A stretch of 64,000 nucleotides of DNA, taken from contig CAVOFX010000001.1 in assembly GCA_963695115.1 (NCBI GenBank), forward strand, positions 28,442 through 92,441. Direction: 5' to 3'. A program made the translations under genes and the position numbers. The DNA comes from an uncultured Microthrixaceae bacterium (GTDB taxonomy: Bacteria; Actinomycetota; Acidimicrobiia; Acidimicrobiales; CAVOFX01). Shown here piece by piece: positions 1 through 64,000 of the stretch (the first letter of the stretch is position 1; each line of letters begins with the position of its first letter). The notes beneath the pieces were generated by a model. That model had not been told where the DNA came from and did not search any database. It saw only the letters and a program-made list of their open reading frames with translations.

Positions 1-51
1 GGCTTCAACATCAATGACCGGGTCTCCACGAAACGAGGGGAAGCCCAGATC
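1..51 (+). mobile_element. Right terminus of a second IS3-family copy that runs off the left edge of the window
   Basis: 48/51 nt identical to the right end of the complete IS3 element (21282-21332). Similarity stops exactly at 51, where it cuts the mini-ORF copy. Confidence 0.7.
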
Positions 52-125
52 TCGCGGACCACCCCCACCACGATCAACACCAAGATCAACACCCCGACGA
101 TCTGACCCGCGCCGTACGCCGACAC
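52..125 (-). pseudogene. Membrane mini-ORF, copy 1 (GTG at 125; 3' end removed by the IS3 insertion)
   Basis: Reads (V/M)SAYGAGQIVGVLILVLIVVGVVRE. One mismatch to the intact copy (25275-25347) over the shared 73 nt. Lies 27 nt after, and in frame with, the stop of ORF 153-644. Confidence 0.5.
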
Positions 126-152
126 CTCACAACCCCCCGTATCGGATCCGGA

Positions 153-644
153 TCATGCCGAGTACTCCGGTCTCCCAGTCACCTCGGCGACATCGACCTT
201 TGGTGGCGGCTCAAGTCGTCCAACTACATCGCGGAGCTTCCGCCAATGCGCCTCCTCAAAGAGCGCAGCGATGTCGTCACCCCAATCGGAGATCCCCGCA
301 ACCCACTGGCGCTGCGCGTATAGATCGATGCTCAGAACACGGTCGCCTAGAACCTTGAGTATCTCGAGATGGCCGTCGATTGGGCGCAGATCCCGGCGAC
401 GGTCGTCCACCGCCATCCCGAGCGACCGGAGAAAGACAAGATCCTCACTGGACTCTGAGCCGCTGCGCCCCGCCTGGGTGGTTGAGTCAATCGTGAAAGC
501 GTCGGCACCCTCAAGGCCAATGGCGATTTCAAGCACAGCAGACCAGAGGGGTTTCACCCCGGATCGAGCAGCCTGGATCGAAATCAGGAAGAGCACGCCG
601 TCTACTTCCCACCCGAGCGGATCCCTCGCCACGTCCAATGCCAA
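153..644 (-). CDS. Putative immunity protein Imm-1 (163 aa) for orphan toxin CT-1
   Basis: Complete ORF directly downstream of, and overlapping, the end of the rhs C-terminal toxin ORF. The identical protein is encoded again at 13446-13937. Assignment rests on position only. Confidence 0.6.
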   Translation of the reverse strand: MALDVARDPLGWEVDGVLFLISIQAARSGVKPLWSAVLEIAIGLEGADAFTIDSTTQAGRSGSESSEDLVFLRSLGMAVDDRRRDLRPIDGHLEILKVLGDRVLSIDLYAQRQWVAGISDWGDDIAALFEEAHWRKLRDVVGRLEPPPKVDVAEVTGRPEYSA

Positions 645-2567
645 TGAGTTCGGAAGTCAGGATGCTCAGCCAGCCACCTCGCCACGCGTTCAGGACCGCC
701 CTTGAAGGTGGACGGCATCGCACGATGAGCCTGGTGGCGAGCCACACGAGCGAAATTGCCGATGCCCGCGCCGCGCCCCGAATTGAGCGCCGTCCAGCCA
801 GCATGCCCCGGGATCGCGACATCGACAATCGCCATCGACCACTGACCAGCCGTGTACCAACCCGAACACTCATCAACCCCATTCGCCGCCAGATCGATGT
901 CGCGGCCAGTCAGTGGCTCATCAACAGCCTGGGCGATCATGAACATCGGATTGAGATCAAGCGCCCCGCCCGCGAAGTTCACGATCGGCTGCGACACGGG
1001 GGTGGCGTGACCGTTGTGGGGGTTCTCGCAATCGTCGTCGGTCCCGAAGCACCAGTCGCCAGGGAGGTCGACCGACCACAGACCCGATGGGTCGGTGGCG
1101 TTGAGGGGGTTGCCGTACGTGTAGCCGTAGGCCTCCCTCGTGATGGCTTCGATGGGGTCGCGGGTGAGGAATTGGCCGGTGGTGGGGTCGTAGAACCGGG
1201 CCCTCAGGTACTGGAAGCCCGTCTCGTCGTCGGTGTACTGGCCGGCGTAGCCGAGAGGGGTGTCCGCACCGGTGTGGGAGGCGACGTTGCCGTAGGGATC
1301 GTAGGTGTAGGTGCCGACGACGTCGCCTGCGGCGTCGGTGAGCACCCGCACCGATCCGAGCTGGTCGTGGTGCAGGTACGTCACGGTGCCGTCGGGGCCG
1401 TGCTGGATGAGGGGGCTACCGCCGGGTCCGTACACCCAGGCGGTGGTGTCGGCACCTGTCGTCTCGGTGAGAAGCGCCGGGACCCCTGCGGTCGGGTCCC
1501 AGGTGAAGGAGGTGACCTCTCCCGAGGGTGCGGTGCGGCTGCGCCGCAGCCCGTCGCCGTCGTAGGCGTAGGACCAGGTGGCAGACAGCGGGCTGTAGTA
1601 GCCGGCGACGTCGATGGTCACATCCGCGGGGTCCTGGGTCCAGATGTTGATCGCACCCGCTTCGTCGAGGCGGGCCACCACCACGTCGTTGACGCTCTGT
1701 GCGGACTGGTAGTGGAGCGTCGCCGCGGCGGACCAGTCGCCCGGGTTTGGGTTCACCTTCGCCCAGCCCGCGCCCGAGGGGTTCTCGATCGTGACCGAGA
1801 CCACGACCGCGGCTGCGCCGTCGGTGGGAACCCCTCCCAGCCCCGCCACCTGGAAGGCGACGGTCTCACCCGCACCCAGGCGGTCGCACGGCGACGGGTC
1901 ACAGCTCCCCTCGCCGGTGGCGGTCTTGGCGACCCGGGCAGGGGTGATGGGCGAAGACCGTGGCGGAGTCGCCGTCGGGCGTGGAGTAGTAGCCCACCAC
2001 CTCCACGATCGCATCGGTGGCCTCCTTCGTCCACAGCTCCAGGTATCCGGAGCCATCCGGCATGGCCACTGCCATCGTCGAGGTCTCCTCCCCCGAGCGG
2101 TAGTGCAAGAGCGCTGCCGACACGTAGGAGTCGTCGTCGCGGTTCACCTTCGCCCACCCGGCTGCTCCCGGGTTCCACACGGTCAGGTTCACCACCACCG
2201 CCTCGACGCCGGTGGCGGGGATGCCGCCTTGGCCGAGAACGTCGAAGCGCACCGAGTCGCCTGCGGCGAGGCGGTCGCAGGGGGACGGGTCACAGGTGCC
2301 CAGCGTGTTTCGGGTGTCGAGGATCCTCGCGTTGGCAAGCGGCGTGTACTGGCCCTCGAAGCGCTCCACCTGGGGCACCGTCGCCGACACCAGTCGGTCG
2401 GCTCCGTCGTACGCGTAGGAGGCGACGAGGCCGTCGGGGTCCTCCTCGCTGCTGCGGTTCCCCGAGGCGTCGTATCCGAGCTTGGTGGCATCCGGAGGCG
2501 GCGACCCACAGTCACCGAGGCGCCCGCGGGGCGGCCCAGCACAGCTGCTTGGCCCGTTCCAGCAGGC
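602..2567 (-). pseudogene. Orphan rhs cassette 1: 3' rhs fragment (two beta-sandwich repeats, YD repeats, core ending DPSGLW) plus toxin CT-1
   Basis: ORFs 602-2056 and 1899-2648 match the C-terminal third of the main Rhs (GSPPPDAT.LGYD ... WSYAYDGDGLRRSRTAPSGEVTSFTWDP ... YLRARFYDPTTGQFLTRDPI). No start or 5' region. A 2-nt deletion near 1950 (ttcgcccatc vs ttcgagcccatc in the main gene) shifts the frame. The middle repeat domain is absent. Confidence 0.8.
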
Positions 2568-2568
2568 T

Positions 2569-2982
2569 TCACGGGTCCCCCGTGTCACCCTCGACCACGG
2601 CAACCCCGTTGCTGTTGGCGAACTCGGTGAGGGCTTCACGCATGGCATCCGCGTTCCTGAGCGAGAATAGCCGGACTCTGATGGGTGGATGTCTGTGCTT
2701 GTAGTGGATGGTCCACTGATCCGGGAGATCCAGAGAGATCCGGTCGAGCTGTGCTGCCGAAACCAAGCGCTCTCGATATGGCCATCGCCTCAGGATCAAG
2801 GACTCAGGGGCAACGGCAATCCGGCTCATGGCGGTTGATAGGAGATACGCGACGACGAGAGCGAGCACGCCAGCTTGGATCAGCAGGAGCCATTCCTGCG
2901 TCGCAACCGCCCGGACCACTAGACAGAGGCACCCTGAGGCAAGGAGGGCCGCCAGAATCGTGCTGGCCAGCAGCCAGGGCAT
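2569..2982 (-). CDS. Putative immunity protein Imm-2: two TM helices plus a bacterial PH-like C-terminal domain (137 aa)
   Basis: ATG at 2982, 18 nt after the CT-2 stop (3003). Sequence MPWLLASTILAALLASG...LLLIQAGVLALVVAYLL, then IAVAPESLILRRWPYRERLVSAAQLDRISLD. The longer track ORF (to 3327) overlaps the toxin and is unlikely. Confidence 0.6.
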   Translation of the reverse strand: MPWLLASTILAALLASGCLCLVVRAVATQEWLLLIQAGVLALVVAYLLSTAMSRIAVAPESLILRRWPYRERLVSAAQLDRISLDLPDQWTIHYKHRHPPIRVRLFSLRNADAMREALTEFANSNGVAVVEGDTGDP

Positions 2983-3002
2983 TCTCGGCGAGCCCACAAC
3001 GG

Positions 3003-5087
3003 TCAACCGAGACCCCCTCCACCAAGGTCTTCCCCTTCGTCGCACACCCAGCTCCCGAGCGAGTTCAGCATCTCGTTGAAGTAGATCCGCTGGGCGTAGG
3101 GCTTTGGCCTCCATAGGTTCTCGAGCCTGTAGGGCCGGATCCAGTTCCGCTTCGGTCGCCACGGCGAACGTACGTCGACGAGCTTGTTCAGAGCCGCCCC
3201 TGTCACGACATCGAAGCCGGCATCGCCCCAGCTGTAATCGTCGCCCGCAATCGCCGACGTGAGCCATCCGCCCGCGACCGAGCCAGCTGCACCGCAGGCC
3301 CAGACGTGACCGGTGCCGACCGAACACGCACCAACGACCGCCCCGCCCACGGCCCCACCGACGACGGCTGCACCGAACCCCCTCGGGTCCGAGAATCCAT
3401 GCTCGGCCAGGTGGGCGACAGCGCCCGAGGCTCCGCCAACCACACCACCGATTGCTCCTGCGAGCACCAGGTGCGGGAGCAGCCCCGTTGGGTCTGTCGA
3501 GTTCAACGGGTTGCCCCCGACGTACGCGTACGCCGAGCGGGTGAGCGGCTCGATGGGATCGCGGGTGAGGAACTGGCCTGTTGTGGGGTCGTAGAACCGG
3601 GCCCTCAGGTACTGGAAGCCCGTCTCGTCGTCGGTGTACTGGCCGGCGTAGCCGAGAGGGGTGTCCGCACCGGTGTGGGAGGCGACGTTGCCGTAGGGAT
3701 CGTAGGTGTAGGTGCCGACGACGTCACCTGCGGCGTCGGTGAGCACCCGCACCGATCCGAGCTGGTCGTGGTGCAGGTACGTGACGCTGCCGTCGGGGTT
3801 GACCTGGGCGATGGGGGCGGCGCCGGGGCCGTAGAGGTAGCGGGTGGTCTCGGCCCTGTGGTCTCGGCGAACAGCAGCGGCACCGGACCGGAGCGGTCCC
3901 AGGTGAAGTAGGTGGTCTCAGCATCGGGGCCGGTCTTCGAGCGCCGCAGCCCGTCGCCGTCATAGGCGTAGGACCAGGTGGCAGACAGCGGGCTGTAGTA
4001 GCCGGCGACGTCGATGGTCACATCCGCGGGGTCCTGGGTCCAGATGTTGATCGCACCCGCTTCGTCGAGGCGGGCCACCACCACGTCGTTGACGCTCTGT
4101 GCGGACTGGTAGTGAAGCGTCGCCGCAGCGGACCAGTCGCCCGGGTTTGGGTTCACCTTCGCCCAGCCCGCGCCCGAGGGGTTCTCGATCGTGACCGAGA
4201 CCACGACCGCGGCTGCGCCGTCGGTGGGAACCCCTCCCAGCCCCGCCACCTGGAAGGCGACGGTCTCATCCGCGCCCAGGCGGTCGCACGGAGACGGGTC
4301 GCACGTTCCCTCGCCCGTGGCGGTCTTGGCGACCCGGGCGGGGGTGAGGGGTACGAACACGGTTCCCGAGGTGCCCTCGGGTGAGGTGTGGTAGCCGACG
4401 ACGTCGATCACCACGTCGGTGGCCTTGGAGCTGTAGATCGAGATGCGCCCGTTGGCATCGAGCGCGGCGACGGTGGTGAGGTTGGTCGTCTGGCCCGAGG
4501 TGAACCCCATCACCGCGGTGCCCTCGCCACCGCCCTGGCGGTTCACCTTCACGAACCCCGTGCCCGAAGGAGAGTCCGCTGTGATGTTCACCGTGACGGC
4601 CTCCACGCCCTGTGCGGGAAGGCCCACCTGGCCCGAGACCTGCACCTGCACCGTCTCTTGGGCCGCCAGGCGGTCACAGGGGGCGGGGACACATGTGCCG
4701 ATGCTCGAGCGGGTGTCGGTGAGCCGGGCAGGGGTGACGGGCTCGAAGACCGTGGCGGAGTCGCCGTCGGGCGTGGAGTAGTAGCCCACCACCTCCACGA
4801 TCGCATCGGTGGCCTCCTTCGTCCACAGCTCCAGGTGTCCCGAGCCGTCCGGCATGGCCACTGCCATCGTCGAGGTCTACTCCCCCGAGCGGTAGTGCAA
4901 GAGCGCTGCCGACGCGTAGGAGTCGTCGTCGCGGTTCACCTTCGCCCACCCGGCCGCTCCCGGGTTCCACACGGTCAGGTTCACCACGACCGCCTCGACG
5001 CCGGTGGCGGGGATGCCGCCCTGGCCGAGAACGTCGAAGCGCACCGACTCGCCTGCGGCGAGGCGGTCGCAGGGGGACGGGTCACAG
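3003..5087 (-). pseudogene. Orphan rhs cassette 2: rhs 3' fragment (part of repeat 1, repeats 2 and 3, YD repeats, core) plus glycine-zipper-like toxin CT-2
   Basis: ORFs 3605-4867 and 3003-3752 are homologous to the main Rhs. In-frame nonsense near 4878 (gag>tag vs main gene). Frameshift(s) near 3790-3850. Homology to orphan 1 and the main gene ends at 5087. CT-2 = LLPHLVLAGAIGGVVGGASGAV...AAVVGGAVGGAVVGA. Confidence 0.8.
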
Positions 5088-5095
5088 CTTGATCG

Positions 5096-5213
5096 TCAAC
5101 GCCCGAGTTCGCTCATTTCCTGTCGCGGGCGGCTGATCTCACGGACGGCCGCCACCACGAAATCCGGCCAGGATCAGAAGCCCCACCAGCTGACCCAGGC
5201 TGCATGCCGACGC
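5096..5213 (-). pseudogene. Membrane mini-ORF, copy 4 (diverged; start codon lost, +1 frameshift)
   Basis: Codon-by-codon alignable to 25238-25348: ASACSLGQLVGLLILAGF(+c)VVAAVREIS vs MSAYGAGQIVGVLILVLIGVGVVREII. ATG>GCG at the start position. Preceded by aggagaggggaggg. Ends 9 nt before the start of orphan 2 homology. Confidence 0.5.
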
Positions 5214-5234
5214 GCCAACGCCCTCCCCTCTCCT

Positions 5235-5444
5235 CTATCCACTCAGCAACCCCCACGCCGCCAGAGCTGCGGCGGTGCCAAGGAAGAGCAGGCCCGCCAA
5301 CACCAGCACTCGGACGAACCGGAGTGTTGCACGAAGTCCCGCATCCGGCTCGCCGAACTCCTTCTCTATCCCGTAGTGGCTCCGCCAACTTGCCGCCGCG
5401 AAGAGACAGAACACCCCTGCGATGGCGAGACCGCTAGCAGCCAT
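5235..5444 (-). CDS. Small hydrophobic membrane protein (69 aa); may be the 3' half of a frameshifted multi-TM gene with 5434-5730
   Basis: ORF with two predicted TM stretches (LAIAGVFCLFAAA; VLVLAGLLFLGTAAALAAWGLL). Overlaps the previous ORF by 11 nt in another frame. Confidence 0.4.
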   Translation of the reverse strand: MAASGLAIAGVFCLFAAASWRSHYGIEKEFGEPDAGLRATLRFVRVLVLAGLLFLGTAAALAAWGLLSG

Positions 5445-5730
5445 CAGCGGGAACGCCAGAGAGAAGACTGATGAACCAGCTCAGGTCCCGGGCGCCTGCT
5501 ACACCGCGCGCCAAGAGGAACGCAATTGGCGAGGCCGCGTTGAGGATTCCCGAGAGCCAACAGAGCACGCACAGCGACGCCTTCTCGAGAGAGCACCCGA
5601 GCATGAGCAGCGTCCGTCCCGAGAGCTCGTTTCTGCGGAGAAGCGCAAGCCCGTCCTCATCGACCACCTCCGACCACCCGAATCGACGCCGAAGCGCCAA
5701 GCGGGTGGGACCATCATCAGCCATCAGCAT
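5434..5730 (-). CDS. Small membrane protein (98 aa) in the cassette-3 immunity region
   Basis: ORF starts 14 nt before the Imm-3 stop. Hydrophobic segments ASLCVLCWLSGILNAASPIAFLL and LSWFISLL. Confidence 0.4.
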   Translation of the reverse strand: MLMADDGPTRLALRRRFGWSEVVDEDGLALLRRNELSGRTLLMLGCSLEKASLCVLCWLSGILNAASPIAFLLARGVAGARDLSWFISLLSGVPADGC

Positions 5731-6004
5731 CAGCAGCGCACCTGGGGGGGAACAGACTGAGGCTCGACGTCCTCACTTCGCCCCACTGCTCTCGATCGCG
5801 GAAGATCGGCACACCTCTACGGAACTCCGGCAGTCGAGCATGGCTCCGAGCCCCGAAACGCCCAGCCTCGGATTGCACCCACATCGTCCTGGCGGATTCG
5901 TCGAGCGTCGCAATCAGTCTGCCGGAGCTGGTCTCCACCAACGTGTGCCCGTCGACCCTCGACTGATGGATCTCCTCGAGCGATCGGTCGTTAGCAGTTG
6001 TCAT
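5717..6004 (-). CDS. Putative immunity protein Imm-3 (95 aa)
   Basis: ATG at 6004 overlaps the CT-3 stop (TGATG). Sequence starts MTTANDRSLEEIHQSRVDGHTLVETSSGRLIATLDE. The upstream part of the track ORF (to 6073) overlaps the toxin. Confidence 0.55.
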   Translation of the reverse strand: MTTANDRSLEEIHQSRVDGHTLVETSSGRLIATLDESARTMWVQSEAGRFGARSHARLPEFRRGVPIFRDREQWGEVRTSSLSLFPPRCAADADG

Positions 6005-7436
6005 CACGAAACCCTGCGCCGAGCAGCGTCTTCCAGCTCCACAACTCGAAGGACAGAAACGCCGTGAGCCCACGACCCGCGTTCACTGCACGGTCGGTCC
6101 GGTACATCCACTGAACGGCCAAGGGGAGCGACTACGCGTCCTACCCCCGCGGCTGAAGTTCTCCCTGCGGTGGCAACACCACAGCCCTGACCGAATAGCA
6201 GGGCACATCCCGCCCCAGCAGCTGCGCTCAAGCCACCATGGCCGAGAGCTGACAAGACGGAGATGTCGTTGCCGTCGTCGATGAGTGCATCAGACCCAAT
6301 GTGAGCTCCGGCCCCCACCGTTGCACCAGCGGCCATCGTGAGGACACAGCCAACGCCCGTTGAGCAAGCGGCTGCCACGGCAATCCCAGTGCCGACCGTC
6401 GTCGCGACATCGATGATCTCGTGCCGATGGTCACTAGACCCAGTCCACGACACCATCCCACGGCGCGAGCCCCCTGGGGTCGACGAGATTGAGAGGGTTG
6501 CCCCCGACGTACGCGTACGCCGAGCGGGTGAGCGGCTCGATCGGATCCCGGGGAGGAACTGGCCTGTGGTGGGGTCGTAGAACCGGGCCCTCAGGTACTG
6601 CAAGCCCGTCTCGTCGTCGGTGTACTCACCGGCGTAGCCGAACGGCGTGGCGATGCCCGAGCGCTCGGTCGGGTTGCCGTAGGGGTCGAAGGCCTGGGAG
6701 CCCACGACGTCACCGCCCTCGTCGGTGAGCACCCGCACCGAGCCGAGCTGGTCGGCGTGCAGGAACGTCACGGTGCCGTCGGGGCCGTGCTGGATGAGGG
6801 GGCTACCGCCGGGTCCGTACACCCAGGCGGTGGTCTCGGCACCTGTCGTCTCGGTGAGAAGCGCCGGGACCCCTGCGGTCGGGTCCCAGGTGAAGGAGGT
6901 GACCTCTCCCGAGGGTGCGGTGCGGCTGCGCCGCAGCCCGTCACCGTCATAGGCGTAGGACCAGGTGGCAGACAGCGGGCTGTAGTAGCCGGCGACGTCG
7001 ATGGTCACATCCGCGGGGTCCTGGGTCCAGATGTTGATCGCGCCCGCTTCGTCGAGGCGGGCCACCACCACGTCGTTGACGCTCTGTGCGGACTGGTAGT
7101 GAAGCGTCGCCGCAGCGGACCAGTCGCCCGGGTTTGGGTTCACCTTCGCCCAGCCCACCCGAGGGGTTCTCGATCGTGACCGAGACCACCACCGCGGCTG
7201 CGCCGTCGGTGGGAACCCCTCCCAGCCCCGCCACCTGGAAGGCGACGGTCTCATCCGCGCCCAGGCGGTCGCACGGAGACGGGTCGCACGTTCCCTCGCC
7301 CGTGGCGGTCTTGGCGACCCGGGCGGGGGTGAGGGGTACGAAGACCGTGGCGGAGTCGCCGTCGGGCGTGGAGTAGTAGCCCACGACTCCACGATCGCAT
7401 CGGTAGCCTCCTTCGTCCACAGCTCCAGGTGTCCGA
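6004..7436 (-). pseudogene. Orphan rhs cassette 3: rhs 3' fragment (end of repeat 1 fused to repeat 3, YD repeats, core) plus Gly/Ala-rich toxin CT-3
   Basis: ORFs 6004-7392 and 6947-7486 are homologous to the main Rhs. Indels near 7388 and 7155. The conserved TRDPIEPLTRSAYAYVGGNPLNLVDPRGL segment (about 6445-6555) is readable only in a different frame from its flanks. Homology starts at about 7436. Confidence 0.75.
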
Positions 7437-7508
7437 AGATCTCGACGACCGCGTCGCCGCGTGACTCTTCGCGCCCAGGCCGACAACCCCGGCTGACGGC
7501 GAGAGCGA
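7437..7508 (-). repeat. Degenerate remnant of the mini-ORF element (copy 5) at the Imm-4 / orphan-3 junction
   Basis: ggggttgt..cggc..ggcgcg...gcggtcgtcgagatcttc aligns with ggggttgtgaggtgtcggcgtacggcgcg...gtggtccgcgagatcatc of copy 1. The central TM-coding part is missing. Confidence 0.35.
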
Positions 7509-7510
7509 TC

Positions 7511-7915
7511 TCAGGCCGGGCGAAGTGCGTTCAGATCAGCCAACGGAGCCACGAGCCGCCTCTCGCGCGCCGCTCGGCTTACGCTCTTGATGTCGGCTCC
7601 CTCGAGGAGCACGAAGGTCTTCGATTGGGTGACGGCCAACAGCGACGACCCCTTGGTAGCGAACCCGGCAACATCAGGCCAGGGCAGGTGCTTCGTGCTC
7701 AGAAAGCCCCTGACCGTGATGCCCCTCTCGTCCGCCATTGTGGAGATTCGCAGCTCACGGGATGCCACAGCGGCAAGTAGCGCCGTAAGTACCAGACCGC
7801 CAAACGACTGCGTGATGACGGTGGCCACGAAAGCGACCGCGGCAACACACGGGCGCGAGCCGCGCACCACGGCCGGAGGGCGAAGGACGAGTTGTTCCGC
7901 CGAGGCCGTCGTCAT
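7511..7915 (-). CDS. Putative immunity protein Imm-4: membrane protein with bacterial PH-like domain (134 aa)
   Basis: ATG at 7915 overlaps the reconstructed CT-4 stop (ATGA). Sequence LVLRPPAVV..., two hydrophobic helices, then LRISTMADERGITVRGFLSTKHLPWPDVAGF. Track ORF residues upstream of 7915 run into the ISL3 inverted repeat. Confidence 0.6.
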   Translation of the reverse strand: MTTASAEQLVLRPPAVVRGSRPCVAAVAFVATVITQSFGGLVLTALLAAVASRELRISTMADERGITVRGFLSTKHLPWPDVAGFATKGSSLLAVTQSKTFVLLEGADIKSVSRAARERRLVAPLADLNALRPA

Positions 7916-7951
7916 CGCTGACGATCCCAGAGCCAGTGCGACAGGTAAGCG
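7912..7951 (-). pseudogene. Toxin CT-4, 3' piece (left of the ISL3 insertion)
   Basis: After removing the ISL3 and one copy of the 8-bp duplication, the frame reads ...LATGGAYLSHWLWDRQR-stop, with the stop overlapping the Imm-4 ATG. Confidence 0.65.
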
Positions 7952-8003
7952 GGCTCTTCGCGATGAACGCTGGGGCGCGGTGAGCAACACCGTCGCTCTC
8001 TAG

Positions 8004-9527
8004 CCACGATCTTTCATAGGGCGGCGTGAACGGGGCTGGTGTTGGTCACGGTGAGTGAGGCGAAGGCGTTGCGGAGCCGGGTGAGGGCGTCGAGGAGTGT
8101 GGTGGTCCATGGCCAGGTGCGGTCGAGGTCGACGCGTCGGCCGGTGGGGGTGGTGCGTCCGGCGATGTGGAGGAGCCGGTGACGGATGGTCTTGGGTGTC
8201 GCGTTTCGGAGCTGGCCGGGGAGGCTGATGTGGCGGGCCCAGGTGAGGAGGTCGTGAGCGGCGAAGCACAGCTGCATCCAGGTCTCGTTGTTGACGATGT
8301 CGTCGAAGGGGAGGTTCGCGAGCCCACATGCTTTGGTGTCGCGGATGACGTTCTCGGCTCGTGCTCGGCGTCGTTGGAACAACTCGAGGGCGGCGATGTC
8401 GTCGTCGGTCTGGTCGGTGATGAACGCGGTGTGGCGTTTGCCTTCGATGGTGTCGAACAAGGTGAGCTGGGCGCCGGGGTGTGGGGTCTCGCGGCGCACG
8501 ATCAGCCGGGTCCCGGTGGGCCACCCGGTCGAGGTCGACGACGTCGGTGAGCTCGACGACCTCGGCGCCGGGGCGGTCGGCGCCGTTGCCGTCGGTGGCG
8601 GGTACCCAGGTGTCGTCGTCGATGTGGAGCAGTCCGTCGCGGACTCGTTCGTCGATCTGGTAGCCGATCGAGAACTCGATGTTGCGGTCCCGGCAGTCCT
8701 CGGCGAACCAGTGCGAAGCGCCAGCAGAATCAGCACCGGACGACCAGTTCTTTGCCGGCGTCGTCGGGGTGATCACCCTGGTTGTGACCGGCTCGCCATT
8801 CTGGTGGGAGCGCGGCGATGGCCTGGTCCAACACGACGATGTGGTCGACCGCGGTGTTCGCGCCGGCGTTGCCGGGGCGCATGATTCCGGCGAAGACCTC
8901 GTCGCAGTCGCCGGCCATGGCCAACAGCGGGTGGTGCCCGTAGGTGCGCTTGTAGGTCGGCGCCGCGTCCTGCTTGTCGGCCTTGGTCGTGATGATCGTG
9001 GCGTCGATGTCGATTACCAACAGCTCACCGTCAGGACCCGCGCCAGCCGCCCACGCCCGTTCACGGGCGACAGCCCGAGCTCGTGTGATGCCGCGCAGTT
9101 CGGGCGGGCCGACGGCTTGGAAGGTGCGCCACACCGTCGGGTCCGACGCCACCCGCCCCGCGATCGTCGGCTGGTTGCGCAACACGGCGATGTCCGACAG
9201 GGCGGTGGCGCCATCGGCGAGGGCCAACACCATCTGGGCCATGGTGCGACCCGGTCGATGGATCCGGCCCGGCAGGCGGGCGAACGCGTCGTCGAACCCG
9301 GCGGTCAGACCACACAGATCAGCGGTCTCGGCCAGCCATACGAGACCGCCACGAGAGGTCAGACCTTCCCCGTTGCCGGTCACCGTGCGTGGCGAAGCGA
9401 GCCTGGTAGATTTCGTCACGAAAGCCCTCCCGAATCTGGGGGTTTGATGTTGGTTCAGCGACTTACATCATCCCAGGTCGGGGGGCTTTTCGCGAGCCCA
9501 CCAAAGGCCCGCTACGAAAGATCGTGG
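8004..9527 (-). mobile_element. IS1380-family insertion sequence nested in the left end of the ISL3 element
   Basis: Inverted repeats ccacgatctttc (8004-) and gaaagatcgtgg (-9527), flanked by ctag on both sides (8000-8003 and 9528-9531; a palindromic 4-bp duplication or an IR extension). Confidence 0.8.
8014..9419 (-). pseudogene. IS1380-family transposase, split over three frames
   Basis: 8730-9419 (MTKSTRLASPRTVTGNGEGLTSRGGLVWL...VIDIDATIITT), 8000-8776 (middle) and 8014-8736 (...DIVNNETWMQLCFAAHDLLTWAR) together give a full DDE transposase. At least two frameshifts. Confidence 0.8.
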
Positions 9528-9611
9528 CTAGGGGTCCGCCTGCCGCACCAGAGGCCTCGCCATTGTTGCGACTGCTCGAAGGTCGACAACAAGAGGAGGC
9601 CCCTGGTGAAC

Positions 9612-10911
9612 ATGCAACCTAGCGATGGAGCGACCGCGCTGTTGGGACTGCACGGCTTCGTGGCAGGCGCACAGCTCGAACACGAGGGGGAGGTGTGGAT
9701 CGTGGTCGAGACGACCGCTGACGTCGCAGGATGTCCGGGCTGTGGCACGCGGGCCGTCGGCAACGGTCGGCGCACCGTGCGCGTGCGGGACCTGCCAGCA
9801 GGCGATCGGCCCGTGGTGCTGGTATGGCGCAAGCGCACCTGGCGCTGTCCGGCCCCGGAGTGCGAGGTGGGCTCGTTCTCCGAGGAGGTCGACGAGATCG
9901 CTCCGCGCGCCGCGCTCACCGAGCGCGCCCGCTCCGAGATCTGCCGGCGCGTGGGAGCCGACGGCCACTCGGTCGCACAGGTCGCTGCGGCGTTCGGGGT
10001 GGGCTGGCACACCGCATGGGCTGCCGTTGTCGACCACGGCCGAGCGAGGGTGGATCACCTCTCTCGCCTCGGTGCACCGAGCGCGCTGGGCCTCGATGAG
10101 ACCTCCTTCCTCGCGCGCGACTGCCACCCACCCGACCCTTCTGGTGACGGGCTTCGTCGACTTGGACCGAGCCCGCCTCGTCGACGTTGTTCCTGGTCAC
10201 AGCGGTTCCGCGGTGGTCGAGTGGCTCGAGGCCAAGCCCGGGCCGTGGAGGGCGGGAATCGCCCTCGCGGCACTCGACCCGTTCCGGGGCTATGCGACGG
10301 GCATCCGCACCGGGCTGCCCCAGGCGCGCCAGGTGGTGGATCACTTCCACGTGATCCGCCTCGCCAACGCCGCGCTCGACGACGTGCGTCGGCGAGTGCA
10401 ACAAGACACGCTGGGCCATCGTGGCCGCAAGGGTGACCCGCTGTATCGGATCCGACGCCTGCTGCTCGTCGCCCACGAGCGGCTCGGCGACCGTGGCTGG
10501 GATCGCATCGAGCAAGGGCTGCGCCTCGGTGACCCTGACGGGGAGGTCGGCGCTGCGTACCTCGCCAAGGAGCTTCTGCGCGAGGTGTATGCGACGCGAT
10601 CGCCCAAGGTGGCGCGTCGGCGCCTGCGCCGCTTCTACCGGCACTGCCACAGCGCCGAGGTCCCCGAGCTCGCCCGGCTCACCAAGACGATCCGCTCTTG
10701 GGAGGCCGAAGTGTTGGCCTACCACGACACCGGGCTCACCAACGCCGCCACCGAAGGCGAGAACCTGCTCATCAAGAAGATCAAGCGTGTCGGACACGGC
10801 TTTCGCAACTTCGAGAACTACCGGCTGCGCCTGTTGCTCCACTGTGGCGTGTCGTGGAAGCCTCGGCGAGTCGCATCAATGCGCGGCCGCCAACCAGCGT
10901 TGATCGCGTAG
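9612..10911 (+). pseudogene. ISL3-family transposase with one frameshift near 10120
   Basis: N-terminal zinc-ribbon part (CPGCGTRAVGNGRRTVRVRDLPAGDRPVVLVWRKRTWRCPAPEC) lies in the frame of ORF 8679-10436. The rest (LLVTGFVDLDRARLVDVVPG...NAATEGENLLIKKIKRVGHGFRNFENYRLRLLL) is in ORF 9625-10911. Confidence 0.85.
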
Positions 10912-10915
10912 AGCC

Positions 10916-11224
10916 GGTAAGCGCCACCCGTCGCCAGCGATGCCCGTCGGAGGTTCGGTCCGAGGAAGTTCCTGACCACCATCGACGCTGGGAGCCCAGC
11001 CCCATCCGTGATCGTCGTCCTGAGAAGAGCACCACCCATGTCGTCCACCATCGACAACGTTCCAGAGACGCCGCGGAGCGACCTCATGTTCACCGCTCCC
11101 GCGGCGACGTCGATCCCCGTGTTGACCAGGAAATCGGTCGAGAACCCCTCGCACGCGTCGTAGCGGTTGCTGGCATTGATCGCCACGACGATGCCGTTCG
11201 CAGCGAAACAGCCGAGACCGCCAG
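10916..11224 (-). pseudogene. Toxin CT-4, middle piece (between the ISL3 and IS1634-like insertions)
   Basis: Open frame GGLGCFAANGIVVAINASNRYDACEGFSTDFLVNTGIDVAAGAVNMRSLRGVSG...LATGGAY. Part of track ORF 10818-11186. Confidence 0.6.
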
Positions 11225-13212
11225 CCCGGGTTCCGCAGTTGGTGGTGACACGAGTGCCTGAAAGTGGGGGTTGACCTGGGGGAACGCGGCTTGTGCGCTT
11301 GTGCCGCGTGTGTCCACGAGCGTCGGGGTGCCTGCTGGGGGTGTTTGGGCAGCTCAGGCGGGGTGCAGGTGGGTGATCCGGGGTGGCGGATCGATCCCAC
11401 AGGCGCCGAGAAAGCCCAAGGCGGCGTCGCTCGGCGGGGTTGTCTGCACGACGGTGCCGACGGACCCTCGGAGGGTGACGGCATGGACACGGCCGAGCTC
11501 GGTGGCGATGCGCCGCCAGGTGGTGTCACAACGCCGTTCGGCGACTCGGATCAACAGCAGGGCCAGCCAGCACAACAGGACGTGGGCGCGGATGCGAGGC
11601 TCGATGCGGTGGAACACGGGCCGCAGCTCGAGGGTGGACTTGAGGTCGCGGAACCCTCGCTCGGCTTCGAGCAGGTTCTTGTAGCCCAGCGCCACGTCCT
11701 CGGCGGGCAGGTCGGGGTCCGAAGTGGACAGCAGGTACTTGCCGTCGAGGCGTTCCTCGGCGCGGATCGCTGCCCGGTCGATCCGGAGGCGACCGGTCGC
11801 GCGTCTGGCGCAGGTAGCGGCCGAGCGCCTTGTGGTCCCGCAGCGCGCACTCCGCCTTGCGGTGGGCGTCGTCGGAGATCTTCTTGCCCGTCTTCTTCGC
11901 ACGCGCCTTGTCGCGGGCCCGGGCGATGGCGATGGCGTCGAGCTCGGCTTCGAGTCGGGCGACCGCCGCGTCGCGCTGAGCCCTGTCGCGTTCGGCCTCG
12001 AGCGGGGTTGTGGCAGATGATCCACCGCTTGTCCGGCGTCGAACGCCGAGCCGCACCTCCTTGACCCGCAGGTTGTCACGCACCTGCCTGGTAGCGGCCC
12101 TGGCGGACCCAGTGCTTCGAGCGCGTCCGGCGAGCCGTCACGCATCCGCTCGCCGGCGATCCAGTGCCCACCGGCGCGTGTCAGATACGCCAGGTTCGCG
12201 TCCGAGGAGAACCCGCGGTCCACCACGGTCACGACCCGGCCGAGCCGCCAACCCCGCAGACCGTCTTTGACCTCGGGCAGCACGGTGGCGTCGCGTGTTG
12301 CCCGGCCAGCACCAGCACCGCACCGGGATCCCCTCGCGGGTGACCGCCAGACCGATGACGATCTGGGGCAGGTCGGGGCGGTGGTCCTTGGAGTGCCCGT
12401 AGCGACGGAACCCGTCGTCGCCCTCGTCGGTGTCACGTTCGAAGTAGGTCGAGGTCGTGTCGAAGAACAACAGGTCGACCTCGAGGTTCAACAGGTCGGC
12501 GACGGCGAAGAACACCGCTTCTTGCACCTCGGCGTCGGTGTCGGCCTCGACCAACAGGTCCATCGCCCGATACGCCTGGTCCTCGTCCATCGACTCGAGC
12601 CCCGGCACAGCCACGTCGTTGGTGGCCCACTCCGCGGTCGCCAGCTTCGACATCGGGTCGATCGCCCGGTTGGCGACCAACGCGAACAGCACCCGCTCCA
12701 CATCGGTGCTGAACCGGCGGCCACCGAGCACCTTGCGAAGCGCCGTGTCGACGCCGAGCTGGCGCCACAGACCATCGAGCAGCCATGCCGTCCCCGCCGG
12801 GCGGGACTCCACGACAGCCAGCGCGTCGCCGGCCTGCTCGCCGACGTCGGGGCCGACGACGGCGTCTGGCTCACCGAGGTACCGGTTGATCGAGCCGACC
12901 AGCCGGCGCAGCCCGTCGGCGTCGAGGCGGTCCTCGCGGCCCAGGTTCACCAACACCTCGGCCTGGGTCACCCCCTCCACACGGCGGTTGTGGGCGAGCT
13001 GCACGTAGCGCACCACCGACCCGTCCCGGTTCCGGCGCTGTGTGGTCCGCAGGTACATGCCCACACCATCGCGTCCACCCCACGCGATAGCAAGCACCAC
13101 ATCCCAAGTCGTGTGCCCACGTTTTCGGGCCCGTCAACGAACCCGCAACCCCCTGACCAGCACCTTCGCGTCTGCCAACCCCCTCATGTGCCCATCAACT
13201 GCGGAACTCGGG
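11225..13212 (-). mobile_element. IS1634/IS4-like insertion sequence
   Basis: Inverted ends cccgggttccgcagttgg (11225-) and caactgcggaactcggg (-13212). Flanked by a 5-bp direct repeat gccag (11220-11224 and 13213-13217). Confidence 0.8.
11354..13100 (-). pseudogene. IS1634-family transposase, several frameshifts
   Basis: 12138-13100 (MYLRTTQRRNRDGSVVRYVQLAHN...LLFFDTTSTYFE...GHSKDHRPDLPQIVIGLAV), 11526-12083 and 11354-12436 (...LGYKNLLEAERGFRDLKSTLELRPVFHRIEPRIRAHVLLCWLALLL) are pieces of one transposase in different frames. Confidence 0.8.
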
Positions 13213-13331
13213 GCCAGTGAAGGTGCAGGTTCCCGCGACGAACGCCGTCTGAACGAGAGGGTTCGACACGACGCCGGCACCGCGGCACGAGTCATCGCCG
13301 CTCGACAGGAACCCGATCGTGCAGCAGACCC
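13213..13331 (-). pseudogene. Toxin CT-4, 5' piece (no rhs core upstream)
   Basis: Open frame GVCCTIGFLSSGDDSCRGAGVVSNPLVQTAFVAGTCTFTG joins in frame to 11219 once the IS and one gccag copy are removed. Resembles the Cys-containing segment that follows DPSGLW in CT-1 and the main toxin. Confidence 0.5.
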
Positions 13332-13418
13332 CTTCTTGATGATCTCGCGGACCACCCCCACCACGATCAACACCAAGATCAACACCCCGACGATCTGACC
13401 CGCGCCGTACGCCGATAC
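13332..13418 (-). pseudogene. Membrane mini-ORF, copy 2 (start position GTA; no in-frame stop at the usual place)
   Basis: One mismatch to 25262-25347. Differs from copy 1 at the start codon (GTG in copy 1, GTA here). Confidence 0.45.
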
Positions 13419-13445
13419 CTCACAACCCCCCGTATCGGATCCGGA

Positions 13446-13937
13446 TCATGCCGAGTACTCCGGTCTCCCAGTCACCTCGGCGACATCGACCTTTGGTGGC
13501 GGCTCAAGTCGTCCAACTACATCGCGGAGCTTCCGCCAATGCGCCTCCTCAAAGAGCGCAGCGATGTCGTCACCCCAATCGGAGATCCCCGCAACCCACT
13601 GGCGCTGCGCGTATAGATCGATGCTCAGAACACGGTCGCCTAGAACCTTGAGTATCTCGAGATGGCCGTCGATTGGGCGCAGATCCCGGCGACGGTCGTC
13701 CACCGCCATCCCGAGCGACCGGAGAAAGACAAGATCCTCACTGGACTCTGAGCCGCTGCGCCCCGCCTGGGTGGTTGAGTCAATCGTGAAAGCGTCGGCA
13801 CCCTCAAGGCCAATGGCGATTTCAAGCACAGCAGACCAGAGGGGTTTCACCCCGGATCGAGCAGCCTGGATCGAAATCAGGAAGAGCACGCCGTCTACTT
13901 CCCACCCGAGCGGATCCCTCGCCACGTCCAATGCCAA
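13446..13937 (-). CDS. Putative immunity protein Imm-1, second identical copy
   Basis: Translation identical to ORF 153-644. Part of a ~1.1 kb direct duplication. Confidence 0.6.
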   Translation of the reverse strand: MALDVARDPLGWEVDGVLFLISIQAARSGVKPLWSAVLEIAIGLEGADAFTIDSTTQAGRSGSESSEDLVFLRSLGMAVDDRRRDLRPIDGHLEILKVLGDRVLSIDLYAQRQWVAGISDWGDDIAALFEEAHWRKLRDVVGRLEPPPKVDVAEVTGRPEYSA

Positions 13938-14487
13938 TGAGTTCGGAAGTCAGGATGCTCAGCCAGCCACCTCGCCACGCGTTCAGGACCGCCCTTGAAG
14001 GTGGACGGCATCGCACGATGAGCCTGGTGGCGAGCCACACGAGCGAAATTGCCGATGCCCGCGCCGCGCCCCGAATTGAGCGCCGTCCAGCCAGCATGCC
14101 CCGGGATCGCGACATCGACAATCGCCATCGACCACTGACCAGCCGTGTACCAACCCGAACACTCATCAACCCCATTCGCCGCCAGATCGATGTCGCGGCC
14201 AGTCAGTGGCTCATCAACAGCCTGGGCGATCATGAACATCGGATTGAGATCAAGCGCCCCGCCCGCGAAGTTCACGATCGGCTGCGACACGGGGGTGGCG
14301 TGACCGTTGTGGGGGTTCTCGCAATCGTCGTCGGTCCCGAAGCACCAGTCGCCAGGGAGGTCGACCGACCACAGACCCGATGGGTCGGTGGCGTTGAGGG
14401 GGTTGCCGTACGTGTAGCCGTAGGCCTCCCTCGTGATGGCTTCGATGGGATCGCGGGTGAGGAACTGGCCTGTGGTGGGGTCGTAGA
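13895..14487 (-). pseudogene. Truncated orphan: last 12 codons of the rhs core (FYDPTTGQFLTRDPI...) plus toxin CT-1, second copy
   Basis: Same CT-1 sequence as 602-1194. rhs homology ends abruptly at 14487 (gtcgtagaaac|tcaacag). Upstream residues of track ORF 13895-14656 are unrelated. Confidence 0.75.
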
Positions 14488-14840
14488 AACTCAACAGTCC
14501 AACGATCCGCCGCTGCGAACCCGGCCTCGCACCCGACACCACCTGCGGATTCCCGGGTAGGACAGCCCGACGACGGTCCAGACACGACCCGCGACGGCGC
14601 GGACGCGTGTTTCTGGCCCGACCGGTGTTCGCCGCGACGGCACACACCGCCGACATGGCGTGCAGCGCGAGGCGCGGTGTCGATGGCCAGGACGGTCACC
14701 CGAGCATTCTCGCACCCGGCGGCGGTCGGAGGTCGGCCATCGCGTCGGCAATCCGATCGGGCCCGGACACGGCCGCTGTGTGGCCCGCAGCGGGCCTCGT
14801 GGCCATCGGGATGGGTGGAAGGTGCCGGCGTTGCCGGCGC

Positions 14841-17596
14841 TCACCACAGGTCGATGCCGAGGCCGTCGTCGACGGCGGGCGGCTCCTGTAGCCGGTCGAG
14901 GCGGGCGGTGATGTTGGCGACCTGTTCGGCGAGGTCCTCGTCGACGCCGACCGGTTCGGGTAGCGTCGGCGAGGAGGTCGTCGGCCAGCGTGCTGGGCTC
15001 GCGTCGAAGGTCGATCGGGTCGGGGAGCTCGGCGAGCAGCGCGTCCCGGCCGTGGCCGACGGGTGTCCCGTCGGGTTCGGGGAGGTTGGCGAGCAGCTCG
15101 GAGGCGAGGTGCTGGGAGCGGTCGCGTGACAGCTCGCGTTCGGCGTGCTCGAACAACAGCTCCCGCCCCTCCACTCGCTGCGCTCGCTGCGGGTTGGGGG
15201 CGAGGATGTCCCACACGTCCTCGTCGGGGGTGCACATGTAGAGGCGGTTCTCGACCCGACCCCGGCTCAGCGCGGTGTAGGCGGCCTGACGGTCGAGGTC
15301 ACCGTCGCCGCCCAACGTGAAGATCCGGTCGGCGGTGGCGCCCTGGGTCTTGTAGTTGGTGCGGGCGTAGCCGTGGTCGAGGAACCCGGCCTCGAGTCGG
15401 TCGGTCGGCATGGTGCGTTCCTCGTCGACGCGTTCGCAGTGGAAGGTCACGGTCTTGCGGGTGCTCGTTGATGCGGGTGACGGTGCCGATGTCGCCGTTG
15501 AGGATGTCGAGGTCCCAGTGGTTGCGGCCGACGGCGAGGACCTGGTCGCCGACGGCGAACTCCCGGCCGGCGACGGTCAGCCTGAAGTCGGTGTGCAGCT
15601 CGTGGTTCCCGAACCGCCCCGCCGCGTCGAGCAGCGCCCGTGCCCGGTCGTTGAGGTCGGCGACATCGGCGCGGCGGGTGGCGATCATGACCTTGTCGAC
15701 ACCCGGCGCAGCGAACCAGTCGTCGACGAGTCGCTGTCGGAGCGCGTCGGCGTTGTCGGCGGTGATGATGCGGCCGTTGTTCCCGTAGGCGGCGACCGCT
15801 TCGGAGATGCGGCCGTCGCGCAGGTCGTCGAGGGCGCCGATCTCCCACTCGTGGATCTGGCGGCGGTTCTCGACCAGCGTCGTCGACGGCGCGTAGATCG
15901 ACATGGCCCGGAACGAACCACCGGCGTCGATCTCGGGGAGCTGCGCGGTGTCACCGGCCAACACGAGCTTCGCTCCCGCGTCGGTGGTGTGGCGCGACAG
16001 GCGATCGAGGGTGCGGGTGCCAACCATGCCGCTCTCGTCGATCACCACAACGCAGCCCGGGTCGAGGACCAGGCGGCCCTCGTCGAGCTGGTTGAGCAGC
16101 CGGGTGATCGTCATCGACGGGGATCCCGGACCCCGCCGACAGCTCGGCGGCCGCTCGTGCTGACAGCGCCGCGCCGAACACGCGAGTAGCCCGACGCTTC
16201 CCATCCTTCGCGGGCCGCGTCGAACGTGAAGGTCTTCCCCGTGCCCGCCGCGCCGACGGCGACGTCGATCCCGGCGCCCGATCCGGTGAGGTGGCGGACC
16301 ATCGCGGCCTGCTCGTCGGAGATCGACGGGCGGGCTGCGATCGCTGCCTCGACCTTGTCGGGTTGCGCGATGGCGGCCCCGGCGTCGCGCTGGGAACGGG
16401 CGCGTTCGACGACGCGGTTCTCGGTCAACAACAGCTCGATGGTCGTCCAGCGGGGTTCGCCGGCGACGTCGCCGACCTCGACGATCCGGTGCTCGGCGAG
16501 GAACCCATCGGCGAGGTCCTCGATGGCGGTCACGTCCGCGCCGTCGGGCATCCGCTCGGCGACCGCCCGCACGACATCCCGGCGCCCGAACGTCGACGCG
16601 TGCTCGGTGACACCTTCGGGTGAGGCGAGGTCGTCGAACAGCGCGGCGACCGACCACAGCTGCGGCTCGCGGGTCACGCCCCGGCCGAGGAGCTCGGCGA
16701 CCTCGACGGGGCCGAACCCGATCGCCTCGGCGCGCTGGGCCCAGTCGGCGCGCAGCGTGGTGGCATCGACGTCGTAGACCTTCGCCCGGCGGGTGTCCAA
16801 GGCGGCGTTCTGGGCGGCTTTCGCCGAGTGCTCGGCGCGGGCTTCCATCGCGTCGAGGATCTCGGCCCGCCTCGTCGAGAACTCGTCGATGAGTCCACGC
16901 GGGATGCCGGCGACATCCGCGTAGCCGTTGGTCACGGGCTCCCATTCGACGCCGAGGCGGCGGGTGAGCTCGGCGCGCAGCTGGGCTTGGTAGAGGAACC
17001 CGGCGGTCTTGGCGTGATGGAACATCGGCGGGGAGTGCAGCGCCCCCCAACGCCCGTCGGGCATCCGACGACATGTTGGCGATGAGCACGTGGGTGTGCA
17101 GCGTCGGGTCCCCCGCCCGCGACGTCTGGTGCCGGAACCCGGCGGCGACGAACCCGTCGCCGGGAACCTGGTGCTGGACGCCGTCGGTGCGGCGGCGCGA
17201 CAGGCAGACCTGGCGCTCGAGGTAGCCGATGGCCGCGTCGACGGCGGCCTCGTGCGCGGCGACGACCTCACCGGTCACCGTCCCGGCCTCACCCAACCCG
17301 TAGAGCAACGAGATCGCCTTAGGGGCCCGGAACGTGAAGTCCAGACCCGGCAGCTTCGCCCGCGTCAGCCGCTCGTCGCTGCCCGGCGCCCGGCCTTCGA
17401 GGACCGCGGTGAGGTCGGCCTCGTCGACCATCCCGGCGAGGTCCAACAGCTCGGCGCCCGCGCCCATCCAACGGCCGGGGGCTTCGCCCTTGCCGGTGTA
17501 GTAGTCCTCGACGCCCTTGGCGATCGACAGGTAGTAGGTCTGCTGGCCGGCGGCCATCAACCCGATGTTCAACACGACGAGATGCCTCCCCTTCAC
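14841..17596 (-). pseudogene. MobF/TrwC-type conjugative relaxase-helicase, at least four frameshifts
   Basis: N-terminal relaxase motifs (YYLSIAKGVEDYYTGKGEAPGRWMG; HQTSRAGDPTLHTHVLIAN). Walker A VGAAGTGKTF. Helicase C-terminus (TNYKTQGATADRIF...AYTALSRGR). Pieces lie in ORFs 15299-17596, 16111-17271 and 14491-15450, plus a final frame ending ...DDGLGIDLW-stop at 14841. Confidence 0.85.
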
Positions 17597-17714
17597 GTCC
17601 CCACCCCCCTGAGATGTGAATCACCCGTGGGTGGCAGGAGGGTGTGTGGGCGCGCGGGGGTGTGGGGGCGGCAGCCCCCGCTCGGGGCGGAGCCCCGACC
17701 TGTGGTTGGGCTGG

Positions 17715-17965
17715 TCAGGCTGCGGGTTCGAGGGTGACGGTGTGGCCCATGGCTTCGAGTTGGGCAACGAGGCGTCGTGCCAGGCGATGACCAGGATGGA
17801 GTGACCGACCGCGACCGCGGCTCGTTGTGCGCCTCGGCCGGCGCTGTTACGTCGCTTGTCGAAGTAGTCGCCGCCGAGGTCGTCGTAGGGCTGACCGGTG
17901 GACAACAGGTGGGAACTAAGCCGCTCGGTCACCCCGATCTCGCGAAGAAATCCGAGAACCCCGGG
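17715..17965 (-). pseudogene. IS110-family transposase C-terminal remnant (segments out of canonical order)
   Basis: HLLSTGQPYDDLGGDYFDKRR, AAVAVGHSILVIAWH and, in a shifted frame, RRLVAQLEAMGHTVTLEPAA-stop. No catalytic N-terminal part is present. Confidence 0.5.
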
Positions 17966-18035
17966 TGAGGTCACTCGCCGAGTCGCCGCCCAGGTCACTC
18001 GAACCGGCCAGTGGGAGTGACTTCGTCGCGCATCA

Positions 18036-18120
18036 CGGTCCCGGCTTCGGTCCCGCGATCAGTCCCGGCATCGGTCCCGGGCCGTGTCGCACATCCCGGA
18101 CACGGTCCCGGCCGTCCCGG
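18036..18120. repeat. Iteron-like array of (G/A)GTCCCGG motifs; the first four are phased at 12 bp
   Basis: ggtcccggcttc/ggtcccgcgatc/agtcccggcatc/ggtcccgggccg, then catcccgga, ggtcccggc, cgtcccggt. More copies at 18262-18295, and inverted cgggac copies at 18233-18250. Confidence 0.6.
18082..18099. repeat. Left arm of a perfect 18-bp inverted repeat
   Basis: ccgtgtcgcacatcccgg; the exact reverse complement is at 18476-18493. Confidence 0.85.
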
Positions 18121-18475
18121 TGGCCAGCGCGCTGGCCCAGCCCGCCTCGCCCCCAACCCGCAGGGAGCGAAGCGACCGGAGGGGCGGGAGCCCAACTGAG
18201 CGAAGCGAAGGCGGGAGCATCGTTGGCACACCCGGACGGGACGGCACGGGATGGCACGGCTCGTTCCCGGTCGCGTTCCCGGTCCGGTCCCGGCGGACGC
18301 CCTGCTCGGCCGCGAGCCAGTCTGTGACCTCTGCATTGGGGTGTCCCGGTAGGGCCGGGGTGGCGGGGAGGTCGTAGGCGTGCGCGCGAGTGGTGGCGTC
18401 GGTCGGGGGCGGTGACTGGGACGCGTGATCGTGGGTGCGCTGGCGGTCGGGATGTGGGGGCGGTGATGGCCGTGG

Positions 18476-18493
18476 CCGGGATGTGCGACACGG
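18476..18493. repeat. Right arm of the perfect 18-bp inverted repeat
   Basis: ccgggatgtgcgacacgg is the reverse complement of 18082-18099. The arms enclose about 376 bp. Confidence 0.85.
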
Positions 18494-18576
18494 TGGCCGG
18501 CGCTGGACGCGACAACGCGCGCACCCCGATGCAGGGTGCGCGCGCGGTGGGCCGGTGGGTCGTGCGGTTCTCTAGA

Positions 18577-18978
18577 TCAACCAGAAGAACCCAAAGAAGA
18601 AGAACCGTTCGCGCCGTCGTCGAGGCCCAGCTCGGCCCGGAGCCGAAGCACTTCAGGGTCCGGTTCGTGCCACCGACCGGCCAACGATTCGAACACGACC
18701 CGGCCCGGATCGGGCATCGCCGCCAGCTCGTAATCGGACAGCGCTTGGGGGTCACCGGAGTGTTCTCGGTAGGCGATCGTCACCGCCGCATACACATCCG
18801 CCGCCCAACTTCGGGCCTCGGCGAGGGGCACGACGATCACCGCCTCGACCATTGAATCGGGCTGCGTCACCCGCACCTCGACCTCCTTCTCGTTCGCCAC
18901 CCAGGCGTCCGGGAGGCCCTCGGCGCTCACGTAGACGATGGCCCGGGTCGGGTTCGAGGCGGGGTCAGGGGCGGTCAT
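18577..18978 (-). CDS. Hypothetical protein (133 aa), translationally coupled to the recombinase gene
   Basis: The ATG overlaps the recombinase stop (ATGA at 18975-18978). No recognisable motif. Confidence 0.5.
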   Translation of the reverse strand: MTAPDPASNPTRAIVYVSAEGLPDAWVANEKEVEVRVTQPDSMVEAVIVVPLAEARSWAADVYAAVTIAYREHSGDPQALSDYELAAMPDPGRVVFESLAGRWHEPDPEVLRLRAELGLDDGANGSSSLGSSG

Positions 18979-19959
18979 GAGGGGTCCTCCTCGTCGTCGA
19001 GATCGTCGATGGCGTGGTCGTCCTCGGCGTCGGCTTCGGCATCGAGGACGTCGAACAACGCCGCCCGCCGCGCCTCGTCGTCGGCCAGTTCGTCGCCGGT
19101 CAGGCCGCGGTCACGGGCTGCTTCGTTGCGGGATCCGGGGTGGGTGGCGTCGTGGATGGCGCGGAGTTGTTCAACCGAGACCCGCGTGTAGATCTGGGTG
19201 GTGGACAGCTCGGCGTGCCCCAAGATGGCTTGGATGAACCGGATGTCGGCGCCGCCTTCGAGCATGAGCGTGGCCATCGTGTGCCGGTAGAGATGGCACG
19301 ATCCGGTCTTGGCGACGCCGGCGGCGTCGAGGTAGCGACGCACCCGCGCCGTGGCCCAGGCGGGGCTGAGCGGGAACCCGTCCTGGCCCAACAACAACCA
19401 GCCGTCGTCAGGCTCGACCACGAAGTGCGGCCGCACCTCGGCCAGGTAACGCTCGGTCCACACCAGCGCCCGTTCACCGATCGGCACGACACGGTCGCGC
19501 TTGCCTTTGCCCTGGTTGATGAACAACGACCGCCGGTCGGCGTCGAGGTCGTAGAGCCGCAACGACACCAGCTCGGAGCGGCGGATCCCGCACGAGTAGA
19601 GGATCTCGAGGATGGCCCGGTCCCGCACCCCCAACGGGTCCGTCAGGTCCGGCTGGCACATGATCGCTTCGACCTCGGCCACGGTCAGCACATGCTTCGG
19701 CAACCTGTGCTCGACGCGGGGCAGCTCGAGCTCGGAGGCGGGGTTGAACAGGATCCGGTTCGTCTTCGTCGCCCACCGGAAGAACGCCCGGATCGGAGTG
19801 AGCCGGCCCTTCTGCGTCAGGAACGTGAGGGGTTTGCCGTTGGGTTGGCGGTAGTGGAACAGGTGCCGCTGATAGCGGTCCAGCATCGGCTTGGTCACCT
19901 CCGCCGTCCTCGTCACGCCCCGATTGGCCAACCACTGCTGGACGTAGCGGAGACGGCGG
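18975..19959 (-). pseudogene. Tyrosine recombinase (XerC/D-phage integrase family), C-terminal 327 codons, separated from its 5' end by IS3
   Basis: Catalytic region ...RAILEILYSCGIRRSELVSLRL...GKGKRDRVVPIG...HLYRHTMATLMLEGGADIRFIQAILGHAELSTTQIYTRV (R..HxxR..Y). The 800-aa track ORF is this frame read on through the antisense of the IS. Confidence 0.85.
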
Positions 19960-20007
19960 ATAGGGCATCCCCCCAGACCGTGGAGACCTCCACTATGAGG
20001 AGGACCC

Positions 20008-28700: not shown

Positions 28701-31700
28701 GTGCCCTGGATCATCTGCGTCCGGCGGCCCGCGAGGTCGTAGTCGACGTCGCTCACGTCAGGCGTGGCCGAATCGGAGTAGTAGATCGACGTGAGCTGGT
28801 CGGCGTCGTCGTAGCCGTACGTGATGCAATCGACAGGGGTCCCCTCGCAGTTCCCTCCGGGACCCCAGCGGTTGGCCAGCCGAGATGCCGCGTCGTATCG
28901 GAAGGTCGTGATGCGGCCCAGGGGATCGGTCACAGTCTCCAGCCGATCCAGATGGTCATACGCATACTCCGTGAACAGGGCGGTGTCTACCTTGTCGGCG
29001 ACGCCCTGGTACTGGCGCTTCAGCGTCCCGTCGGGCCAGTACTCGTTCTGGAGCCAGGTGGTGTCGGCGCGCCGCACCCACCGCAGCTGACCGGCGTCGT
29101 CGTACTCGTAGGTCGTCGTCCGTTGCTCGGCGTCGGTGACCGACACCAGCCGGCGCATGTCGTCGAACGCGTAGTGGGTGATCTCATCCTCGGGGTTGGT
29201 CACCTGACGGGCGTCGCCGTGCATCGTGTGGTTCGAGAACGTCGTGCGGTTGTCGGCCGGGTTCCCGCCGGGGATGTTCCCCAGCGGCGCCACGGTCTGG
29301 GTCATCCAGCCGATGCTGTTGTGGAGGAACGTCGTCTCGTTGCCCTCGGGATCGGTCGCCGACTCGGGGTATCCCCGAGCGTCGTAGTCGTAGTCCCAGC
29401 CCTTGCCGTTGGGGTCGACCACCGTGGTGACATCGCCGGGATGGTCGTCGTCTTCGCGAAGGTACTGCACCGTCTGGACCTCGGAGGTGCCGGCCAGCGG
29501 CGTCGAGACCGCCTGGAGGTTCGCCCTCGTGTCATAGGCGAAGGTGGTGGCCTCGCTCTGGCCACCCCAGCTGCGGGTCACCGATGTCGGCAGATCCGTC
29601 CACGTCGGGTGGTAGGCGGTCACGGTCTGGCGGCCCAGCGGATCGGTCGCCAGGGTCTGCATCGAGTTGGCGTCGTAGCCGAACGTCCAGACGTGGTTCA
29701 ACGGGTCGGTCAGCGTCGTGATGCCCAACGAGTCCGGGTCGTGCACGTAGGTCGTGGTCGCAGCATCGGAGCTGCCCCAACCCTCGGTGGACGACACCAG
29801 CAGGTTCCCGTCGTATCCGTCCACCCGCACGTCGCCGTCGGGGAAGGTCACCTTCGTCGAACCGGGGATCGACGTGTAGTCGAAGATGGTGGTGCGGCCG
29901 ATCGCGTCGGTCTGGGAGACCACCCGGTCCTCGGCGTCGTAGACGTTGGTGATCGGCGCCGCCGACCCCGGCTCGCGAATCGACGTCAGGCGGTGCGCGT
30001 CGTAGCCGAACATCCAGACCTTCCCAGGCGCACGTCGAGGGTCACCTTCCACAGATCCCCGTTGGCGTCATAGTCGTATGTCACGACCCGGCCCGCCGGA
30101 TCCGTGACGTTGCGCACCCGGCCGGCTTGCCAGGTGAGCGTCAGCTGCCGGCCCGCCTCGTCGGTGATCGATGTCAGCTCCCCGCTCAGACTGTAGGAGA
30201 GGCTCGTGACATAGCCGTTCAGGTCCGTGTGGGTGAGCAGGCGGCCGTCGACATCAGAGAACGTGAAGATGTCCCTTCCGCCCCGACGTTCGAACGTGAA
30301 CGTGCCGTCGCCGTTGTCCACCAGCGAGGCCTCGACATACGGCGCCGCGACGAGGAGCTCCCCTGGCGGTAGAAGGCGACCTGGGAGCCCGACTCCTGAT
30401 GGACCCGGACGATCGCTCCGTCGGCCAGGCTCTCCAGGCGCAGGTTGAACCGGTGCGTCCACCCGTGGCCGAGAGGTCCGTCGACGTCCGAGACCAACGA
30501 GTTGTACGACCGCGACCACCCCAGACCGAACCCCCGGCCGGGGACCTCCAGGTCCCACCACGTCTCGTGGAGGTTGCCCGACGCGGTGTTCACCGGATCC
30601 GCCGCGGTCCTGTAGCAGGTGCAGAGCTGTGGGATGGACGGGTTCTCACCCAGCATCTCCATGACGCTCACCGCCGAACCGATCCACTCCTCGAGACCCA
30701 GGGCTCCGGCGTTGAACGCCCGGATGCGGTTGTTCCCCGTGTCGGCGATCCAGATCACCGACCCGTCCGGGGCTGATGCGAGCCCCTCCGACCAGTCGAT
30801 GCGCCCCGGTATGCCGTCAGCCCAGCCCCGGGTCCCGTCACCGGCGACGGTGACCGCACCCAGGCCCGAGCCCAGCAGGATCTGAAGCGTCTCGGCTGGG
30901 GAACTCACCGGCACGCCACCTGGGCCGACCGCCAGGCCGCCCTTGTGGGGGAGCGGCCCGAGCCAGGTGAACGATTGAGAGGTCTCTTCGAACAGCAGCA
31001 GGTGGTCGTTCCCTCCGTTGGAAGAAGGGGTCTTCAGCATGGCCACGTCGCCGTCGAGCCAGACCCAGTCCCTGACTGCCGCTCCCCAGGGCCAGCCCGG
31101 TGGAGCCCCGAGCCGTGTCCCATCCCGGGGTGAGGCCGGAAGCTGCGACAGCGGGATCCGGTACAGCTCATGGATGAACCACTTGTCCCCGCTCGTGTCA
31201 GGTGGGGCCGCGTAGTACATGAACCCGTCGTGCACCGAGATGGCGTCGTTCACGTTCGATAGGAGCACCTCCGAGGACCCGGCGGGATTCGCCCGATCCA
31301 AACGGATCACGTCCTTGTTGGTGCTCCATGTGGCCGCCTCACCTCGTACGACATAGATCGATTCCTCATCGACCTCGATGTCCGACAATTCGGTCGGAGC
31401 GGCCCCCAGCACGCCACCCGAGAGCAGTGTCTCCACCTTCCCGTAGTCGGGATCACCTGGCGCCACCCCCACCGTCACCCGGCGCAACACGTTCGGACCC
31501 GTCGCTCCTCCTCCGTCGAGCGCGTACAGATACATCCCGGACGGGTCGGCCTCGATGTCGCTCACGTGCGCGAAGGTCGCGGTACCCGTCGGCCCTCCGG
31601 TGCCGTCGGCAAGGCCGGGGGCGCCGTTCCCCGCGACCGTGGAGAGGCCCTCCGGGAGCGAGACCTGCGCGGCCGCCGGCTCCACCGGCAGTCGCGGGGC

Positions 31701-31778
31701 TCCGACCGGCGCCACCGCCAACAGGCCGGCCAGCAGACACAGCACCACCCCGACACCCAGCGCTCTCAAGACCCGCAT
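25784..31778 (-). CDS. Main Rhs/YD-repeat polymorphic toxin (~2000 aa): Sec signal, NHL-like propeller, RHS shell with three inserted beta-sandwich repeats, core, C-terminal toxin. Two frame breaks in this sequence.
   Basis: MRVLRALGVGVVLCLLAGLLAVAPVGA (signal). ADTGNNRIRAF (NHL). DPVNTASGNLHETWWDLEVPGRGFGLGWSRSYNS (shell N-plug). Many YD repeats. YLRARFYDPTTGQFLTRDPI...GNPLNATDPSGLW. Frame breaks near 30360 (C/G4 run) and near 30022 (G3 run) link ORFs 30219-31778, 29986-30561 and 25784-30052. Confidence 0.9.
26795..27950 (-). repeat. Three tandem ~120-aa repeat domains inside the Rhs coding sequence
   Basis: Each unit: (V/T)F.P(L/I).PAR..(D/K)T...G.C.P.PCDRL.A.E.V.(F/V).V.G..G.P..G..AV.V..T......G..KVN......A......(S/G)....N....V..D..G.I.......D..I.V.GY(Y/H)(S/T). 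Confidence 0.8.
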
Positions 31779-32003
31779 GGCGACAGCCTCCCCGCCTCAC
31801 CCAACTGCAACGACAGCGATCAGTCGAGCGGTACCCTGCTACGGACCACGTTGCTTGTCAACCCATCGCGCCCAACCCCCCCCCAGCGCGAATGCGGTTG
31901 CCATGTGCTGGCGATCGGCGTCGAGGCCGGCAGCCGACGCCATCGACTCGCCGTGCGACGCCAGAGGCCACCCGTGTCACAGCCCCTGAACAGACTGGGG
32001 GAC

Positions 32004-33461
32004 ATGGCAACCCCCAGCACCGATCCGGTCCCCCGTAGGATGAGGCGGGTGAGCGACGAGCGCCGGCCGACGTCGACCTCGAGCTTCGGCGTGGGCCGTC
32101 GTGAGGCGCACGACGCCAGCGACTTCTACGCCCGCTTCACCCCGCCGCAGATCTCCGACGACTCCACGGTCAACCCCTTCGGGGTGGTCGACGAGGTCTA
32201 CTGCCTCGATGCCCGCCAGATGGACGAGGGCAAGGAGCGCCTCCAGCCCGACTCCGTAGCGCTCATGGTCACCTCCCCCCCGTACTTCGCCGGCAAGGAG
32301 TACGAGCGCGAGCTGGGCCAGGGGCACATCCCCGGCGACTACCTCGAGTACCTCCAGATGCTGCACGACGTCTTCGCCCGATGCGTCGAGAAGCTCGAGC
32401 CCGGTGGCCGGATCGCGGTGAACGTCGCCAACCTCGGTCGCAAGCCGTGGCGGTCGCTCTCCGCCGACGTGATCCGCATCCTCCAGGACGACCTCGGGCT
32501 CCTGCTGCGCGGCGAGATCATCTGGCAGAAGGGTCGGGGCGCGAGCGGTTCCTGTGCCTGGGGGTCGTTCCAGAGCCCGGCCAACCCGGTGCTGCGCGAC
32601 CTCACCGAGCGCGTGGTGGTCGCCAGCAAGGGACGCTTCGACCGGGCCGTCTCGCGAATCGACAGGGCCCGCCGTGGCCTGCCCGCAACGGCCACCATCT
32701 CGAAGGACGAGTTCATGGAGGCGACGCTCGACATCTGGGACATCCCCCCCGAGAGCGCCACCCGGGTCGGCCATCCCGCTCCGTTCCCCGTCGAGCTCCC
32801 CCAACGGCTCATCGAGCTGTACACCTACCAGGGAGACCTGGTGCTCGATCCGTTCATGGGCTCGGGTTCGACCGCCGTGGCGGCGGTCCGCACCGGCCGC
32901 CACTTCGTGGGCTTCGACACCGACCGCAGCTACGTGCAGCAGGCGAAGCAGCGGGTGGAGGAAGAGCACCGACGGCTCGCGGCAGGGCCCTCACGCCGGG
33001 AGGTGGCGGTGCCCGCAGGTGCTCAGCCCGAGCCCACCAGCGCCGCAGAGGCCGCCGAGCTCGGAGAGCAGGCACGCCTCGTCGCCGAGGCCCTCCTCCG
33101 CGATGCGGGCTTCGACCCGGTCGTGGCGCCGACGCGACCGGTGCACGGGGTCGACCTCTCGCTGGTCGCCACCGACCGGTCGGGCGGCACCTGGTACGTG
33201 GAGGTGGTGGGGGGACTGGGCACACCCGGTCCCGGGCTCCGCAGCCTCGACGCGGTGTGGCGGGTGATCGGGAAGGCGACCCTGCTCGACGGGGCCGACC
33301 CGTCGGCCCGAGGGGTGATCGTGCTGACCACGGTGCTTCCCCAGGCCCGGAGCCGGGGGGATCAGGCCCTCCGCCGAGCCGCTCCGCTCATACCGGCGGT
33401 CCTCGATCTTCTCGGCCCCGAGACCCCGACGGAGCTGCGCGCGCTGGCCCGCAGCTCCTGA
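32004..33461 (+). CDS. Beta-class DNA methyltransferase (motif IV TSPPY before motif I; N4-C or N6-A) with a ~165-aa C-terminal extension
   Basis: ALMVTSPPYFAGKEYE, then VLDPFMGSGSTAVAAVRTGRHFVGFDTD. ATG at 32004 (alternative at 32040). The track ORF upstream of this is Arg/Pro-rich shadow. The extension contains HGVDLSLVATDRSGGTWYVEVVGG. Confidence 0.8.
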   Translation: MATPSTDPVPRRMRRVSDERRPTSTSSFGVGRREAHDASDFYARFTPPQISDDSTVNPFGVVDEVYCLDARQMDEGKERLQPDSVALMVTSPPYFAGKEYERELGQGHIPGDYLEYLQMLHDVFARCVEKLEPGGRIAVNVANLGRKPWRSLSADVIRILQDDLGLLLRGEIIWQKGRGASGSCAWGSFQSPANPVLRDLTERVVVASKGRFDRAVSRIDRARRGLPATATISKDEFMEATLDIWDIPPESATRVGHPAPFPVELPQRLIELYTYQGDLVLDPFMGSGSTAVAAVRTGRHFVGFDTDRSYVQQAKQRVEEEHRRLAAGPSRREVAVPAGAQPEPTSAAEAAELGEQARLVAEALLRDAGFDPVVAPTRPVHGVDLSLVATDRSGGTWYVEVVGGLGTPGPGLRSLDAVWRVIGKATLLDGADPSARGVIVLTTVLPQARSRGDQALRRAAPLIPAVLDLLGPETPTELRALARSS

Positions 33462-33637
33462 CCTCTCGACGTCCCTGTCGGTCGCCGCGCAGCGCGACCT
33501 CGAGAACAGCGCTCGCCGGCCCACGCCTCCCGACTCGACCGGCGAGCGCCGACCCCCGCGGAGCACCCGACCTCGCGGCCGGGCGCGCTCTGTCCGTCCT
33601 CACAACATCGCGCGGCCGGGTCGGGCAGGATGGCTCC

Positions 33638-34654
33638 GTGCCGTCAGCGAAGACCGCCCTCACCGAGCTCGGCACCGCGGTCGGCCTCTGCTACGAGCCG
33701 AGCGAGCCGTGGCCCGAGTCGGTGGAGCGCCTCGACGTCCCGGGGATCGGGTCCGAGGTGTGGCATCCGTTCGTCCTGCCCGCCACCCGACCGGGGGCAC
33801 GCGATCGTGAGCTCCTGCTCGCTGCCATGGGGAACGGGCGTGCCTTCCGCCAGGCGGTGCTCGGAGGCGCCCGCCCGCGCCTCGTCGAATGGACCGGCGC
33901 CGACAAGACGGTGTGGAGCTCCGAGATCCCCCGGGATCTCACGATCGACCGGGTCTGGTTCATTCAGGCGAAGCACGACTCGACCTGTGTGCTGAACACC
34001 TCTCCCTTCTCCGCCTTCGAGCACCTCCTGGCAGAGATCGACACCGTGAGCCACGACTCGTGGTACCAGCACGTGGCGCCGCTCGAGCTGCAGGCGTACT
34101 ACGACGCTGCCAGGCAGGCCACGCTCCCCGGTGAGCTGCCCCTGCTCGTCACCGAGCTCGACCGCGAGCACAAGGCCCTGCTCAAGCGGGCGATGCGAGA
34201 CCGCCCCGGCCCGAGCCCCGACGAGGAGACCCGGTACCGCGACCTGTGCGAGGCGGTGTCGCGCCGCTCCGCCCACGAGTGGGTGGCCCGGCTCAACAAG
34301 GCAACACCGGGGCAGCGCACCCGCATGCTGCTCCGCATCCTGCGGGTGGCAGGCGGGCCGTACTGGCTGCTGGGCACCAAGGGCACCGAGCCGATCCGCC
34401 TCGAGGTCGGCGATAGCCGGAGCTGGCGCCGGCGCTTCGATCTGCGGGCGTTCGATGCCGAACCTGCGTCCGCCGGCCAACCCCAGGTGGACTGGCGGGC
34501 CGACGTCGTCGAGGTGGAGGGCCGCGCAGCTCGCACAGTCGAGGGGTACTGCGAGGTGCGCTGGTCGCACGGCAAGCTGCAGGGCAGCCCCGAGTGCAAG
34601 GTGCAGGTCACGACCGACCTGGCCGACCTCCCGGGCTACGACCCGATGACCTGA
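33638..34654 (+). CDS. Hypothetical protein (338 aa); candidate restriction endonuclease partner of the methyltransferase
   Basis: In-frame GTG at 33638 after ggcagga. Protein-like only from here on within track ORF 32381-34654. Possible PD-(D/E)xK-like stretch PRDLTIDRVWFIQAKHDS. Function inferred from adjacency. Confidence 0.4.
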   Translation: MPSAKTALTELGTAVGLCYEPSEPWPESVERLDVPGIGSEVWHPFVLPATRPGARDRELLLAAMGNGRAFRQAVLGGARPRLVEWTGADKTVWSSEIPRDLTIDRVWFIQAKHDSTCVLNTSPFSAFEHLLAEIDTVSHDSWYQHVAPLELQAYYDAARQATLPGELPLLVTELDREHKALLKRAMRDRPGPSPDEETRYRDLCEAVSRRSAHEWVARLNKATPGQRTRMLLRILRVAGGPYWLLGTKGTEPIRLEVGDSRSWRRRFDLRAFDAEPASAGQPQVDWRADVVEVEGRAARTVEGYCEVRWSHGKLQGSPECKVQVTTDLADLPGYDPMT

Positions 34655-34846
34655 GCGGCAGGCGCCCGCCACCGGAGACGACCGGCCCCGGCCCGAGGTC
34701 GTCAACCGGACCACGACCTGACGGCCCGGCCGACGGCCTCTCACCATGGGTGTCACAGGGCGGTGGAAGGATGGCACCACGGGCTCGCGATCCCCTCCGC
34801 ACAGGCGGGAAGCCTTCGCCTTCCACGCCGACGCGAAGGGATCGCC

Positions 34847-35725
34847 ATGTCCGACAACCACTCCAACGCCAGAACCGGTCTCCTCGCCTCGGTGGCCAAA
34901 GCCGTGGATCTCATGCTGGTCGAGTCAGGTCGTGCCCTGGCCGTCGGTGTGATCGACCACGGCGACGAGCTCGAGCTGGCGACCAGGCCCCTCGACGGCC
35001 ACCCCGTCGAGGAGCTCATCGGCTTCACCGCGCCCGACGCGTGGTGCGGCTTCGGTGTCGCCGCCACCGGAAGCTGCCTCCCTCTCCCCGGTGACGGCTG
35101 CGCGGAGCCCCTGATCCCGGCCCGGACGCCCGTGCGCCTGGTCCACCTCGTGGGTCGCACGGAGGCGTCCCACTCGCTCGTGTCCACCGAGAGCGGTGAG
35201 GTCCTCGAGCCCTCCCCGTCCGGCGTCGTGGGCCTGGTCGATGACGTGTGCCGCCGCGTGCTCGGCCTCTGCACCACACCTCCCGACGGCACCCCGGCCG
35301 CGCTCTGGGCACGGCTCTGGCTCGAAGCGGTGGTCGCCGTCCCGCCCGCACCGGGCGCACCCGAGTGGTCGGCGGTCGCAGCGCTCCACCCGGCTGTCCA
35401 GCAGGTCCGCCGGGCCGACCCCGAGCTGGCCCTCATCGCCGCGGGAGACCTGGAGCTCGCCGGGCGCGTGATGGCCGAGACCTGGTCGTGGGAGGAGCTG
35501 CGACTCCGCTGTGCGGCGGGTGGACCCTCCACCATCTCGGTCTCGCCCGCCCAGGCCGCCTGGATGGATGAGGGGATGTTCTCTCGGATGGTGCTCTCCG
35601 GCTTCGCCGAGCTCCGTGACCTCCTCGAGGTCGCTCTCGAGCAGCTGTCGAGAGCGGTGGGGGCGCGTGTCGTGACCTGCCTGCGCAGCTGGGGGCTCGA
35701 CGTCGGCGACGGGGCGCGGTCGTGA
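34847..35725 (+). CDS. Hypothetical protein (292 aa)
   Basis: ATG at 34847 preceded by gaaggga. No motif recognised. Confidence 0.5.
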   Translation: MSDNHSNARTGLLASVAKAVDLMLVESGRALAVGVIDHGDELELATRPLDGHPVEELIGFTAPDAWCGFGVAATGSCLPLPGDGCAEPLIPARTPVRLVHLVGRTEASHSLVSTESGEVLEPSPSGVVGLVDDVCRRVLGLCTTPPDGTPAALWARLWLEAVVAVPPAPGAPEWSAVAALHPAVQQVRRADPELALIAAGDLELAGRVMAETWSWEELRLRCAAGGPSTISVSPAQAAWMDEGMFSRMVLSGFAELRDLLEVALEQLSRAVGARVVTCLRSWGLDVGDGARS

Positions 35726-35793
35726 GGCCCGACCGCTGAAGCCGGCCGGGCACTGCCACTGACGAAGCGGCACCCGCCGGTAGCCTTCGCGGG

Positions 35794-37409
35794 ATGTCCG
35801 ACGACGAGACGAGCGGGTCCGCCGCGCGTCAACCGCGGCCGGCGACGGCTCCTCCTGGCCGGCGGGCTCGGCGCGGTGACCTGGGTCGTGCTCCGGAGGG
35901 CTCCCGAGGGCGATCCCGCCCGCCCCGCGGGCACCGGGTTCCGCCGTCCCGACTCGTCCTCGAGCACGACCACCACCTCACCGTCGATCGATCCTCCGGT
36001 GCTCGACGGGGCCGGTCCCGCCCCGGGTGACGATCACGTCTACGAGCTGGTGCTCGCCGGCGGACAGCGTGATCGATCCGCAGACGGGCTTCGACCAGGT
36101 CGCCTTCGTCGGCATCGACGGCGACACCATCACGGGCCTCTCCCTCGATCCGCTCCAGGGCTCGACGTCGATCGACGTGAGCGGGCTCGTCGTCTCCCCG
36201 GGCTTCATCGACGTGCTCTCGTACGAACCCAACGAGTACGGGATCTGGTACAAGATCGCCGACGGGGTCACCACCAACCTCGGCATGCACGGGATCAACA
36301 GCTCCAGTGCGGCCGAGTTCTTCGCCGTCTACGAGGGCCGGAGCCCCTGCCACTTCGGCGGCGCCTACGACGACTCCCACATGCGGACCAACCTGGCGGG
36401 GCTGGGGGTGTACGACACAGCGGCCCCCTCGCAGGTCGACCAGCTCGTTCAGGCCGCGCACACCGGCTTCGACGAGGGCTGGATCGGCGTCAACTTCGAG
36501 CCCGAGTACACGCCCGGGGTCGACATGGCGGAGATGGTCGCGATCGGGAACGTGGCAGCCGAGAGAGACATGCCGCTGTTCTTCCACGTCCGCTACTCCG
36601 ACGCGGACCGCAACGACGAGGCGATCGCAGAGGTGCTCGACGTGGCGCGCCAGACGGGCGCCGGCGTCCACGTCGACCACATCACCAGCACCGGCGGTAC
36701 GTTCACCATGGACCAGACGCTCGAGACGCTCGCGGCGGCCCGCGACGAAGGTGTCGACGTCACCGCATGCGCGTACCCCTACACCTCGTGGGCCACCTAC
36801 ATCGGAGCCGCGCGCTACGGGGTCGACCCCGAGACCGGGCAGACCGCGGTGGAGAGGTTCGGCATCGACTACAGCGACCTCCAGATCGTCGGCACCACCG
36901 AGCGCCTGACGGAGGCCCGGTTCAACGAGCTGAGGGGCGGCACCGAGAACCCCCTGGTCGCCGCCGTCGGTGCCATCCCCGAGGCCGACGTGGAGGCGGC
37001 CCTGCGGGCGGAGTTCGTGATGATCGGCAGCGACGCGATCCTCGAGCCCGGCGACAACAACCACCCCCGCTCCACGGGCTGCTTCTCCCGGACCCTCGGC
37101 GTGTACGTGCGCGAGAAGAAGACGATCACCCTCCAGCAGGCCCTGGCCAAGATGACGATCCTCCCGGCCCGTCGCCTCGAGCCAGGAGCCCCCGCGATGA
37201 GGAGGAAGGGCCGGCTCCAGCGTGGCGCCCACGCCGACATCACCGTGTTCGATCCCGACACCGTGGCCGACCGCAGCACGCTCGAGAACCCCGCGCAGGA
37301 ATCGGTGGGGATCGAGTACGTGCTCGTCTCGGGGCAGGTCGTGAAGGACCCGGACGGGCTGAAGCGCGACCGCCTACCGGGTCAGCCCGTCCGCGGTGAA
37401 GGCGCCTGA
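35794..37409 (+). CDS. N-acyl-D-amino-acid deacylase/amidohydrolase-family protein with membrane-anchor or signal N-terminus; two apparent N-terminal frameshifts
   Basis: ORF 36027-37409 carries the amidohydrolase body (VIDPQTGFDQVAFVGIDGDTITG...VSPGFIDVLSY...GVHVDHITSTGG). The expected N-terminus (MSDDETSGSAAR / VNRGRRRLLLAGGLGAVTWVVL...DDHVYELVLAGG) lies in two other frames, with breaks near 35830 and 36055. Confidence 0.7.
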
Positions 37410-37449
37410 GGTCGAGCCGGCCACGCCGAGCCCGCGGCCGAGGCGCAGT

Positions 37450-37992
37450 TCAGAACAGCCCGCTCCGGCGCGTCGGTGCCGGCTCGTCCTCCTCTGTGCC
37501 CGAGGTGACGAAGAGGTCATCGGCCGGGTGGCGTTCCGGCGCTTCGTCGGGCTCGTCGTCGTCGGCATCACCGACGAACAGCGCGACCTTGGGCTTCTCC
37601 TTCTTCGGCCTCGCCCCTCCGTCGTCGCCGAAGTCGCCCTCGTACTCGGGCGCCTCGTCCGAGGAGGCCGGGCCCAACGCCAGCATGCGCCTCGCCTGCT
37701 CGGGAACCGCCTCGGTCTCGGCGAGCAGCTGGGTGTCCAGCTTCATCAGCGAGATCTTGTTCAGGGGGCCGAAGTAGGGGTCGCCGTTCGTGCTGATGAA
37801 GAAGTACGCCGGCTCTTTGGCGTTGCCCACCTGGTTCCCGTCGTCATCGACGAACTCGAACGGCATCACCGTGAACGTGCCGCGCTCGACCCAGATCCAC
37901 TCTCCCTCGATGATGACCCGCACCACGGCCTTGGCATTGATCGACACTCGCACACTCCCGCTCGACGGCTCCCACGAGTGTACGACCCCCAC
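37450..37992 (-). CDS. Hypothetical protein with a strongly acidic C-terminal tail (180 aa)
   Basis: Only the last 180 codons of track ORF 37450-39288 look protein-like (VRVSINAKAVVRVIIEGEWIWVERGTFTVMPFEFVDDDGNQVG...). GTG at 37992 after ggcggga. The rest is antisense to the GH43 gene. Confidence 0.5.
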   Translation of the reverse strand: MGVVHSWEPSSGSVRVSINAKAVVRVIIEGEWIWVERGTFTVMPFEFVDDDGNQVGNAKEPAYFFISTNGDPYFGPLNKISLMKLDTQLLAETEAVPEQARRMLALGPASSDEAPEYEGDFGDDGGARPKKEKPKVALFVGDADDDEPDEAPERHPADDLFVTSGTEEDEPAPTRRSGLF

Positions 37993-38140
37993 CGTCCCGC
38001 CACCCGACCTGCCCCGGAGCCGATCGAGCCCCTGCACCGGGCTGCTCACCGCCGCTCGGATCGCCGAGCTGCCGGGCGGGAACGTGCCGTACCGGCCGGT
38101 GCACCAGACTGGGAAGACCCGACCCGGGCACGACCACGCC

Positions 38141-39342
38141 ATGAGACCCTCCACGCCCCGAAGGCAAGACCCGACGCACCGCCTCCGGTGGCGTCCGGGC
38201 ATCGCGGCCGTGCTCGTCGCTCTCCTGGCAGCGTGTGGGTCGGGCGGCGATACGACCGAGTGCGACCTCGAGCGGCACCGAGCAGAGCACGACCGACGAC
38301 GAGCTCCCCGGCGGCCACGACCAGCGCGGCCGCGCCCTCGACGGAGGGCCAGGACCCCGATGCTCCCGGACCCCGTCTGCCCACCCTGGGCGAGGAGAGC
38401 TTCGTCATCAGCTCTCAGCGGTTGCGGGACCGCCTTCGCAACGGACTCGAACCTGTCCCCGACGCACCGGTCTTCGAGGGCGACTACGCAGACCCGTTCG
38501 TGCTCGCCGTCGGCCCCACCTTCTACCTGTACACGACCAACACCCGGGACGCGAACGTCCCGGTGCTGCGATCGGTGGGCGCAGTCGTGGGACAGCAGCT
38601 GGGCGACGCCCTCCCGGAGCTGCCGGAGTGGTCCGAGCCCGGACTCGTCTGGGCGCCCTCGGTGCTCCGCCGGGAAGGCGGCTACGTCCTCTACTACACG
38701 ACGGTGCACAACCCCAGCGGACGCATGTGCATCTCGGTCGCCACCTCCGGCAGCCCCGAGGGCCCTTTCGCGGACGACTCGTCCCAACCGCTCGTGTGCC
38801 AGCTCGAGCTCGGTGGCTCGATCGATCCGAGCCCGTTCGTGGACGACGACGGCAGCACCTGGCTGACTTGGAAGAGCGACGGCAACTGCTGCGACATCCC
38901 GACGCGCATCTGGAGCCAGCGGCTCAGCGATGACGGCCTGAGACTCGAGGGATCGCCGGTCGAGCTCCTCACCACGAGCGAGGACTGGGAGGGCCCTCTG
39001 GTGGAGGCGCCGAGCATGTTCGGACACGACGACAGCTACTGGCTGCTGTACTCCGCCAACCGCTGGGACACCGCGGACTACGCGGTCGGGATCGCGCGTT
39101 GCGAGTCGCCCAGCGGTCCCTGCACCAAGGTCGGCGACCGCTGGCTCGACGGTCACGGATCGGCGACCGGGCCCGGTGGTGCGGAGGCGTTCGTCCACCC
39201 GCGCGGCGACCAGTGGGTCGTGTACCACGCATGGGTCACCGACGCCGTCGGCTACGACGACGGCGGGGCGCGCTCGCTGTTCCTCCAACCCCTCGACTAC
39301 TCCGAAGGAGCACCTCTCCCGGGCGGGCTGTCCGGGGAGTGA
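38141..39342 (+). CDS. Glycoside hydrolase family 43-like lipoprotein; two apparent frameshifts in the linker
   Basis: Lipoprotein signal MRPSTPRRQDPTHRLRWRPGIAAVLVALLAACGSGG (frame of 37790-38866). Ser/Thr linker in a second frame. GH43-like body in ORF 37396-39342 (DYADPFVLAVGPTFYLYTTN...VWAPSVLRREGGYVLYYT...SIDPSPFVDDDGSTWLTWKSDGN...VEAPSM). Confidence 0.7.
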
Positions 39343-39411
39343 CCACCCCGCAGCAGCGCGCCCTGGACGCGCCTCTTCGGGTCAGCGATCAGGGGCTCCC
39401 CGGGTGCACCG

Positions 39412-40524
39412 TCAGTCGAAGAGCGAGAGGGCTTCCAGATCGACCACGTGAGCGGCGTGCCGCTCCGCCATGGCGAGGAACATCTCGTCGGCTCGCGGAT
39501 CCCGTCCCACCAGCACCGAGGCCACCACCGCCATGTGCAGTCCCGCGAACGTGTTGGCCCGGTACAGGTCCCAGCACTCCGACGCCCCGAGCTCGACGCC
39601 GTTCGCCACCAGACCCGTGCGGTAGGTCTCGAGGAGCTCGCGCTCGTGGCTGCGACGCTCCTCGGTGTGCAGCCCCGCGCCGAGGAAGTAGGCGGCGTCG
39701 CTCGGACCCGGACCGATCGACACCGTCTGCCAGTCGACGGTGGTGAGCGGCGGTGCGTCCGGTCCGGTTCCGAAGAGCATGTTCTCCAGCCGGTAGTCAC
39801 CGTGCAGCAGGGTGAAGGGCTTGCGATCCGCGCTCAGCCAGGTGCCGACGTCGGGAGCGAAGGCAATCGCTGTCTCCCGTGCCCGGTCGCTGAGGCGGTC
39901 GTCGTACTGCTCCAGGAACTGGGGCAGCAGCGCCACGTAGATCGTTGCGAGCCCCTGGCCCCCCTCGGCGCTGCGCGGCGTGAGCCACTCCCGGCCGTCC
40001 AGCACCCGGTTGGCCCAGAAGCTCGAGTGCAGGAGAGCGAGCTGCTCCATCGCGAGGGCCGCCTGGTCCACCGAGCACCCCGTGACCTGGTCGCCCTGCT
40101 GGGCGGGCGTGATGTCCTCGAACATCAGGACGAACTCGGCGGTGGAGAGATCGATCTCGGCGAGATGACAGGTGGGGATCCTCATCGCGCACTGCGACGC
40201 CAGCTCCTGGTAGAAGGCGATCTCGCGCACGTAGATGCCCGTCATGATCCCGGCCTGTCGAGAGGTCGGGTCCGCTGAGGCGAACTTGCCCACGACGCTG
40301 GCGGGCACCGCCTCCGGGTCGGCGCCGCTCCAGCTGAGCGTGAAGCGCACGTTCTCACCCAACTTCCCTGTGCCGATCGCCTGGGAGTCGAAGGCGGTCA
40401 CACTCGCCCCTTCGGGTGCCGCACCCGAGTGCCTCAGCACCCGGGTGAGCCACTCCGGGGTGACGTCACCTGTCTCTCCGACCAGCTCCGGCGTCTCGTC
40501 CACCGGGTCATCGTCGCGCGTCAT
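39412..40524 (-). CDS. Aminoglycoside-phosphotransferase/CHK-like kinase family protein (370 aa)
   Basis: ATG at 40524. Catalytic loop TLLHGDYRLENMLF and TVDWQTVSIGPGPSDAAYFL. The upstream part of the track ORF is Arg-rich shadow over the VWA gene. Confidence 0.75.
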   Translation of the reverse strand: MTRDDDPVDETPELVGETGDVTPEWLTRVLRHSGAAPEGASVTAFDSQAIGTGKLGENVRFTLSWSGADPEAVPASVVGKFASADPTSRQAGIMTGIYVREIAFYQELASQCAMRIPTCHLAEIDLSTAEFVLMFEDITPAQQGDQVTGCSVDQAALAMEQLALLHSSFWANRVLDGREWLTPRSAEGGQGLATIYVALLPQFLEQYDDRLSDRARETAIAFAPDVGTWLSADRKPFTLLHGDYRLENMLFGTGPDAPPLTTVDWQTVSIGPGPSDAAYFLGAGLHTEERRSHERELLETYRTGLVANGVELGASECWDLYRANTFAGLHMAVVASVLVGRDPRADEMFLAMAERHAAHVVDLEALSLFD

Positions 40525-40550
40525 CGCCTCGTCCCCCGCATCCCGACCTC

Positions 40551-43449
40551 CTATCGGATCGCCACCCGCTGGTAGAGCCTCGGCAACCGCTTGGGAAGCG
40601 CCTCCACGTCGGCCACGACCTCGTAGCCGAGGTCGCCGCAGAGCTGGCCCAGGTACTCGTGGCCTTCTCGGTCCACCGTGATCAGGAACGGCTCGATGCG
40701 CCTCCGTCGCGCCTCGGTCAGCGCCTGCCTCGTGTCCTGCACCGCGTACTCGCGCTCCGACTCCCCCGACCCGTAGTCCATGTCCATGGGCCGGCCGTCG
40801 GAGACGAGCACGAGGATCTTCACCTTCGCGTCGCAGGCATCGAGCTTGGCGACCGCGTGCCTTATCGCCGGACCCATCCTGGTCGCGCTCACGGGTTCGA
40901 TCCGGCCGATCCGCCGGCGGACCCGATCGTCGAGCTCCTCGTCGATCTCCTTGATGACCCTGAACTCGACGCTCTCGCGTCCCTCGCCCGAGAAGCCGAA
41001 GATCCCGTACCGGTCGCCGATCGCCTCCAGCGCCTCGACCATGACGACCGCTGCCTCCTTCTCCACGTCGATGATCCGACCGGTGTCCGGCTCCCCGCGA
41101 CCCTCGACCGGTGCGATCGCCTCGTTGGTGGAGGCGGACATGTCGAGGAGGAGCGCGACCGCGACGTCCCTGGTCACCTTGTCGCGGCGGCTGTAGAAGC
41201 GGGCCAACGGGCCGACGCCGGCCAGCTTGTCGGCGTGGAACTGGATCGCTTCGTCGAGGTCGATCTCGTGACCGTCCTCGAGGCGCTTCAGGCGCCGGAA
41301 CGCCTCCGGACGCATCTTCTCGAACTGCCTCCGGGTGGCGACCACCAGGGCGTGTCGTCGGGCGAGGGTGTCGAGGTAGAAGTCGAGCTCTCCCTCCTCG
41401 CCCGCCATCTCGCCGACACGGCACCAGGCCGGCCTGTAGTCGCGGGCATGGAAGTCCCACTCGTCGTAGCGGAACCACTCCACCTCGCCGTCGGATTCGT
41501 CCTCGTCCGGCGAGAGGGCCCTACGGACGACCCGGCGCTTCGCCTCGTCCTCCATCGCTGCGAGCAGCTCTTCGGCCTCGTCGGCTCCGTCACCCTCGGC
41601 GTCGATCTCGGTCGTCGCCTCGAGCAGCGATTCGAGCTCGTCGGCACCGATGGTCGGGGCCTCGCCCTCGGCAGCCTCCTGCTCCGTCAGCTCCGACAGG
41701 ACCTGGACGATCTCCGGCTTGAAGTCGCCCCTCACCTCGGGCGGAGCGGGTGCTGCGAACGGTCGCTCGGTGCCACCACCGGCGGCAGACCGGCCCTGCG
41801 GCACCACGTTGGGGATCGCCTCGGCCGCCTCGTACAGGGCGGCGGCGATCTCGGCGGAGTCCTGCACCGTGACCTCCGGGCGCGAACGCGACCTCCAGCA
41901 CCGAGGTGGCTCGGGTCTGCGCTTCACCGATCTCTTCGGGGACCTCCATCAGGTCCGGACGACCGAGCGAGAAGCGGATCAGGTTCTCCACGAGCAGCTC
42001 GCGCTGGGGGAGCTCGCGAGGCGATGGGCGTCGCTCTGCCTCGAGGTCCTGGATGCGCCGCAGCGCGCTGCGGATCCCCGGGTAGCGCCTGATGACCAGC
42101 GAGTCGATCCGCAGGCCCTCCGCCAGGCCGAAGAGCGCCACTATCAGCGCACGGTCATCGAAGACCTCGAAGAAGCGGGTCATCGGTGTCGCTGTGCGAT
42201 CCGGGGCTCCCCGCTCACGGGCCGGATAGGTGGCGACGAGGTGCTGCCCGTCGACCCCGAAGCGGAAGTCGAACGACCCGAACTCGAGGCGTGCGGCCTG
42301 CTGGGTGACCGCGACCTTGTACACGGAGAAGTTCGACGCGTGATCGTCGAACACCTCCATCGCCGACGGGAGGAAGATCGCCAGCCCGTCGGTGGTGGCC
42401 GCTCCGCCTGCGGCCCACCCGATGCGTCGCTGGCCGAGCAGCGATCGCGGGTGGAGGCCGATCGTACGACCGCAGAGCGCCTGGGCGTAGCGCCCGAGCA
42501 CCCCGGATGCCTCCGCGAGCTCGACTCGACCCGTGAGCGCGGTGAGCAGCTCCTGGGCCTGCGCCGACTCGAGCCGGAACCAGCTCGCTGCCCTCTCGCC
42601 TCCGTGGGGGTCGGTGAGCAGATCGGCACCGGCCGCGGCCCAGCACCGACCCTCCTCGGCACCGACCTTCGCCCACACCTCAGGAGCGGAGGTCAGGAAC
42701 GTGCTCGCCGCCGAGGCGTTGGATCGGGCCATCTCCACAGCCAGCGCGACCAGCTCGTCCTGCTCGTCGGGCGAAGCGACCGCCAGCGCCTCGGCAGCGC
42801 CGGCGAACCGCTGGAAGCCTCCGCTGCCGACCTCCTCCACGACCAGCACGGCCAGCTCGACGAGAGCGACGCGCACGGACGGCTCCACCCCTCCGATGAG
42901 CCCGGGGAAGCGCCGCAGGCAGTCGTAGGTCTCCACGCGGGATCGGTGCACGACCTCGCCCAACAGCCTCAGGAAGGGTCCACGACCCGACGACTCGAGG
43001 GTGCAGAGGATCGTCGGCGTCTCGGTGAGGCACGCAGAGGCGATGTCGGGCTCGTCGACAGCCACCGCGGCGACTGCCTCCACCAGCCCGTCGAGCTCGC
43101 CCACGGGTACCTCGCAGAGCAGCTCCCGGGCGAGCGAGAAGTACTGCGACGCCAGCCGGGCTGAGCGCCAGCCCCCGCTCATCAGCCGCCTTCCCTGTGA
43201 GGCCCAGGCCTCCAGCTCGGCGGGCTCCAGGTGATCCAGTGCGTCCGCTGTCGCGCCGACGAACGCGGCCGCCGCCTGGGCCGATTGGTCGGCCACCATG
43301 CCGACGAGGTCGGTCCAGCGAGTGAGCTCGCGTCCCTCGAGACGTCCGGCCAACTCGGGTGCGGCGGCGGCCAGGGCGTCGGCGACTTCGCGTGAGCGGG
43401 GCCGCGTCTCGGCGGAGAGGCGCCTGATCACGTCCTCCGCGAGGGTCAC
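40551..43449 (-). CDS. CbbO/NorD-type von Willebrand factor A protein (~965 aa), one apparent frameshift near 41895
   Basis: ORF 41590-43449 (N-terminal helical part) continues in ORF 40551-41927. VWA/MIDAS: DVAVALLLDMSASTNE...GFSGEGRESVEF...ILVLVSDGRPMD. Sits directly downstream of a CbbQ/NorQ-type ATPase gene. Confidence 0.75.
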
Positions 43450-43491
43450 GACCCTGTGCCCCCCACGATCACACAGCTGCTGCCCATGCGG

Positions 43492-44466
43492 TCACTCCTC
43501 GAAGATCGAGGTGACCACCTCCGCGATCGAAGCCTGCACCTCCCGATCATCGGTGAGGGACCACACGACCGCCGTCTCGCAGGCCCGCCGCGGCGCGATG
43601 CCCTGGGAGCAGAGCTTGCCCGCGTACACGAGCAGGCGGGTCGAGACCCCTTCCTCGAGGCCGTGCTCGCGGAGGTTGCGCACCTTCGCCCCGAGCCGGG
43701 CCAGACCCGACGCGACGTCGGGAGAGCAGCCGGACTCTCGCTCGATGATCTGTTCCTCGAGCTCGAGGGCGGGGTAGTCGAACTCGATCGAGATGAAGCG
43801 CTGCCGTGTGGAGTGCTTCAGATCCTTCAACGCAGACTGGTAGCCGGGGTTGTAGGAGAGCACCAGGAGGAACCCGTCCGCCGCGATGAGGAGCTCACCG
43901 CGCTTCTCGATCGGGAGCAGCCTTCGGTAGTCGGCCAACGGGTGGATGAGGACCGTCGTGTCCTTGCGGGCCTCGACGATCTCGTCCAGGTAGCAGATGG
44001 CACCGAACTTCACGGCCCGGGTGAGGGGTCCGTCGATCCATCGCGTCTCGTCGCCCTCGAGCAGGTACCGGCCGACCAGGTCGGAAGCGGTGAGGTCCTC
44101 GTGGCAGGCGACCGTTATGAGCGGCACGCCCTCCTCGTCGCGGTCCGCTAGATGACGGTGGAGGTGCCACGACATGTACTCGACGAAGCGCGTCTTGCCG
44201 CAGCCGGTGGGCCCCTTGAGGAGCACGGGAACCTGCTGCTCGTAGGCGGTCTCGAAGAGCTCCACCTCGTCGCCGATGGGCAGGTAGTAGGGCTCCTCGG
44301 TGATGCGGAAGTCCTGGATCTCGAGGCGGTCGAATCCGAGGTTGGGCTGTTCGTCCGTGGCGGTGCCTCCGTCTCGGGCGGTACCTTTCAGGAACCCGGG
44401 AGAGGACCACCGGCCGGCACCGCTTGGCTGTTCCCTCCCCCGGCTATATCTTGTATAGTCTAGCAA
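43492..44466 (-). CDS. CbbQ/NirQ/NorQ-family MoxR-type AAA+ ATPase; start codon uncertain
   Basis: [42 protein letters not shown] (Walker A), [13 protein letters not shown] (Walker B). The only in-frame canonical start is the TTG at 44466, inside the AT-rich promoter-like island, so the real start is probably further in or obscured by an indel. Confidence 0.8.
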
Positions 44467-44482
44467 GAGTATCTAGGAATGG
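44443..44482. promoter_or_regulatory. AT-rich island with palindromic elements between the divergent AAA+/VWA and Mo-enzyme operons
   Basis: ggCTATAtcttgTATAGtctagcaagagtatctagg: 5-bp inverted arms ctata/tatag and repeated tctag. Strikingly AT-rich for this sequence. Confidence 0.5.
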
Positions 44483-44522
44483 TCGAAGCCCGGCTGTTCC
44501 GCCCGGACCCAAGGGGGACGCA

Positions 44523-44654
44523 GTGTTCGCAGTCAGCATGAACCTCGACTTCGACAAGCTGAAGGAGAACGAGGAGAAGGGCGCGGCCAAGAAGGCTGAG
44601 GCCAAGGACAAGGCCAAGGGCAAGGCGAAGTCAGAGGCCAAGGAGAAGGACTGA
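44523..44654 (+). CDS. Possible small lysine-rich protein (43 aa; or 38 aa from ATG 44538)
   Basis: aaggggga, 4 nt, then GTG. VFAVSMNLDFDKLKENEEKGAAKKAEAKDKAKGKAKSEAKEKD. AAG-rich coding is unusual in this GC-rich context. Confidence 0.35.
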   Translation: MFAVSMNLDFDKLKENEEKGAAKKAEAKDKAKGKAKSEAKEKD

Positions 44655-44819
44655 CCCCGCGGTCATCCACCGAACACCCGATCCGTAACCAACCCCCGCC
44701 GCACCGGTACGTCGCAGAGGTGATCGAAGGGTCTCGGCGGCCCGCGAAGCCGATCATCCGGCGAGCTCATTTCGCTGCTCCCGCGACGGACCACTAGCCA
44801 CCGCCAGGGAGGCTCCGCC

Positions 44820-47693
44820 GTGGCCGATACCTCCACCCCGGGGCTTCCCGGGCTCGTACGTCTCGCGCCGATCGACGCCGGCAAGCGCCTCGACGAGGTG
44901 CTCGCCCGTCCCTACCAGTACCGCGACTGGGAGGACGTCTACCGCGAGCAGTGGACCTGGGACGACGTCGTCCACGTCTCCCACCTCCGCACCAACTGCA
45001 TCTCCGCGTGCTCTCTCGATGCCTACGTGAAGGACGGCATCGTCTGGCGTGAGGAGCAGAACGCCAACTACCCGCAGGAGTTCGAGCACATCCCCGACTT
45101 CAACCCCCGGGGATGCCCCGCGGGCTGTGCGTACAGCATCCAGATGTACGACCCCACCCGCATCCGCTACCCGATGAAGCGGGTGGGAGAGCGTGGCTCC
45201 GGCAAGTGGGAGCGCCTCTCGTGGGACCAGGCGTTCACCGAGATCGCGGACAGGCTCATGGATGTGCTGGTCGAGGACGGCCCTGACTGCGTCGTGTACG
45301 ACCAAGGCACCACCAACATCGACAACGGGCTCGGCTCGATGATGGAGATGCACTTCTTCGGTGGTGGCATCGGGGCGAGCACCATCGACTCGTGGGCCGG
45401 CGTCGGCGACCTCCCGGTCGGGCTGATCCAGACCTGGGGCACCTACATGAGCGAGGGAACCGCGGACGACTGGTTCCTCTCCGACTACATCCTGATCTGG
45501 ATCGGCAACCCGAACTACACCCGCGTCCCCGAGGCCCACTTCATCTGGGAGGCCCGCTACCGCGGCGCGAAGGTGGTCTCGATCGCACCCGACTTCAGCC
45601 CGTCGACCGTGCACGCCGACCGGTGGATGAACGTGAGGTTCGGCACCGACGCCGCCCTCGCGCTCGGCATGGCGAACGTGATCCTCACCGAGGGCCTGTA
45701 CGACGAGGCGTACCTCAAGGAGCAGACCGATCTGCCCTTCCTCGTGCGCGACGACAACGGGAAGTTCCTCCGCGAGAGCGACGTGGTCGAGGGCGGCGGC
45801 GACGAGGAGTTCTACTACTGGAACTCGGCCAAGAAGCAGAAGCAGCTCGCCTCGGGCACGTGGGGCTCGGACGTCATGACCCTCGAGCTGGCCGACGACG
45901 AGGACCCGGCGCTGGAGGGGGCCCACACGGTCACCCTCGTCGACGGCACGAAGGTGAAGGTGCGTCCGGTCTTCGAGCTGCTCCGGGCCCACGTGGCGAC
46001 CTACACACCCGAGTACGCGGCCGAGGTGACCGATGTCCCCGCCGGCAACATCCGCCGCGTCGCCCGCGAGCTGGCCGCTGCGAAGTCGGCGATGATCTTC
46101 TCCTCCTGGGGCGCCTGCAAGCACTACCACTCCGACCTCTTCCAGCGGGGCATGGCCTACCTGATGGCGCTCACCGGCAACACGGGAGGCAAGCCGGGAT
46201 CCGGGATCAAGGTCTCCACCTGGTGGCCGATGCCGGGGTTCGTCCTCTCGACCTTCGGCCCGCGCCTGGCAACCGAGCCCCCGGCACCGATGCCGATGGA
46301 GCGGGCCCAGATGCAGGACGTCTCGAAGATGATGTTCGAGATGATGACGGCGGCGATGCGCTCAACACCGCTCATCCCCTGGCTGTACGCGCACGACCCC
46401 GAGTGGGCGAAGATCGCTGGTCGGGACGAGTACGCGGATCCCGCCCTGAAGAGGCCGGTGGCCGAGTACATGGAGGAGATCTTCGAGAACGGCTGGCAGC
46501 CGATCCTGCCGAAGCCGCCGCGCAAGCCGAGGTTCTTCTACTACTCGGGGCCGAACCCCCTGCGACGCTGGCCGAACCCCAAGACCATCCGCGACAGCCT
46601 GTGGAAGGAGATGGAGACGATCGTCACCACCGACTTCCGGATGTCGACCTCGGGGATGTGGTCCGACTACATCCTTCCGTCCTGTGGGTACTACGAGAAG
46701 CCGGGCATCAAGTACGTGCAGTCGTACATCCCCTATGTCGTCGTCGGCGACCGGGCGGTACCCCCCTTGTACGAGTCGAAGCACGAGTGGGACGTGATGC
46801 TGGGTCTCGCCAAGAAGATCCAGGAGCGTGCCCACGAGCGCGGCATCGAGGGCTACAGGGACATCGGCGGCGGCTACCACCGCCTGGACAACCTGTACGA
46901 CGAGATGACCGCCGACGGCTGGTACGTGGAGGGCGAGAAGGGCGAGACCCGGGCTCTCGACTACATCATGCGCCACTCGCAGATCACTCGAGCCAGCGAC
47001 CTCGGTGAGCAGCCTTGGAAGAAGGCGACCACCGATGGCATGGTCAAGATCGAGGCGGTCGACCCGATCGACCTCGCGATCGGCCTGAGCACCATGATGA
47101 GCGACTTCGACTACAGCGAGCCCATGAACCAGTTCGGATGGTTCATCAAGCGCAAAGAGCCATGGCCCACGCTCACCGGCAGGCAGCAGTTCTACATCGA
47201 CCACGACTGGTTCCAGGAGGTCGGCGAGGAGCTGGCGGTCCACAAGGAGCCGTTGGCAGCCGGAGGCCCCTACCCGCTCCGCCTCACCGGGGGGCACAAC
47301 CGGTTGAGCATGCACGCGATCTTCCGGGCGAACCCGCAGCTCCTCCGCCTGCAGCGCGGCGAGCCGATCGCGTTCCTCAGCGTCCCCGACGCACGTGACC
47401 GGGGAATCTCCGACCACGACCTCATCCGCGTCTACAACGACATCGGCGAGTTCGTGCTGCACGCCGCGGTATCACCCGCCCTCCAGCCCGGCGAGGTGAT
47501 CTGCTACCACGCGTGGGAGGGCTACCAGTTCCCGGGAGGCGGCACCCAGAACGACGTCGCCGCGAGCCCGCTCAAGCCGACCAACATGATCGGGGGATAC
47601 GGACACCTCCAGTACAGGGGTGCGTACATGACCATGAACCACGTTCCGAAGGAAGTCGCGATCGAGGTCGAGCGCGTGAGGGAGTCGGTATGA
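44820..47693 (+). CDS. Type II (NarG-like) Mo-bisPGD oxidoreductase, catalytic alpha subunit (957 aa), no Tat signal
   Basis: N-terminal FS0-type motif aligns with NarG (SHLRTNCISACSLDAYVKDGIVWREEQ...NPRGCPAGCAYSIQMYDPTRIRYPMKR). GTG start preceded by agggagg. No twin-arginine leader. Uninterrupted 2.9 kb ORF. Confidence 0.85.
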   Translation: MADTSTPGLPGLVRLAPIDAGKRLDEVLARPYQYRDWEDVYREQWTWDDVVHVSHLRTNCISACSLDAYVKDGIVWREEQNANYPQEFEHIPDFNPRGCPAGCAYSIQMYDPTRIRYPMKRVGERGSGKWERLSWDQAFTEIADRLMDVLVEDGPDCVVYDQGTTNIDNGLGSMMEMHFFGGGIGASTIDSWAGVGDLPVGLIQTWGTYMSEGTADDWFLSDYILIWIGNPNYTRVPEAHFIWEARYRGAKVVSIAPDFSPSTVHADRWMNVRFGTDAALALGMANVILTEGLYDEAYLKEQTDLPFLVRDDNGKFLRESDVVEGGGDEEFYYWNSAKKQKQLASGTWGSDVMTLELADDEDPALEGAHTVTLVDGTKVKVRPVFELLRAHVATYTPEYAAEVTDVPAGNIRRVARELAAAKSAMIFSSWGACKHYHSDLFQRGMAYLMALTGNTGGKPGSGIKVSTWWPMPGFVLSTFGPRLATEPPAPMPMERAQMQDVSKMMFEMMTAAMRSTPLIPWLYAHDPEWAKIAGRDEYADPALKRPVAEYMEEIFENGWQPILPKPPRKPRFFYYSGPNPLRRWPNPKTIRDSLWKEMETIVTTDFRMSTSGMWSDYILPSCGYYEKPGIKYVQSYIPYVVVGDRAVPPLYESKHEWDVMLGLAKKIQERAHERGIEGYRDIGGGYHRLDNLYDEMTADGWYVEGEKGETRALDYIMRHSQITRASDLGEQPWKKATTDGMVKIEAVDPIDLAIGLSTMMSDFDYSEPMNQFGWFIKRKEPWPTLTGRQQFYIDHDWFQEVGEELAVHKEPLAAGGPYPLRLTGGHNRLSMHAIFRANPQLLRLQRGEPIAFLSVPDARDRGISDHDLIRVYNDIGEFVLHAAVSPALQPGEVICYHAWEGYQFPGGGTQNDVAASPLKPTNMIGGYGHLQYRGAYMTMNHVPKEVAIEVERVRESV

Positions 47694-48349
47694 GCCCCGC
47701 CAAGCCGACCGTCATCGATGCCCGCCGTGTGCGGGCATCGCTCGACACGCTGATCGCCCCCGATGCGGCCGAGTGGGACCGTGCCGACGAGGTGGCGGTG
47801 GCGCTCGAGCCAACGCCACTCGACCGGCAGCCCTCCGCATACGTCCAGGTCGCCTGGCAGGATCGCCCCCGCGCCACCCTGCGACAGCTTCGGGTTCGGG
47901 CTCTCTCCAACGCCAACGGGCTGGCTCTGCGACTCGAGTGGGCGACGGCCAGGCCGCAGCGGAGGATCTCGGACGTCAACATCTATCCCGACGCCTGCGC
48001 CGCCCTCTTCCCGGCTGACGGCAAGAAGGCCGACCTATCCACCATGGGCACCGCCCGCCAGCCCGTGCAGGGCTGGCACTGGCGGGCGGGCACCGACGAT
48101 CCGTTCGTGATCACCGCCCGGGGGCTGGGCACGGTAGAGCGAGCCCCCGACCATGCCGTGGAGGCACGGGCACGCTGGACCGACAACAGCTGGCAGGTCG
48201 TGCTGACCCGTCCGTTCAAGGAGGACGGCGTACCGCTCGCCCACGGTGCCAAGCTCCCCGTCGGATTCGCCATATGGTCCGGCTCGGCGCGTGAACGAGC
48301 CGGACTGAAGTCGTACTCACCCCAGCCCCACCAGCTCCACGTGGGCTGA
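47690..48349 (+). CDS. Ethylbenzene-dehydrogenase-gamma-like heme b subunit (219 aa), no signal peptide
   Basis: The ATG overlaps the alpha stop (ATGA). [11 protein letters not shown]...[19 protein letters not shown]...[18 protein letters not shown] fits the EB_dh family, with candidate Met and Lys heme ligands. Confidence 0.7.
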
Positions 48350-48360
48350 GGAGGATCAGG

Positions 48361-49420
48361 ATGCCCAAGACCGCAAGACCAACCCACCAGTTCGCGATGG
48401 TCTTCGACCTGAACAAGTGCCTCGGTTGTCAGACCTGCACGGTGGCCTGCAAGACCCAGTGGACCCGGGGCGGCGGCATGGACGCGATGTGGTGGAACAT
48501 CGTCAACACCATGCCGGGCCGGGGAACCCCCCGTGACGCGTTCGACCTCGGCGGCGGGTACCACGACGGGAGCTCCGGTTCCCGGCACGATCCCACCGAA
48601 GGCCGACTGGGGCGAAGCCTGGGACTTCGACTACGACGGCGTCTTCGCGGGCGGCGCGGAGGGAGTCCCCCTGCGCCCGCACGAGCACGACGGCTCGGCA
48701 CCGACCTGGGGTCCCAACTGGGACGAGGACATCGGTGGGGGTGAGTACCCCAACTCGTACTTCTTCTACCTGCCGCTGCTCTGCATGAACTGCTCCAACC
48801 CCGCCTGCCTCGAGGCATGCCCCCGTGATTCGATCTACCGGCGCGAGGAGGACGGCGTCATCCTCATCGACGAGGAGCGCTGCCACGGCTACCGCTTCTG
48901 CATGGAGGCGTGCCCGTACAAGCGCATCTACTTCAACGAGCAGCGCGCCATCGCCCAGAAGTGCATCTCCTGCTACCCACGGCTCGAGGCCGGGGTCGCT
49001 CCGGCGTGCGTGCGCCAGTGCCCGGGCCGGATCCGCCACGTCGGCTTCCTCGACGACCGCAAGAGCCACATCTACAAGCTCGTCAAGAAGTGGAAGGTGG
49101 CCCTCCCGTTGCGGCCCGACTTCGAGGTCGAGCCGAACGTCTTCTACGTGCCTCCCACCATGCCGACCGCCTTCGACGAGGACGGCGAGTTCGACGAGGA
49201 CGCGTCGCGGATCCCGCTGGAGGAGCTGAGGAGCTGGTTCGGTCCCGAGGTCGACCAGGCGCTCGCCACCATCCAGGAGGAGCGCGAGAAGGTCGCCGCC
49301 GGTGGGAAGTCGGAGCTGATGGACCTCCTCATCGCCCGCGACTGGCAGGAGCTGCTGGGCCCGTACCCGGTGGATCCGGGCGAGCTGGAGCGACCTCAGG
49401 TCAAGCCGAGAAGGAAGTAG
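48361..49420 (+). CDS. NarH-like four-cluster Fe-S beta subunit, one apparent frameshift near 48560
   Basis: [11 protein letters not shown] in ORF 48361-48744. [26 protein letters not shown] and [21 protein letters not shown] in ORF 48533-49420. Confidence 0.85.
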
Positions 49421-49422
49421 CC

Positions 49423-50082
49423 GTGTCCACGGTCCATCTCGGCGTCGCACCCGAGGCCCACCGGGCCGCTGCTCCTGCCCGCCAGGTGCTGTACGGCCGG
49501 CTCGCCGAGCTGCTCAGCTACCCGACTCCGGAGCTGTGCCAGGCCTATTCGGAAGGCAGCCTCGCGACCGAGATGACCCGGACCCTGGATCAGCTCCCGT
49601 ACACCCTCGCCTTCGATCCCGCTCCCTTGCAGGGTGACTCCGCCGAGATCGGGAGCGAGTACATCCGGCTCTTCGAGGTCGGAGCAGGGTCGCCCACCTG
49701 CCCGCTGTACGGAGGTGTGCTCGGCGGTGACCGCCGCACGGTGATGGAGGATCTCCTCCGCCTGTATCGCCACTTCGGGCTGAGCACGGCCGAGGCGCAG
49801 TTCAGGGATCTGCCGGACTCGATCCCCACGGTGCTCGAGTTCTGCTGCTACCTCACCTTCCGTGAGGCCGATGCGGGGGCGGACGAAGCCGTCTCCTACA
49901 GAGCGGCGCAGGCCGACCTCCTGGACAGGTACCTGGCGACCTGGACGGGCATGATCCGGGCCCGGATGCCGCTGCTCGAACCGACGCCGCTCTACCGAGC
50001 CTCCGTGGAGCTCCTCGACGAGTTCGCTGTCGCCGAGCTCGCCGCTCTGGGCTCGACGAAGCGCTCGGCCCGCGGGAGCTGA
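49423..50082 (+). CDS. NarJ/TorD-like assembly chaperone (delta subunit, 219 aa)
   Basis: GTG at 49423, 2 nt after the beta stop. LYGRLAELLSYPTPEL...EYIRLFEVGAGSPTCPLYGG...DSIPTVLEFCCYL. The earlier part of track ORF 48910-50082 is shadow. Confidence 0.7.
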   Translation: MSTVHLGVAPEAHRAAAPARQVLYGRLAELLSYPTPELCQAYSEGSLATEMTRTLDQLPYTLAFDPAPLQGDSAEIGSEYIRLFEVGAGSPTCPLYGGVLGGDRRTVMEDLLRLYRHFGLSTAEAQFRDLPDSIPTVLEFCCYLTFREADAGADEAVSYRAAQADLLDRYLATWTGMIRARMPLLEPTPLYRASVELLDEFAVAELAALGSTKRSARGS

Positions 50083-50119
50083 ACCTCCACATCGGGCGTG
50101 AGCCTGCAGCGGACCGCGG

Positions 50120-50584
50120 GTGTCAGACTTGGCCCTCATGGGTGTCGTCGCCGAACAACCGAGCGTCAAGCGGGCCGGACGGAGCCCGGTGACCACCGTC
50201 TGCGCCGGATACCTGCTCGCGCAGGCGGTGCTCGGCGTCGTGCTGTGGGTGGCCTTGACCGCATCGGAGACCGTCTGGTCCTGGTTCGAGCTCGTCCCGG
50301 AGGTACCCGAGGTGACCGATGCCTTCTTCTTCGGCGATCTCGGCGTGATCGTGGTGGGATCGGCCTTCGGTGCATGGGGCGTCTGGTCGCGGGCCCGATG
50401 GTCGGTCCCGGTCGTGGCCTTCACCGCGGGTGCCGTCGCGTACCCGACCGTGTACCTGGTGGGGTGGACCTCTCTCACCGGGGTCGGATCCGTCCCGCTC
50501 TGGGTGATGGTGACGACCTGCACCCTCACCTGCTGGGTGGCGTGGCTGACCTGGCGAACCGACCTGCATCGACCCGGCGGCTGA
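50120..50584 (+). CDS. Four-TM membrane protein (154 aa), last gene of the Mo-enzyme cluster
   Basis: Complete ORF with four hydrophobic helices. Function unknown. Confidence 0.5.
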   Translation: MSDLALMGVVAEQPSVKRAGRSPVTTVCAGYLLAQAVLGVVLWVALTASETVWSWFELVPEVPEVTDAFFFGDLGVIVVGSAFGAWGVWSRARWSVPVVAFTAGAVAYPTVYLVGWTSLTGVGSVPLWVMVTTCTLTCWVAWLTWRTDLHRPGG

Positions 50585-50604
50585 GCGCTCCAGGCCGGCC
50601 CTTC

Positions 50605-50625
50605 ACCCCCGCGATCGGCGGGGGT
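50605..50625 (+). terminator. Possible intrinsic terminator hairpin
   Basis: acccccgc-gatcg-gcgggggt: 8-bp GC stem 20 nt after the stop at 50584. The trailing U-tract is weak. Confidence 0.35.
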
Positions 50626-50783
50626 ATGGTTCGCGTGGAGCGAGGCCCCGGATTGCTCCTTCGTCTTCGAGCTACCGGTGCTCCGGAGGCATCGGTGCTG
50701 CCGAGTCCCGTCGCCGACCCTCGCGAGCCCACCTGATGCTGTCCCGCACCATCCGCCTCCGTGCGGGCACGCCTCTCGCTGAG

Positions 50784-51116
50784 CTAGACGAGCTTCACCA
50801 GGCCGAAGACCACGGCCACCGTGACGCTGTTCACCGCCAGCATCGTGGTGATCAGCGAGCCCTGAAGCCGGCGCAGGTCGTCCTTCACCTCTGCCCGTAG
50901 ACCCGCCACCTCTGCCCGGAGCTCACCGCGCAGCTCTGCAACCTCCCCGTCGATCTTGTGCTCGAGCAGTCGAGCCAGCACGTCGAGGTCGGTCTTGGTC
51001 GCCACCCGGTCACCGGCCGGCGGGAAGTTCCCCAGCATCAGATCCGCCGATTCCGGACTCATCGCTTCGCTTGCCTCCCGGTGGAGCCGTGCTCTGCGGG
51101 CCTCCTCGGTCGCCAT
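50784..51116 (-). CDS. Coiled-coil, C-terminally anchored membrane protein (110 aa)
   Basis: Heptad-like EVAELRGELRAEVAGLRAEVKDDLRRL followed by the TM segment LITTMLAVNSVTVAVVFGLVKLV. Confidence 0.5.
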   Translation of the reverse strand: MATEEARRARLHREASEAMSPESADLMLGNFPPAGDRVATKTDLDVLARLLEHKIDGEVAELRGELRAEVAGLRAEVKDDLRRLQGSLITTMLAVNSVTVAVVFGLVKLV

Positions 51117-51314
51117 CGGACATCACCTCTGCAGGGTCGACGAATTCGAGGAAGGCGTCCGGGCCACCTACGAGCCTGCTCCGAGGCTACCCCGCTCAGC
51201 CTTCCCGTCAACCGGCTGGCGGCCTTGCGGCGCCACCTGCGCACCTGCTCCCCGGGACGAGGCTCACCCGCCAGAGGGGTTCTCGGTACCTGCCGGGGAC
51301 GAGCGGGGCTCCCG

Positions 51315-52157
51315 CTAGGAGGCGAGCGAACCGGCGAAGATCTGCCAGGCGAGAGCCGACTTCGCGACCAGGCTCAGCACCAGATACGACTTCTCACCGA
51401 ACGCGTAGCTGCGCCACGGCCCGATCTCCCTGTACTGCAGCCACTGGTTCAGCGCGAAGCTGTTGAAGAACAGGAACAGCGAGACGAAGATGACGACGAC
51501 GAAGCCGGGAACCTCCTCGGCCGCGACGAGGTTGTAGCCGATCGCCACCCAAGGTGCGGCGCCGGCTACGCATCCGAACCAGAACGGCCTCATCGTGAGT
51601 CGTGTGCGTCCCGGGGGGTTGGCAAGCTCCTGCAACCAGCCGAACAGGATCATGGCCACGTTCGCGCCTGCGATCCCTATGAGCGCCGAGAGCTCCGTTA
51701 TGCCCGTGTACAGTGCGATCAGGATCACCATCACCGTCGCGCTGAGCGAGTACTCCACCCAACGGAATCGGCTGATCCCGCTGCGCAGGTCGGACTCGTA
51801 GGTACCGCGGAGGGCTGTCCCTGCGAGCAGGTGGTCGAGAGCTGCAAGCCCGAGGAACACCGCGATCGCGGAGCCGACCCGTAGGTCGAGGAGTGCTTCA
51901 GGAGCACCGGGCGGTGTGCCCGGGGGTCCCGTGGGCAAGGTCCGGGTCACCGTGATGGAGAAGTCGGTGGCCAACGCGAGCACCAACAGCACCTGACCGG
52001 CGTGCAACAGCGTGAGCGCGATGTTCCAGCCGCGGAGAGATCTCAGGCTGGCCCCGTCCACACCTGTCGCCGTCACCTGCTCGGGTTCCATGAGTACATC
52101 AGCACACCACACCCCGATGCGCGATGCCACGAGCCAACGCCGGTCCTCGGCGGACAT
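51315..52157 (-). CDS. Heliorhodopsin (alternative start at 52091)
   Basis: Family-diagnostic strings: FRWVEYSLSATVMVILIA, NVAMILFGWLQE, PFWFGCVAGAAPW, SLFLFFNSFALNQWLQY, and LVLSLVAKSALAWQIFAGSL containing the retinal Schiff-base lysine. Close to the remembered sequence of heliorhodopsin 48C12. Confidence 0.85.
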   Translation of the reverse strand: MSAEDRRWLVASRIGVWCADVLMEPEQVTATGVDGASLRSLRGWNIALTLLHAGQVLLVLALATDFSITVTRTLPTGPPGTPPGAPEALLDLRVGSAIAVFLGLAALDHLLAGTALRGTYESDLRSGISRFRWVEYSLSATVMVILIALYTGITELSALIGIAGANVAMILFGWLQELANPPGRTRLTMRPFWFGCVAGAAPWVAIGYNLVAAEEVPGFVVVIFVSLFLFFNSFALNQWLQYREIGPWRSYAFGEKSYLVLSLVAKSALAWQIFAGSLAS

Positions 52158-52310
52158 CGAGGCGGTCTACAGTGCCGCCGATGGCCGCAGACGGCGTGGT
52201 CCTCACCGTGCTCGGACCCACCACGGGTTCGCACGAGCCCCTTCCACTATTGTGACCGCGGTGGCGATTGCCGTCAGGGGGTCGTCCGATCCGCAAGCCG
52301 GTGGTCGACC

Positions 52311-53264
52311 GTGGGTGGCGGAATCGAAGTGGCAACGACAGCAGCGCCGGGCGGCGTGACGGTCGGGGTGCCGACCTTCAACAGAGCGGAGGGTCTCCTT
52401 CGGGCTGTCCGTTCGGTGCTGGAGCAGAGTCGAGCCCCGGCGAGGATCGTGGTGTCGGACAACGCATCCACCGATGACACCCCCGTCGTGCTCGAAGCGC
52501 TTGCACACGAGCACCCGAAACTCGTCTGGCGTCGACACGACAGCAACCTGGGGCCGACGGCCAACTTCCGCGCTGTTGCCGACGAGTCGGCCGATGAGTT
52601 CTTCATGTGGCTCGGCGATGACGACTGGATCGACCCGGACTACCTCGAGCGATGTGTCGCCGAGCTCGAGGCCGACGACACGCTCGTGCTGGTAGCCGGA
52701 CGTGCCCGCTATCACGATGGGAACGAGAGCTGGCTGGGGGTCGACCAGGTGTGCGCGACCGGTGGTGATCCCGCTCGCCGGGTCCTGGACTACTTCCGCC
52801 AGGTGAGGGCCAACGGGGTCTTCTACGGCGTGATCCGAACGTCGGCCCTGCGCCAGGTGCCGCCGCTGCAGAACTGCATGGGCGGTGATTGGCTGCACCT
52901 GGCTGCCCTTTCGTACTTGGGGGGGGTGCGGACCGTCCGGGGCACAGAGGTCCACCGTTCCGTCGGGGGCGCCACGCGCAATCTTGCGGAGGTCGCCCGG
53001 CAACTCGAGCTCGGGTGGCTCTCCGAGAACGCTCCGCAGGTCGTGATCACCTGGCGCGTGCTGGCAGACATCGGATGGCGTTCGAACGTCTATTCCGAGC
53101 TCTCGCACCCTGCACGGATCGGCCTGGGGAGTCGTGCCGCTGCGATCGTCTTCCTTCGGTTCGTCCCGGGCACGACACGAAAGAAGGTGGGCCGACTGCT
53201 CGGGGAGCTTCGTGGCCGCACCGGATCGCAGCATGGAAGTGCCCTGGCACGGAGGAGCGGCTGA
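52311..53264 (+). CDS. Family 2 glycosyltransferase
   Basis: VTVGVPTFNRAEGLLRAVRSVLEQS...IVVSDNASTDDT...FMWLGDDDW (DxD). GTG at 52311 or 52332. The upstream part of the track ORF overlaps the heliorhodopsin gene. Confidence 0.8.
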   Translation: MGGGIEVATTAAPGGVTVGVPTFNRAEGLLRAVRSVLEQSRAPARIVVSDNASTDDTPVVLEALAHEHPKLVWRRHDSNLGPTANFRAVADESADEFFMWLGDDDWIDPDYLERCVAELEADDTLVLVAGRARYHDGNESWLGVDQVCATGGDPARRVLDYFRQVRANGVFYGVIRTSALRQVPPLQNCMGGDWLHLAALSYLGGVRTVRGTEVHRSVGGATRNLAEVARQLELGWLSENAPQVVITWRVLADIGWRSNVYSELSHPARIGLGSRAAAIVFLRFVPGTTRKKVGRLLGELRGRTGSQHGSALARRSG

Positions 53265-53322
53265 TGGTCCCGTCGTGCGCAGACGACGCAACCAGTGCAA
53301 GAGAGCTTGGGGGTGGCCGATC

Positions 53323-54093
53323 GTGAAGACGTTGATCCTGGCTGGTGGCTTCGGCACTCGACTGTCCGAGGAGACGGATCGGGTGCCGAAGCCGATGGTG
53401 GAGATCGGCGGCCGTCCGATGCTGTGGCACATCATGAAGCTCTACTCTGCTGCAGGTCTGTCGGATTTCGTGGTGGCGTTGGGGTACAAGGCGGAGATCG
53501 TGAAGGACTTCTTCCTGCGGTACCGGCTCCTCGGTTCGGATCTCACGGTGGCGACCTCGTCGGGGGATGTCGAGGTGCATCACCCGCCGCTCGATGACTG
53601 GACGGTGGATCTCGTGGACACCGGCCTGTCGACGAACACAGGTGGACGGGTGCGCCGCGTTGCGCATCGCCTGACGGAGGGGCCCTTCTGCCTCACCTAT
53701 GGCGACGGGGTCTGCGACGTGGACCTGCGGACGCTCCTCGGGTTCCATTCGTCGCACGAGAAGTTGGCGACGATCACCGCCATCAGGCCACCGTCTCGCT
53801 TCGGTGGGCTCGTGCTCGACGGCGATGCCGTCCGTGAGTTCACCGAGAAGCCGCAGATCGGCGAGGGCTGGATCAACGGTGGGTTCATGGTGTTGGACCG
53901 GTCGGTGGTCGAACGGATCGAGGGCGACGACACCAGCTTCGAGGCCGACGTGCTCGAAGCGCTGGCAGCGGACGGTGAGCTGATGGCGTTCCGCCACGAT
54001 GGCTTCTGGCAGTCGATGGATACGTTGCGCGACGTGCGGACGCTGCAAGCGCTCTGGGCCACCGGAGCTCCACCTTGGCGGACGTGGGCGTGA
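53323..54093 (+). CDS. rfbF: Glucose-1-phosphate cytidylyltransferase
   Basis: [39 protein letters not shown]...[10 protein letters not shown]...[13 protein letters not shown] at 53323. Confidence 0.85.
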
Positions 54094-55071
54094 TGGCGAT
54101 GGAGTGGCGCGATCGACCGGTACTGGTCACGGGAGCGACCGGGCTGCTCGGGAGTTGGCTGGTCGGACAGTTGATCGAACGCGGGGCCCAGGTCGTGTGC
54201 CTCGTGCGGGACCGGGTTCCCCGGAGTCGATTCGAGACCGAGGGGCTCGCGAACAGAGTGATCACCGCGGAGGGAGACGTGTGTGACCAGCGCGCTGTTG
54301 GAGCGTGTGCTGGGCGAGCGTGAGATCCGCACGGTGTTCCATCTCGCGGCGCAGACCATCGTCACGATCGCGAACCGCAACCCCGTCTCGACGTTCGAGA
54401 CGAACATCGCGGGAACGTGGTCATTGCTCGAGGCGTGTCGCCGGAGTCCCCTGGTGTCGGAGATCGTCGTGGCCTCGTCGGACAAGGCCTACGGCGACCA
54501 AGGGGTACTCCCGTATTCCGAGCAGACTCCCCTTCAGGGACGCCATCCCTACGACGTGAGCAAGTCGTGCGCAGATCTGATCACCCAGGCCTACGCTGCG
54601 ACGTGGGGTTCACCGGTGTGCGTGACGAGGTGCGGCAACTTCTTCGGTGGTGGAGACCTGAACTTCAACCGATTGGTGCCCGGCACGATCCGCGACGTGA
54701 TCCACGGTCGCCGCCCCCTGATCCGGTCTGATGGCAGATTCGTCCGCGACTACATCTATGTCGAGGACGGAGCTTCGGCCTACCTCCACACAGCGGAGGC
54801 CATCGCTGAAGATCCGCGCTGGCGGGCGAGGCCTACAACTTCTCGTTGGAGCGGCCGCTCACGGTGCTGGCCATGGTCGATCTGATCCTCAGGATCATGG
54901 GTTCCGAGTCTCGAACCCGAGATCGAGGGCCAAGCGGTCGACGAGATTCGCGAGCAGTACCTCGACTCCTCGAAAGCGCGAAGCGAGCTCGGCTGGCAGC
55001 CGGCTATCGGCCTCGAGGAGGGATTGCAGCGAACGGTCGCGTGGTACCGGACGTGGCTCGACGCGACATGA
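54093..55071 (+). pseudogene. NDP-sugar (CDP-glucose type) 4,6-dehydratase, three frameshifts
   Basis: [14 protein letters not shown]...FHLAAQTIV...SSDKAYG...[11 protein letters not shown] spread over ORFs 54075-54323, 54283-54885, 54846- and a fourth frame (LEPEIEGQAVDEIREQYLDSSKARSELGWQP). Breaks near 54290, 54819 and 54909. Start overlaps the rfbF stop (TGATG). Confidence 0.75.
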
Positions 55072-56315
55072 CGGTGGGGTTTCGAGCCATCGAATCCTGT
55101 CGATCGTGTGCCGGTCGGTCGCTCTTCCCGGTGCTCGATCTCGGCGTTCAGCCACTGGCCAACGCGCTGCGCCATCCAGGTGACGAGTCGCCCGAGCGCC
55201 TCTATCCGCTCGCTGTCGTCGGATGTTCGCGGTGCTCGCTCGTGCAGCTCACCGGTACTGTCCGCCCGCGGAGATGTTCGACTCGTACAGCTACTTCTCC
55301 TCGTTCTCCACGACGATGAGCGATTCGATGGCCGGCCTTGCCGAGCCGTCTGGTGGACGAGCGATCGGCTGGGGCCGGACAGCCTGGTCATCGAGGTGGC
55401 GAGCAACGACGGGTACCTGTTGAAGCACTACCTCGATCGAGGAGTGCCGGCGCTCGGGATCGATCCCGCTCGCAACGTCGCGGCAGTGCGCAATCGAGAA
55501 CGGCGTACCCACGCTGGTGGAGTACTTCGGCGCGTCCCTGGCGTCGGAACTGGTCGAGCGGGGCTCTCGTGCTGATGTCCTCCACGCGAACAACGTCCTC
55601 GCCCACGTGCCGGACGTGAACGACTTCGCGCGAGGTATCGCGACACTGCTCGGGCCCGACGGCGTTGCCGTCGTCGAATGCCCGTACGTCGTCTCTCTCG
55701 TCGACAACGCTGAGTTCGACACCATCTACCACGAACACGTCTTCTACTACTCGCTGACGTCCCTGTGGGAGCTGTTCTGCCGCCACGGCCTCGCGGTCGC
55801 TCGATGTGGAGGAGCTGTCCATCCACGGAGGGTCGCTCCGCCTGTTCATCGGGCACGGCGTGGCCCAACCCGCAGGAGCCGTGGCCAAGGTCCTCGCTCG
55901 TGAAGCCGAGCTCGGTGTGAGCGACGCCAGATCTCTACGCAGGGTTCGCGTCTCGCGTCGCAAGGATGAGGGAATCGACGCTCGCGTTGCTGAGCGACCT
56001 GCACGGCAGCGGTCGTCGCATCGCCGCCTACGGTGCGGCCGCCAAGGGAACCGTGCTGTGCAATCATTTCGGGATAGACACATCCATCGTGGACTTCGTG
56101 GTCGATCGCAACCCGCACAAGCACGGTCTGCTCATGCCGGGTGTCCAGTTGCCGATCCTCCCCGTGGAAGCACTCCTGGAGCGGCGCCCCGATGACGTGC
56201 TGCTGCTCGCCTGGAACTTCTCGGACGAGATCATCGATCAGCAGGCGCGCCTACGTCGAACAGGGGCGGTCGGTTCATCGTGCCGGTACCGGACTTGAGG
56301 ATGGTGCCTTCGTGA
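55068..56315 (+). pseudogene. NDP-hexose C-methyltransferase (zinc-ribbon + SAM MTase + C-MT domain), at least eight frameshifts
   Basis: CRSCAGRSLFPVLDLGVQPLANAL...YPLAVVGCSRCSLVQL; SLVIEVASNDGYLLK; ADVLHANNVLAHVPD; DTIYHEHVFYYS; LLLAWNFSDEIIDQ...GGRFIVPVP. The pieces are scattered over ORFs 54846-, 55223-, 55108-, 55338-, 55517-, 55806-, 55966- and 56141-. Confidence 0.75.
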
Positions 56316-56758
56316 TCGACGGTGTGAGTGTCATACCTCTCCGGCGGATCCCCGACGAGCGGGGCACGATCTTCCACATGCTGAGGGTGAGCGATGCGCA
56401 CTTCCAGCAGTTCGGGGAGATCTACTTCAGCAGCGTCTACACGGGGGTCGTCAAGGGCTGGCACCGGCACCGGGACATGACCCTGAACTACGCGTGCATC
56501 TGGGGGAGGGTGAAGGTCGCGCTCTACGACGACCGCCCGGCGTCGCCGACCAGAGGCGAGGTGCAGGAGGTCTTCCTCGGCCCGGATGACTACTCGTTGG
56601 TGATCGTCCCCCCGGGGGTCTGGAACGGGTTCAAGGGGATGGACGAGGTCTCTGTGGTCGCGAACTGCGCCACCCTTCCCCACGACCCAGGCCGATCCGA
56701 GCGGCTCGACCCGTTCGACAACGACATCCCGTACGACTGGGGTCTCCGCCATCACTGA
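56312..56758 (+). CDS. Cupin-fold sugar epimerase/ketoisomerase (RmlC/WxcM-like, 148 aa)
   Basis: IPLRRIPDERGTIFHM...GEIYFSSVYTGVVKGWHRHRDMTLNYACI. GTG at 56312 overlaps the previous stop (GTGA). Confidence 0.7.
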   Translation: MIDGVSVIPLRRIPDERGTIFHMLRVSDAHFQQFGEIYFSSVYTGVVKGWHRHRDMTLNYACIWGRVKVALYDDRPASPTRGEVQEVFLGPDDYSLVIVPPGVWNGFKGMDEVSVVANCATLPHDPGRSERLDPFDNDIPYDWGLRHH

Positions 56759-56795
56759 CACCGGCTCTCTTCTCGTCACCGGTGCTGCAGGGTTC

Positions 56796-57629
56796 GTGGG
56801 TCGCAATGTGGTCGAGCTCCTCAGGAGCCGGGGGCGCCACGTGGTGGAGATGAGCCATGCGTGGGAACGTGCCGACGAGCTCGATGTCGTCGTCGGCGAA
56901 AGAGCGATCGATACGTGTCTGCACCTCGGGTGGTATGCCGAGCCTCATGACTATCTGGTCAACGCAGATGCGAACCTCCGAAGCCTCCGATCCTCAACCG
57001 TGCTGATCGACTGGCTCGGGCACCGACAGGTGGGGCATCTGGTTGTCGCTGGCACGAGCGCTGAGTATGGGCATGGCGATCAGCCGCACACCGAAGACGA
57101 ATGCCCTGCGCCGTGGTCGGTCTACGGGGCATCCAAGGTGGCGCTCCGGTACCTCCTGGCCAGCAGCATGCGGCCCACCACCATGACCGTCTCCTGGGCC
57201 CGATTGTTCAACCTGACTGGTCCGGGTGAGCATCCGGATCGCCTCCTCCCCTGGGTCGTCCGCTCCCTGCGTGCCGGGCGGGAAGTTGGGCTCTCTCCTG
57301 GACACCAACTACGCGACTTCCTCGACGTCAGCGACGCCGCCGCGGCGTTGACGGCGCTCGCCGACGCCCGCGCGCACGGGACGTTCAACGTGTCCTCCGG
57401 TGTCGGCGTGCCGCTCCGGGACGTCATCGGAGCCATAGGAGAGCGACTTGGTGCAACCGACCTGCTCCGATTCGGGGAACGCTCCTACAGCGAGCACGAC
57501 CCGCCCGTCGCAGTGGGCAACAATGAGCGGCTGGTCGCGGCGACGGGATGGGCGCCCTCCCACAGCTTGGAGAGCACCGTCGACCGGCTGTTGCACGACT
57601 GGGAACGACGCGAGGACCTGACACCGTGA
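56796..57629 (+). CDS. NAD-dependent sugar epimerase/reductase (SDR family); the true start lies upstream of the listed one
   Basis: The Rossmann motif LLVTGAAGFVGRN straddles the track start, so translation must begin between 56758 and 56796, from a non-obvious start or after an indel. YGASKVALRYL = YxxxK. Confidence 0.7.
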   Translation: MGRNVVELLRSRGRHVVEMSHAWERADELDVVVGERAIDTCLHLGWYAEPHDYLVNADANLRSLRSSTVLIDWLGHRQVGHLVVAGTSAEYGHGDQPHTEDECPAPWSVYGASKVALRYLLASSMRPTTMTVSWARLFNLTGPGEHPDRLLPWVVRSLRAGREVGLSPGHQLRDFLDVSDAAAALTALADARAHGTFNVSSGVGVPLRDVIGAIGERLGATDLLRFGERSYSEHDPPVAVGNNERLVAATGWAPSHSLESTVDRLLHDWERREDLTP

Positions 57630-58393
57630 AGATCTCCATCGACACTGCCGCACGATCCTTCGTGGTGAGCGACGGAACCCGTGAGGAGACGCTCGACCTG
57701 TACTCGCCCGAGGCCTTCAGTGCACTGTCCCGGCTGTGGGTCACGACCGGGTGGGGGCTGCGCTACACCTACGGCTTCACCTGGTTCGGGATACCGATCA
57801 TCCAGCTGCCCGAGGATCTCGTGGTGCTCCAGGAGGTCATCTACCGGGTGAAGCCTGATGTCATCATCGAAACCGGCGTCGCGCACGGTGGGTCACTGGT
57901 GTTCCACGCCACTCTCCTGGAGGCGATGGGGCGAGGCATGGTGATCGGAGTCGACATAGAGATCCGGCCCCACAACCGCGCCAAAATCGAAGCCCACGAG
58001 CTGTTCCACCGGATCACCCTGATAGAGGGCTCCTCGACCGCTCCCGAGGTGGTCGAACAGGTGCGCTCGGCGATTCCGACGGGGGCCACCGTCCTTGTGA
58101 TCCTCGACTCCGACCACTCCCGTCAGCACGTGCTCGCCGAGCTCGAGGCCTACGCGCCGCTGGTGACCGCCGACTCGTACATCGTCGCGACCGACGGGGT
58201 CATGGAATGGCTCGAGGGGGTCCCCGGAGCATCCCCCGGATGGGCCACCGACAACCCGAAGGCCGCTGTCGAGGTGTGGCTGCGGAACCATCCGGAGTTC
58301 ACGCTCGAGGATCCACCGCCCATCTCCTTCAACGAAGGCAGCATCGCCGAGCGAGTCACGCACTGGCCCGGTGCCTACCTTCGACGAAGGTAG
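57626..58393 (+). CDS. CmcI/cephalosporin-hydroxylase-family methyltransferase (sugar O-methyltransferase type, 255 aa)
   Basis: WFGIPIIQLPEDLVVLQEVIYRVKPDVIIETGVAHGGSLVF...LVILDSDHSRQHVLAELEAY. GTG overlaps the previous stop (GTGA). Confidence 0.75.
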   Translation: MKISIDTAARSFVVSDGTREETLDLYSPEAFSALSRLWVTTGWGLRYTYGFTWFGIPIIQLPEDLVVLQEVIYRVKPDVIIETGVAHGGSLVFHATLLEAMGRGMVIGVDIEIRPHNRAKIEAHELFHRITLIEGSSTAPEVVEQVRSAIPTGATVLVILDSDHSRQHVLAELEAYAPLVTADSYIVATDGVMEWLEGVPGASPGWATDNPKAAVEVWLRNHPEFTLEDPPPISFNEGSIAERVTHWPGAYLRRR

Positions 58394-58498
58394 AGGTGGT
58401 ACCGGGTCGATGGAGATAGAGGTGGCGCTCACTGTCGCTGGGCTCGGCAGGTCTCGTCTCGCACGCGTCGGCTCGATGCGTCGGGTGGTCGTCGCAGG

Positions 58499-59695
58499 GT
58501 GAGCAACGACGGCTGGGGGCGATTGATCGGACCCTACGCGGCGTCGCGGCTCGCCGGTCAGGCCATGGAGTATGCGGGCTGGGTCGTCCTTGCTCGCCGC
58601 CTCGAGCCGGAGGCCTTCGGCGAGCTCGCGGTGGTGTTCCTCCTGTGCCGCTACGGCGGACTCGTCGCAGACTGGGGTGCATCGATCCGTGGGCCTCGAG
58701 ACGCCGCCGGCGTCGCGGATGGCGCAGCGTTGCGTGCCCTGGCCGACTGGCGTCGCAAGGTGACGGTCGCGCTCCTCATCGTCATCAGCCTCGGGCTCCT
58801 GGCGACCGGAACGGCCGAGCTGCTACCCGTCGCCGCTGTCGCGGCGGCGCTGGGGCTGTCGCGTGACTGGGTCGCTCTGGGCCAGGAGCAACCGCTGCGA
58901 GCGGGGTCGCCGGTCCTGCTGCAGGGCTTCGTGCTCCTGGGCGGATCGCTGTTCGTCTCAGCATTGCCTGGAGCCGCTGCGGTCGTCGGTGCTGCGTACG
59001 CCGCAGGACTGGGCCTCTCACTCGCTCTGAATCGACTGGGCGGGGCGGGGGGCGCGTCCCCCGCTCCCCGACCCGACGGCTGGATCCTGGTCGCGGTCTT
59101 GTCCGTGCAGGTGACCACGAGCTTCGACACGGTGCTCCTCTCGGTGCTGCGGTCCCCGGAGGAGGCCGGGATCTATGCCGCTGTGTACCGAATACCGAAC
59201 GCCTGGTACGCGGTCCTCACCGTCGTGCTCGCGGTTCTGATCCCCCGAGCCTCACGGGCGGCGGTGGCCGGCCAGGAGACGTTCGCTGCCCTGCGTCGTT
59301 CCTGGCTTCGGGTCAGCGCTCCCGTCTCACTCTGCGTGCTCCTGTTGGCGCCGGTGGCGGCGCTTGCGGTTCCGGTCGTCTACGGAGACGACTACCGGGA
59401 CGGTGTCGGACCGGTCGCCGTCCTCATGGTTGCCCATGCCGTTCTCACGCTCTTCGCCCCGCTCAGCCCACTGGCCGTCGCCCTGGTGAACGACCGCGCC
59501 TACACGTTGGTCATGCTCGGCGCAGCCGGCGCGAACACCTTGATGAACCTGGTCGTCATCCCAGCGTTCGGAACGGTGGGTGCCGCATGGTCCACGCTCG
59601 GGACACAGGTCCTGCTCGGTCTCGCCTTGCTGTGGCTCACGACGTGGGGTGCGCATCCCGGGTGGTCGCATCCGAGCGACCCCGTTCCGTCGTGA
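58499..59695 (+). CDS. Polysaccharide flippase-like (Wzx/MOP superfamily) multi-TM protein
   Basis: 398-aa ORF made of about 10-12 hydrophobic helices, at the end of the sugar cluster. Assignment by context and topology. Confidence 0.55.
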   Translation: MSNDGWGRLIGPYAASRLAGQAMEYAGWVVLARRLEPEAFGELAVVFLLCRYGGLVADWGASIRGPRDAAGVADGAALRALADWRRKVTVALLIVISLGLLATGTAELLPVAAVAAALGLSRDWVALGQEQPLRAGSPVLLQGFVLLGGSLFVSALPGAAAVVGAAYAAGLGLSLALNRLGGAGGASPAPRPDGWILVAVLSVQVTTSFDTVLLSVLRSPEEAGIYAAVYRIPNAWYAVLTVVLAVLIPRASRAAVAGQETFAALRRSWLRVSAPVSLCVLLLAPVAALAVPVVYGDDYRDGVGPVAVLMVAHAVLTLFAPLSPLAVALVNDRAYTLVMLGAAGANTLMNLVVIPAFGTVGAAWSTLGTQVLLGLALLWLTTWGAHPGWSHPSDPVPS

Positions 59696-59768
59696 GAGCG
59701 CAGTTGGGGGCATCCGGACACCTCGGTGGGTGGCCACCTCGGTTGCGCGCCCGCCGACGACCCAGGTC

Positions 59769-59844
59769 TGGTACCCCCAACGGGATTTGAACCCGTGTCT
59801 CCACCTTGAGAGGGTGGTGTCCTCGGCCACTAGACGATGGGGGC
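59769..59844 (-). tRNA. tRNA-Glu (anticodon CTC), CCA encoded
   Basis: GCCCCCATCGTCTAGTGGCCGAGGACACCACCCTCTCAAGGTGGAGACACGGGTTCAAATCCCGTTGGGGGTACCA folds as a cloverleaf. Anticodon loop CT-CTC-AA. Confidence 0.9.
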
Positions 59845-59880
59845 TCGAACTTCGTTGCAGCGGGGGCCACCGGCTCCCGA

Positions 59881-64000: not shown

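Follow-up and report, generated by a model that had tools for sequence, protein, structure and literature searches.

The Rhs polymorphic-toxin locus in the window (the whole stretch of 64,000 nucleotides analyzed here) most probably holds a decayed integrative mobilizable element of ∼11.9 kb, running from position 26381 down to 14489 (probability roughly 0.8). This element would be the largest part of the region and very likely inserted within the conserved end of the rhs gene, replacing the toxic tip and antidote gene with its own (Table 1); the old tip now lies 12 kb downstream of the main gene. The locus, in a GC-rich actinobacterium, has its closest relatives on contigs of metagenome-assembled genomes assigned to Ilumatobacteraceae and "Actinomycetes". 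A previous sequence-only reading had described a Rhs polymorphic-toxin locus with true orphan rhs-CT/immunity modules and long homology arms, and self-blastn and domain matches bear this out. However, what it took for "small immunity-type ORFs" 3' of the main gene are instead a primase, an IS3-split tyrosine recombinase, a TrwC/MobF relaxase and an XRE repressor, i.e. the 10.8 kb separating the main gene from its "truncated CT-1 copy" is, on our reading, the backbone of the integrated element.

Table 1. Features of the locus in the window; att, cargo, tail and former-tip labels follow the preferred reading.
Feature	Position	Strand	Remarks
Orphan 1 Imm-1 (153-644) and R (48-124)	48..644	-	
Orphan 1	602..2567	-	rhs arm with frameshift ~2040, ~287-bp repeat unit missing; core; CT-1
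Putative Imm-2	2569..2985	-	membrane protein, no family match
Orphan 2	3003..5087	-	rhs arm 90.8% to main 26282-27886, frameshifted; core; glycine-zipper-like CT-2
Orphan 3	6004..7435	-	rhs arm 92% to main 26283-27205; 1-nt deletion at TRDP codons; Gly/Ala-rich degenerate CT-3
"Imm-4" of the sequence-only reading	7511..7990	-	membrane protein with bacterial PH domain (bPH_6)
IS1380-like IS	8000-9531	-	DDE_Tnp_1_4; 20-nt inverted repeats
ISL3-family IS	~9532-10950	+	approximate ends
IS1634-like IS	11225..13212	-	DDE_Tnp_1; 30-nt inverted repeats; GCCAG target duplication; frameshifted transposase
Displaced former tip	13332..14471	-	core 3' half and CT-1 (stop 13895), Imm-1 (13446-13937), R (13332-13415)
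attR core TTCTACGACCCCACCAC	14472..14488	-	17-bp repeat identical to attL core
Element "tail"	14489..14843	-	non-coding, abuts core; conserved motif GCAGGTSRSGTCGGRTG ~60 nt from junction; ends ..GAGTT
MobF/TrwC relaxase with RecD-like helicase	14844..17596	-	NF041492, 262 bits (cut-off 100)
orfX, small conserved element gene	18577..18978	-	
XerC-like tyrosine recombinase gene	18975..21472	-	IS-split into 21332-~21470 and 18975-19961
IS3-family IS	19962..21328	+	transposase 20274-21212; GAT target duplication; inverted repeats TGGGC(T/A)TCCCCCC..GTGGAGACC
DnaG-like primase with C-terminal extension, 1074 aa	21469..24693	-	intact; Toprim/DnaG match
RstR-family XRE repressor	24759..25196	+	intact; RstR match in Pfam/NCBIfam
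36-aa hydrophobic peptide ORF	25238..25348	-	called as 36-aa gene in L041, L044
Repeat R, first 84 bp of the 36-aa ORF	25262-25345	-	marks cargo/backbone boundary
Element cargo 2 (Imm-main)	25348..25780	-	one frameshift ~25550-25560 relative to intact 143-aa ORF of L027
Element cargo 1	25784..26381	-	3' half of Rhs core (only positions 37-76 of the 76-position TIGR03696 model) and CT-main, in-frame fusion to resident rhs
attL core TTCTACGACCCCACCAC	26382..26398	-	codons F-Y-D-P-T-T of Rhs core; resident rhs upstream, element cargo downstream
Three tandem ~125-aa domains, main rhs gene	26788-27967	-	no family assignment
Main rhs gene	25784..31778	-	signal-peptide-like N-terminus, weak NHL repeat, DUF6531, YD-repeat shell, Rhs core, CT-main

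The main rhs gene had been read as one ORF, but frame shifts near 30355 and near 30015-30040 divide it into ORFs 30219-31778 and 25784-30052, and in its sequenced form the gene is a pseudogene; the same 519-aa ORF is also called in the deposited source record. Domain matches were found to YD (RHS) repeats (PF05593, E=1.2e-50, eight stretches; TIGR01643, E=1.7e-35), to DUF6531 (E=7e-20) and to the Rhs-associated core (TIGR03696, 77 bits against a cut-off of 32.5, aa 1183-1257 of ORF 25784-30052), whose end motif, GNPLNATDPSGLW, lies at 26296. A putative signal peptide (MRVLRALGVGVVLCLLAGLLAVAP...AAAQ) was judged by eye. The proposed NHL-like propeller survived in weak form only, with a Pfam match below threshold (E=0.029) and phmmer matches to NHL-repeat proteins that cover 5-21% of the query. 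No PAAR domain was found, and CT-main had zero matches in Pfam, NCBIfam, PDB sequences and PDB folds.

The tip now fused to the main gene had been taken as native. Instead, it is part of a segment (window 26182-23556) that is collinear at 85% with positions 251-2856 of a circular relative (L027) carrying cargo, R, repressor and primase in this order, and its cargo is 74% identical at the amino acid level to that of another relative (L026). Because of the collinearity with L027, CT-main, its immunity gene, R, the XRE repressor and the primase form one unit. In a third relative (L044) the backbone agrees with the window at 99.2% identity as far as R, beyond which another cargo follows. In all likelihood CT-main, Imm-main and R are therefore to be read together as element cargo, and the truncated CT-1 copy as the displaced tip. 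A second CT-1/Imm-1 copy is indeed present at 13446-14487 as had been claimed, but rather than a recombination orphan it would be the attR side of a site-specific integration, since there the element tail meets the core at a position identical to that in six other independent elements; the junction is alike in the window, L001 (twice), L018, L012/13, L025 and L026, with the conserved tail motif present. The cassettes had also been said to diverge completely after DPxGL. Minus-strand PxxxxDPxGL-type core ends occur at 26296, 14386, 6481, 3494 and 1093, but the real break lies ∼30 codons earlier, directly after YDPTTGQFLT(RDP), and ∼35% identity between CT-main and CT-1 persists over roughly 120-150 residues past DPxGL.

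Two sets of relatives show the junctions in different forms. In the first, L014 reads tail-ACCCGCGACCCA-CTc, i.e. attP, and L015 reads rhs YD-repeat coding-ACCCGCGACCCA-CTc-Imm-XRE-primase-integrase-orfX-relaxase-tail-ACCCGCGACCCA-CTa with a shared core of 12 bp; the two contigs are 99.4% and 100% identical on the two sides. In the second, L027 is a contig of 10,105 bp which, because of its 30-bp terminal repeat, is taken as a circle of 10,075 bp and which reads tail/TACGACCCCAC-cargo, although the circular graph path could instead come from a tandem dimer. L026, whose integrase (P0002) is identical to that of L027, reads rhs/TACGACCCCAC-L027's cargo at one end and tail/TACGACCCCAC-a different CT at the other. 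The L027/L026 set was used to place the crossover in the window, so that the window att core is derived from relatives with an integrase identity of 86%. No natural empty attB site was found, and attP junctions were seen in relatives only (L014 and L027). The target occurs in three variants (Y-D-P, R-D-P and N-D-P), each of which is nnCGACCC at the nucleotide level.

The integrated structure would be formally identical if all of the downstream cassettes, including the CT-1 copy, were homologous-recombination orphans and an unrelated mobile element had used the 84-bp R as its att site and CT-1 as its cargo. The window holds three copies of R (25262-25345, 13332-13415 and 48-124), the first two of which flank the segment as direct repeats (98.8% identity), and CT-1-Imm-1-R-XRE is contiguous in L001. 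We nevertheless regard this explanation as very unlikely, as the circular L027 carries a CT-main-like cargo, both att triples break in the core and not after the immunity gene, L044 places R in the backbone, and the L014/L015 family lacks R at the nucleotide level with its architecture unchanged.

Site-specific integration also has to be weighed against RecA-dependent single crossovers between an rhs fragment on a small replicating mobilizable plasmid and the resident rhs gene, with the XerC-like enzyme only resolving multimers. The common core is 11-12 bp in both triples and 28 bp in L034, a short stretch for RecA; within each subfamily the junction sits at one fixed position, always at nnCGACCC beside the conserved tail, and the cargo is truncated at an identical point despite being unrelated in sequence. 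These observations make the plasmid explanation improbable, even though the element does carry a primase/replicase-like gene and a relaxase, attP and attB are similar over ∼45 bp in the window subfamily, and L025, a 553-kb contig, has flanking repeats of 135 bp at 98.5% identity. Flanking repeats are 135 bp long in L025, 28 bp in L034, 12 bp in L015, 11 bp in L026 and 17 bp in the window.

The architecture, which we ascribe to integration of the element, was found in eight or more independent assemblies made by separate projects and in six complete Ralstonia megaplasmids. Chromosomal contexts are seen in L025, L034 and L037/L038. In L034 a full-length Rhs protein of >2153 aa is followed by the element, the tail joined to an NDPLNK tip and then housekeeping genes, and L037 and L038 contain tandem arrays. 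In the R. solanacearum Po82 megaplasmid, i.e. in a second phylum, the element gene order stands behind an Rhs gene, with primase and integrase 46-52% identical, and in L033 a relative lies behind a PT-HINT toxin; these two cases suggest a principle that is not confined to actinobacterial Rhs. This breadth bears on whether the junctions might be assembly chimeras or collapsed repeats, with the window merely showing an island beside an rhs array. The comparison contigs are mostly metagenomic, rhs cores are repeated sequences and the window has many frame disruptions, but the shared cores of 11-17 bp are below assembly k-mers, the fusions are in frame and so many assemblies agree that an artifact is scarcely credible.

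The backbone genes are those of an integrating and mobilizable element. The recombinase in the window matches PF00589 (E=1.4e-38), and an intact homologue falls in the XerC subfamily NF002331 (421 bits against a cut-off of 371). The relaxase has five +1 insertions (∼17069, 16185, 16122, 15463 and 14965) relative to the intact 916-aa gene of L001. No mating-pair apparatus was found in the element, which apart from recombinase and relaxase has the repressor, the primase, orfX and some small ORFs; for oriT there is a candidate in the form of a conserved hairpin. Judging from its sequence, the copy in this genome is dead, because disruptions affect rhs, Imm-main, integrase and relaxase alike; the frameshifts could partly be assembly errors, but the 3.2-kb primase of the same element is intact.

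The element family combines a repressor (RstR-like), a primase (DnaG-like), a tyrosine recombinase (XerC-like), the small orfX and a MobF relaxase with a cargo at one end that has neither promoter nor start codon and in which the 3' half of the Rhs core precedes a toxin domain and an immunity gene. As sequence comparison shows, the circular form recombines, via the short core nnCGACCC (an Asp-Pro codon pair), with the matching codons of a resident rhs gene. The secretion and shell part of the host Rhs protein would thereby be fused in frame to the element's tip, with the element's immunity gene just behind it, and the former tip and its immunity gene would be shifted to the far side of the element and joined to the non-coding tail; repeated integration would give rise to tandem arrays. 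The rhs promoter may then express the new tip, which the YD shell would pack and which would be released like any Rhs toxin. A helper conjugation system would presumably mobilize the element, and cells losing it may become sensitive to neighbors that keep it, which would stabilize it. On balance, we somewhat favor a more general view, in which a cross-phylum class of small mobile elements exploits polymorphic-toxin delivery scaffolds, each carrying only a toxin tip and immunity gene, with a Xer-like recombinase acting at Asp-Pro codons (nnCGACCC) of the pre-toxin core to re-arm compatible rhs genes in frame. If this is true, "orphan" toxin/immunity arrays would have a major source in sequential integrations.

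We found no published description of this tip-replacing route for spreading bacterial weapons. Among known systems, some IMEs/ICEs target the 3' end of a gene and bring a replacement for it, and tandem accretion at one att site is known. The element resembles IMEs in its tyrosine recombinase, its relaxase without a mating apparatus, its flanking direct repeats and its supply of the distal part of the target gene, as well as, in relatives, in its circular form and tandem arrays. It differs in that the replacement end is deliberately unlike the displaced one, i.e. a new toxin and immunity gene, and in that the target is a protein motif conserved family-wide, so any rhs gene with this motif is a potential site. 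Integrons likewise use a Xer-related tyrosine recombinase to put promoter-less cassettes beside a resident promoter, with the newest cassette first and older ones shifting downstream and falling silent, whereas the "cassette" here is 10 kb with its own replication and mobilization genes and inserts inside an ORF to give a translational fusion. As a candidate, the integron was rejected (TIGR02249 scored 106.7 bits, short of its cut-off of 265; attC and IntI-specific features are both missing; and the cargo has an rhs core half and the backbone as its boundaries). In the R64 shufflon (Rci), phage Mu (Gin) and P1 (Cin), C-terminal ends are switched by inversion of resident segments within one replicon; there too a site-specific recombinase acts inside a conserved coding part to swap alternative C-terminal ends, but the new end of the element comes from outside on a transferable circle.

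In rAID and in a bee-gut case, tyrosine recombinase genes are likewise linked to orphan immunity or toxin sequences in arrays; the bee-gut paper reportedly speculated that such integrases capture Rhs sequences. However, rAID gathers immunity genes only, with conserved intergenic repeats, and neither source defines an att site in a toxin gene or tip replacement, nor has either system been shown to be related in sequence to the element. The Bacteroidales rAID was ruled out as a candidate by the order cargo-repressor-primase-recombinase-relaxase, with no repeated intergenic motifs except the three copies of R. In Vibrio cholerae, T6SS effectors are sequentially displaced by homologous recombination of acquired DNA (PMC5361080). 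As with the element, the old effector gives way to a new effector/immunity pair and old immunity genes pile up downstream, but the V. cholerae model has no dedicated element, recombinase or att site (PMC5361080).

Homologous recombination swapping toxic tips, the mechanism favored by the sequence-only reading, may hold for orphans 1-3 but leaves the locus's largest feature unexplained. The nucleotide homology between the main gene and the downstream fragments, on which that reading had staked its case, is real: by self-blastn, orphans 1-3 are 5'-truncated rhs fragments 88-93% identical to the 3' third of the main gene over 0.97-1.6 kb. Main 26258-28150 matches orphan 1 (1055-2553) at 88.5-92.9% with one internal repeat unit absent, and the main gene matches orphan 2 (3480-5083) at 90.8% and orphan 3 (6468-7435) at 92.4%. 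Orphans 2 and 3 have a common core end, CT-2 and CT-3 are unrelated to CT-main, and small ORFs lie downstream of the orphans, i.e. each of the three has a truncated rhs arm, its own CT and a downstream small ORF. Enterobacterial orphan rhs-CT/immunity and cdiA-CT/cdiI modules, e.g. the Salmonella Typhimurium rhs orphan (PMC3967940), are likewise 5'-truncated rhs copies 3' of a full gene, with homology to its 3' part, a toxin end of their own and a small ORF. Orphans 1-3, with arms of 1-1.6 kb, are probably classical orphan modules of homology-driven origin rather than having arisen via the element; their long rhs arms are not a product of the element mechanism. Differences from the enterobacterial orphans are the putatively Sec-type Rhs of a GC-rich actinobacterial host, the lack of a T6SS context and the arms of 1-1.6 kb, and the window cassette at 13332-14488 differs in beginning at a fixed core point and being joined to a mobile-element tail.

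Self-blastn also revealed that a CT-1/Imm-1 segment of 1,148 bp is present twice (48-1195 and 13341-14488, 99.65% identity). The two CT-1 cassettes, which are 100% identical over 1033 bp (124-1156 and 13417-14449), flank the orphan array, an arrangement not accounted for by the element model. R at 13332-13415 leads into non-element DNA, whereas R in relatives always leads into backbone, and R of orphan 1 is cut off at 48, where a further IS3-family copy ends (1-47). At least five toxin-immunity cassettes had been proposed; four core-bearing ones were counted, because "CT-4" is without a Rhs core and DPxGL and is not a Rhs cassette but an IS-interrupted ORF. This ORF, which has no annotation, runs from 13331 to 13218 and from 11224 to 10912 and is in frame once the IS1634-like IS and its 5-bp target duplication are removed; 3' of it lie two more IS elements and then the bPH_6 ORF.

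The region is best read as an Rhs orphan locus that holds an integrative mobilizable element, now decayed, whose integration exchanges the toxin tip; we give this reading a probability of roughly four in five. What stood of the sequence-only reading was the Rhs locus with its orphan homology; its single main ORF, its run of immunity genes, its cassette 'CT-4' and its point of divergence did not. The large ORFs contain DUF6531, RHS and YD repeats and a match above cut-off to TIGR03696, the Rhs-associated core domain, and self-comparison bore out the nucleotide homology claimed between the main rhs gene and the downstream fragments. Orphan 1 (1055-2553) matches the main-gene segment 26258-28150 at 88.5-92.9% with one internal unit absent, and orphans 2 (3480-5083) and 3 (6468-7435) match the same segment at 90.8% and 92.4%, respectively. 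Together these results identify an Rhs locus accompanied by orphan fragments. Minus-strand core ends with the pattern PxxxxDPxGL occur at 26296, 14386, 6481, 3494 and 1093; the cassettes, described as diverging after DPxGL, split right after YDPTTGQFLT(RDP), about 30 codons earlier. The main gene is broken within its YD-repeat coding, where the frame changes from 0 to 2 near 30355 and to 1 near 30015-30040. The same 519-aa ORF is called in the deposited source record, and the related loci L025, L034 and L003 were too distant or frame-broken themselves for placing these frameshifts. The support for the proposed NHL-like propeller consists of a Pfam match below threshold and partial phmmer matches to NHL-repeat proteins. 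The G+C content across the window is 62-74%.

Orphans 1-3 are classical orphan modules. Their arms measure 0.97-1.6 kb, and each starts just past the preceding small ORF; tip swapping does not generate arms of this kind, which more likely arose through homology-driven insertion or duplication. Three tandem domains of ~125 aa (26788-27967, minus strand; pattern PAR..DTR...G.C.P.PCDRL...V.G..G.P..G..AV.VN.T...G..KVN...D..I.V.GYY) separate the core of the Rhs protein from its last YD repeats, and occur also in orphans 1-3. These domains had no Pfam match, the main gene and orphan 1 carry different numbers of copies, and every orphan arm begins within, or slightly upstream of, the domain block. 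CT-main, the present toxin tip of the main gene, is ~35% identical to CT-1 over roughly the first 120-150 residues; a search of 1.8 billion representative proteins yielded 55 relatives of CT-main, mostly short ORFs, and comparisons with families, PDB sequences and folds gave no match. The Gly/Ala-rich CT-2 and CT-3 look membrane-active, by eye only.

Between the main gene and the CT-1 copy, where 'small immunity-type ORFs' had been reported, Pfam and NCBIfam searches show the backbone of a mobile element instead (see the table).

Coordinates of features in the window and of the Ralstonia stretch
Feature	Positions	Strand	Basis or remark
RstR-family XRE repressor	24759-25196	+	Pfam/NCBIfam
DnaG-like primase	21469-24693	-	Pfam/NCBIfam
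Tyrosine recombinase, split by IS3-family IS	18975-21472	-	Pfam/NCBIfam
IS3-family IS	19962-21328		GAT target duplication
Small orfX			after the tyrosine recombinase along the minus strand
TrwC/MobF relaxase with RecD-like helicase	14844-17596	-	Pfam/NCBIfam
N6/N4 DNA methylase gene	31566-33461	+	divergent neighbour of the rhs start
L045, R. solanacearum Po82 megaplasmid	145635-172385 of NC_017575.1		

The closest relative among species-representative genomes, the Ilumatobacteraceae contig L001, is collinear with the window at 89-95% and lacks the IS. Its relaxase is one 916-aa ORF, relative to which the window relaxase has five +1 insertions. All five frame disruptions (14965-17069) are single-base insertions, with no deletions, and lie mostly outside homopolymers; this pattern is unusual both for natural decay and for nanopore error. 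A 47-bp GC-rich hairpin-forming sequence is present in two inverted copies (15159-15205 and 18145-18191), one upstream of the relaxase gene and one within its 3' coding part. The pair is kept in the related contigs L001, L012, L015, L025 and L027 and is a candidate oriT or regulatory site. A search of viral contigs with the primase gave no matches.

An 84-bp repeat, R, follows Imm-main (the immunity gene of CT-main), the displaced Imm-1 and the Imm-1 of orphan 1, and forms the beginning of a 36-aa hydrophobic ORF. We considered R as the integration site and rejected it on the basis of two att triples and of the collinearity between the window and the circular form L027. In the first triple, contig L014 has the order relaxase-tail-ACCCGCGACCCA-CTc-Imm-XRE, where the tail is the non-coding end of the element; L015, from a sibling sample, has, as one continuous order, Rhs YD-repeat coding-ACCCGCGACCCA-CTc-Imm-XRE-primase-integrase-orfX-relaxase-tail-ACCCGCGACCCA-CTa. 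L014 and L015 are 99.4% and 100% identical on the two sides of this 12-bp core. In the second, the 10,105-bp contig L027 repeats 30 bp at its ends and therefore represents a 10,075-bp circle, in which TACGACCCCAC is where the tail meets a half-core and a CT closely resembling CT-main. Contig L026 encodes an integrase identical in protein sequence to that of L027; its rhs coding (..ETGYIYLRARH) meets the same cargo as in L027 (half-core, CT and Imm) at the same 11 bp, and after its relaxase the tail is joined, again at these 11 bp, to a different CT. Positions 251-2856 of L027 are collinear with window 26182-23556 at 85%, and CT-main, Imm-main, R, repressor and primase therefore constitute one imported unit. 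The segment that follows the tail in the window (14488-13332) is the putative former tip of the main gene.

Of the 76 positions in the core model, the cargo covers only 37-76, and it has no start codon; it would work only as a fusion. In L044 the R-repressor backbone is 99.2% identical to that of the window and the cargo is different, i.e. the cargo is modular and R is the edge of the backbone. Identical 17-mers (TTCTACGACCCCACCAC) occur in the window at 26382-26398 and 14472-14488. A promoter and terminator scan around the displaced tip found none, and tblastx of the cassettes against the related loci returned only GC-driven noise.

The integrase has 7,907 homologues at E<=1e-40, and the contexts of integrase homologues were compared. 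On the 553-kb contig L025, an Rhs gene (CT with Abhydrolase_8) and Imm are followed by the element and then by the tail joined to FYDPTTG...-CT, with flanking repeats of 135 bp (98.5%) and a second element behind. L034 has one Rhs ORF of >2153 aa, Imm, the element, the tail joined to NDPLNKIDPLGLR-CT-Imm and then housekeeping genes, with a flanking repeat of 28 bp. In L037 and L038 (JGI Ga0498926_0003288 and Ga0498929_0002476) at least three elements follow one another in tandem, and in each of them a DUF6650 gene accompanies a different set of three small cargo genes. In L033 (GCA_038320935.1, JBBQEQ010000026.1) a repressor-primase-recombinase unit, its integrase 67% identical, lies directly behind an NHL/PKD/PASTA protein ending in PT-HINT and a toxin; the opposite side of the unit is occupied by a paralogous toxin gene, and no relaxase is present. 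The principle of tip swapping may extend to non-Rhs polymorphic toxins. Alignment of the tails revealed a common motif, GCAGGTSRSGTCGGRTG, ~60 nt from the junction, which reads ..GAGTTAC/nnCGACCC (slash at the joint). The target differs by subfamily, being TACGACCC (Y-D-P), CGCGACCC (R-D-P) or AACGACCC (N-D-P), and these correspond to three Asp-Pro sites in the Rhs core.

A protein search of plasmid records recovered the same order in complete Ralstonia solanacearum megaplasmids: Rhs, CT, XRE, primase (46% identical), integrase (52% identical), tail joined to half-core-CT, and an orphan whose 1.08-kb arm is 95% identical to the main Rhs there (L045, the Po82 stretch). The arrangement is identical in six complete genomes. 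No relaxase was detected within the stretch examined and no empty site was found in Ralstonia, the displaced tip being limited to the six element-bearing strains. Primase matches were also present in megaplasmids or chromids of Caballeronia, Pseudomonas, Enterobacter and Leptospira.

The arrival of new tips and the building of orphan arrays are mostly ascribed to unspecified horizontal transfer and homologous recombination. Among known systems, some integrative mobilizable elements restore the 3' end of the gene into which they insert, integrons take up promoter-less units beside a resident promoter, newest first, and shufflons exchange C-termini through a recombinase site within a conserved coding part. 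The element described here resembles all three without belonging to any of them, and the same holds for the effector displacement model of Vibrio (PMC5361080); the orphan part is of the same kind as the orphan rhs modules of PMC3967940. Rhs-associated integrases have been noted earlier, without a mechanism (PMC5727410), and recombinase-linked immunity arrays have been described in Bacteroidales (PMC12247911). Neither full-text searches nor the Ralstonia T6SS pangenome paper gave an account of an element that inserts at the rhs core and exchanges the tip. The locus and its relatives offer a concrete, testable vehicle for toxin-tip delivery: a 10-kb element with a defined recombinase would recognise a 7-12-bp target inside a conserved protein motif, and its start-less cargo would become functional only after fusion to the host gene. 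If confirmed, this would mean that mobile elements spread weapons without carrying the 6-kb delivery part; it would predict that the element is stabilised via toxin-mediated policing of cells losing it, explain tail-joined orphan tips, and provide a natural tool for swapping C-termini in frame. The Ralstonia solanacearum copy makes laboratory tests feasible.

'CT-4', proposed as an Rhs cassette, has no core motif; its ORF is in frame across an IS1634-like insertion once the GCCAG duplication is removed, and it gave no family or structure match. Behind this ORF come ISL3- and IS1380-like elements and a gene for a bPH_6 membrane protein. The ends of the ISL3 element were sought and were not definable. 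The three different IS (IS1380-like, ISL3 and IS1634-like) form a cluster at 8000-13212, in which frameshifts affect at least the transposases of the IS1380-like and IS1634-like elements, and the transposase domains of ISL3 are distributed over two overlapping ORFs. The CT-1/Imm-1/R cassette is present twice, 124-1156 and 13417-14449 being 100% identical over 1033 bp and flanking the whole orphan array, which suggests a very recent duplication or a Campbell-type event. The full repeat spans 1148 bp (48-1195 and 13341-14488, 99.65%), with three of its four mismatches lying beside the att core, within the first 39 bp. R at 13332-13415 gives way to non-element DNA (flank 13213-13331), whereas R continues into the repressor gene in every relative. 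There is a loose resemblance between the final part of R, CCGCGAGATCATC, and the att region, CCGCGACCCCATC. The left edge of the window (1-47) contains the terminal part of another IS3 copy, which has inserted into R behind orphan 1; the two IS3 copies are 94% identical over the visible 51 bp and each adjoins GAT.

The window copy carries numerous disruptions: the reading frame changes twice in the main rhs gene, Imm-main is frameshifted once by comparison with the intact 143-aa ORF of L027, the integrase is cut by the IS, and the orphans and two transposases are frame-broken. Assembly error would be the alternative explanation, and we read the disruptions as real decay because the primase, the repressor and a large ORF to the right (44820-47693, molybdopterin oxidoreductase domains) are intact. 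Bearing on whether frameshifts in this assembly are real, two overlapping ORFs at 40551-43449 (minus strand; 619 aa without a domain and 458 aa with VWA), located downstream of a gene for a CbbQ/NorQ ATPase, resemble a single CbbO/NorD-type gene whose frame has changed. Near the right end of the window, 62586-63024 and 63561-63999 form a 73% direct repeat in adjacent plus-strand ORFs, i.e. paralogous genes.

What the first reader, a model, noticed from the sequence alone, without database searches (positions are those of the whole stretch)
44820..50584. NarG-like type II Mo-bisPGD oxidoreductase operon in the order alpha-gamma-beta-delta, with no Tat or Sec signals
- Alpha subunit: aligns with NarG around the FS0 cluster, but the operon encodes an ethylbenzene-dehydrogenase-type heme b gamma subunit (candidate Met in STMGTA, Lys in GLKSYS) instead of NarI.
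- Known systems: enzymes with this gamma subunit (Ebd, Ser, Ddh, Clr, Pcr, periplasmic Nar/Nxr types) are exported. Their alpha has a twin-arginine leader, their gamma has a Sec leader, and the gene order is alpha-beta-(delta)-gamma or alpha-beta-gamma-delta.
- This operon: the alpha start (GTG after agggagg) has no RR leader. The gamma N-terminus ([19 protein letters not shown]) has no hydrophobic signal. Gamma sits between alpha and beta, coupled by ATGA. A four-TM protein follows delta.
Together these predict a cytoplasm-facing EBDH-like complex of unknown substrate.
Basis: partly seen in the sequence, partly recalled or inferred. Interest (0 to 1): 0.6.

Follow-up and report, generated by a model that had tools for sequence, protein, structure and literature searches.

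The report
Non-exported ethylbenzene-dehydrogenase-like molybdenum enzyme operon
This is a real four-gene operon for a molybdenum/iron-sulfur/heme b enzyme of the ethylbenzene- and steroid-C25-dehydrogenase type that has lost its export signal, so it should work inside the cell, whereas every characterised relative with this heme subunit works in the periplasm; its substrate and electron acceptor are unknown.

Summary
The operon is real. It comprises alpha (44820-47693), gamma (47690-48349, ATGA overlap), beta (48361-49420) and delta (49423-50082). Alpha is not NarG-like in the strict sense. It matches PcrA (570 bits) and EbdA (535 bits) about twice as well as NarG (283 bits). Its Mo-ligand Asp (D197) and the gamma heme ligands (M119, K207) are conserved.

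No subunit has a Tat or Sec leader. Alpha has 29 residues where relatives have a Tat leader. They carry a vestigial L-(R/K)-R-L-A-P motif and no hydrophobic core. The window has VR; 38 of 64 family members keep RR.

The alpha-gamma-beta-delta order and the lack of a leader are conserved in Acidimicrobiia (Microtrichaceae), Chloroflexi and some proteobacterial MAGs.
- EbdC itself has no leader.
- S25DH gamma and beta genes were cloned as one "gamma3beta3" fragment.

The 4-TM ORF is not conserved. An EcKL/APH kinase and a CbbQ/CbbO-like AAA+/VWA pair are conserved neighbours.

Beta carries a 1-nt insertion. So do several unrelated genes in the window, so assembly error is likely.

Best reading: a cytoplasmic, oxygen-independent alkyl-chain hydroxylase. 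It is a new variant of a known kind.

The parts
44820..47693 (+). Alpha subunit, 957 aa. It is a Mo-bisPGD catalytic subunit of the type II (Asp-ligated) DMSO reductase family. Residues 1-29 are a vestigial Tat leader (GLVRLAPIDAGKRLDEVLA) with no hydrophobic core. The FS0 motif is H55-x4-C-x3-C. D197 is the Mo ligand and K434 corresponds to EbdA K450.
   Evidence: Pfam PF00384 and PF01568. TIGR03479 scores 901.9 bits, with query residues 30-951 on profile positions 37-913. PcrA 1.1e-169, EbdA 4.2e-159, NarG 3.5e-83. Residue mapping from the EbdA and PcrA alignments. In-frame stop upstream. Hydrophobicity of the N-terminus.
47690..48349 (+). Gamma subunit, 219 aa. It is an EB_dh/DOMON-like heme b subunit whose start overlaps the alpha stop (ATGA). 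Heme ligands M119 and K207 are conserved. It has no signal peptide.
   Evidence: PF09459 at 5.4e-21. TIGR03477 scores 131 bits and the EbdC model 119 bits. Alignment to 2ivf_C at 3e-29. Junction sequence. N-termini of homologues.
48361..49420 (+). Beta subunit, carrying four Fe-S clusters. It is interrupted by a 1-nt insertion at about 48573-48576. The repaired product is 352 aa with 15 Cys.
   Evidence: The two ORF halves match TIGR03478 positions 2-63 and 67-319. DNA alignment to three homologues shows the extra base. tblastn shows a frame 1 to frame 2 switch, and the repaired translation is uninterrupted.
49423..50082 (+). Delta subunit, 219 aa. It is a NarJ/EbdD-type assembly chaperone and the probable binder of the vestigial N-terminal peptide of alpha.
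   Evidence: PF02613 at 1.6e-14. TIGR03482 scores 125 bits. GTG start 3 nt after the beta stop. It is conserved after beta in the Microtrichaceae-type loci that extend that far and in two of the three Chloroflexi loci; loci L019 and P0082 lack an adjacent delta.
44523..44654 (+). Small conserved ORF, 38-43 aa, between cbbQ and alpha. The N-terminus reads (V/M)F(A/S)V..LDxDKLK and is followed by a highly charged tail. Its function is unknown.
   Evidence: Translation and homologous ORFs at the same position in L001 and L003/L013. It is called as a 52-aa gene in L013. It was not found in L007-L012.
43492..44466 (-). CbbQ/NorQ-type MoxR AAA+ ATPase, divergent from alpha. The true start is probably near 44409.
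   Evidence: PF07728 and PF08406. It has 75-85% identical counterparts at the same position in every Microtrichaceae-type locus that extends upstream.
40551..43449 (-). CbbO/NorD-like large protein with a C-terminal VWA domain. It is one 994-aa ORF in relatives. In this window a frameshift at about 41870-41890 splits it in two.
   Evidence: VWA PF00092. Single 994-aa gene in L013-L015. tblastn shows a frame -2 to -3 switch.
39412..40524 (-). EcKL/APH-family small-molecule kinase, about 362-370 aa. It is a conserved neighbour of the operon. It lies downstream of cbbO here and immediately after delta, convergent, in relatives.
   Evidence: PF02958 at 9.5e-14 and PF01636 at 1.1e-8. It is 66-70% identical next to delta in L001, L002, L003, L007, L010, L012 and L013-15.
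50120..50584 (+). Hydrophobic ORF of 154 aa with 3-4 predicted TM segments. It is probably not part of the system.
   Evidence: No Pfam or NCBIfam match. No tblastn match in any homologous locus.

Best explanation
[quoted passage not shown] It belongs to the subgroup with an EB_dh heme b gamma subunit (EbdABC, S25DH and similar) and has a NarJ/EbdD-type chaperone, delta.

**Shown:**
- Alpha has the Asp Mo ligand and the FS0 motif.
- Beta has the full Cys complement once the 1-nt insertion is removed.
- Gamma keeps the Met/Lys heme ligands.
- None of the four proteins has an export signal.
- The clade descends from Tat-exported ancestors. It retains only a vestigial (R/K)-R-L-A-P motif followed by a charged, amphipathic stretch.

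**Inferred mechanism:**
1. Delta binds the vestigial N-terminal peptide, as NarJ binds the remnant leader of E. coli NarG. It holds apo-alpha for Mo-bisPGD and FS0 insertion.
2. The holo-complex stays in the cytoplasm.
3. Mo(VI)=O abstracts hydride from an unactivated C-H of a hydrophobic substrate and returns OH derived from water.
4. Two electrons leave via FS0, FS1-FS4 and heme b to an unidentified cytoplasmic or membrane-associated acceptor.

**More weakly inferred:**
- The substrate is an alkyl, isoprenoid or sterol-type side chain.
- The conserved EcKL/APH kinase phosphorylates the resulting alcohol. This would parallel the S25DH to 25-hydroxysteroid kinase to elimination to S26DH cascade of Sterolibacterium.
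- The CbbQ/CbbO-like AAA+/VWA pair assembles or reactivates the complex.

The beta and CbbO-like frameshifts are most likely assembly indels.
For: **Family and cofactors**
- Domain and family matches for all four genes.
- PcrA scores 570 bits and EbdA 535 bits, against 283 bits for NarG.
- D197 aligns with EbdA D223 and PcrA D170. K434 aligns with EbdA K450.
- Gamma M119 and K207 align with EbdC M108 and K201.
- The repaired beta is 352 aa with 15 Cys, the same as the intact homologue.

**No export**
- An in-frame stop excludes an N-terminal extension.
- The TIGR03479 profile is matched only from position 37.
- There is no hydrophobic core: alpha scores at most 0.9, against 1.3-2.0 in Tat-bearing relatives.
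- Beta, gamma and delta also lack leaders.
- At the vestigial motif, 38 of 64 members have RR, 9 have KR, and 54 of 64 have Arg at position 2.
- Among 50%-identity cluster representatives scoring at least 500 bits, 22 of 31 have true Tat leaders. The Tat-less state is therefore derived.
- Delta-alpha fusions occur in related Tat-less clusters.

**Conservation**
- The alpha-gamma-beta order recurs in Microtrichaceae, Chloroflexi and a gammaproteobacterial MAG; delta follows beta in most of these loci but not in L019 or the P0082 locus.

**Link to alkyl-chain hydroxylases**
- S25DH gamma3beta3 genes are contiguous (PMC6016249).
- Relatives carry several alpha paralogues per beta-gamma set, plus orphan alphas, as in Sterolibacterium (PMC6153880).
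- The kinase neighbour is conserved in 9 of 9 Microtrichaceae-type loci that extend past delta.
- The Sterolibacterium 25-hydroxysteroid kinase is a 40-kDa phosphotransferase with up to 46% identity to actinobacterial proteins (PMC8449060).
- Flanking genes in relatives include an acyl-CoA ligase, an SCPx-type thiolase annotated as lipid-transfer protein, an acyl-CoA dehydrogenase, SCP2, a pair of flavin oxidoreductases, a luciferase-like F420 enzyme, an aldehyde dehydrogenase and a 2-hydroxyacyl-CoA-lyase-like enzyme.

**Frameshifts as artefacts**
- At least five further frame breaks occur in unrelated genes of the window.
Against: - No member of this clade has been characterised, so the substrate assignment rests on context and analogy.
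- I could not obtain S25DH, S26DH, CmdA, AhyA or 25-HSK sequences. Neither the phylogenetic position of alpha relative to them nor the homology of the kinase to 25-HSK was tested.
- The best PDB match is an oxyanion reductase (PcrA), marginally above EbdA.
- EbdA His192, proposed to take part in catalysis, is Thr164 here.
- The kinase family is broad. A 50%-identical member in Myxococcota is not next to any Mo enzyme.
- The kinase and the CbbQ/O pair are linked to the operon only in the Microtrichaceae lineage, not in Chloroflexi.
- No candidate electron acceptor is conserved nearby.
- A cytoplasmic DOMON-like heme b subunit has no precedent among the characterised enzymes tabulated in the review I consulted (PMC10100899).
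- The window's own flanks (GH43, amidohydrolase, heliorhodopsin, sugar-nucleotide genes) are not catabolic lipid genes.
Confidence: 0.55

Rival explanations
1. It is a cytoplasmic oxyanion oxidoreductase. It would be a soluble or peripherally attached nitrate, chlorate, perchlorate or selenate reductase, or a nitrite oxidoreductase. It would use the same wire in reverse or forward, as the cytoplasm-facing NarG and Nitrobacter-type NxrA do.
For: - The top structural relative by sequence is perchlorate reductase PcrA, at 1.1e-169.
- The Asp Mo ligand is shared with all oxyanion reductases of the clade.
- A cytoplasmic orientation has precedent only in the NarG/NxrA branch. This is established knowledge, and the table in PMC10100899 agrees.
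Against: - The PcrA gating residues F164 and Y165 are Ser and Trp here.
- There is no NarI-type anchor, no NarK-type transporter, no chlorite dismutase and no cytochrome c in any of the loci examined.
- The narG model scores 333 bits against a cutoff of 1084.
- The context in relatives is CoA-dependent lipid-type catabolism plus a small-molecule kinase.
- The presence of several alpha paralogues per beta-gamma set is typical of substrate-diversified hydroxylases.
Confidence: 0.15
2. It catalyses another reaction of the Mo-bisPGD repertoire on an organic or sulfur substrate. Examples are dimethylsulfide dehydrogenation, dehydroxylation, hydration, or oxidation of an alcohol or aldehyde. The kinase and the CbbQ/O pair would be unrelated neighbours.
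For: - One source annotates the closest homologue as 'dimethylsulfide dehydrogenase subunit alpha'.
- All family models score below their trusted cutoffs. The clade is therefore outside every defined equivalog.
- EbdA His192 is not conserved.
Against: - That annotation is automatic.
- The kinase is adjacent in 9 of 9 Microtrichaceae-type loci, even though its position was rearranged in the window. This argues for a functional link.
- S26DH already shows that this enzyme type also performs alcohol-to-aldehyde oxidation within the hydroxylase pathway (PMC7411048).
Confidence: 0.17
3. The complex is exported after all. This could occur through residual function of the RR motif, or by hitch-hiking on a Tat substrate encoded elsewhere.
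For: - RR is retained in 59% of family members, and Arg at the second position in 84%.
- EbdB and EbdC are themselves exported without leaders of their own. This is inferred.
Against: - No hydrophobic core follows the motif. The next 15 residues contain 4-5 charged residues.
- Mature PcrA aligns from alpha residue 30, so there is no room for an h-region or c-region.
- The first Arg is freely replaced by V, S, Q, N, T or G.
- Delta-alpha fusions exist in related clusters.
- Most hosts are monoderm Actinobacteriota and Chloroflexi. A soluble exported complex would be lost from such cells. This last point is inference.
Confidence: 0.06
4. The locus in this genome is decaying. Beta and the CbbO-like gene would be pseudogenes carrying real frameshifts, so no functional enzyme is made here.
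For: There is a single-base insertion in beta and a frame switch in the CbbO-like gene.
Against: - Equivalent frame breaks occur in unrelated genes 4-8 kb away. These are an NAD-epimerase in 2 frames and a C-methyltransferase in at least 3 frames.
- Related long-contig MAG loci (L010, L012) show the same pattern of scattered breaks.
- Both halves of beta keep strong third-position GC bias and 81-88% identity to the intact homologue, with no other lesions.
- Alpha, gamma and delta are intact.
Confidence: 0.07

Closest known systems
Steroid C25 / C26 dehydrogenases (S25DH1-4, S26DH1-2) of Sterolibacterium denitrificans
   Same: - An alpha-beta-gamma Mo-bisPGD / 5 Fe-S / heme b architecture with a separate chaperone, SdhD (PMC6016249, PMC6153880).
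- Gamma and beta genes are contiguous and are named in that order.
- Related loci hold several alpha paralogues per beta-gamma set.
- The pathway partner is a roughly 40-kDa phosphotransferase, and the flanking genes are CoA-dependent side-chain catabolism genes.
   Different: - S25DH and S26DH carry Tat leaders and are assigned to the periplasm, with cytochrome c as presumed acceptor (PMC7411048). This enzyme has no leader.
- Sequence relationship to S25dA was not tested, because no sequence was available.
- The CbbQ/CbbO-like pair has no reported counterpart.
Ethylbenzene dehydrogenase EbdABCD (Aromatoleum aromaticum; PDB 2IVF)
   Same: - Alpha matches at 4e-159 over residues 33-941.
- Asp223 and Lys450 equivalents are conserved.
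- Gamma matches at 3e-29 with Met108 and Lys201 equivalents.
- Gamma lacks a leader of its own in both enzymes.
- Both have a delta chaperone.
   Different: - The gene order is alpha-beta-gamma-delta in ebd and alpha-gamma-beta-delta here.
- EbdA has about 27 extra N-terminal residues forming a Tat leader (query residue 33 aligns to EbdA 60).
- His192 is Thr164 here.
- All Ebd equivalog models score far below cutoff (565 vs 2000, 119 vs 400).
Perchlorate reductase PcrAB (Azospira suillum; PDB 4YDD)
   Same: - It is the best-scoring solved structure (1.1e-169, about 40% identity).
- The Asp170 equivalent is conserved.
- The overall size is similar.
   Different: - PcrA is Tat-exported and partners with a multiheme c-type PcrC, not an EB_dh heme b subunit (my knowledge of the family).
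- The aromatic gate residues F164 and Y165 are not conserved.
Respiratory nitrate reductase NarGHJI of E. coli
   Same: - It is cytoplasm-facing.
- The N-terminus of the catalytic subunit is a non-functional remnant of a Tat leader that serves as the NarJ binding site. This is established knowledge (Ize et al. 2009), not re-tested here.
- It has an Asp Mo ligand and a His-ligated FS0.
   Different: - NarG is about 1,245 aa and only distantly similar (283 bits).
- Its gamma is the membrane di-heme NarI, not an EB_dh protein.
- Its gene order is alpha-beta-delta-gamma.

Membership tests
Type II (Asp-ligated) DMSO reductase family, alpha subunit | MopB domain plus a C-terminal molybdopterin-dinucleotide-binding domain | tested here: met
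   PF00384 at 8e-38 and PF01568 at 1.5e-15.
Type II (Asp-ligated) DMSO reductase family, alpha subunit | An Asp side chain as the Mo ligand | tested here: met
   D197 aligns with EbdA D223 and PcrA D170.
Type II (Asp-ligated) DMSO reductase family, alpha subunit | An N-terminal FS0 motif starting with His (H-x3-C-x3-C...C) | tested here: met
   SHLRTNCISAC followed by NPRGCPAGC. The spacing is H-x4-C-x3-C, one residue longer than in PcrA.
Type II (Asp-ligated) DMSO reductase family, alpha subunit | Score above the trusted cutoff of TIGR03479 (DMSO_red_II_alp) | tested here: not met
   901.9 bits against a cutoff of 984.75. The shortfall corresponds to the unmatched leader, profile positions 1-36.
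EBDH-like enzymes (EbdABC, S25DH, Cmd, Ahy; also Ser/Ddh/Clr share this gamma) | A gamma subunit with an EB_dh fold that binds heme b through Met and Lys | tested here: met
   PF09459 at 5e-21. M119 and K207 align with EbdC M108 and K201.
EBDH-like enzymes (EbdABC, S25DH, Cmd, Ahy; also Ser/Ddh/Clr share this gamma) | A twin-arginine leader on alpha and a periplasmic location | tested here: not met
   There is no hydrophobic core, VR replaces RR, and an in-frame stop lies upstream. All characterised members are listed as periplasmic (PMC10100899).
EBDH-like enzymes (EbdABC, S25DH, Cmd, Ahy; also Ser/Ddh/Clr share this gamma) | A beta subunit with three [4Fe-4S] clusters and one [3Fe-4S] cluster | tested here: met
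   After the extra base is removed, the 352-aa beta has 15 Cys in four groups, identical in number to the intact homologue. TIGR03478 matches both halves.
EBDH-like enzymes (EbdABC, S25DH, Cmd, Ahy; also Ser/Ddh/Clr share this gamma) | Water-dependent hydroxylation of an unactivated C-H | not testable with these tools
   This needs enzyme assays.
Ethylbenzene dehydrogenase proper (EbdABCD equivalogs) | Equivalog-level similarity and the active-site residues His192, Asp223 and Lys450 | tested here: not met
   NF042978 scores 565 bits against a cutoff of 2000, and NF042980 scores 119 against 400. His192 is Thr164; Asp and Lys are conserved.
S25DH/S26DH-like steroid side-chain hydroxylases | The gamma gene directly precedes the beta gene, and several alpha paralogues share beta-gamma | tested here: inconclusive
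   The order is met here and in all relatives. The Sterolibacterium order is inferred only from the 'gamma3beta3' 1.8-kb amplicon. Extra alpha paralogues occur in relatives (L007, L010, L012, L016, L018, L019) but not in this window.
S25DH/S26DH-like steroid side-chain hydroxylases | Sequence clustering with S25dA/S26dA, and a partner kinase homologous to 25-HSK | not tested
   No S25dA, S26dA or 25-HSK sequence could be obtained with these tools. The kinase search did not list any Sterolibacterium protein among the best 120.
Respiratory nitrate reductase NarGHJI | narG/narH equivalog scores and a NarI membrane subunit in the operon | tested here: not met
   TIGR01580 scores 333 bits against a cutoff of 1084, and TIGR01660 is below cutoff. 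The gamma subunit is EB_dh, not NarI.

The most novel reading that the evidence does not exclude
This clade is an entirely cytoplasmic version of the water-dependent hydroxylation, phosphorylation and elimination chemistry so far known only from denitrifying Sterolibacterium. There, the Mo steps are periplasmic and the intermediates must flip across the membrane.

In this reading, monoderm Acidimicrobiia and Chloroflexi internalised the Mo/heme b hydroxylase and kept the twin-arginine remnant only as a chaperone handle. They also coupled the enzyme to an EcKL-type alcohol kinase, a MoxR/VWA (CbbQ/CbbO-like) remodeller and a new, non-cytochrome-c electron acceptor. This would let widespread soil, groundwater and sludge bacteria oxidise tertiary or unactivated carbons of sterol, hopanoid or isoprenoid lipids without oxygenases.
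Probability: 0.2. Interest if true: 0.75.

Novelty: new variant of a known kind. Interest (0 to 1): 0.55.

Why it matters
- **Location.** Every characterised enzyme with an EB_dh heme b gamma subunit (Ebd, Cmd, S25DH/S26DH, Ser, Clr, Ddh; also the periplasmic Nxr) is exported. PcrA, whose partner is a c-type cytochrome rather than an EB_dh subunit, is exported too. Reviews list the Asp-ligated non-NarG enzymes as periplasmic. A conserved, widespread clade that keeps the whole wire, heme b included, but stays in the cytoplasm poses a concrete and testable question: what accepts electrons from a high-potential heme b inside the cell?
- **Signal-peptide evolution.** The clade gives a second, independent example beside NarG of a Tat leader decaying into a chaperone-binding remnant. 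This can be tested directly with delta and peptides carrying RR, KR or VR.
- **Ecology.** If the hydroxylase reading is right, oxygen-independent activation of alkyl, isoprenoid or sterol carbons is far more widespread than the few denitrifying model strains suggest. It would extend to Acidimicrobiia and Chloroflexi of soils, groundwater and activated sludge.
- **Biotechnology.** A non-exported enzyme of this type may be easier to express for selective hydroxylations such as 25-hydroxyvitamin D3.

Tried and rejected
- **Upstream extension.** An in-frame extension hiding a Tat motif is rejected. There is a stop about 90 nt upstream and no start codon in between. Homologues start at the same place.
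- **Ordinary NarG.** Rejected on scores and size.
- **4-TM ORF as membrane anchor.** Rejected as a conserved component, because it has no counterpart in any related locus.
- **Source contig.** The exact-sequence look-up of the window's own alpha found no record.
- **Literature.** Six full-text searches and nine papers read turned up no description of a Tat-less EBDH/S25DH-type enzyme. Dermer & Fuchs 2012 is not held.
- **Kinase link to 25-HSK.** The homologue search returned only unnamed or generically named phosphotransferases at 46% identity or above. A 50%-identical Myxococcota member is not next to a Mo enzyme. A second context look-up failed. The 25-HSK link therefore stays untested.
- **Regulatory elements.** A Rfam scan of 39-51.5 kb for a Moco riboswitch or other element found nothing at E up to 1. 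The sigma-70 and terminator scans gave nothing above the shuffled background.
- **Second alpha paralogue in the window.** None was found.
- **Phylogeny.** I did not build a tree, because the key references (S25dA, S26dA, CmdA, AhyA, SerA, DdhA, ClrA) could not be fetched. A tree with only PcrA and EbdA fragments would not discriminate.
- **Structure prediction.** Not run. Coordinates are not returned, so the substrate pocket could not be inspected.

Full report
**1. What is in the sequence**

Window 44820-50082 (+) holds four tightly packed genes.

*Alpha.* Alpha runs from 44820 to 47693 and is 957 aa. It starts at a GTG eight bases after cagggagg. An in-frame TGA lies about 90 nt upstream with no ATG, GTG or TTG in between, so a hidden N-terminal extension is excluded.

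*Gamma.* Gamma runs from 47690 to 48349 and is 219 aa. It starts at the ATG of an ATGA overlap with the alpha stop.

*Beta.* Beta begins at 48361 and ends at 49420, but it is read in two frames.
- Residues 1-71 are in frame 1 and the remainder is in frame 2.
- A DNA alignment with three homologues shows one extra base at about 48573-48576. The window reads GACGGGAGCTCCGGT where the homologues read GACGGCGA-GCCGGT.
- Deleting one base gives an uninterrupted 352-aa beta with 15 Cys, the same number as the intact 348-aa homologue.

*Delta.* Delta runs from 49423 to 50082 and is 219 aa. It starts at a GTG three bases after the beta stop.

*Family assignments.*
- Pfam: Molybdopterin plus Molydop_binding for alpha, EB_dh for gamma, Fer4_11 for beta, Nitrate_red_del for delta.
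- NCBIfam: the four 'DMSO reductase family type II' models TIGR03479, TIGR03477, TIGR03478 and TIGR03482 are the best hits. All score somewhat below their trusted cutoffs.

**2. Which branch of the family**

Alpha is much closer to perchlorate reductase PcrA and ethylbenzene dehydrogenase EbdA than to NarG or the periplasmic NxrA.

| Solved structure | PDB | E-value | Bits |
|---|---|---|---|
| PcrA | 4YDD | 1.1e-169 | 570 |
| EbdA | 2IVF | 4.2e-159 | 535 |
| NarG | - | 3.5e-83 | 283 |
| NxrA (periplasmic) | - | 1e-42 | - |

The narG equivalog model scores 333 bits against a cutoff of 1084. 'NarG-like' is therefore true only at the level of the Asp-ligated type II clade.

Residue mapping from the printed alignments:
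- D197 corresponds to EbdA D223 and PcrA D170, the Mo ligand.
- K434 corresponds to EbdA K450.
- EbdA H192 is T164 here.
- The PcrA gate residues F164 and Y165 are S and W here.

Gamma aligns with EbdC at 3e-29. M119 corresponds to Met108 and K207 to Lys201.

**3. Export signals**

*Alpha.*
- Mature PcrA aligns from alpha residue 30, and EbdA residue 60 aligns with alpha residue 33.
- The TIGR03479 profile is matched only from position 37.
- Alpha therefore has 29 residues where relatives have a leader of 45-60 residues.
- These 29 residues (MADTSTPGLPGLVRLAPIDAGKRLDEVLA) have no hydrophobic core. The best 13-residue Kyte-Doolittle mean in the first 60 residues is 0.9. Eleven homologues with canonical RRxFLK leaders score 1.3-2.0.

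*Other subunits.* Beta, gamma and delta also lack hydrophobic N-termini. The same holds for gamma in eight related loci.

In EBDH, gamma has no leader of its own and must be carried out with alpha. A leaderless gamma is therefore normal for this subgroup, and the alpha N-terminus decides localisation.

**4. The N-terminus is a relic, and the trait belongs to a clade**

A search of 5.8 billion proteins found a family of alphas about 950-960 aa long, at 55-85% identity. They come from MAGs labelled Acidimicrobiales/Microtrichaceae, Dehalococcoidia/Tepidiformaceae and other Chloroflexi, and some Proteobacteria. Their N-termini share the motif x-L-R-R-L-A-P-x-D-A-x-x-R-L-x-x-L-L-S-R-P-Y-x-Y-R-x-W-E-D-V-Y-R.

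Among 64 members with complete N-termini:
- 38 have RR at the motif.
- 9 have KR.
- 54 have Arg at the second position.
- The first position is otherwise V (this window), S, Q, N, T or G.

At about 50% identity the nearest sequences split into two groups. One has genuine Tat leaders. The other is a further leaderless group in which the first FS0 ligand is Cys instead of His.

An exhaustive HMMER search of 1.84 billion cluster representatives found 914 hits at E of 1e-30 or better. Of the 31 full-length representatives scoring at least 500 bits, 22 carry Tat leaders and 9 do not. At least one of the nine (P0127) is a delta-alpha fusion, whose N-terminal 211 residues are 36% identical to the window's delta (E = 6e-25); P0144 shows only a weak, short delta-like match (E = 0.004).

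The simplest reading is inference. A Tat-exported ancestor lost the hydrophobic core but kept the twin-arginine region because delta binds it. This is the situation established for the remnant leader of E. coli NarG and NarJ, which I cite from knowledge and did not test here.

**5. Synteny**

The genome-collection scan and the context look-ups gave 19 related loci.
- The alpha-gamma-beta order, with the ATGA-type overlap in most of these loci, is present in all Microtrichaceae-type loci that extend past alpha (L001-L003, L007, L010, L012, L013-15). It is also present in three Chloroflexi loci (L016, L018, L019) and in a gammaproteobacterial MAG. Delta follows beta in all of these except L019 and the gammaproteobacterial locus.
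- The 4-TM ORF after delta has no counterpart anywhere.

Three other features are conserved in the Microtrichaceae lineage:
- **A divergent CbbQ/NorQ-type AAA+ gene and a 994-aa protein ending in a VWA domain.** In the window the latter is split by a frameshift near 41870-41890.
- **An EcKL/APH-family kinase of about 362 aa at 66-70% identity.** It lies directly after delta in nine loci and has moved to the end of the cbbQ-cbbO unit in the window.
- **A small charged ORF between cbbQ and alpha.** It is found in some of these loci.

Several loci carry additional alpha paralogues at 36-48% identity, without their own beta and gamma. They are also leaderless where I checked (L007). Four loci carry an orphan alpha at 75% identity with no beta, gamma or delta nearby.

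**6. What the frameshift means**

The same window has frame breaks in the CbbO-like gene. It also has them in an NAD-dependent epimerase/dehydratase, where profile positions 1-56 and 53-230 fall in different frames. A C-methyltransferase has three domains in three frames. Related long-contig MAG loci (L010, L012) are similarly broken. Both halves of beta are otherwise 81-88% identical to the intact homologue. I therefore regard the beta frameshift as a probable assembly indel, not a biological feature. Only the reads can settle this.

**7. Function**

*Shown:* a complete Mo-bisPGD, FS0, FS1-4, heme b wire, a dedicated chaperone, and no export.

*Inferred:* the reaction. Several observations point to the alkyl-chain hydroxylase subgroup rather than the oxyanion reductases.
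- **Gene order.** Gamma sits before beta. In Sterolibacterium the S25DH 'gamma3beta3' genes were amplified as one 1.8-kb fragment (PMC6016249). The ebd, ser, ddh, clr and nar operons place beta directly after alpha.
- **Alpha paralogues.** Multiple and orphan alpha paralogues per beta-gamma set match Sterolibacterium, which has eight alphas (PMC6153880).
- **The conserved kinase.** In Sterolibacterium the C25 alcohol made by S25DH is phosphorylated by a 40-kDa phosphotransferase. That enzyme's closest non-proteobacterial relatives are actinobacterial, at up to 46% identity (PMC8449060). The phosphate is then eliminated, and a second Mo enzyme, S26DH, hydroxylates the allylic carbon (PMC7411048). 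The Pfam family that best matches the window kinase, EcKL, is named after an insect ecdysteroid side-chain kinase. That last point is from my own knowledge and is a lead, not a test.
- **Flanking genes in relatives.** These include an acyl-CoA ligase, an SCPx-type 'lipid-transfer' thiolase, acyl-CoA dehydrogenases, SCP2 and a pair of adjacent flavin oxidoreductases (compare the two-subunit delta-24 desaturase, PMC11061730). Also present are a luciferase-like F420 enzyme, an aldehyde dehydrogenase and a 2-hydroxyacyl-CoA-lyase-like ThDP enzyme.
- **No oxyanion-respiration genes.** There is no NarI, NarK, chlorite dismutase or cytochrome c gene in any locus.

Against this reading:
- PcrA is marginally the best structural relative.
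- EbdA His192 is not conserved.
- The kinase family is broad, and a 50%-identical member elsewhere is not linked to Mo enzymes.
- The kinase and CbbQ/O links are lineage-specific.
- The window's own outer flanks are unrelated genes.
- I could not obtain S25dA or 25-HSK sequences to test homology directly.

The electron acceptor is unknown. The periplasmic enzymes are thought to use cytochrome c, which is not available in the cytoplasm. The role of CbbQ/CbbO is also unknown. By analogy with CbbQO, NorQD and CoxDEF, which I cite from knowledge, it may be assembly or reactivation of the metalloenzyme.

**8. Comparison with what is known, and novelty**

A recent family-wide review lists the Asp-ligated non-NarG enzymes (S25dA, CmdA, EbdA, SerA, ClrA, PcrA and the haloarchaeal DmsA) as periplasmic (PMC10100899). 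S25DH and S26DH are assigned to the periplasm because of their Tat leaders. Six full-text searches found no description of a leaderless enzyme of this type. This does not prove that none exists, because subscription reviews such as Heider et al. 2016 are not held.

The locus passes the tests for the type II family and for the EB_dh-gamma subgroup, with two exceptions. It fails the export criterion and all equivalog cutoffs. It is best filed as a new variant of a known kind: a cytoplasmic branch of the EBDH/S25DH-type enzymes.

**9. Verdict**

- The mechanism is well grounded for architecture and localisation (about 0.85). It is moderately grounded for 'oxygen-independent alkyl-chain hydroxylase' (about 0.5). 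It is speculative for the kinase-coupled cascade (about 0.2).
- Interest is moderate to good. The finding would make two questions directly testable: the cytoplasmic acceptor of a DOMON-type heme b, and the decay of a Tat leader into a chaperone handle.

Noticed in passing
window 41870-41890, 48573-48576, 54075-54885, 54846-56295: Several genes are split by single-base frame breaks. They are the CbbO-like gene, beta, an NAD-dependent epimerase/dehydratase (2 frames) and a C-methyltransferase (at least 3 frames). This density suggests indel errors in the assembly, as in long-read MAGs, rather than pseudogenes.
   Followed up: partly
window 51315-52157 (-): A heliorhodopsin gene (PF18761, E = 1.8e-94) lies about 1.2 kb downstream of the operon on the opposite strand.
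   Followed up: no
window 44523-44654 (+); L001 9782-9934; L013 9834-9992: A small ORF between cbbQ and alpha has a conserved N-terminus, (M/V)F(A/S)V..LDxDKLK, and a highly charged low-complexity tail. It is conserved in three lineages but was not detected in L007-L012.
   Followed up: partly
P0127 (1152 aa), P0144 (1130 aa): These are Tat-less alpha subunits from related 50%-identity clusters. In P0127 the first 211 residues are a NarJ/delta-like chaperone domain fused to the N-terminus, 36% identical to the window's delta (E = 6e-25). P0144 has a similar N-terminal extension but only a weak, short match to delta (E = 0.004).
   Followed up: partly
P0085, P0098, P0101 and relatives; L018 8001-10781: This is a sister leaderless clade at about 50% identity, mostly Chloroflexi. 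Its first FS0 ligand is Cys instead of His (GTCNRADCIAAC). It has the same alpha-gamma-beta-delta order, followed by a MobB-FmdE fusion gene and two further alpha paralogues. It is preceded by two flavin oxidoreductases and an SCP2 protein.
   Followed up: partly
L004, L005, L006, L011 (alpha at 10001-12865 etc.): These loci carry orphan alpha genes 75% identical to the window's alpha. They come from MAGs labelled delta-proteobacterium or Spirochaetales and have no gamma, beta, delta, kinase or cbbQ within 10 kb. L011 has a second, 48%-identical alpha on the opposite strand.
   Followed up: partly
window 48-1195 and 13341-14488: A 1.15-kb direct repeat (99.65% identity) brackets about 13 kb. 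Each copy contains a 163-aa ORF on the minus strand.
   Followed up: no
window 18975-33458: This is a mobile or defence-like block. It holds a phage-type integrase (18975-21377, -), a primase/Toprim protein of 1074 aa (21469-24693, -), an RHS-repeat protein of 1422 aa (25784-30052, -), a DUF6531 protein (30219-31778, -) and an N6/N4 DNA methylase (31566-33458, +).
   Followed up: no
L007 17521-19191 (-) and 19323-22103 (+): In a Microthrixaceae MAG, a second leaderless alpha paralogue sits next to a ThDP enzyme. The alpha scores higher on the EbdA model than the main alpha does (653 vs 565 bits). The ThDP enzyme's second-best NCBIfam match, after an acetolactate synthase model at 413 bits, is actinobacterial 2-hydroxyacyl-CoA lyase (363 bits, below cutoff). 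This hints at catabolism of tertiary-branched acids.
   Followed up: no
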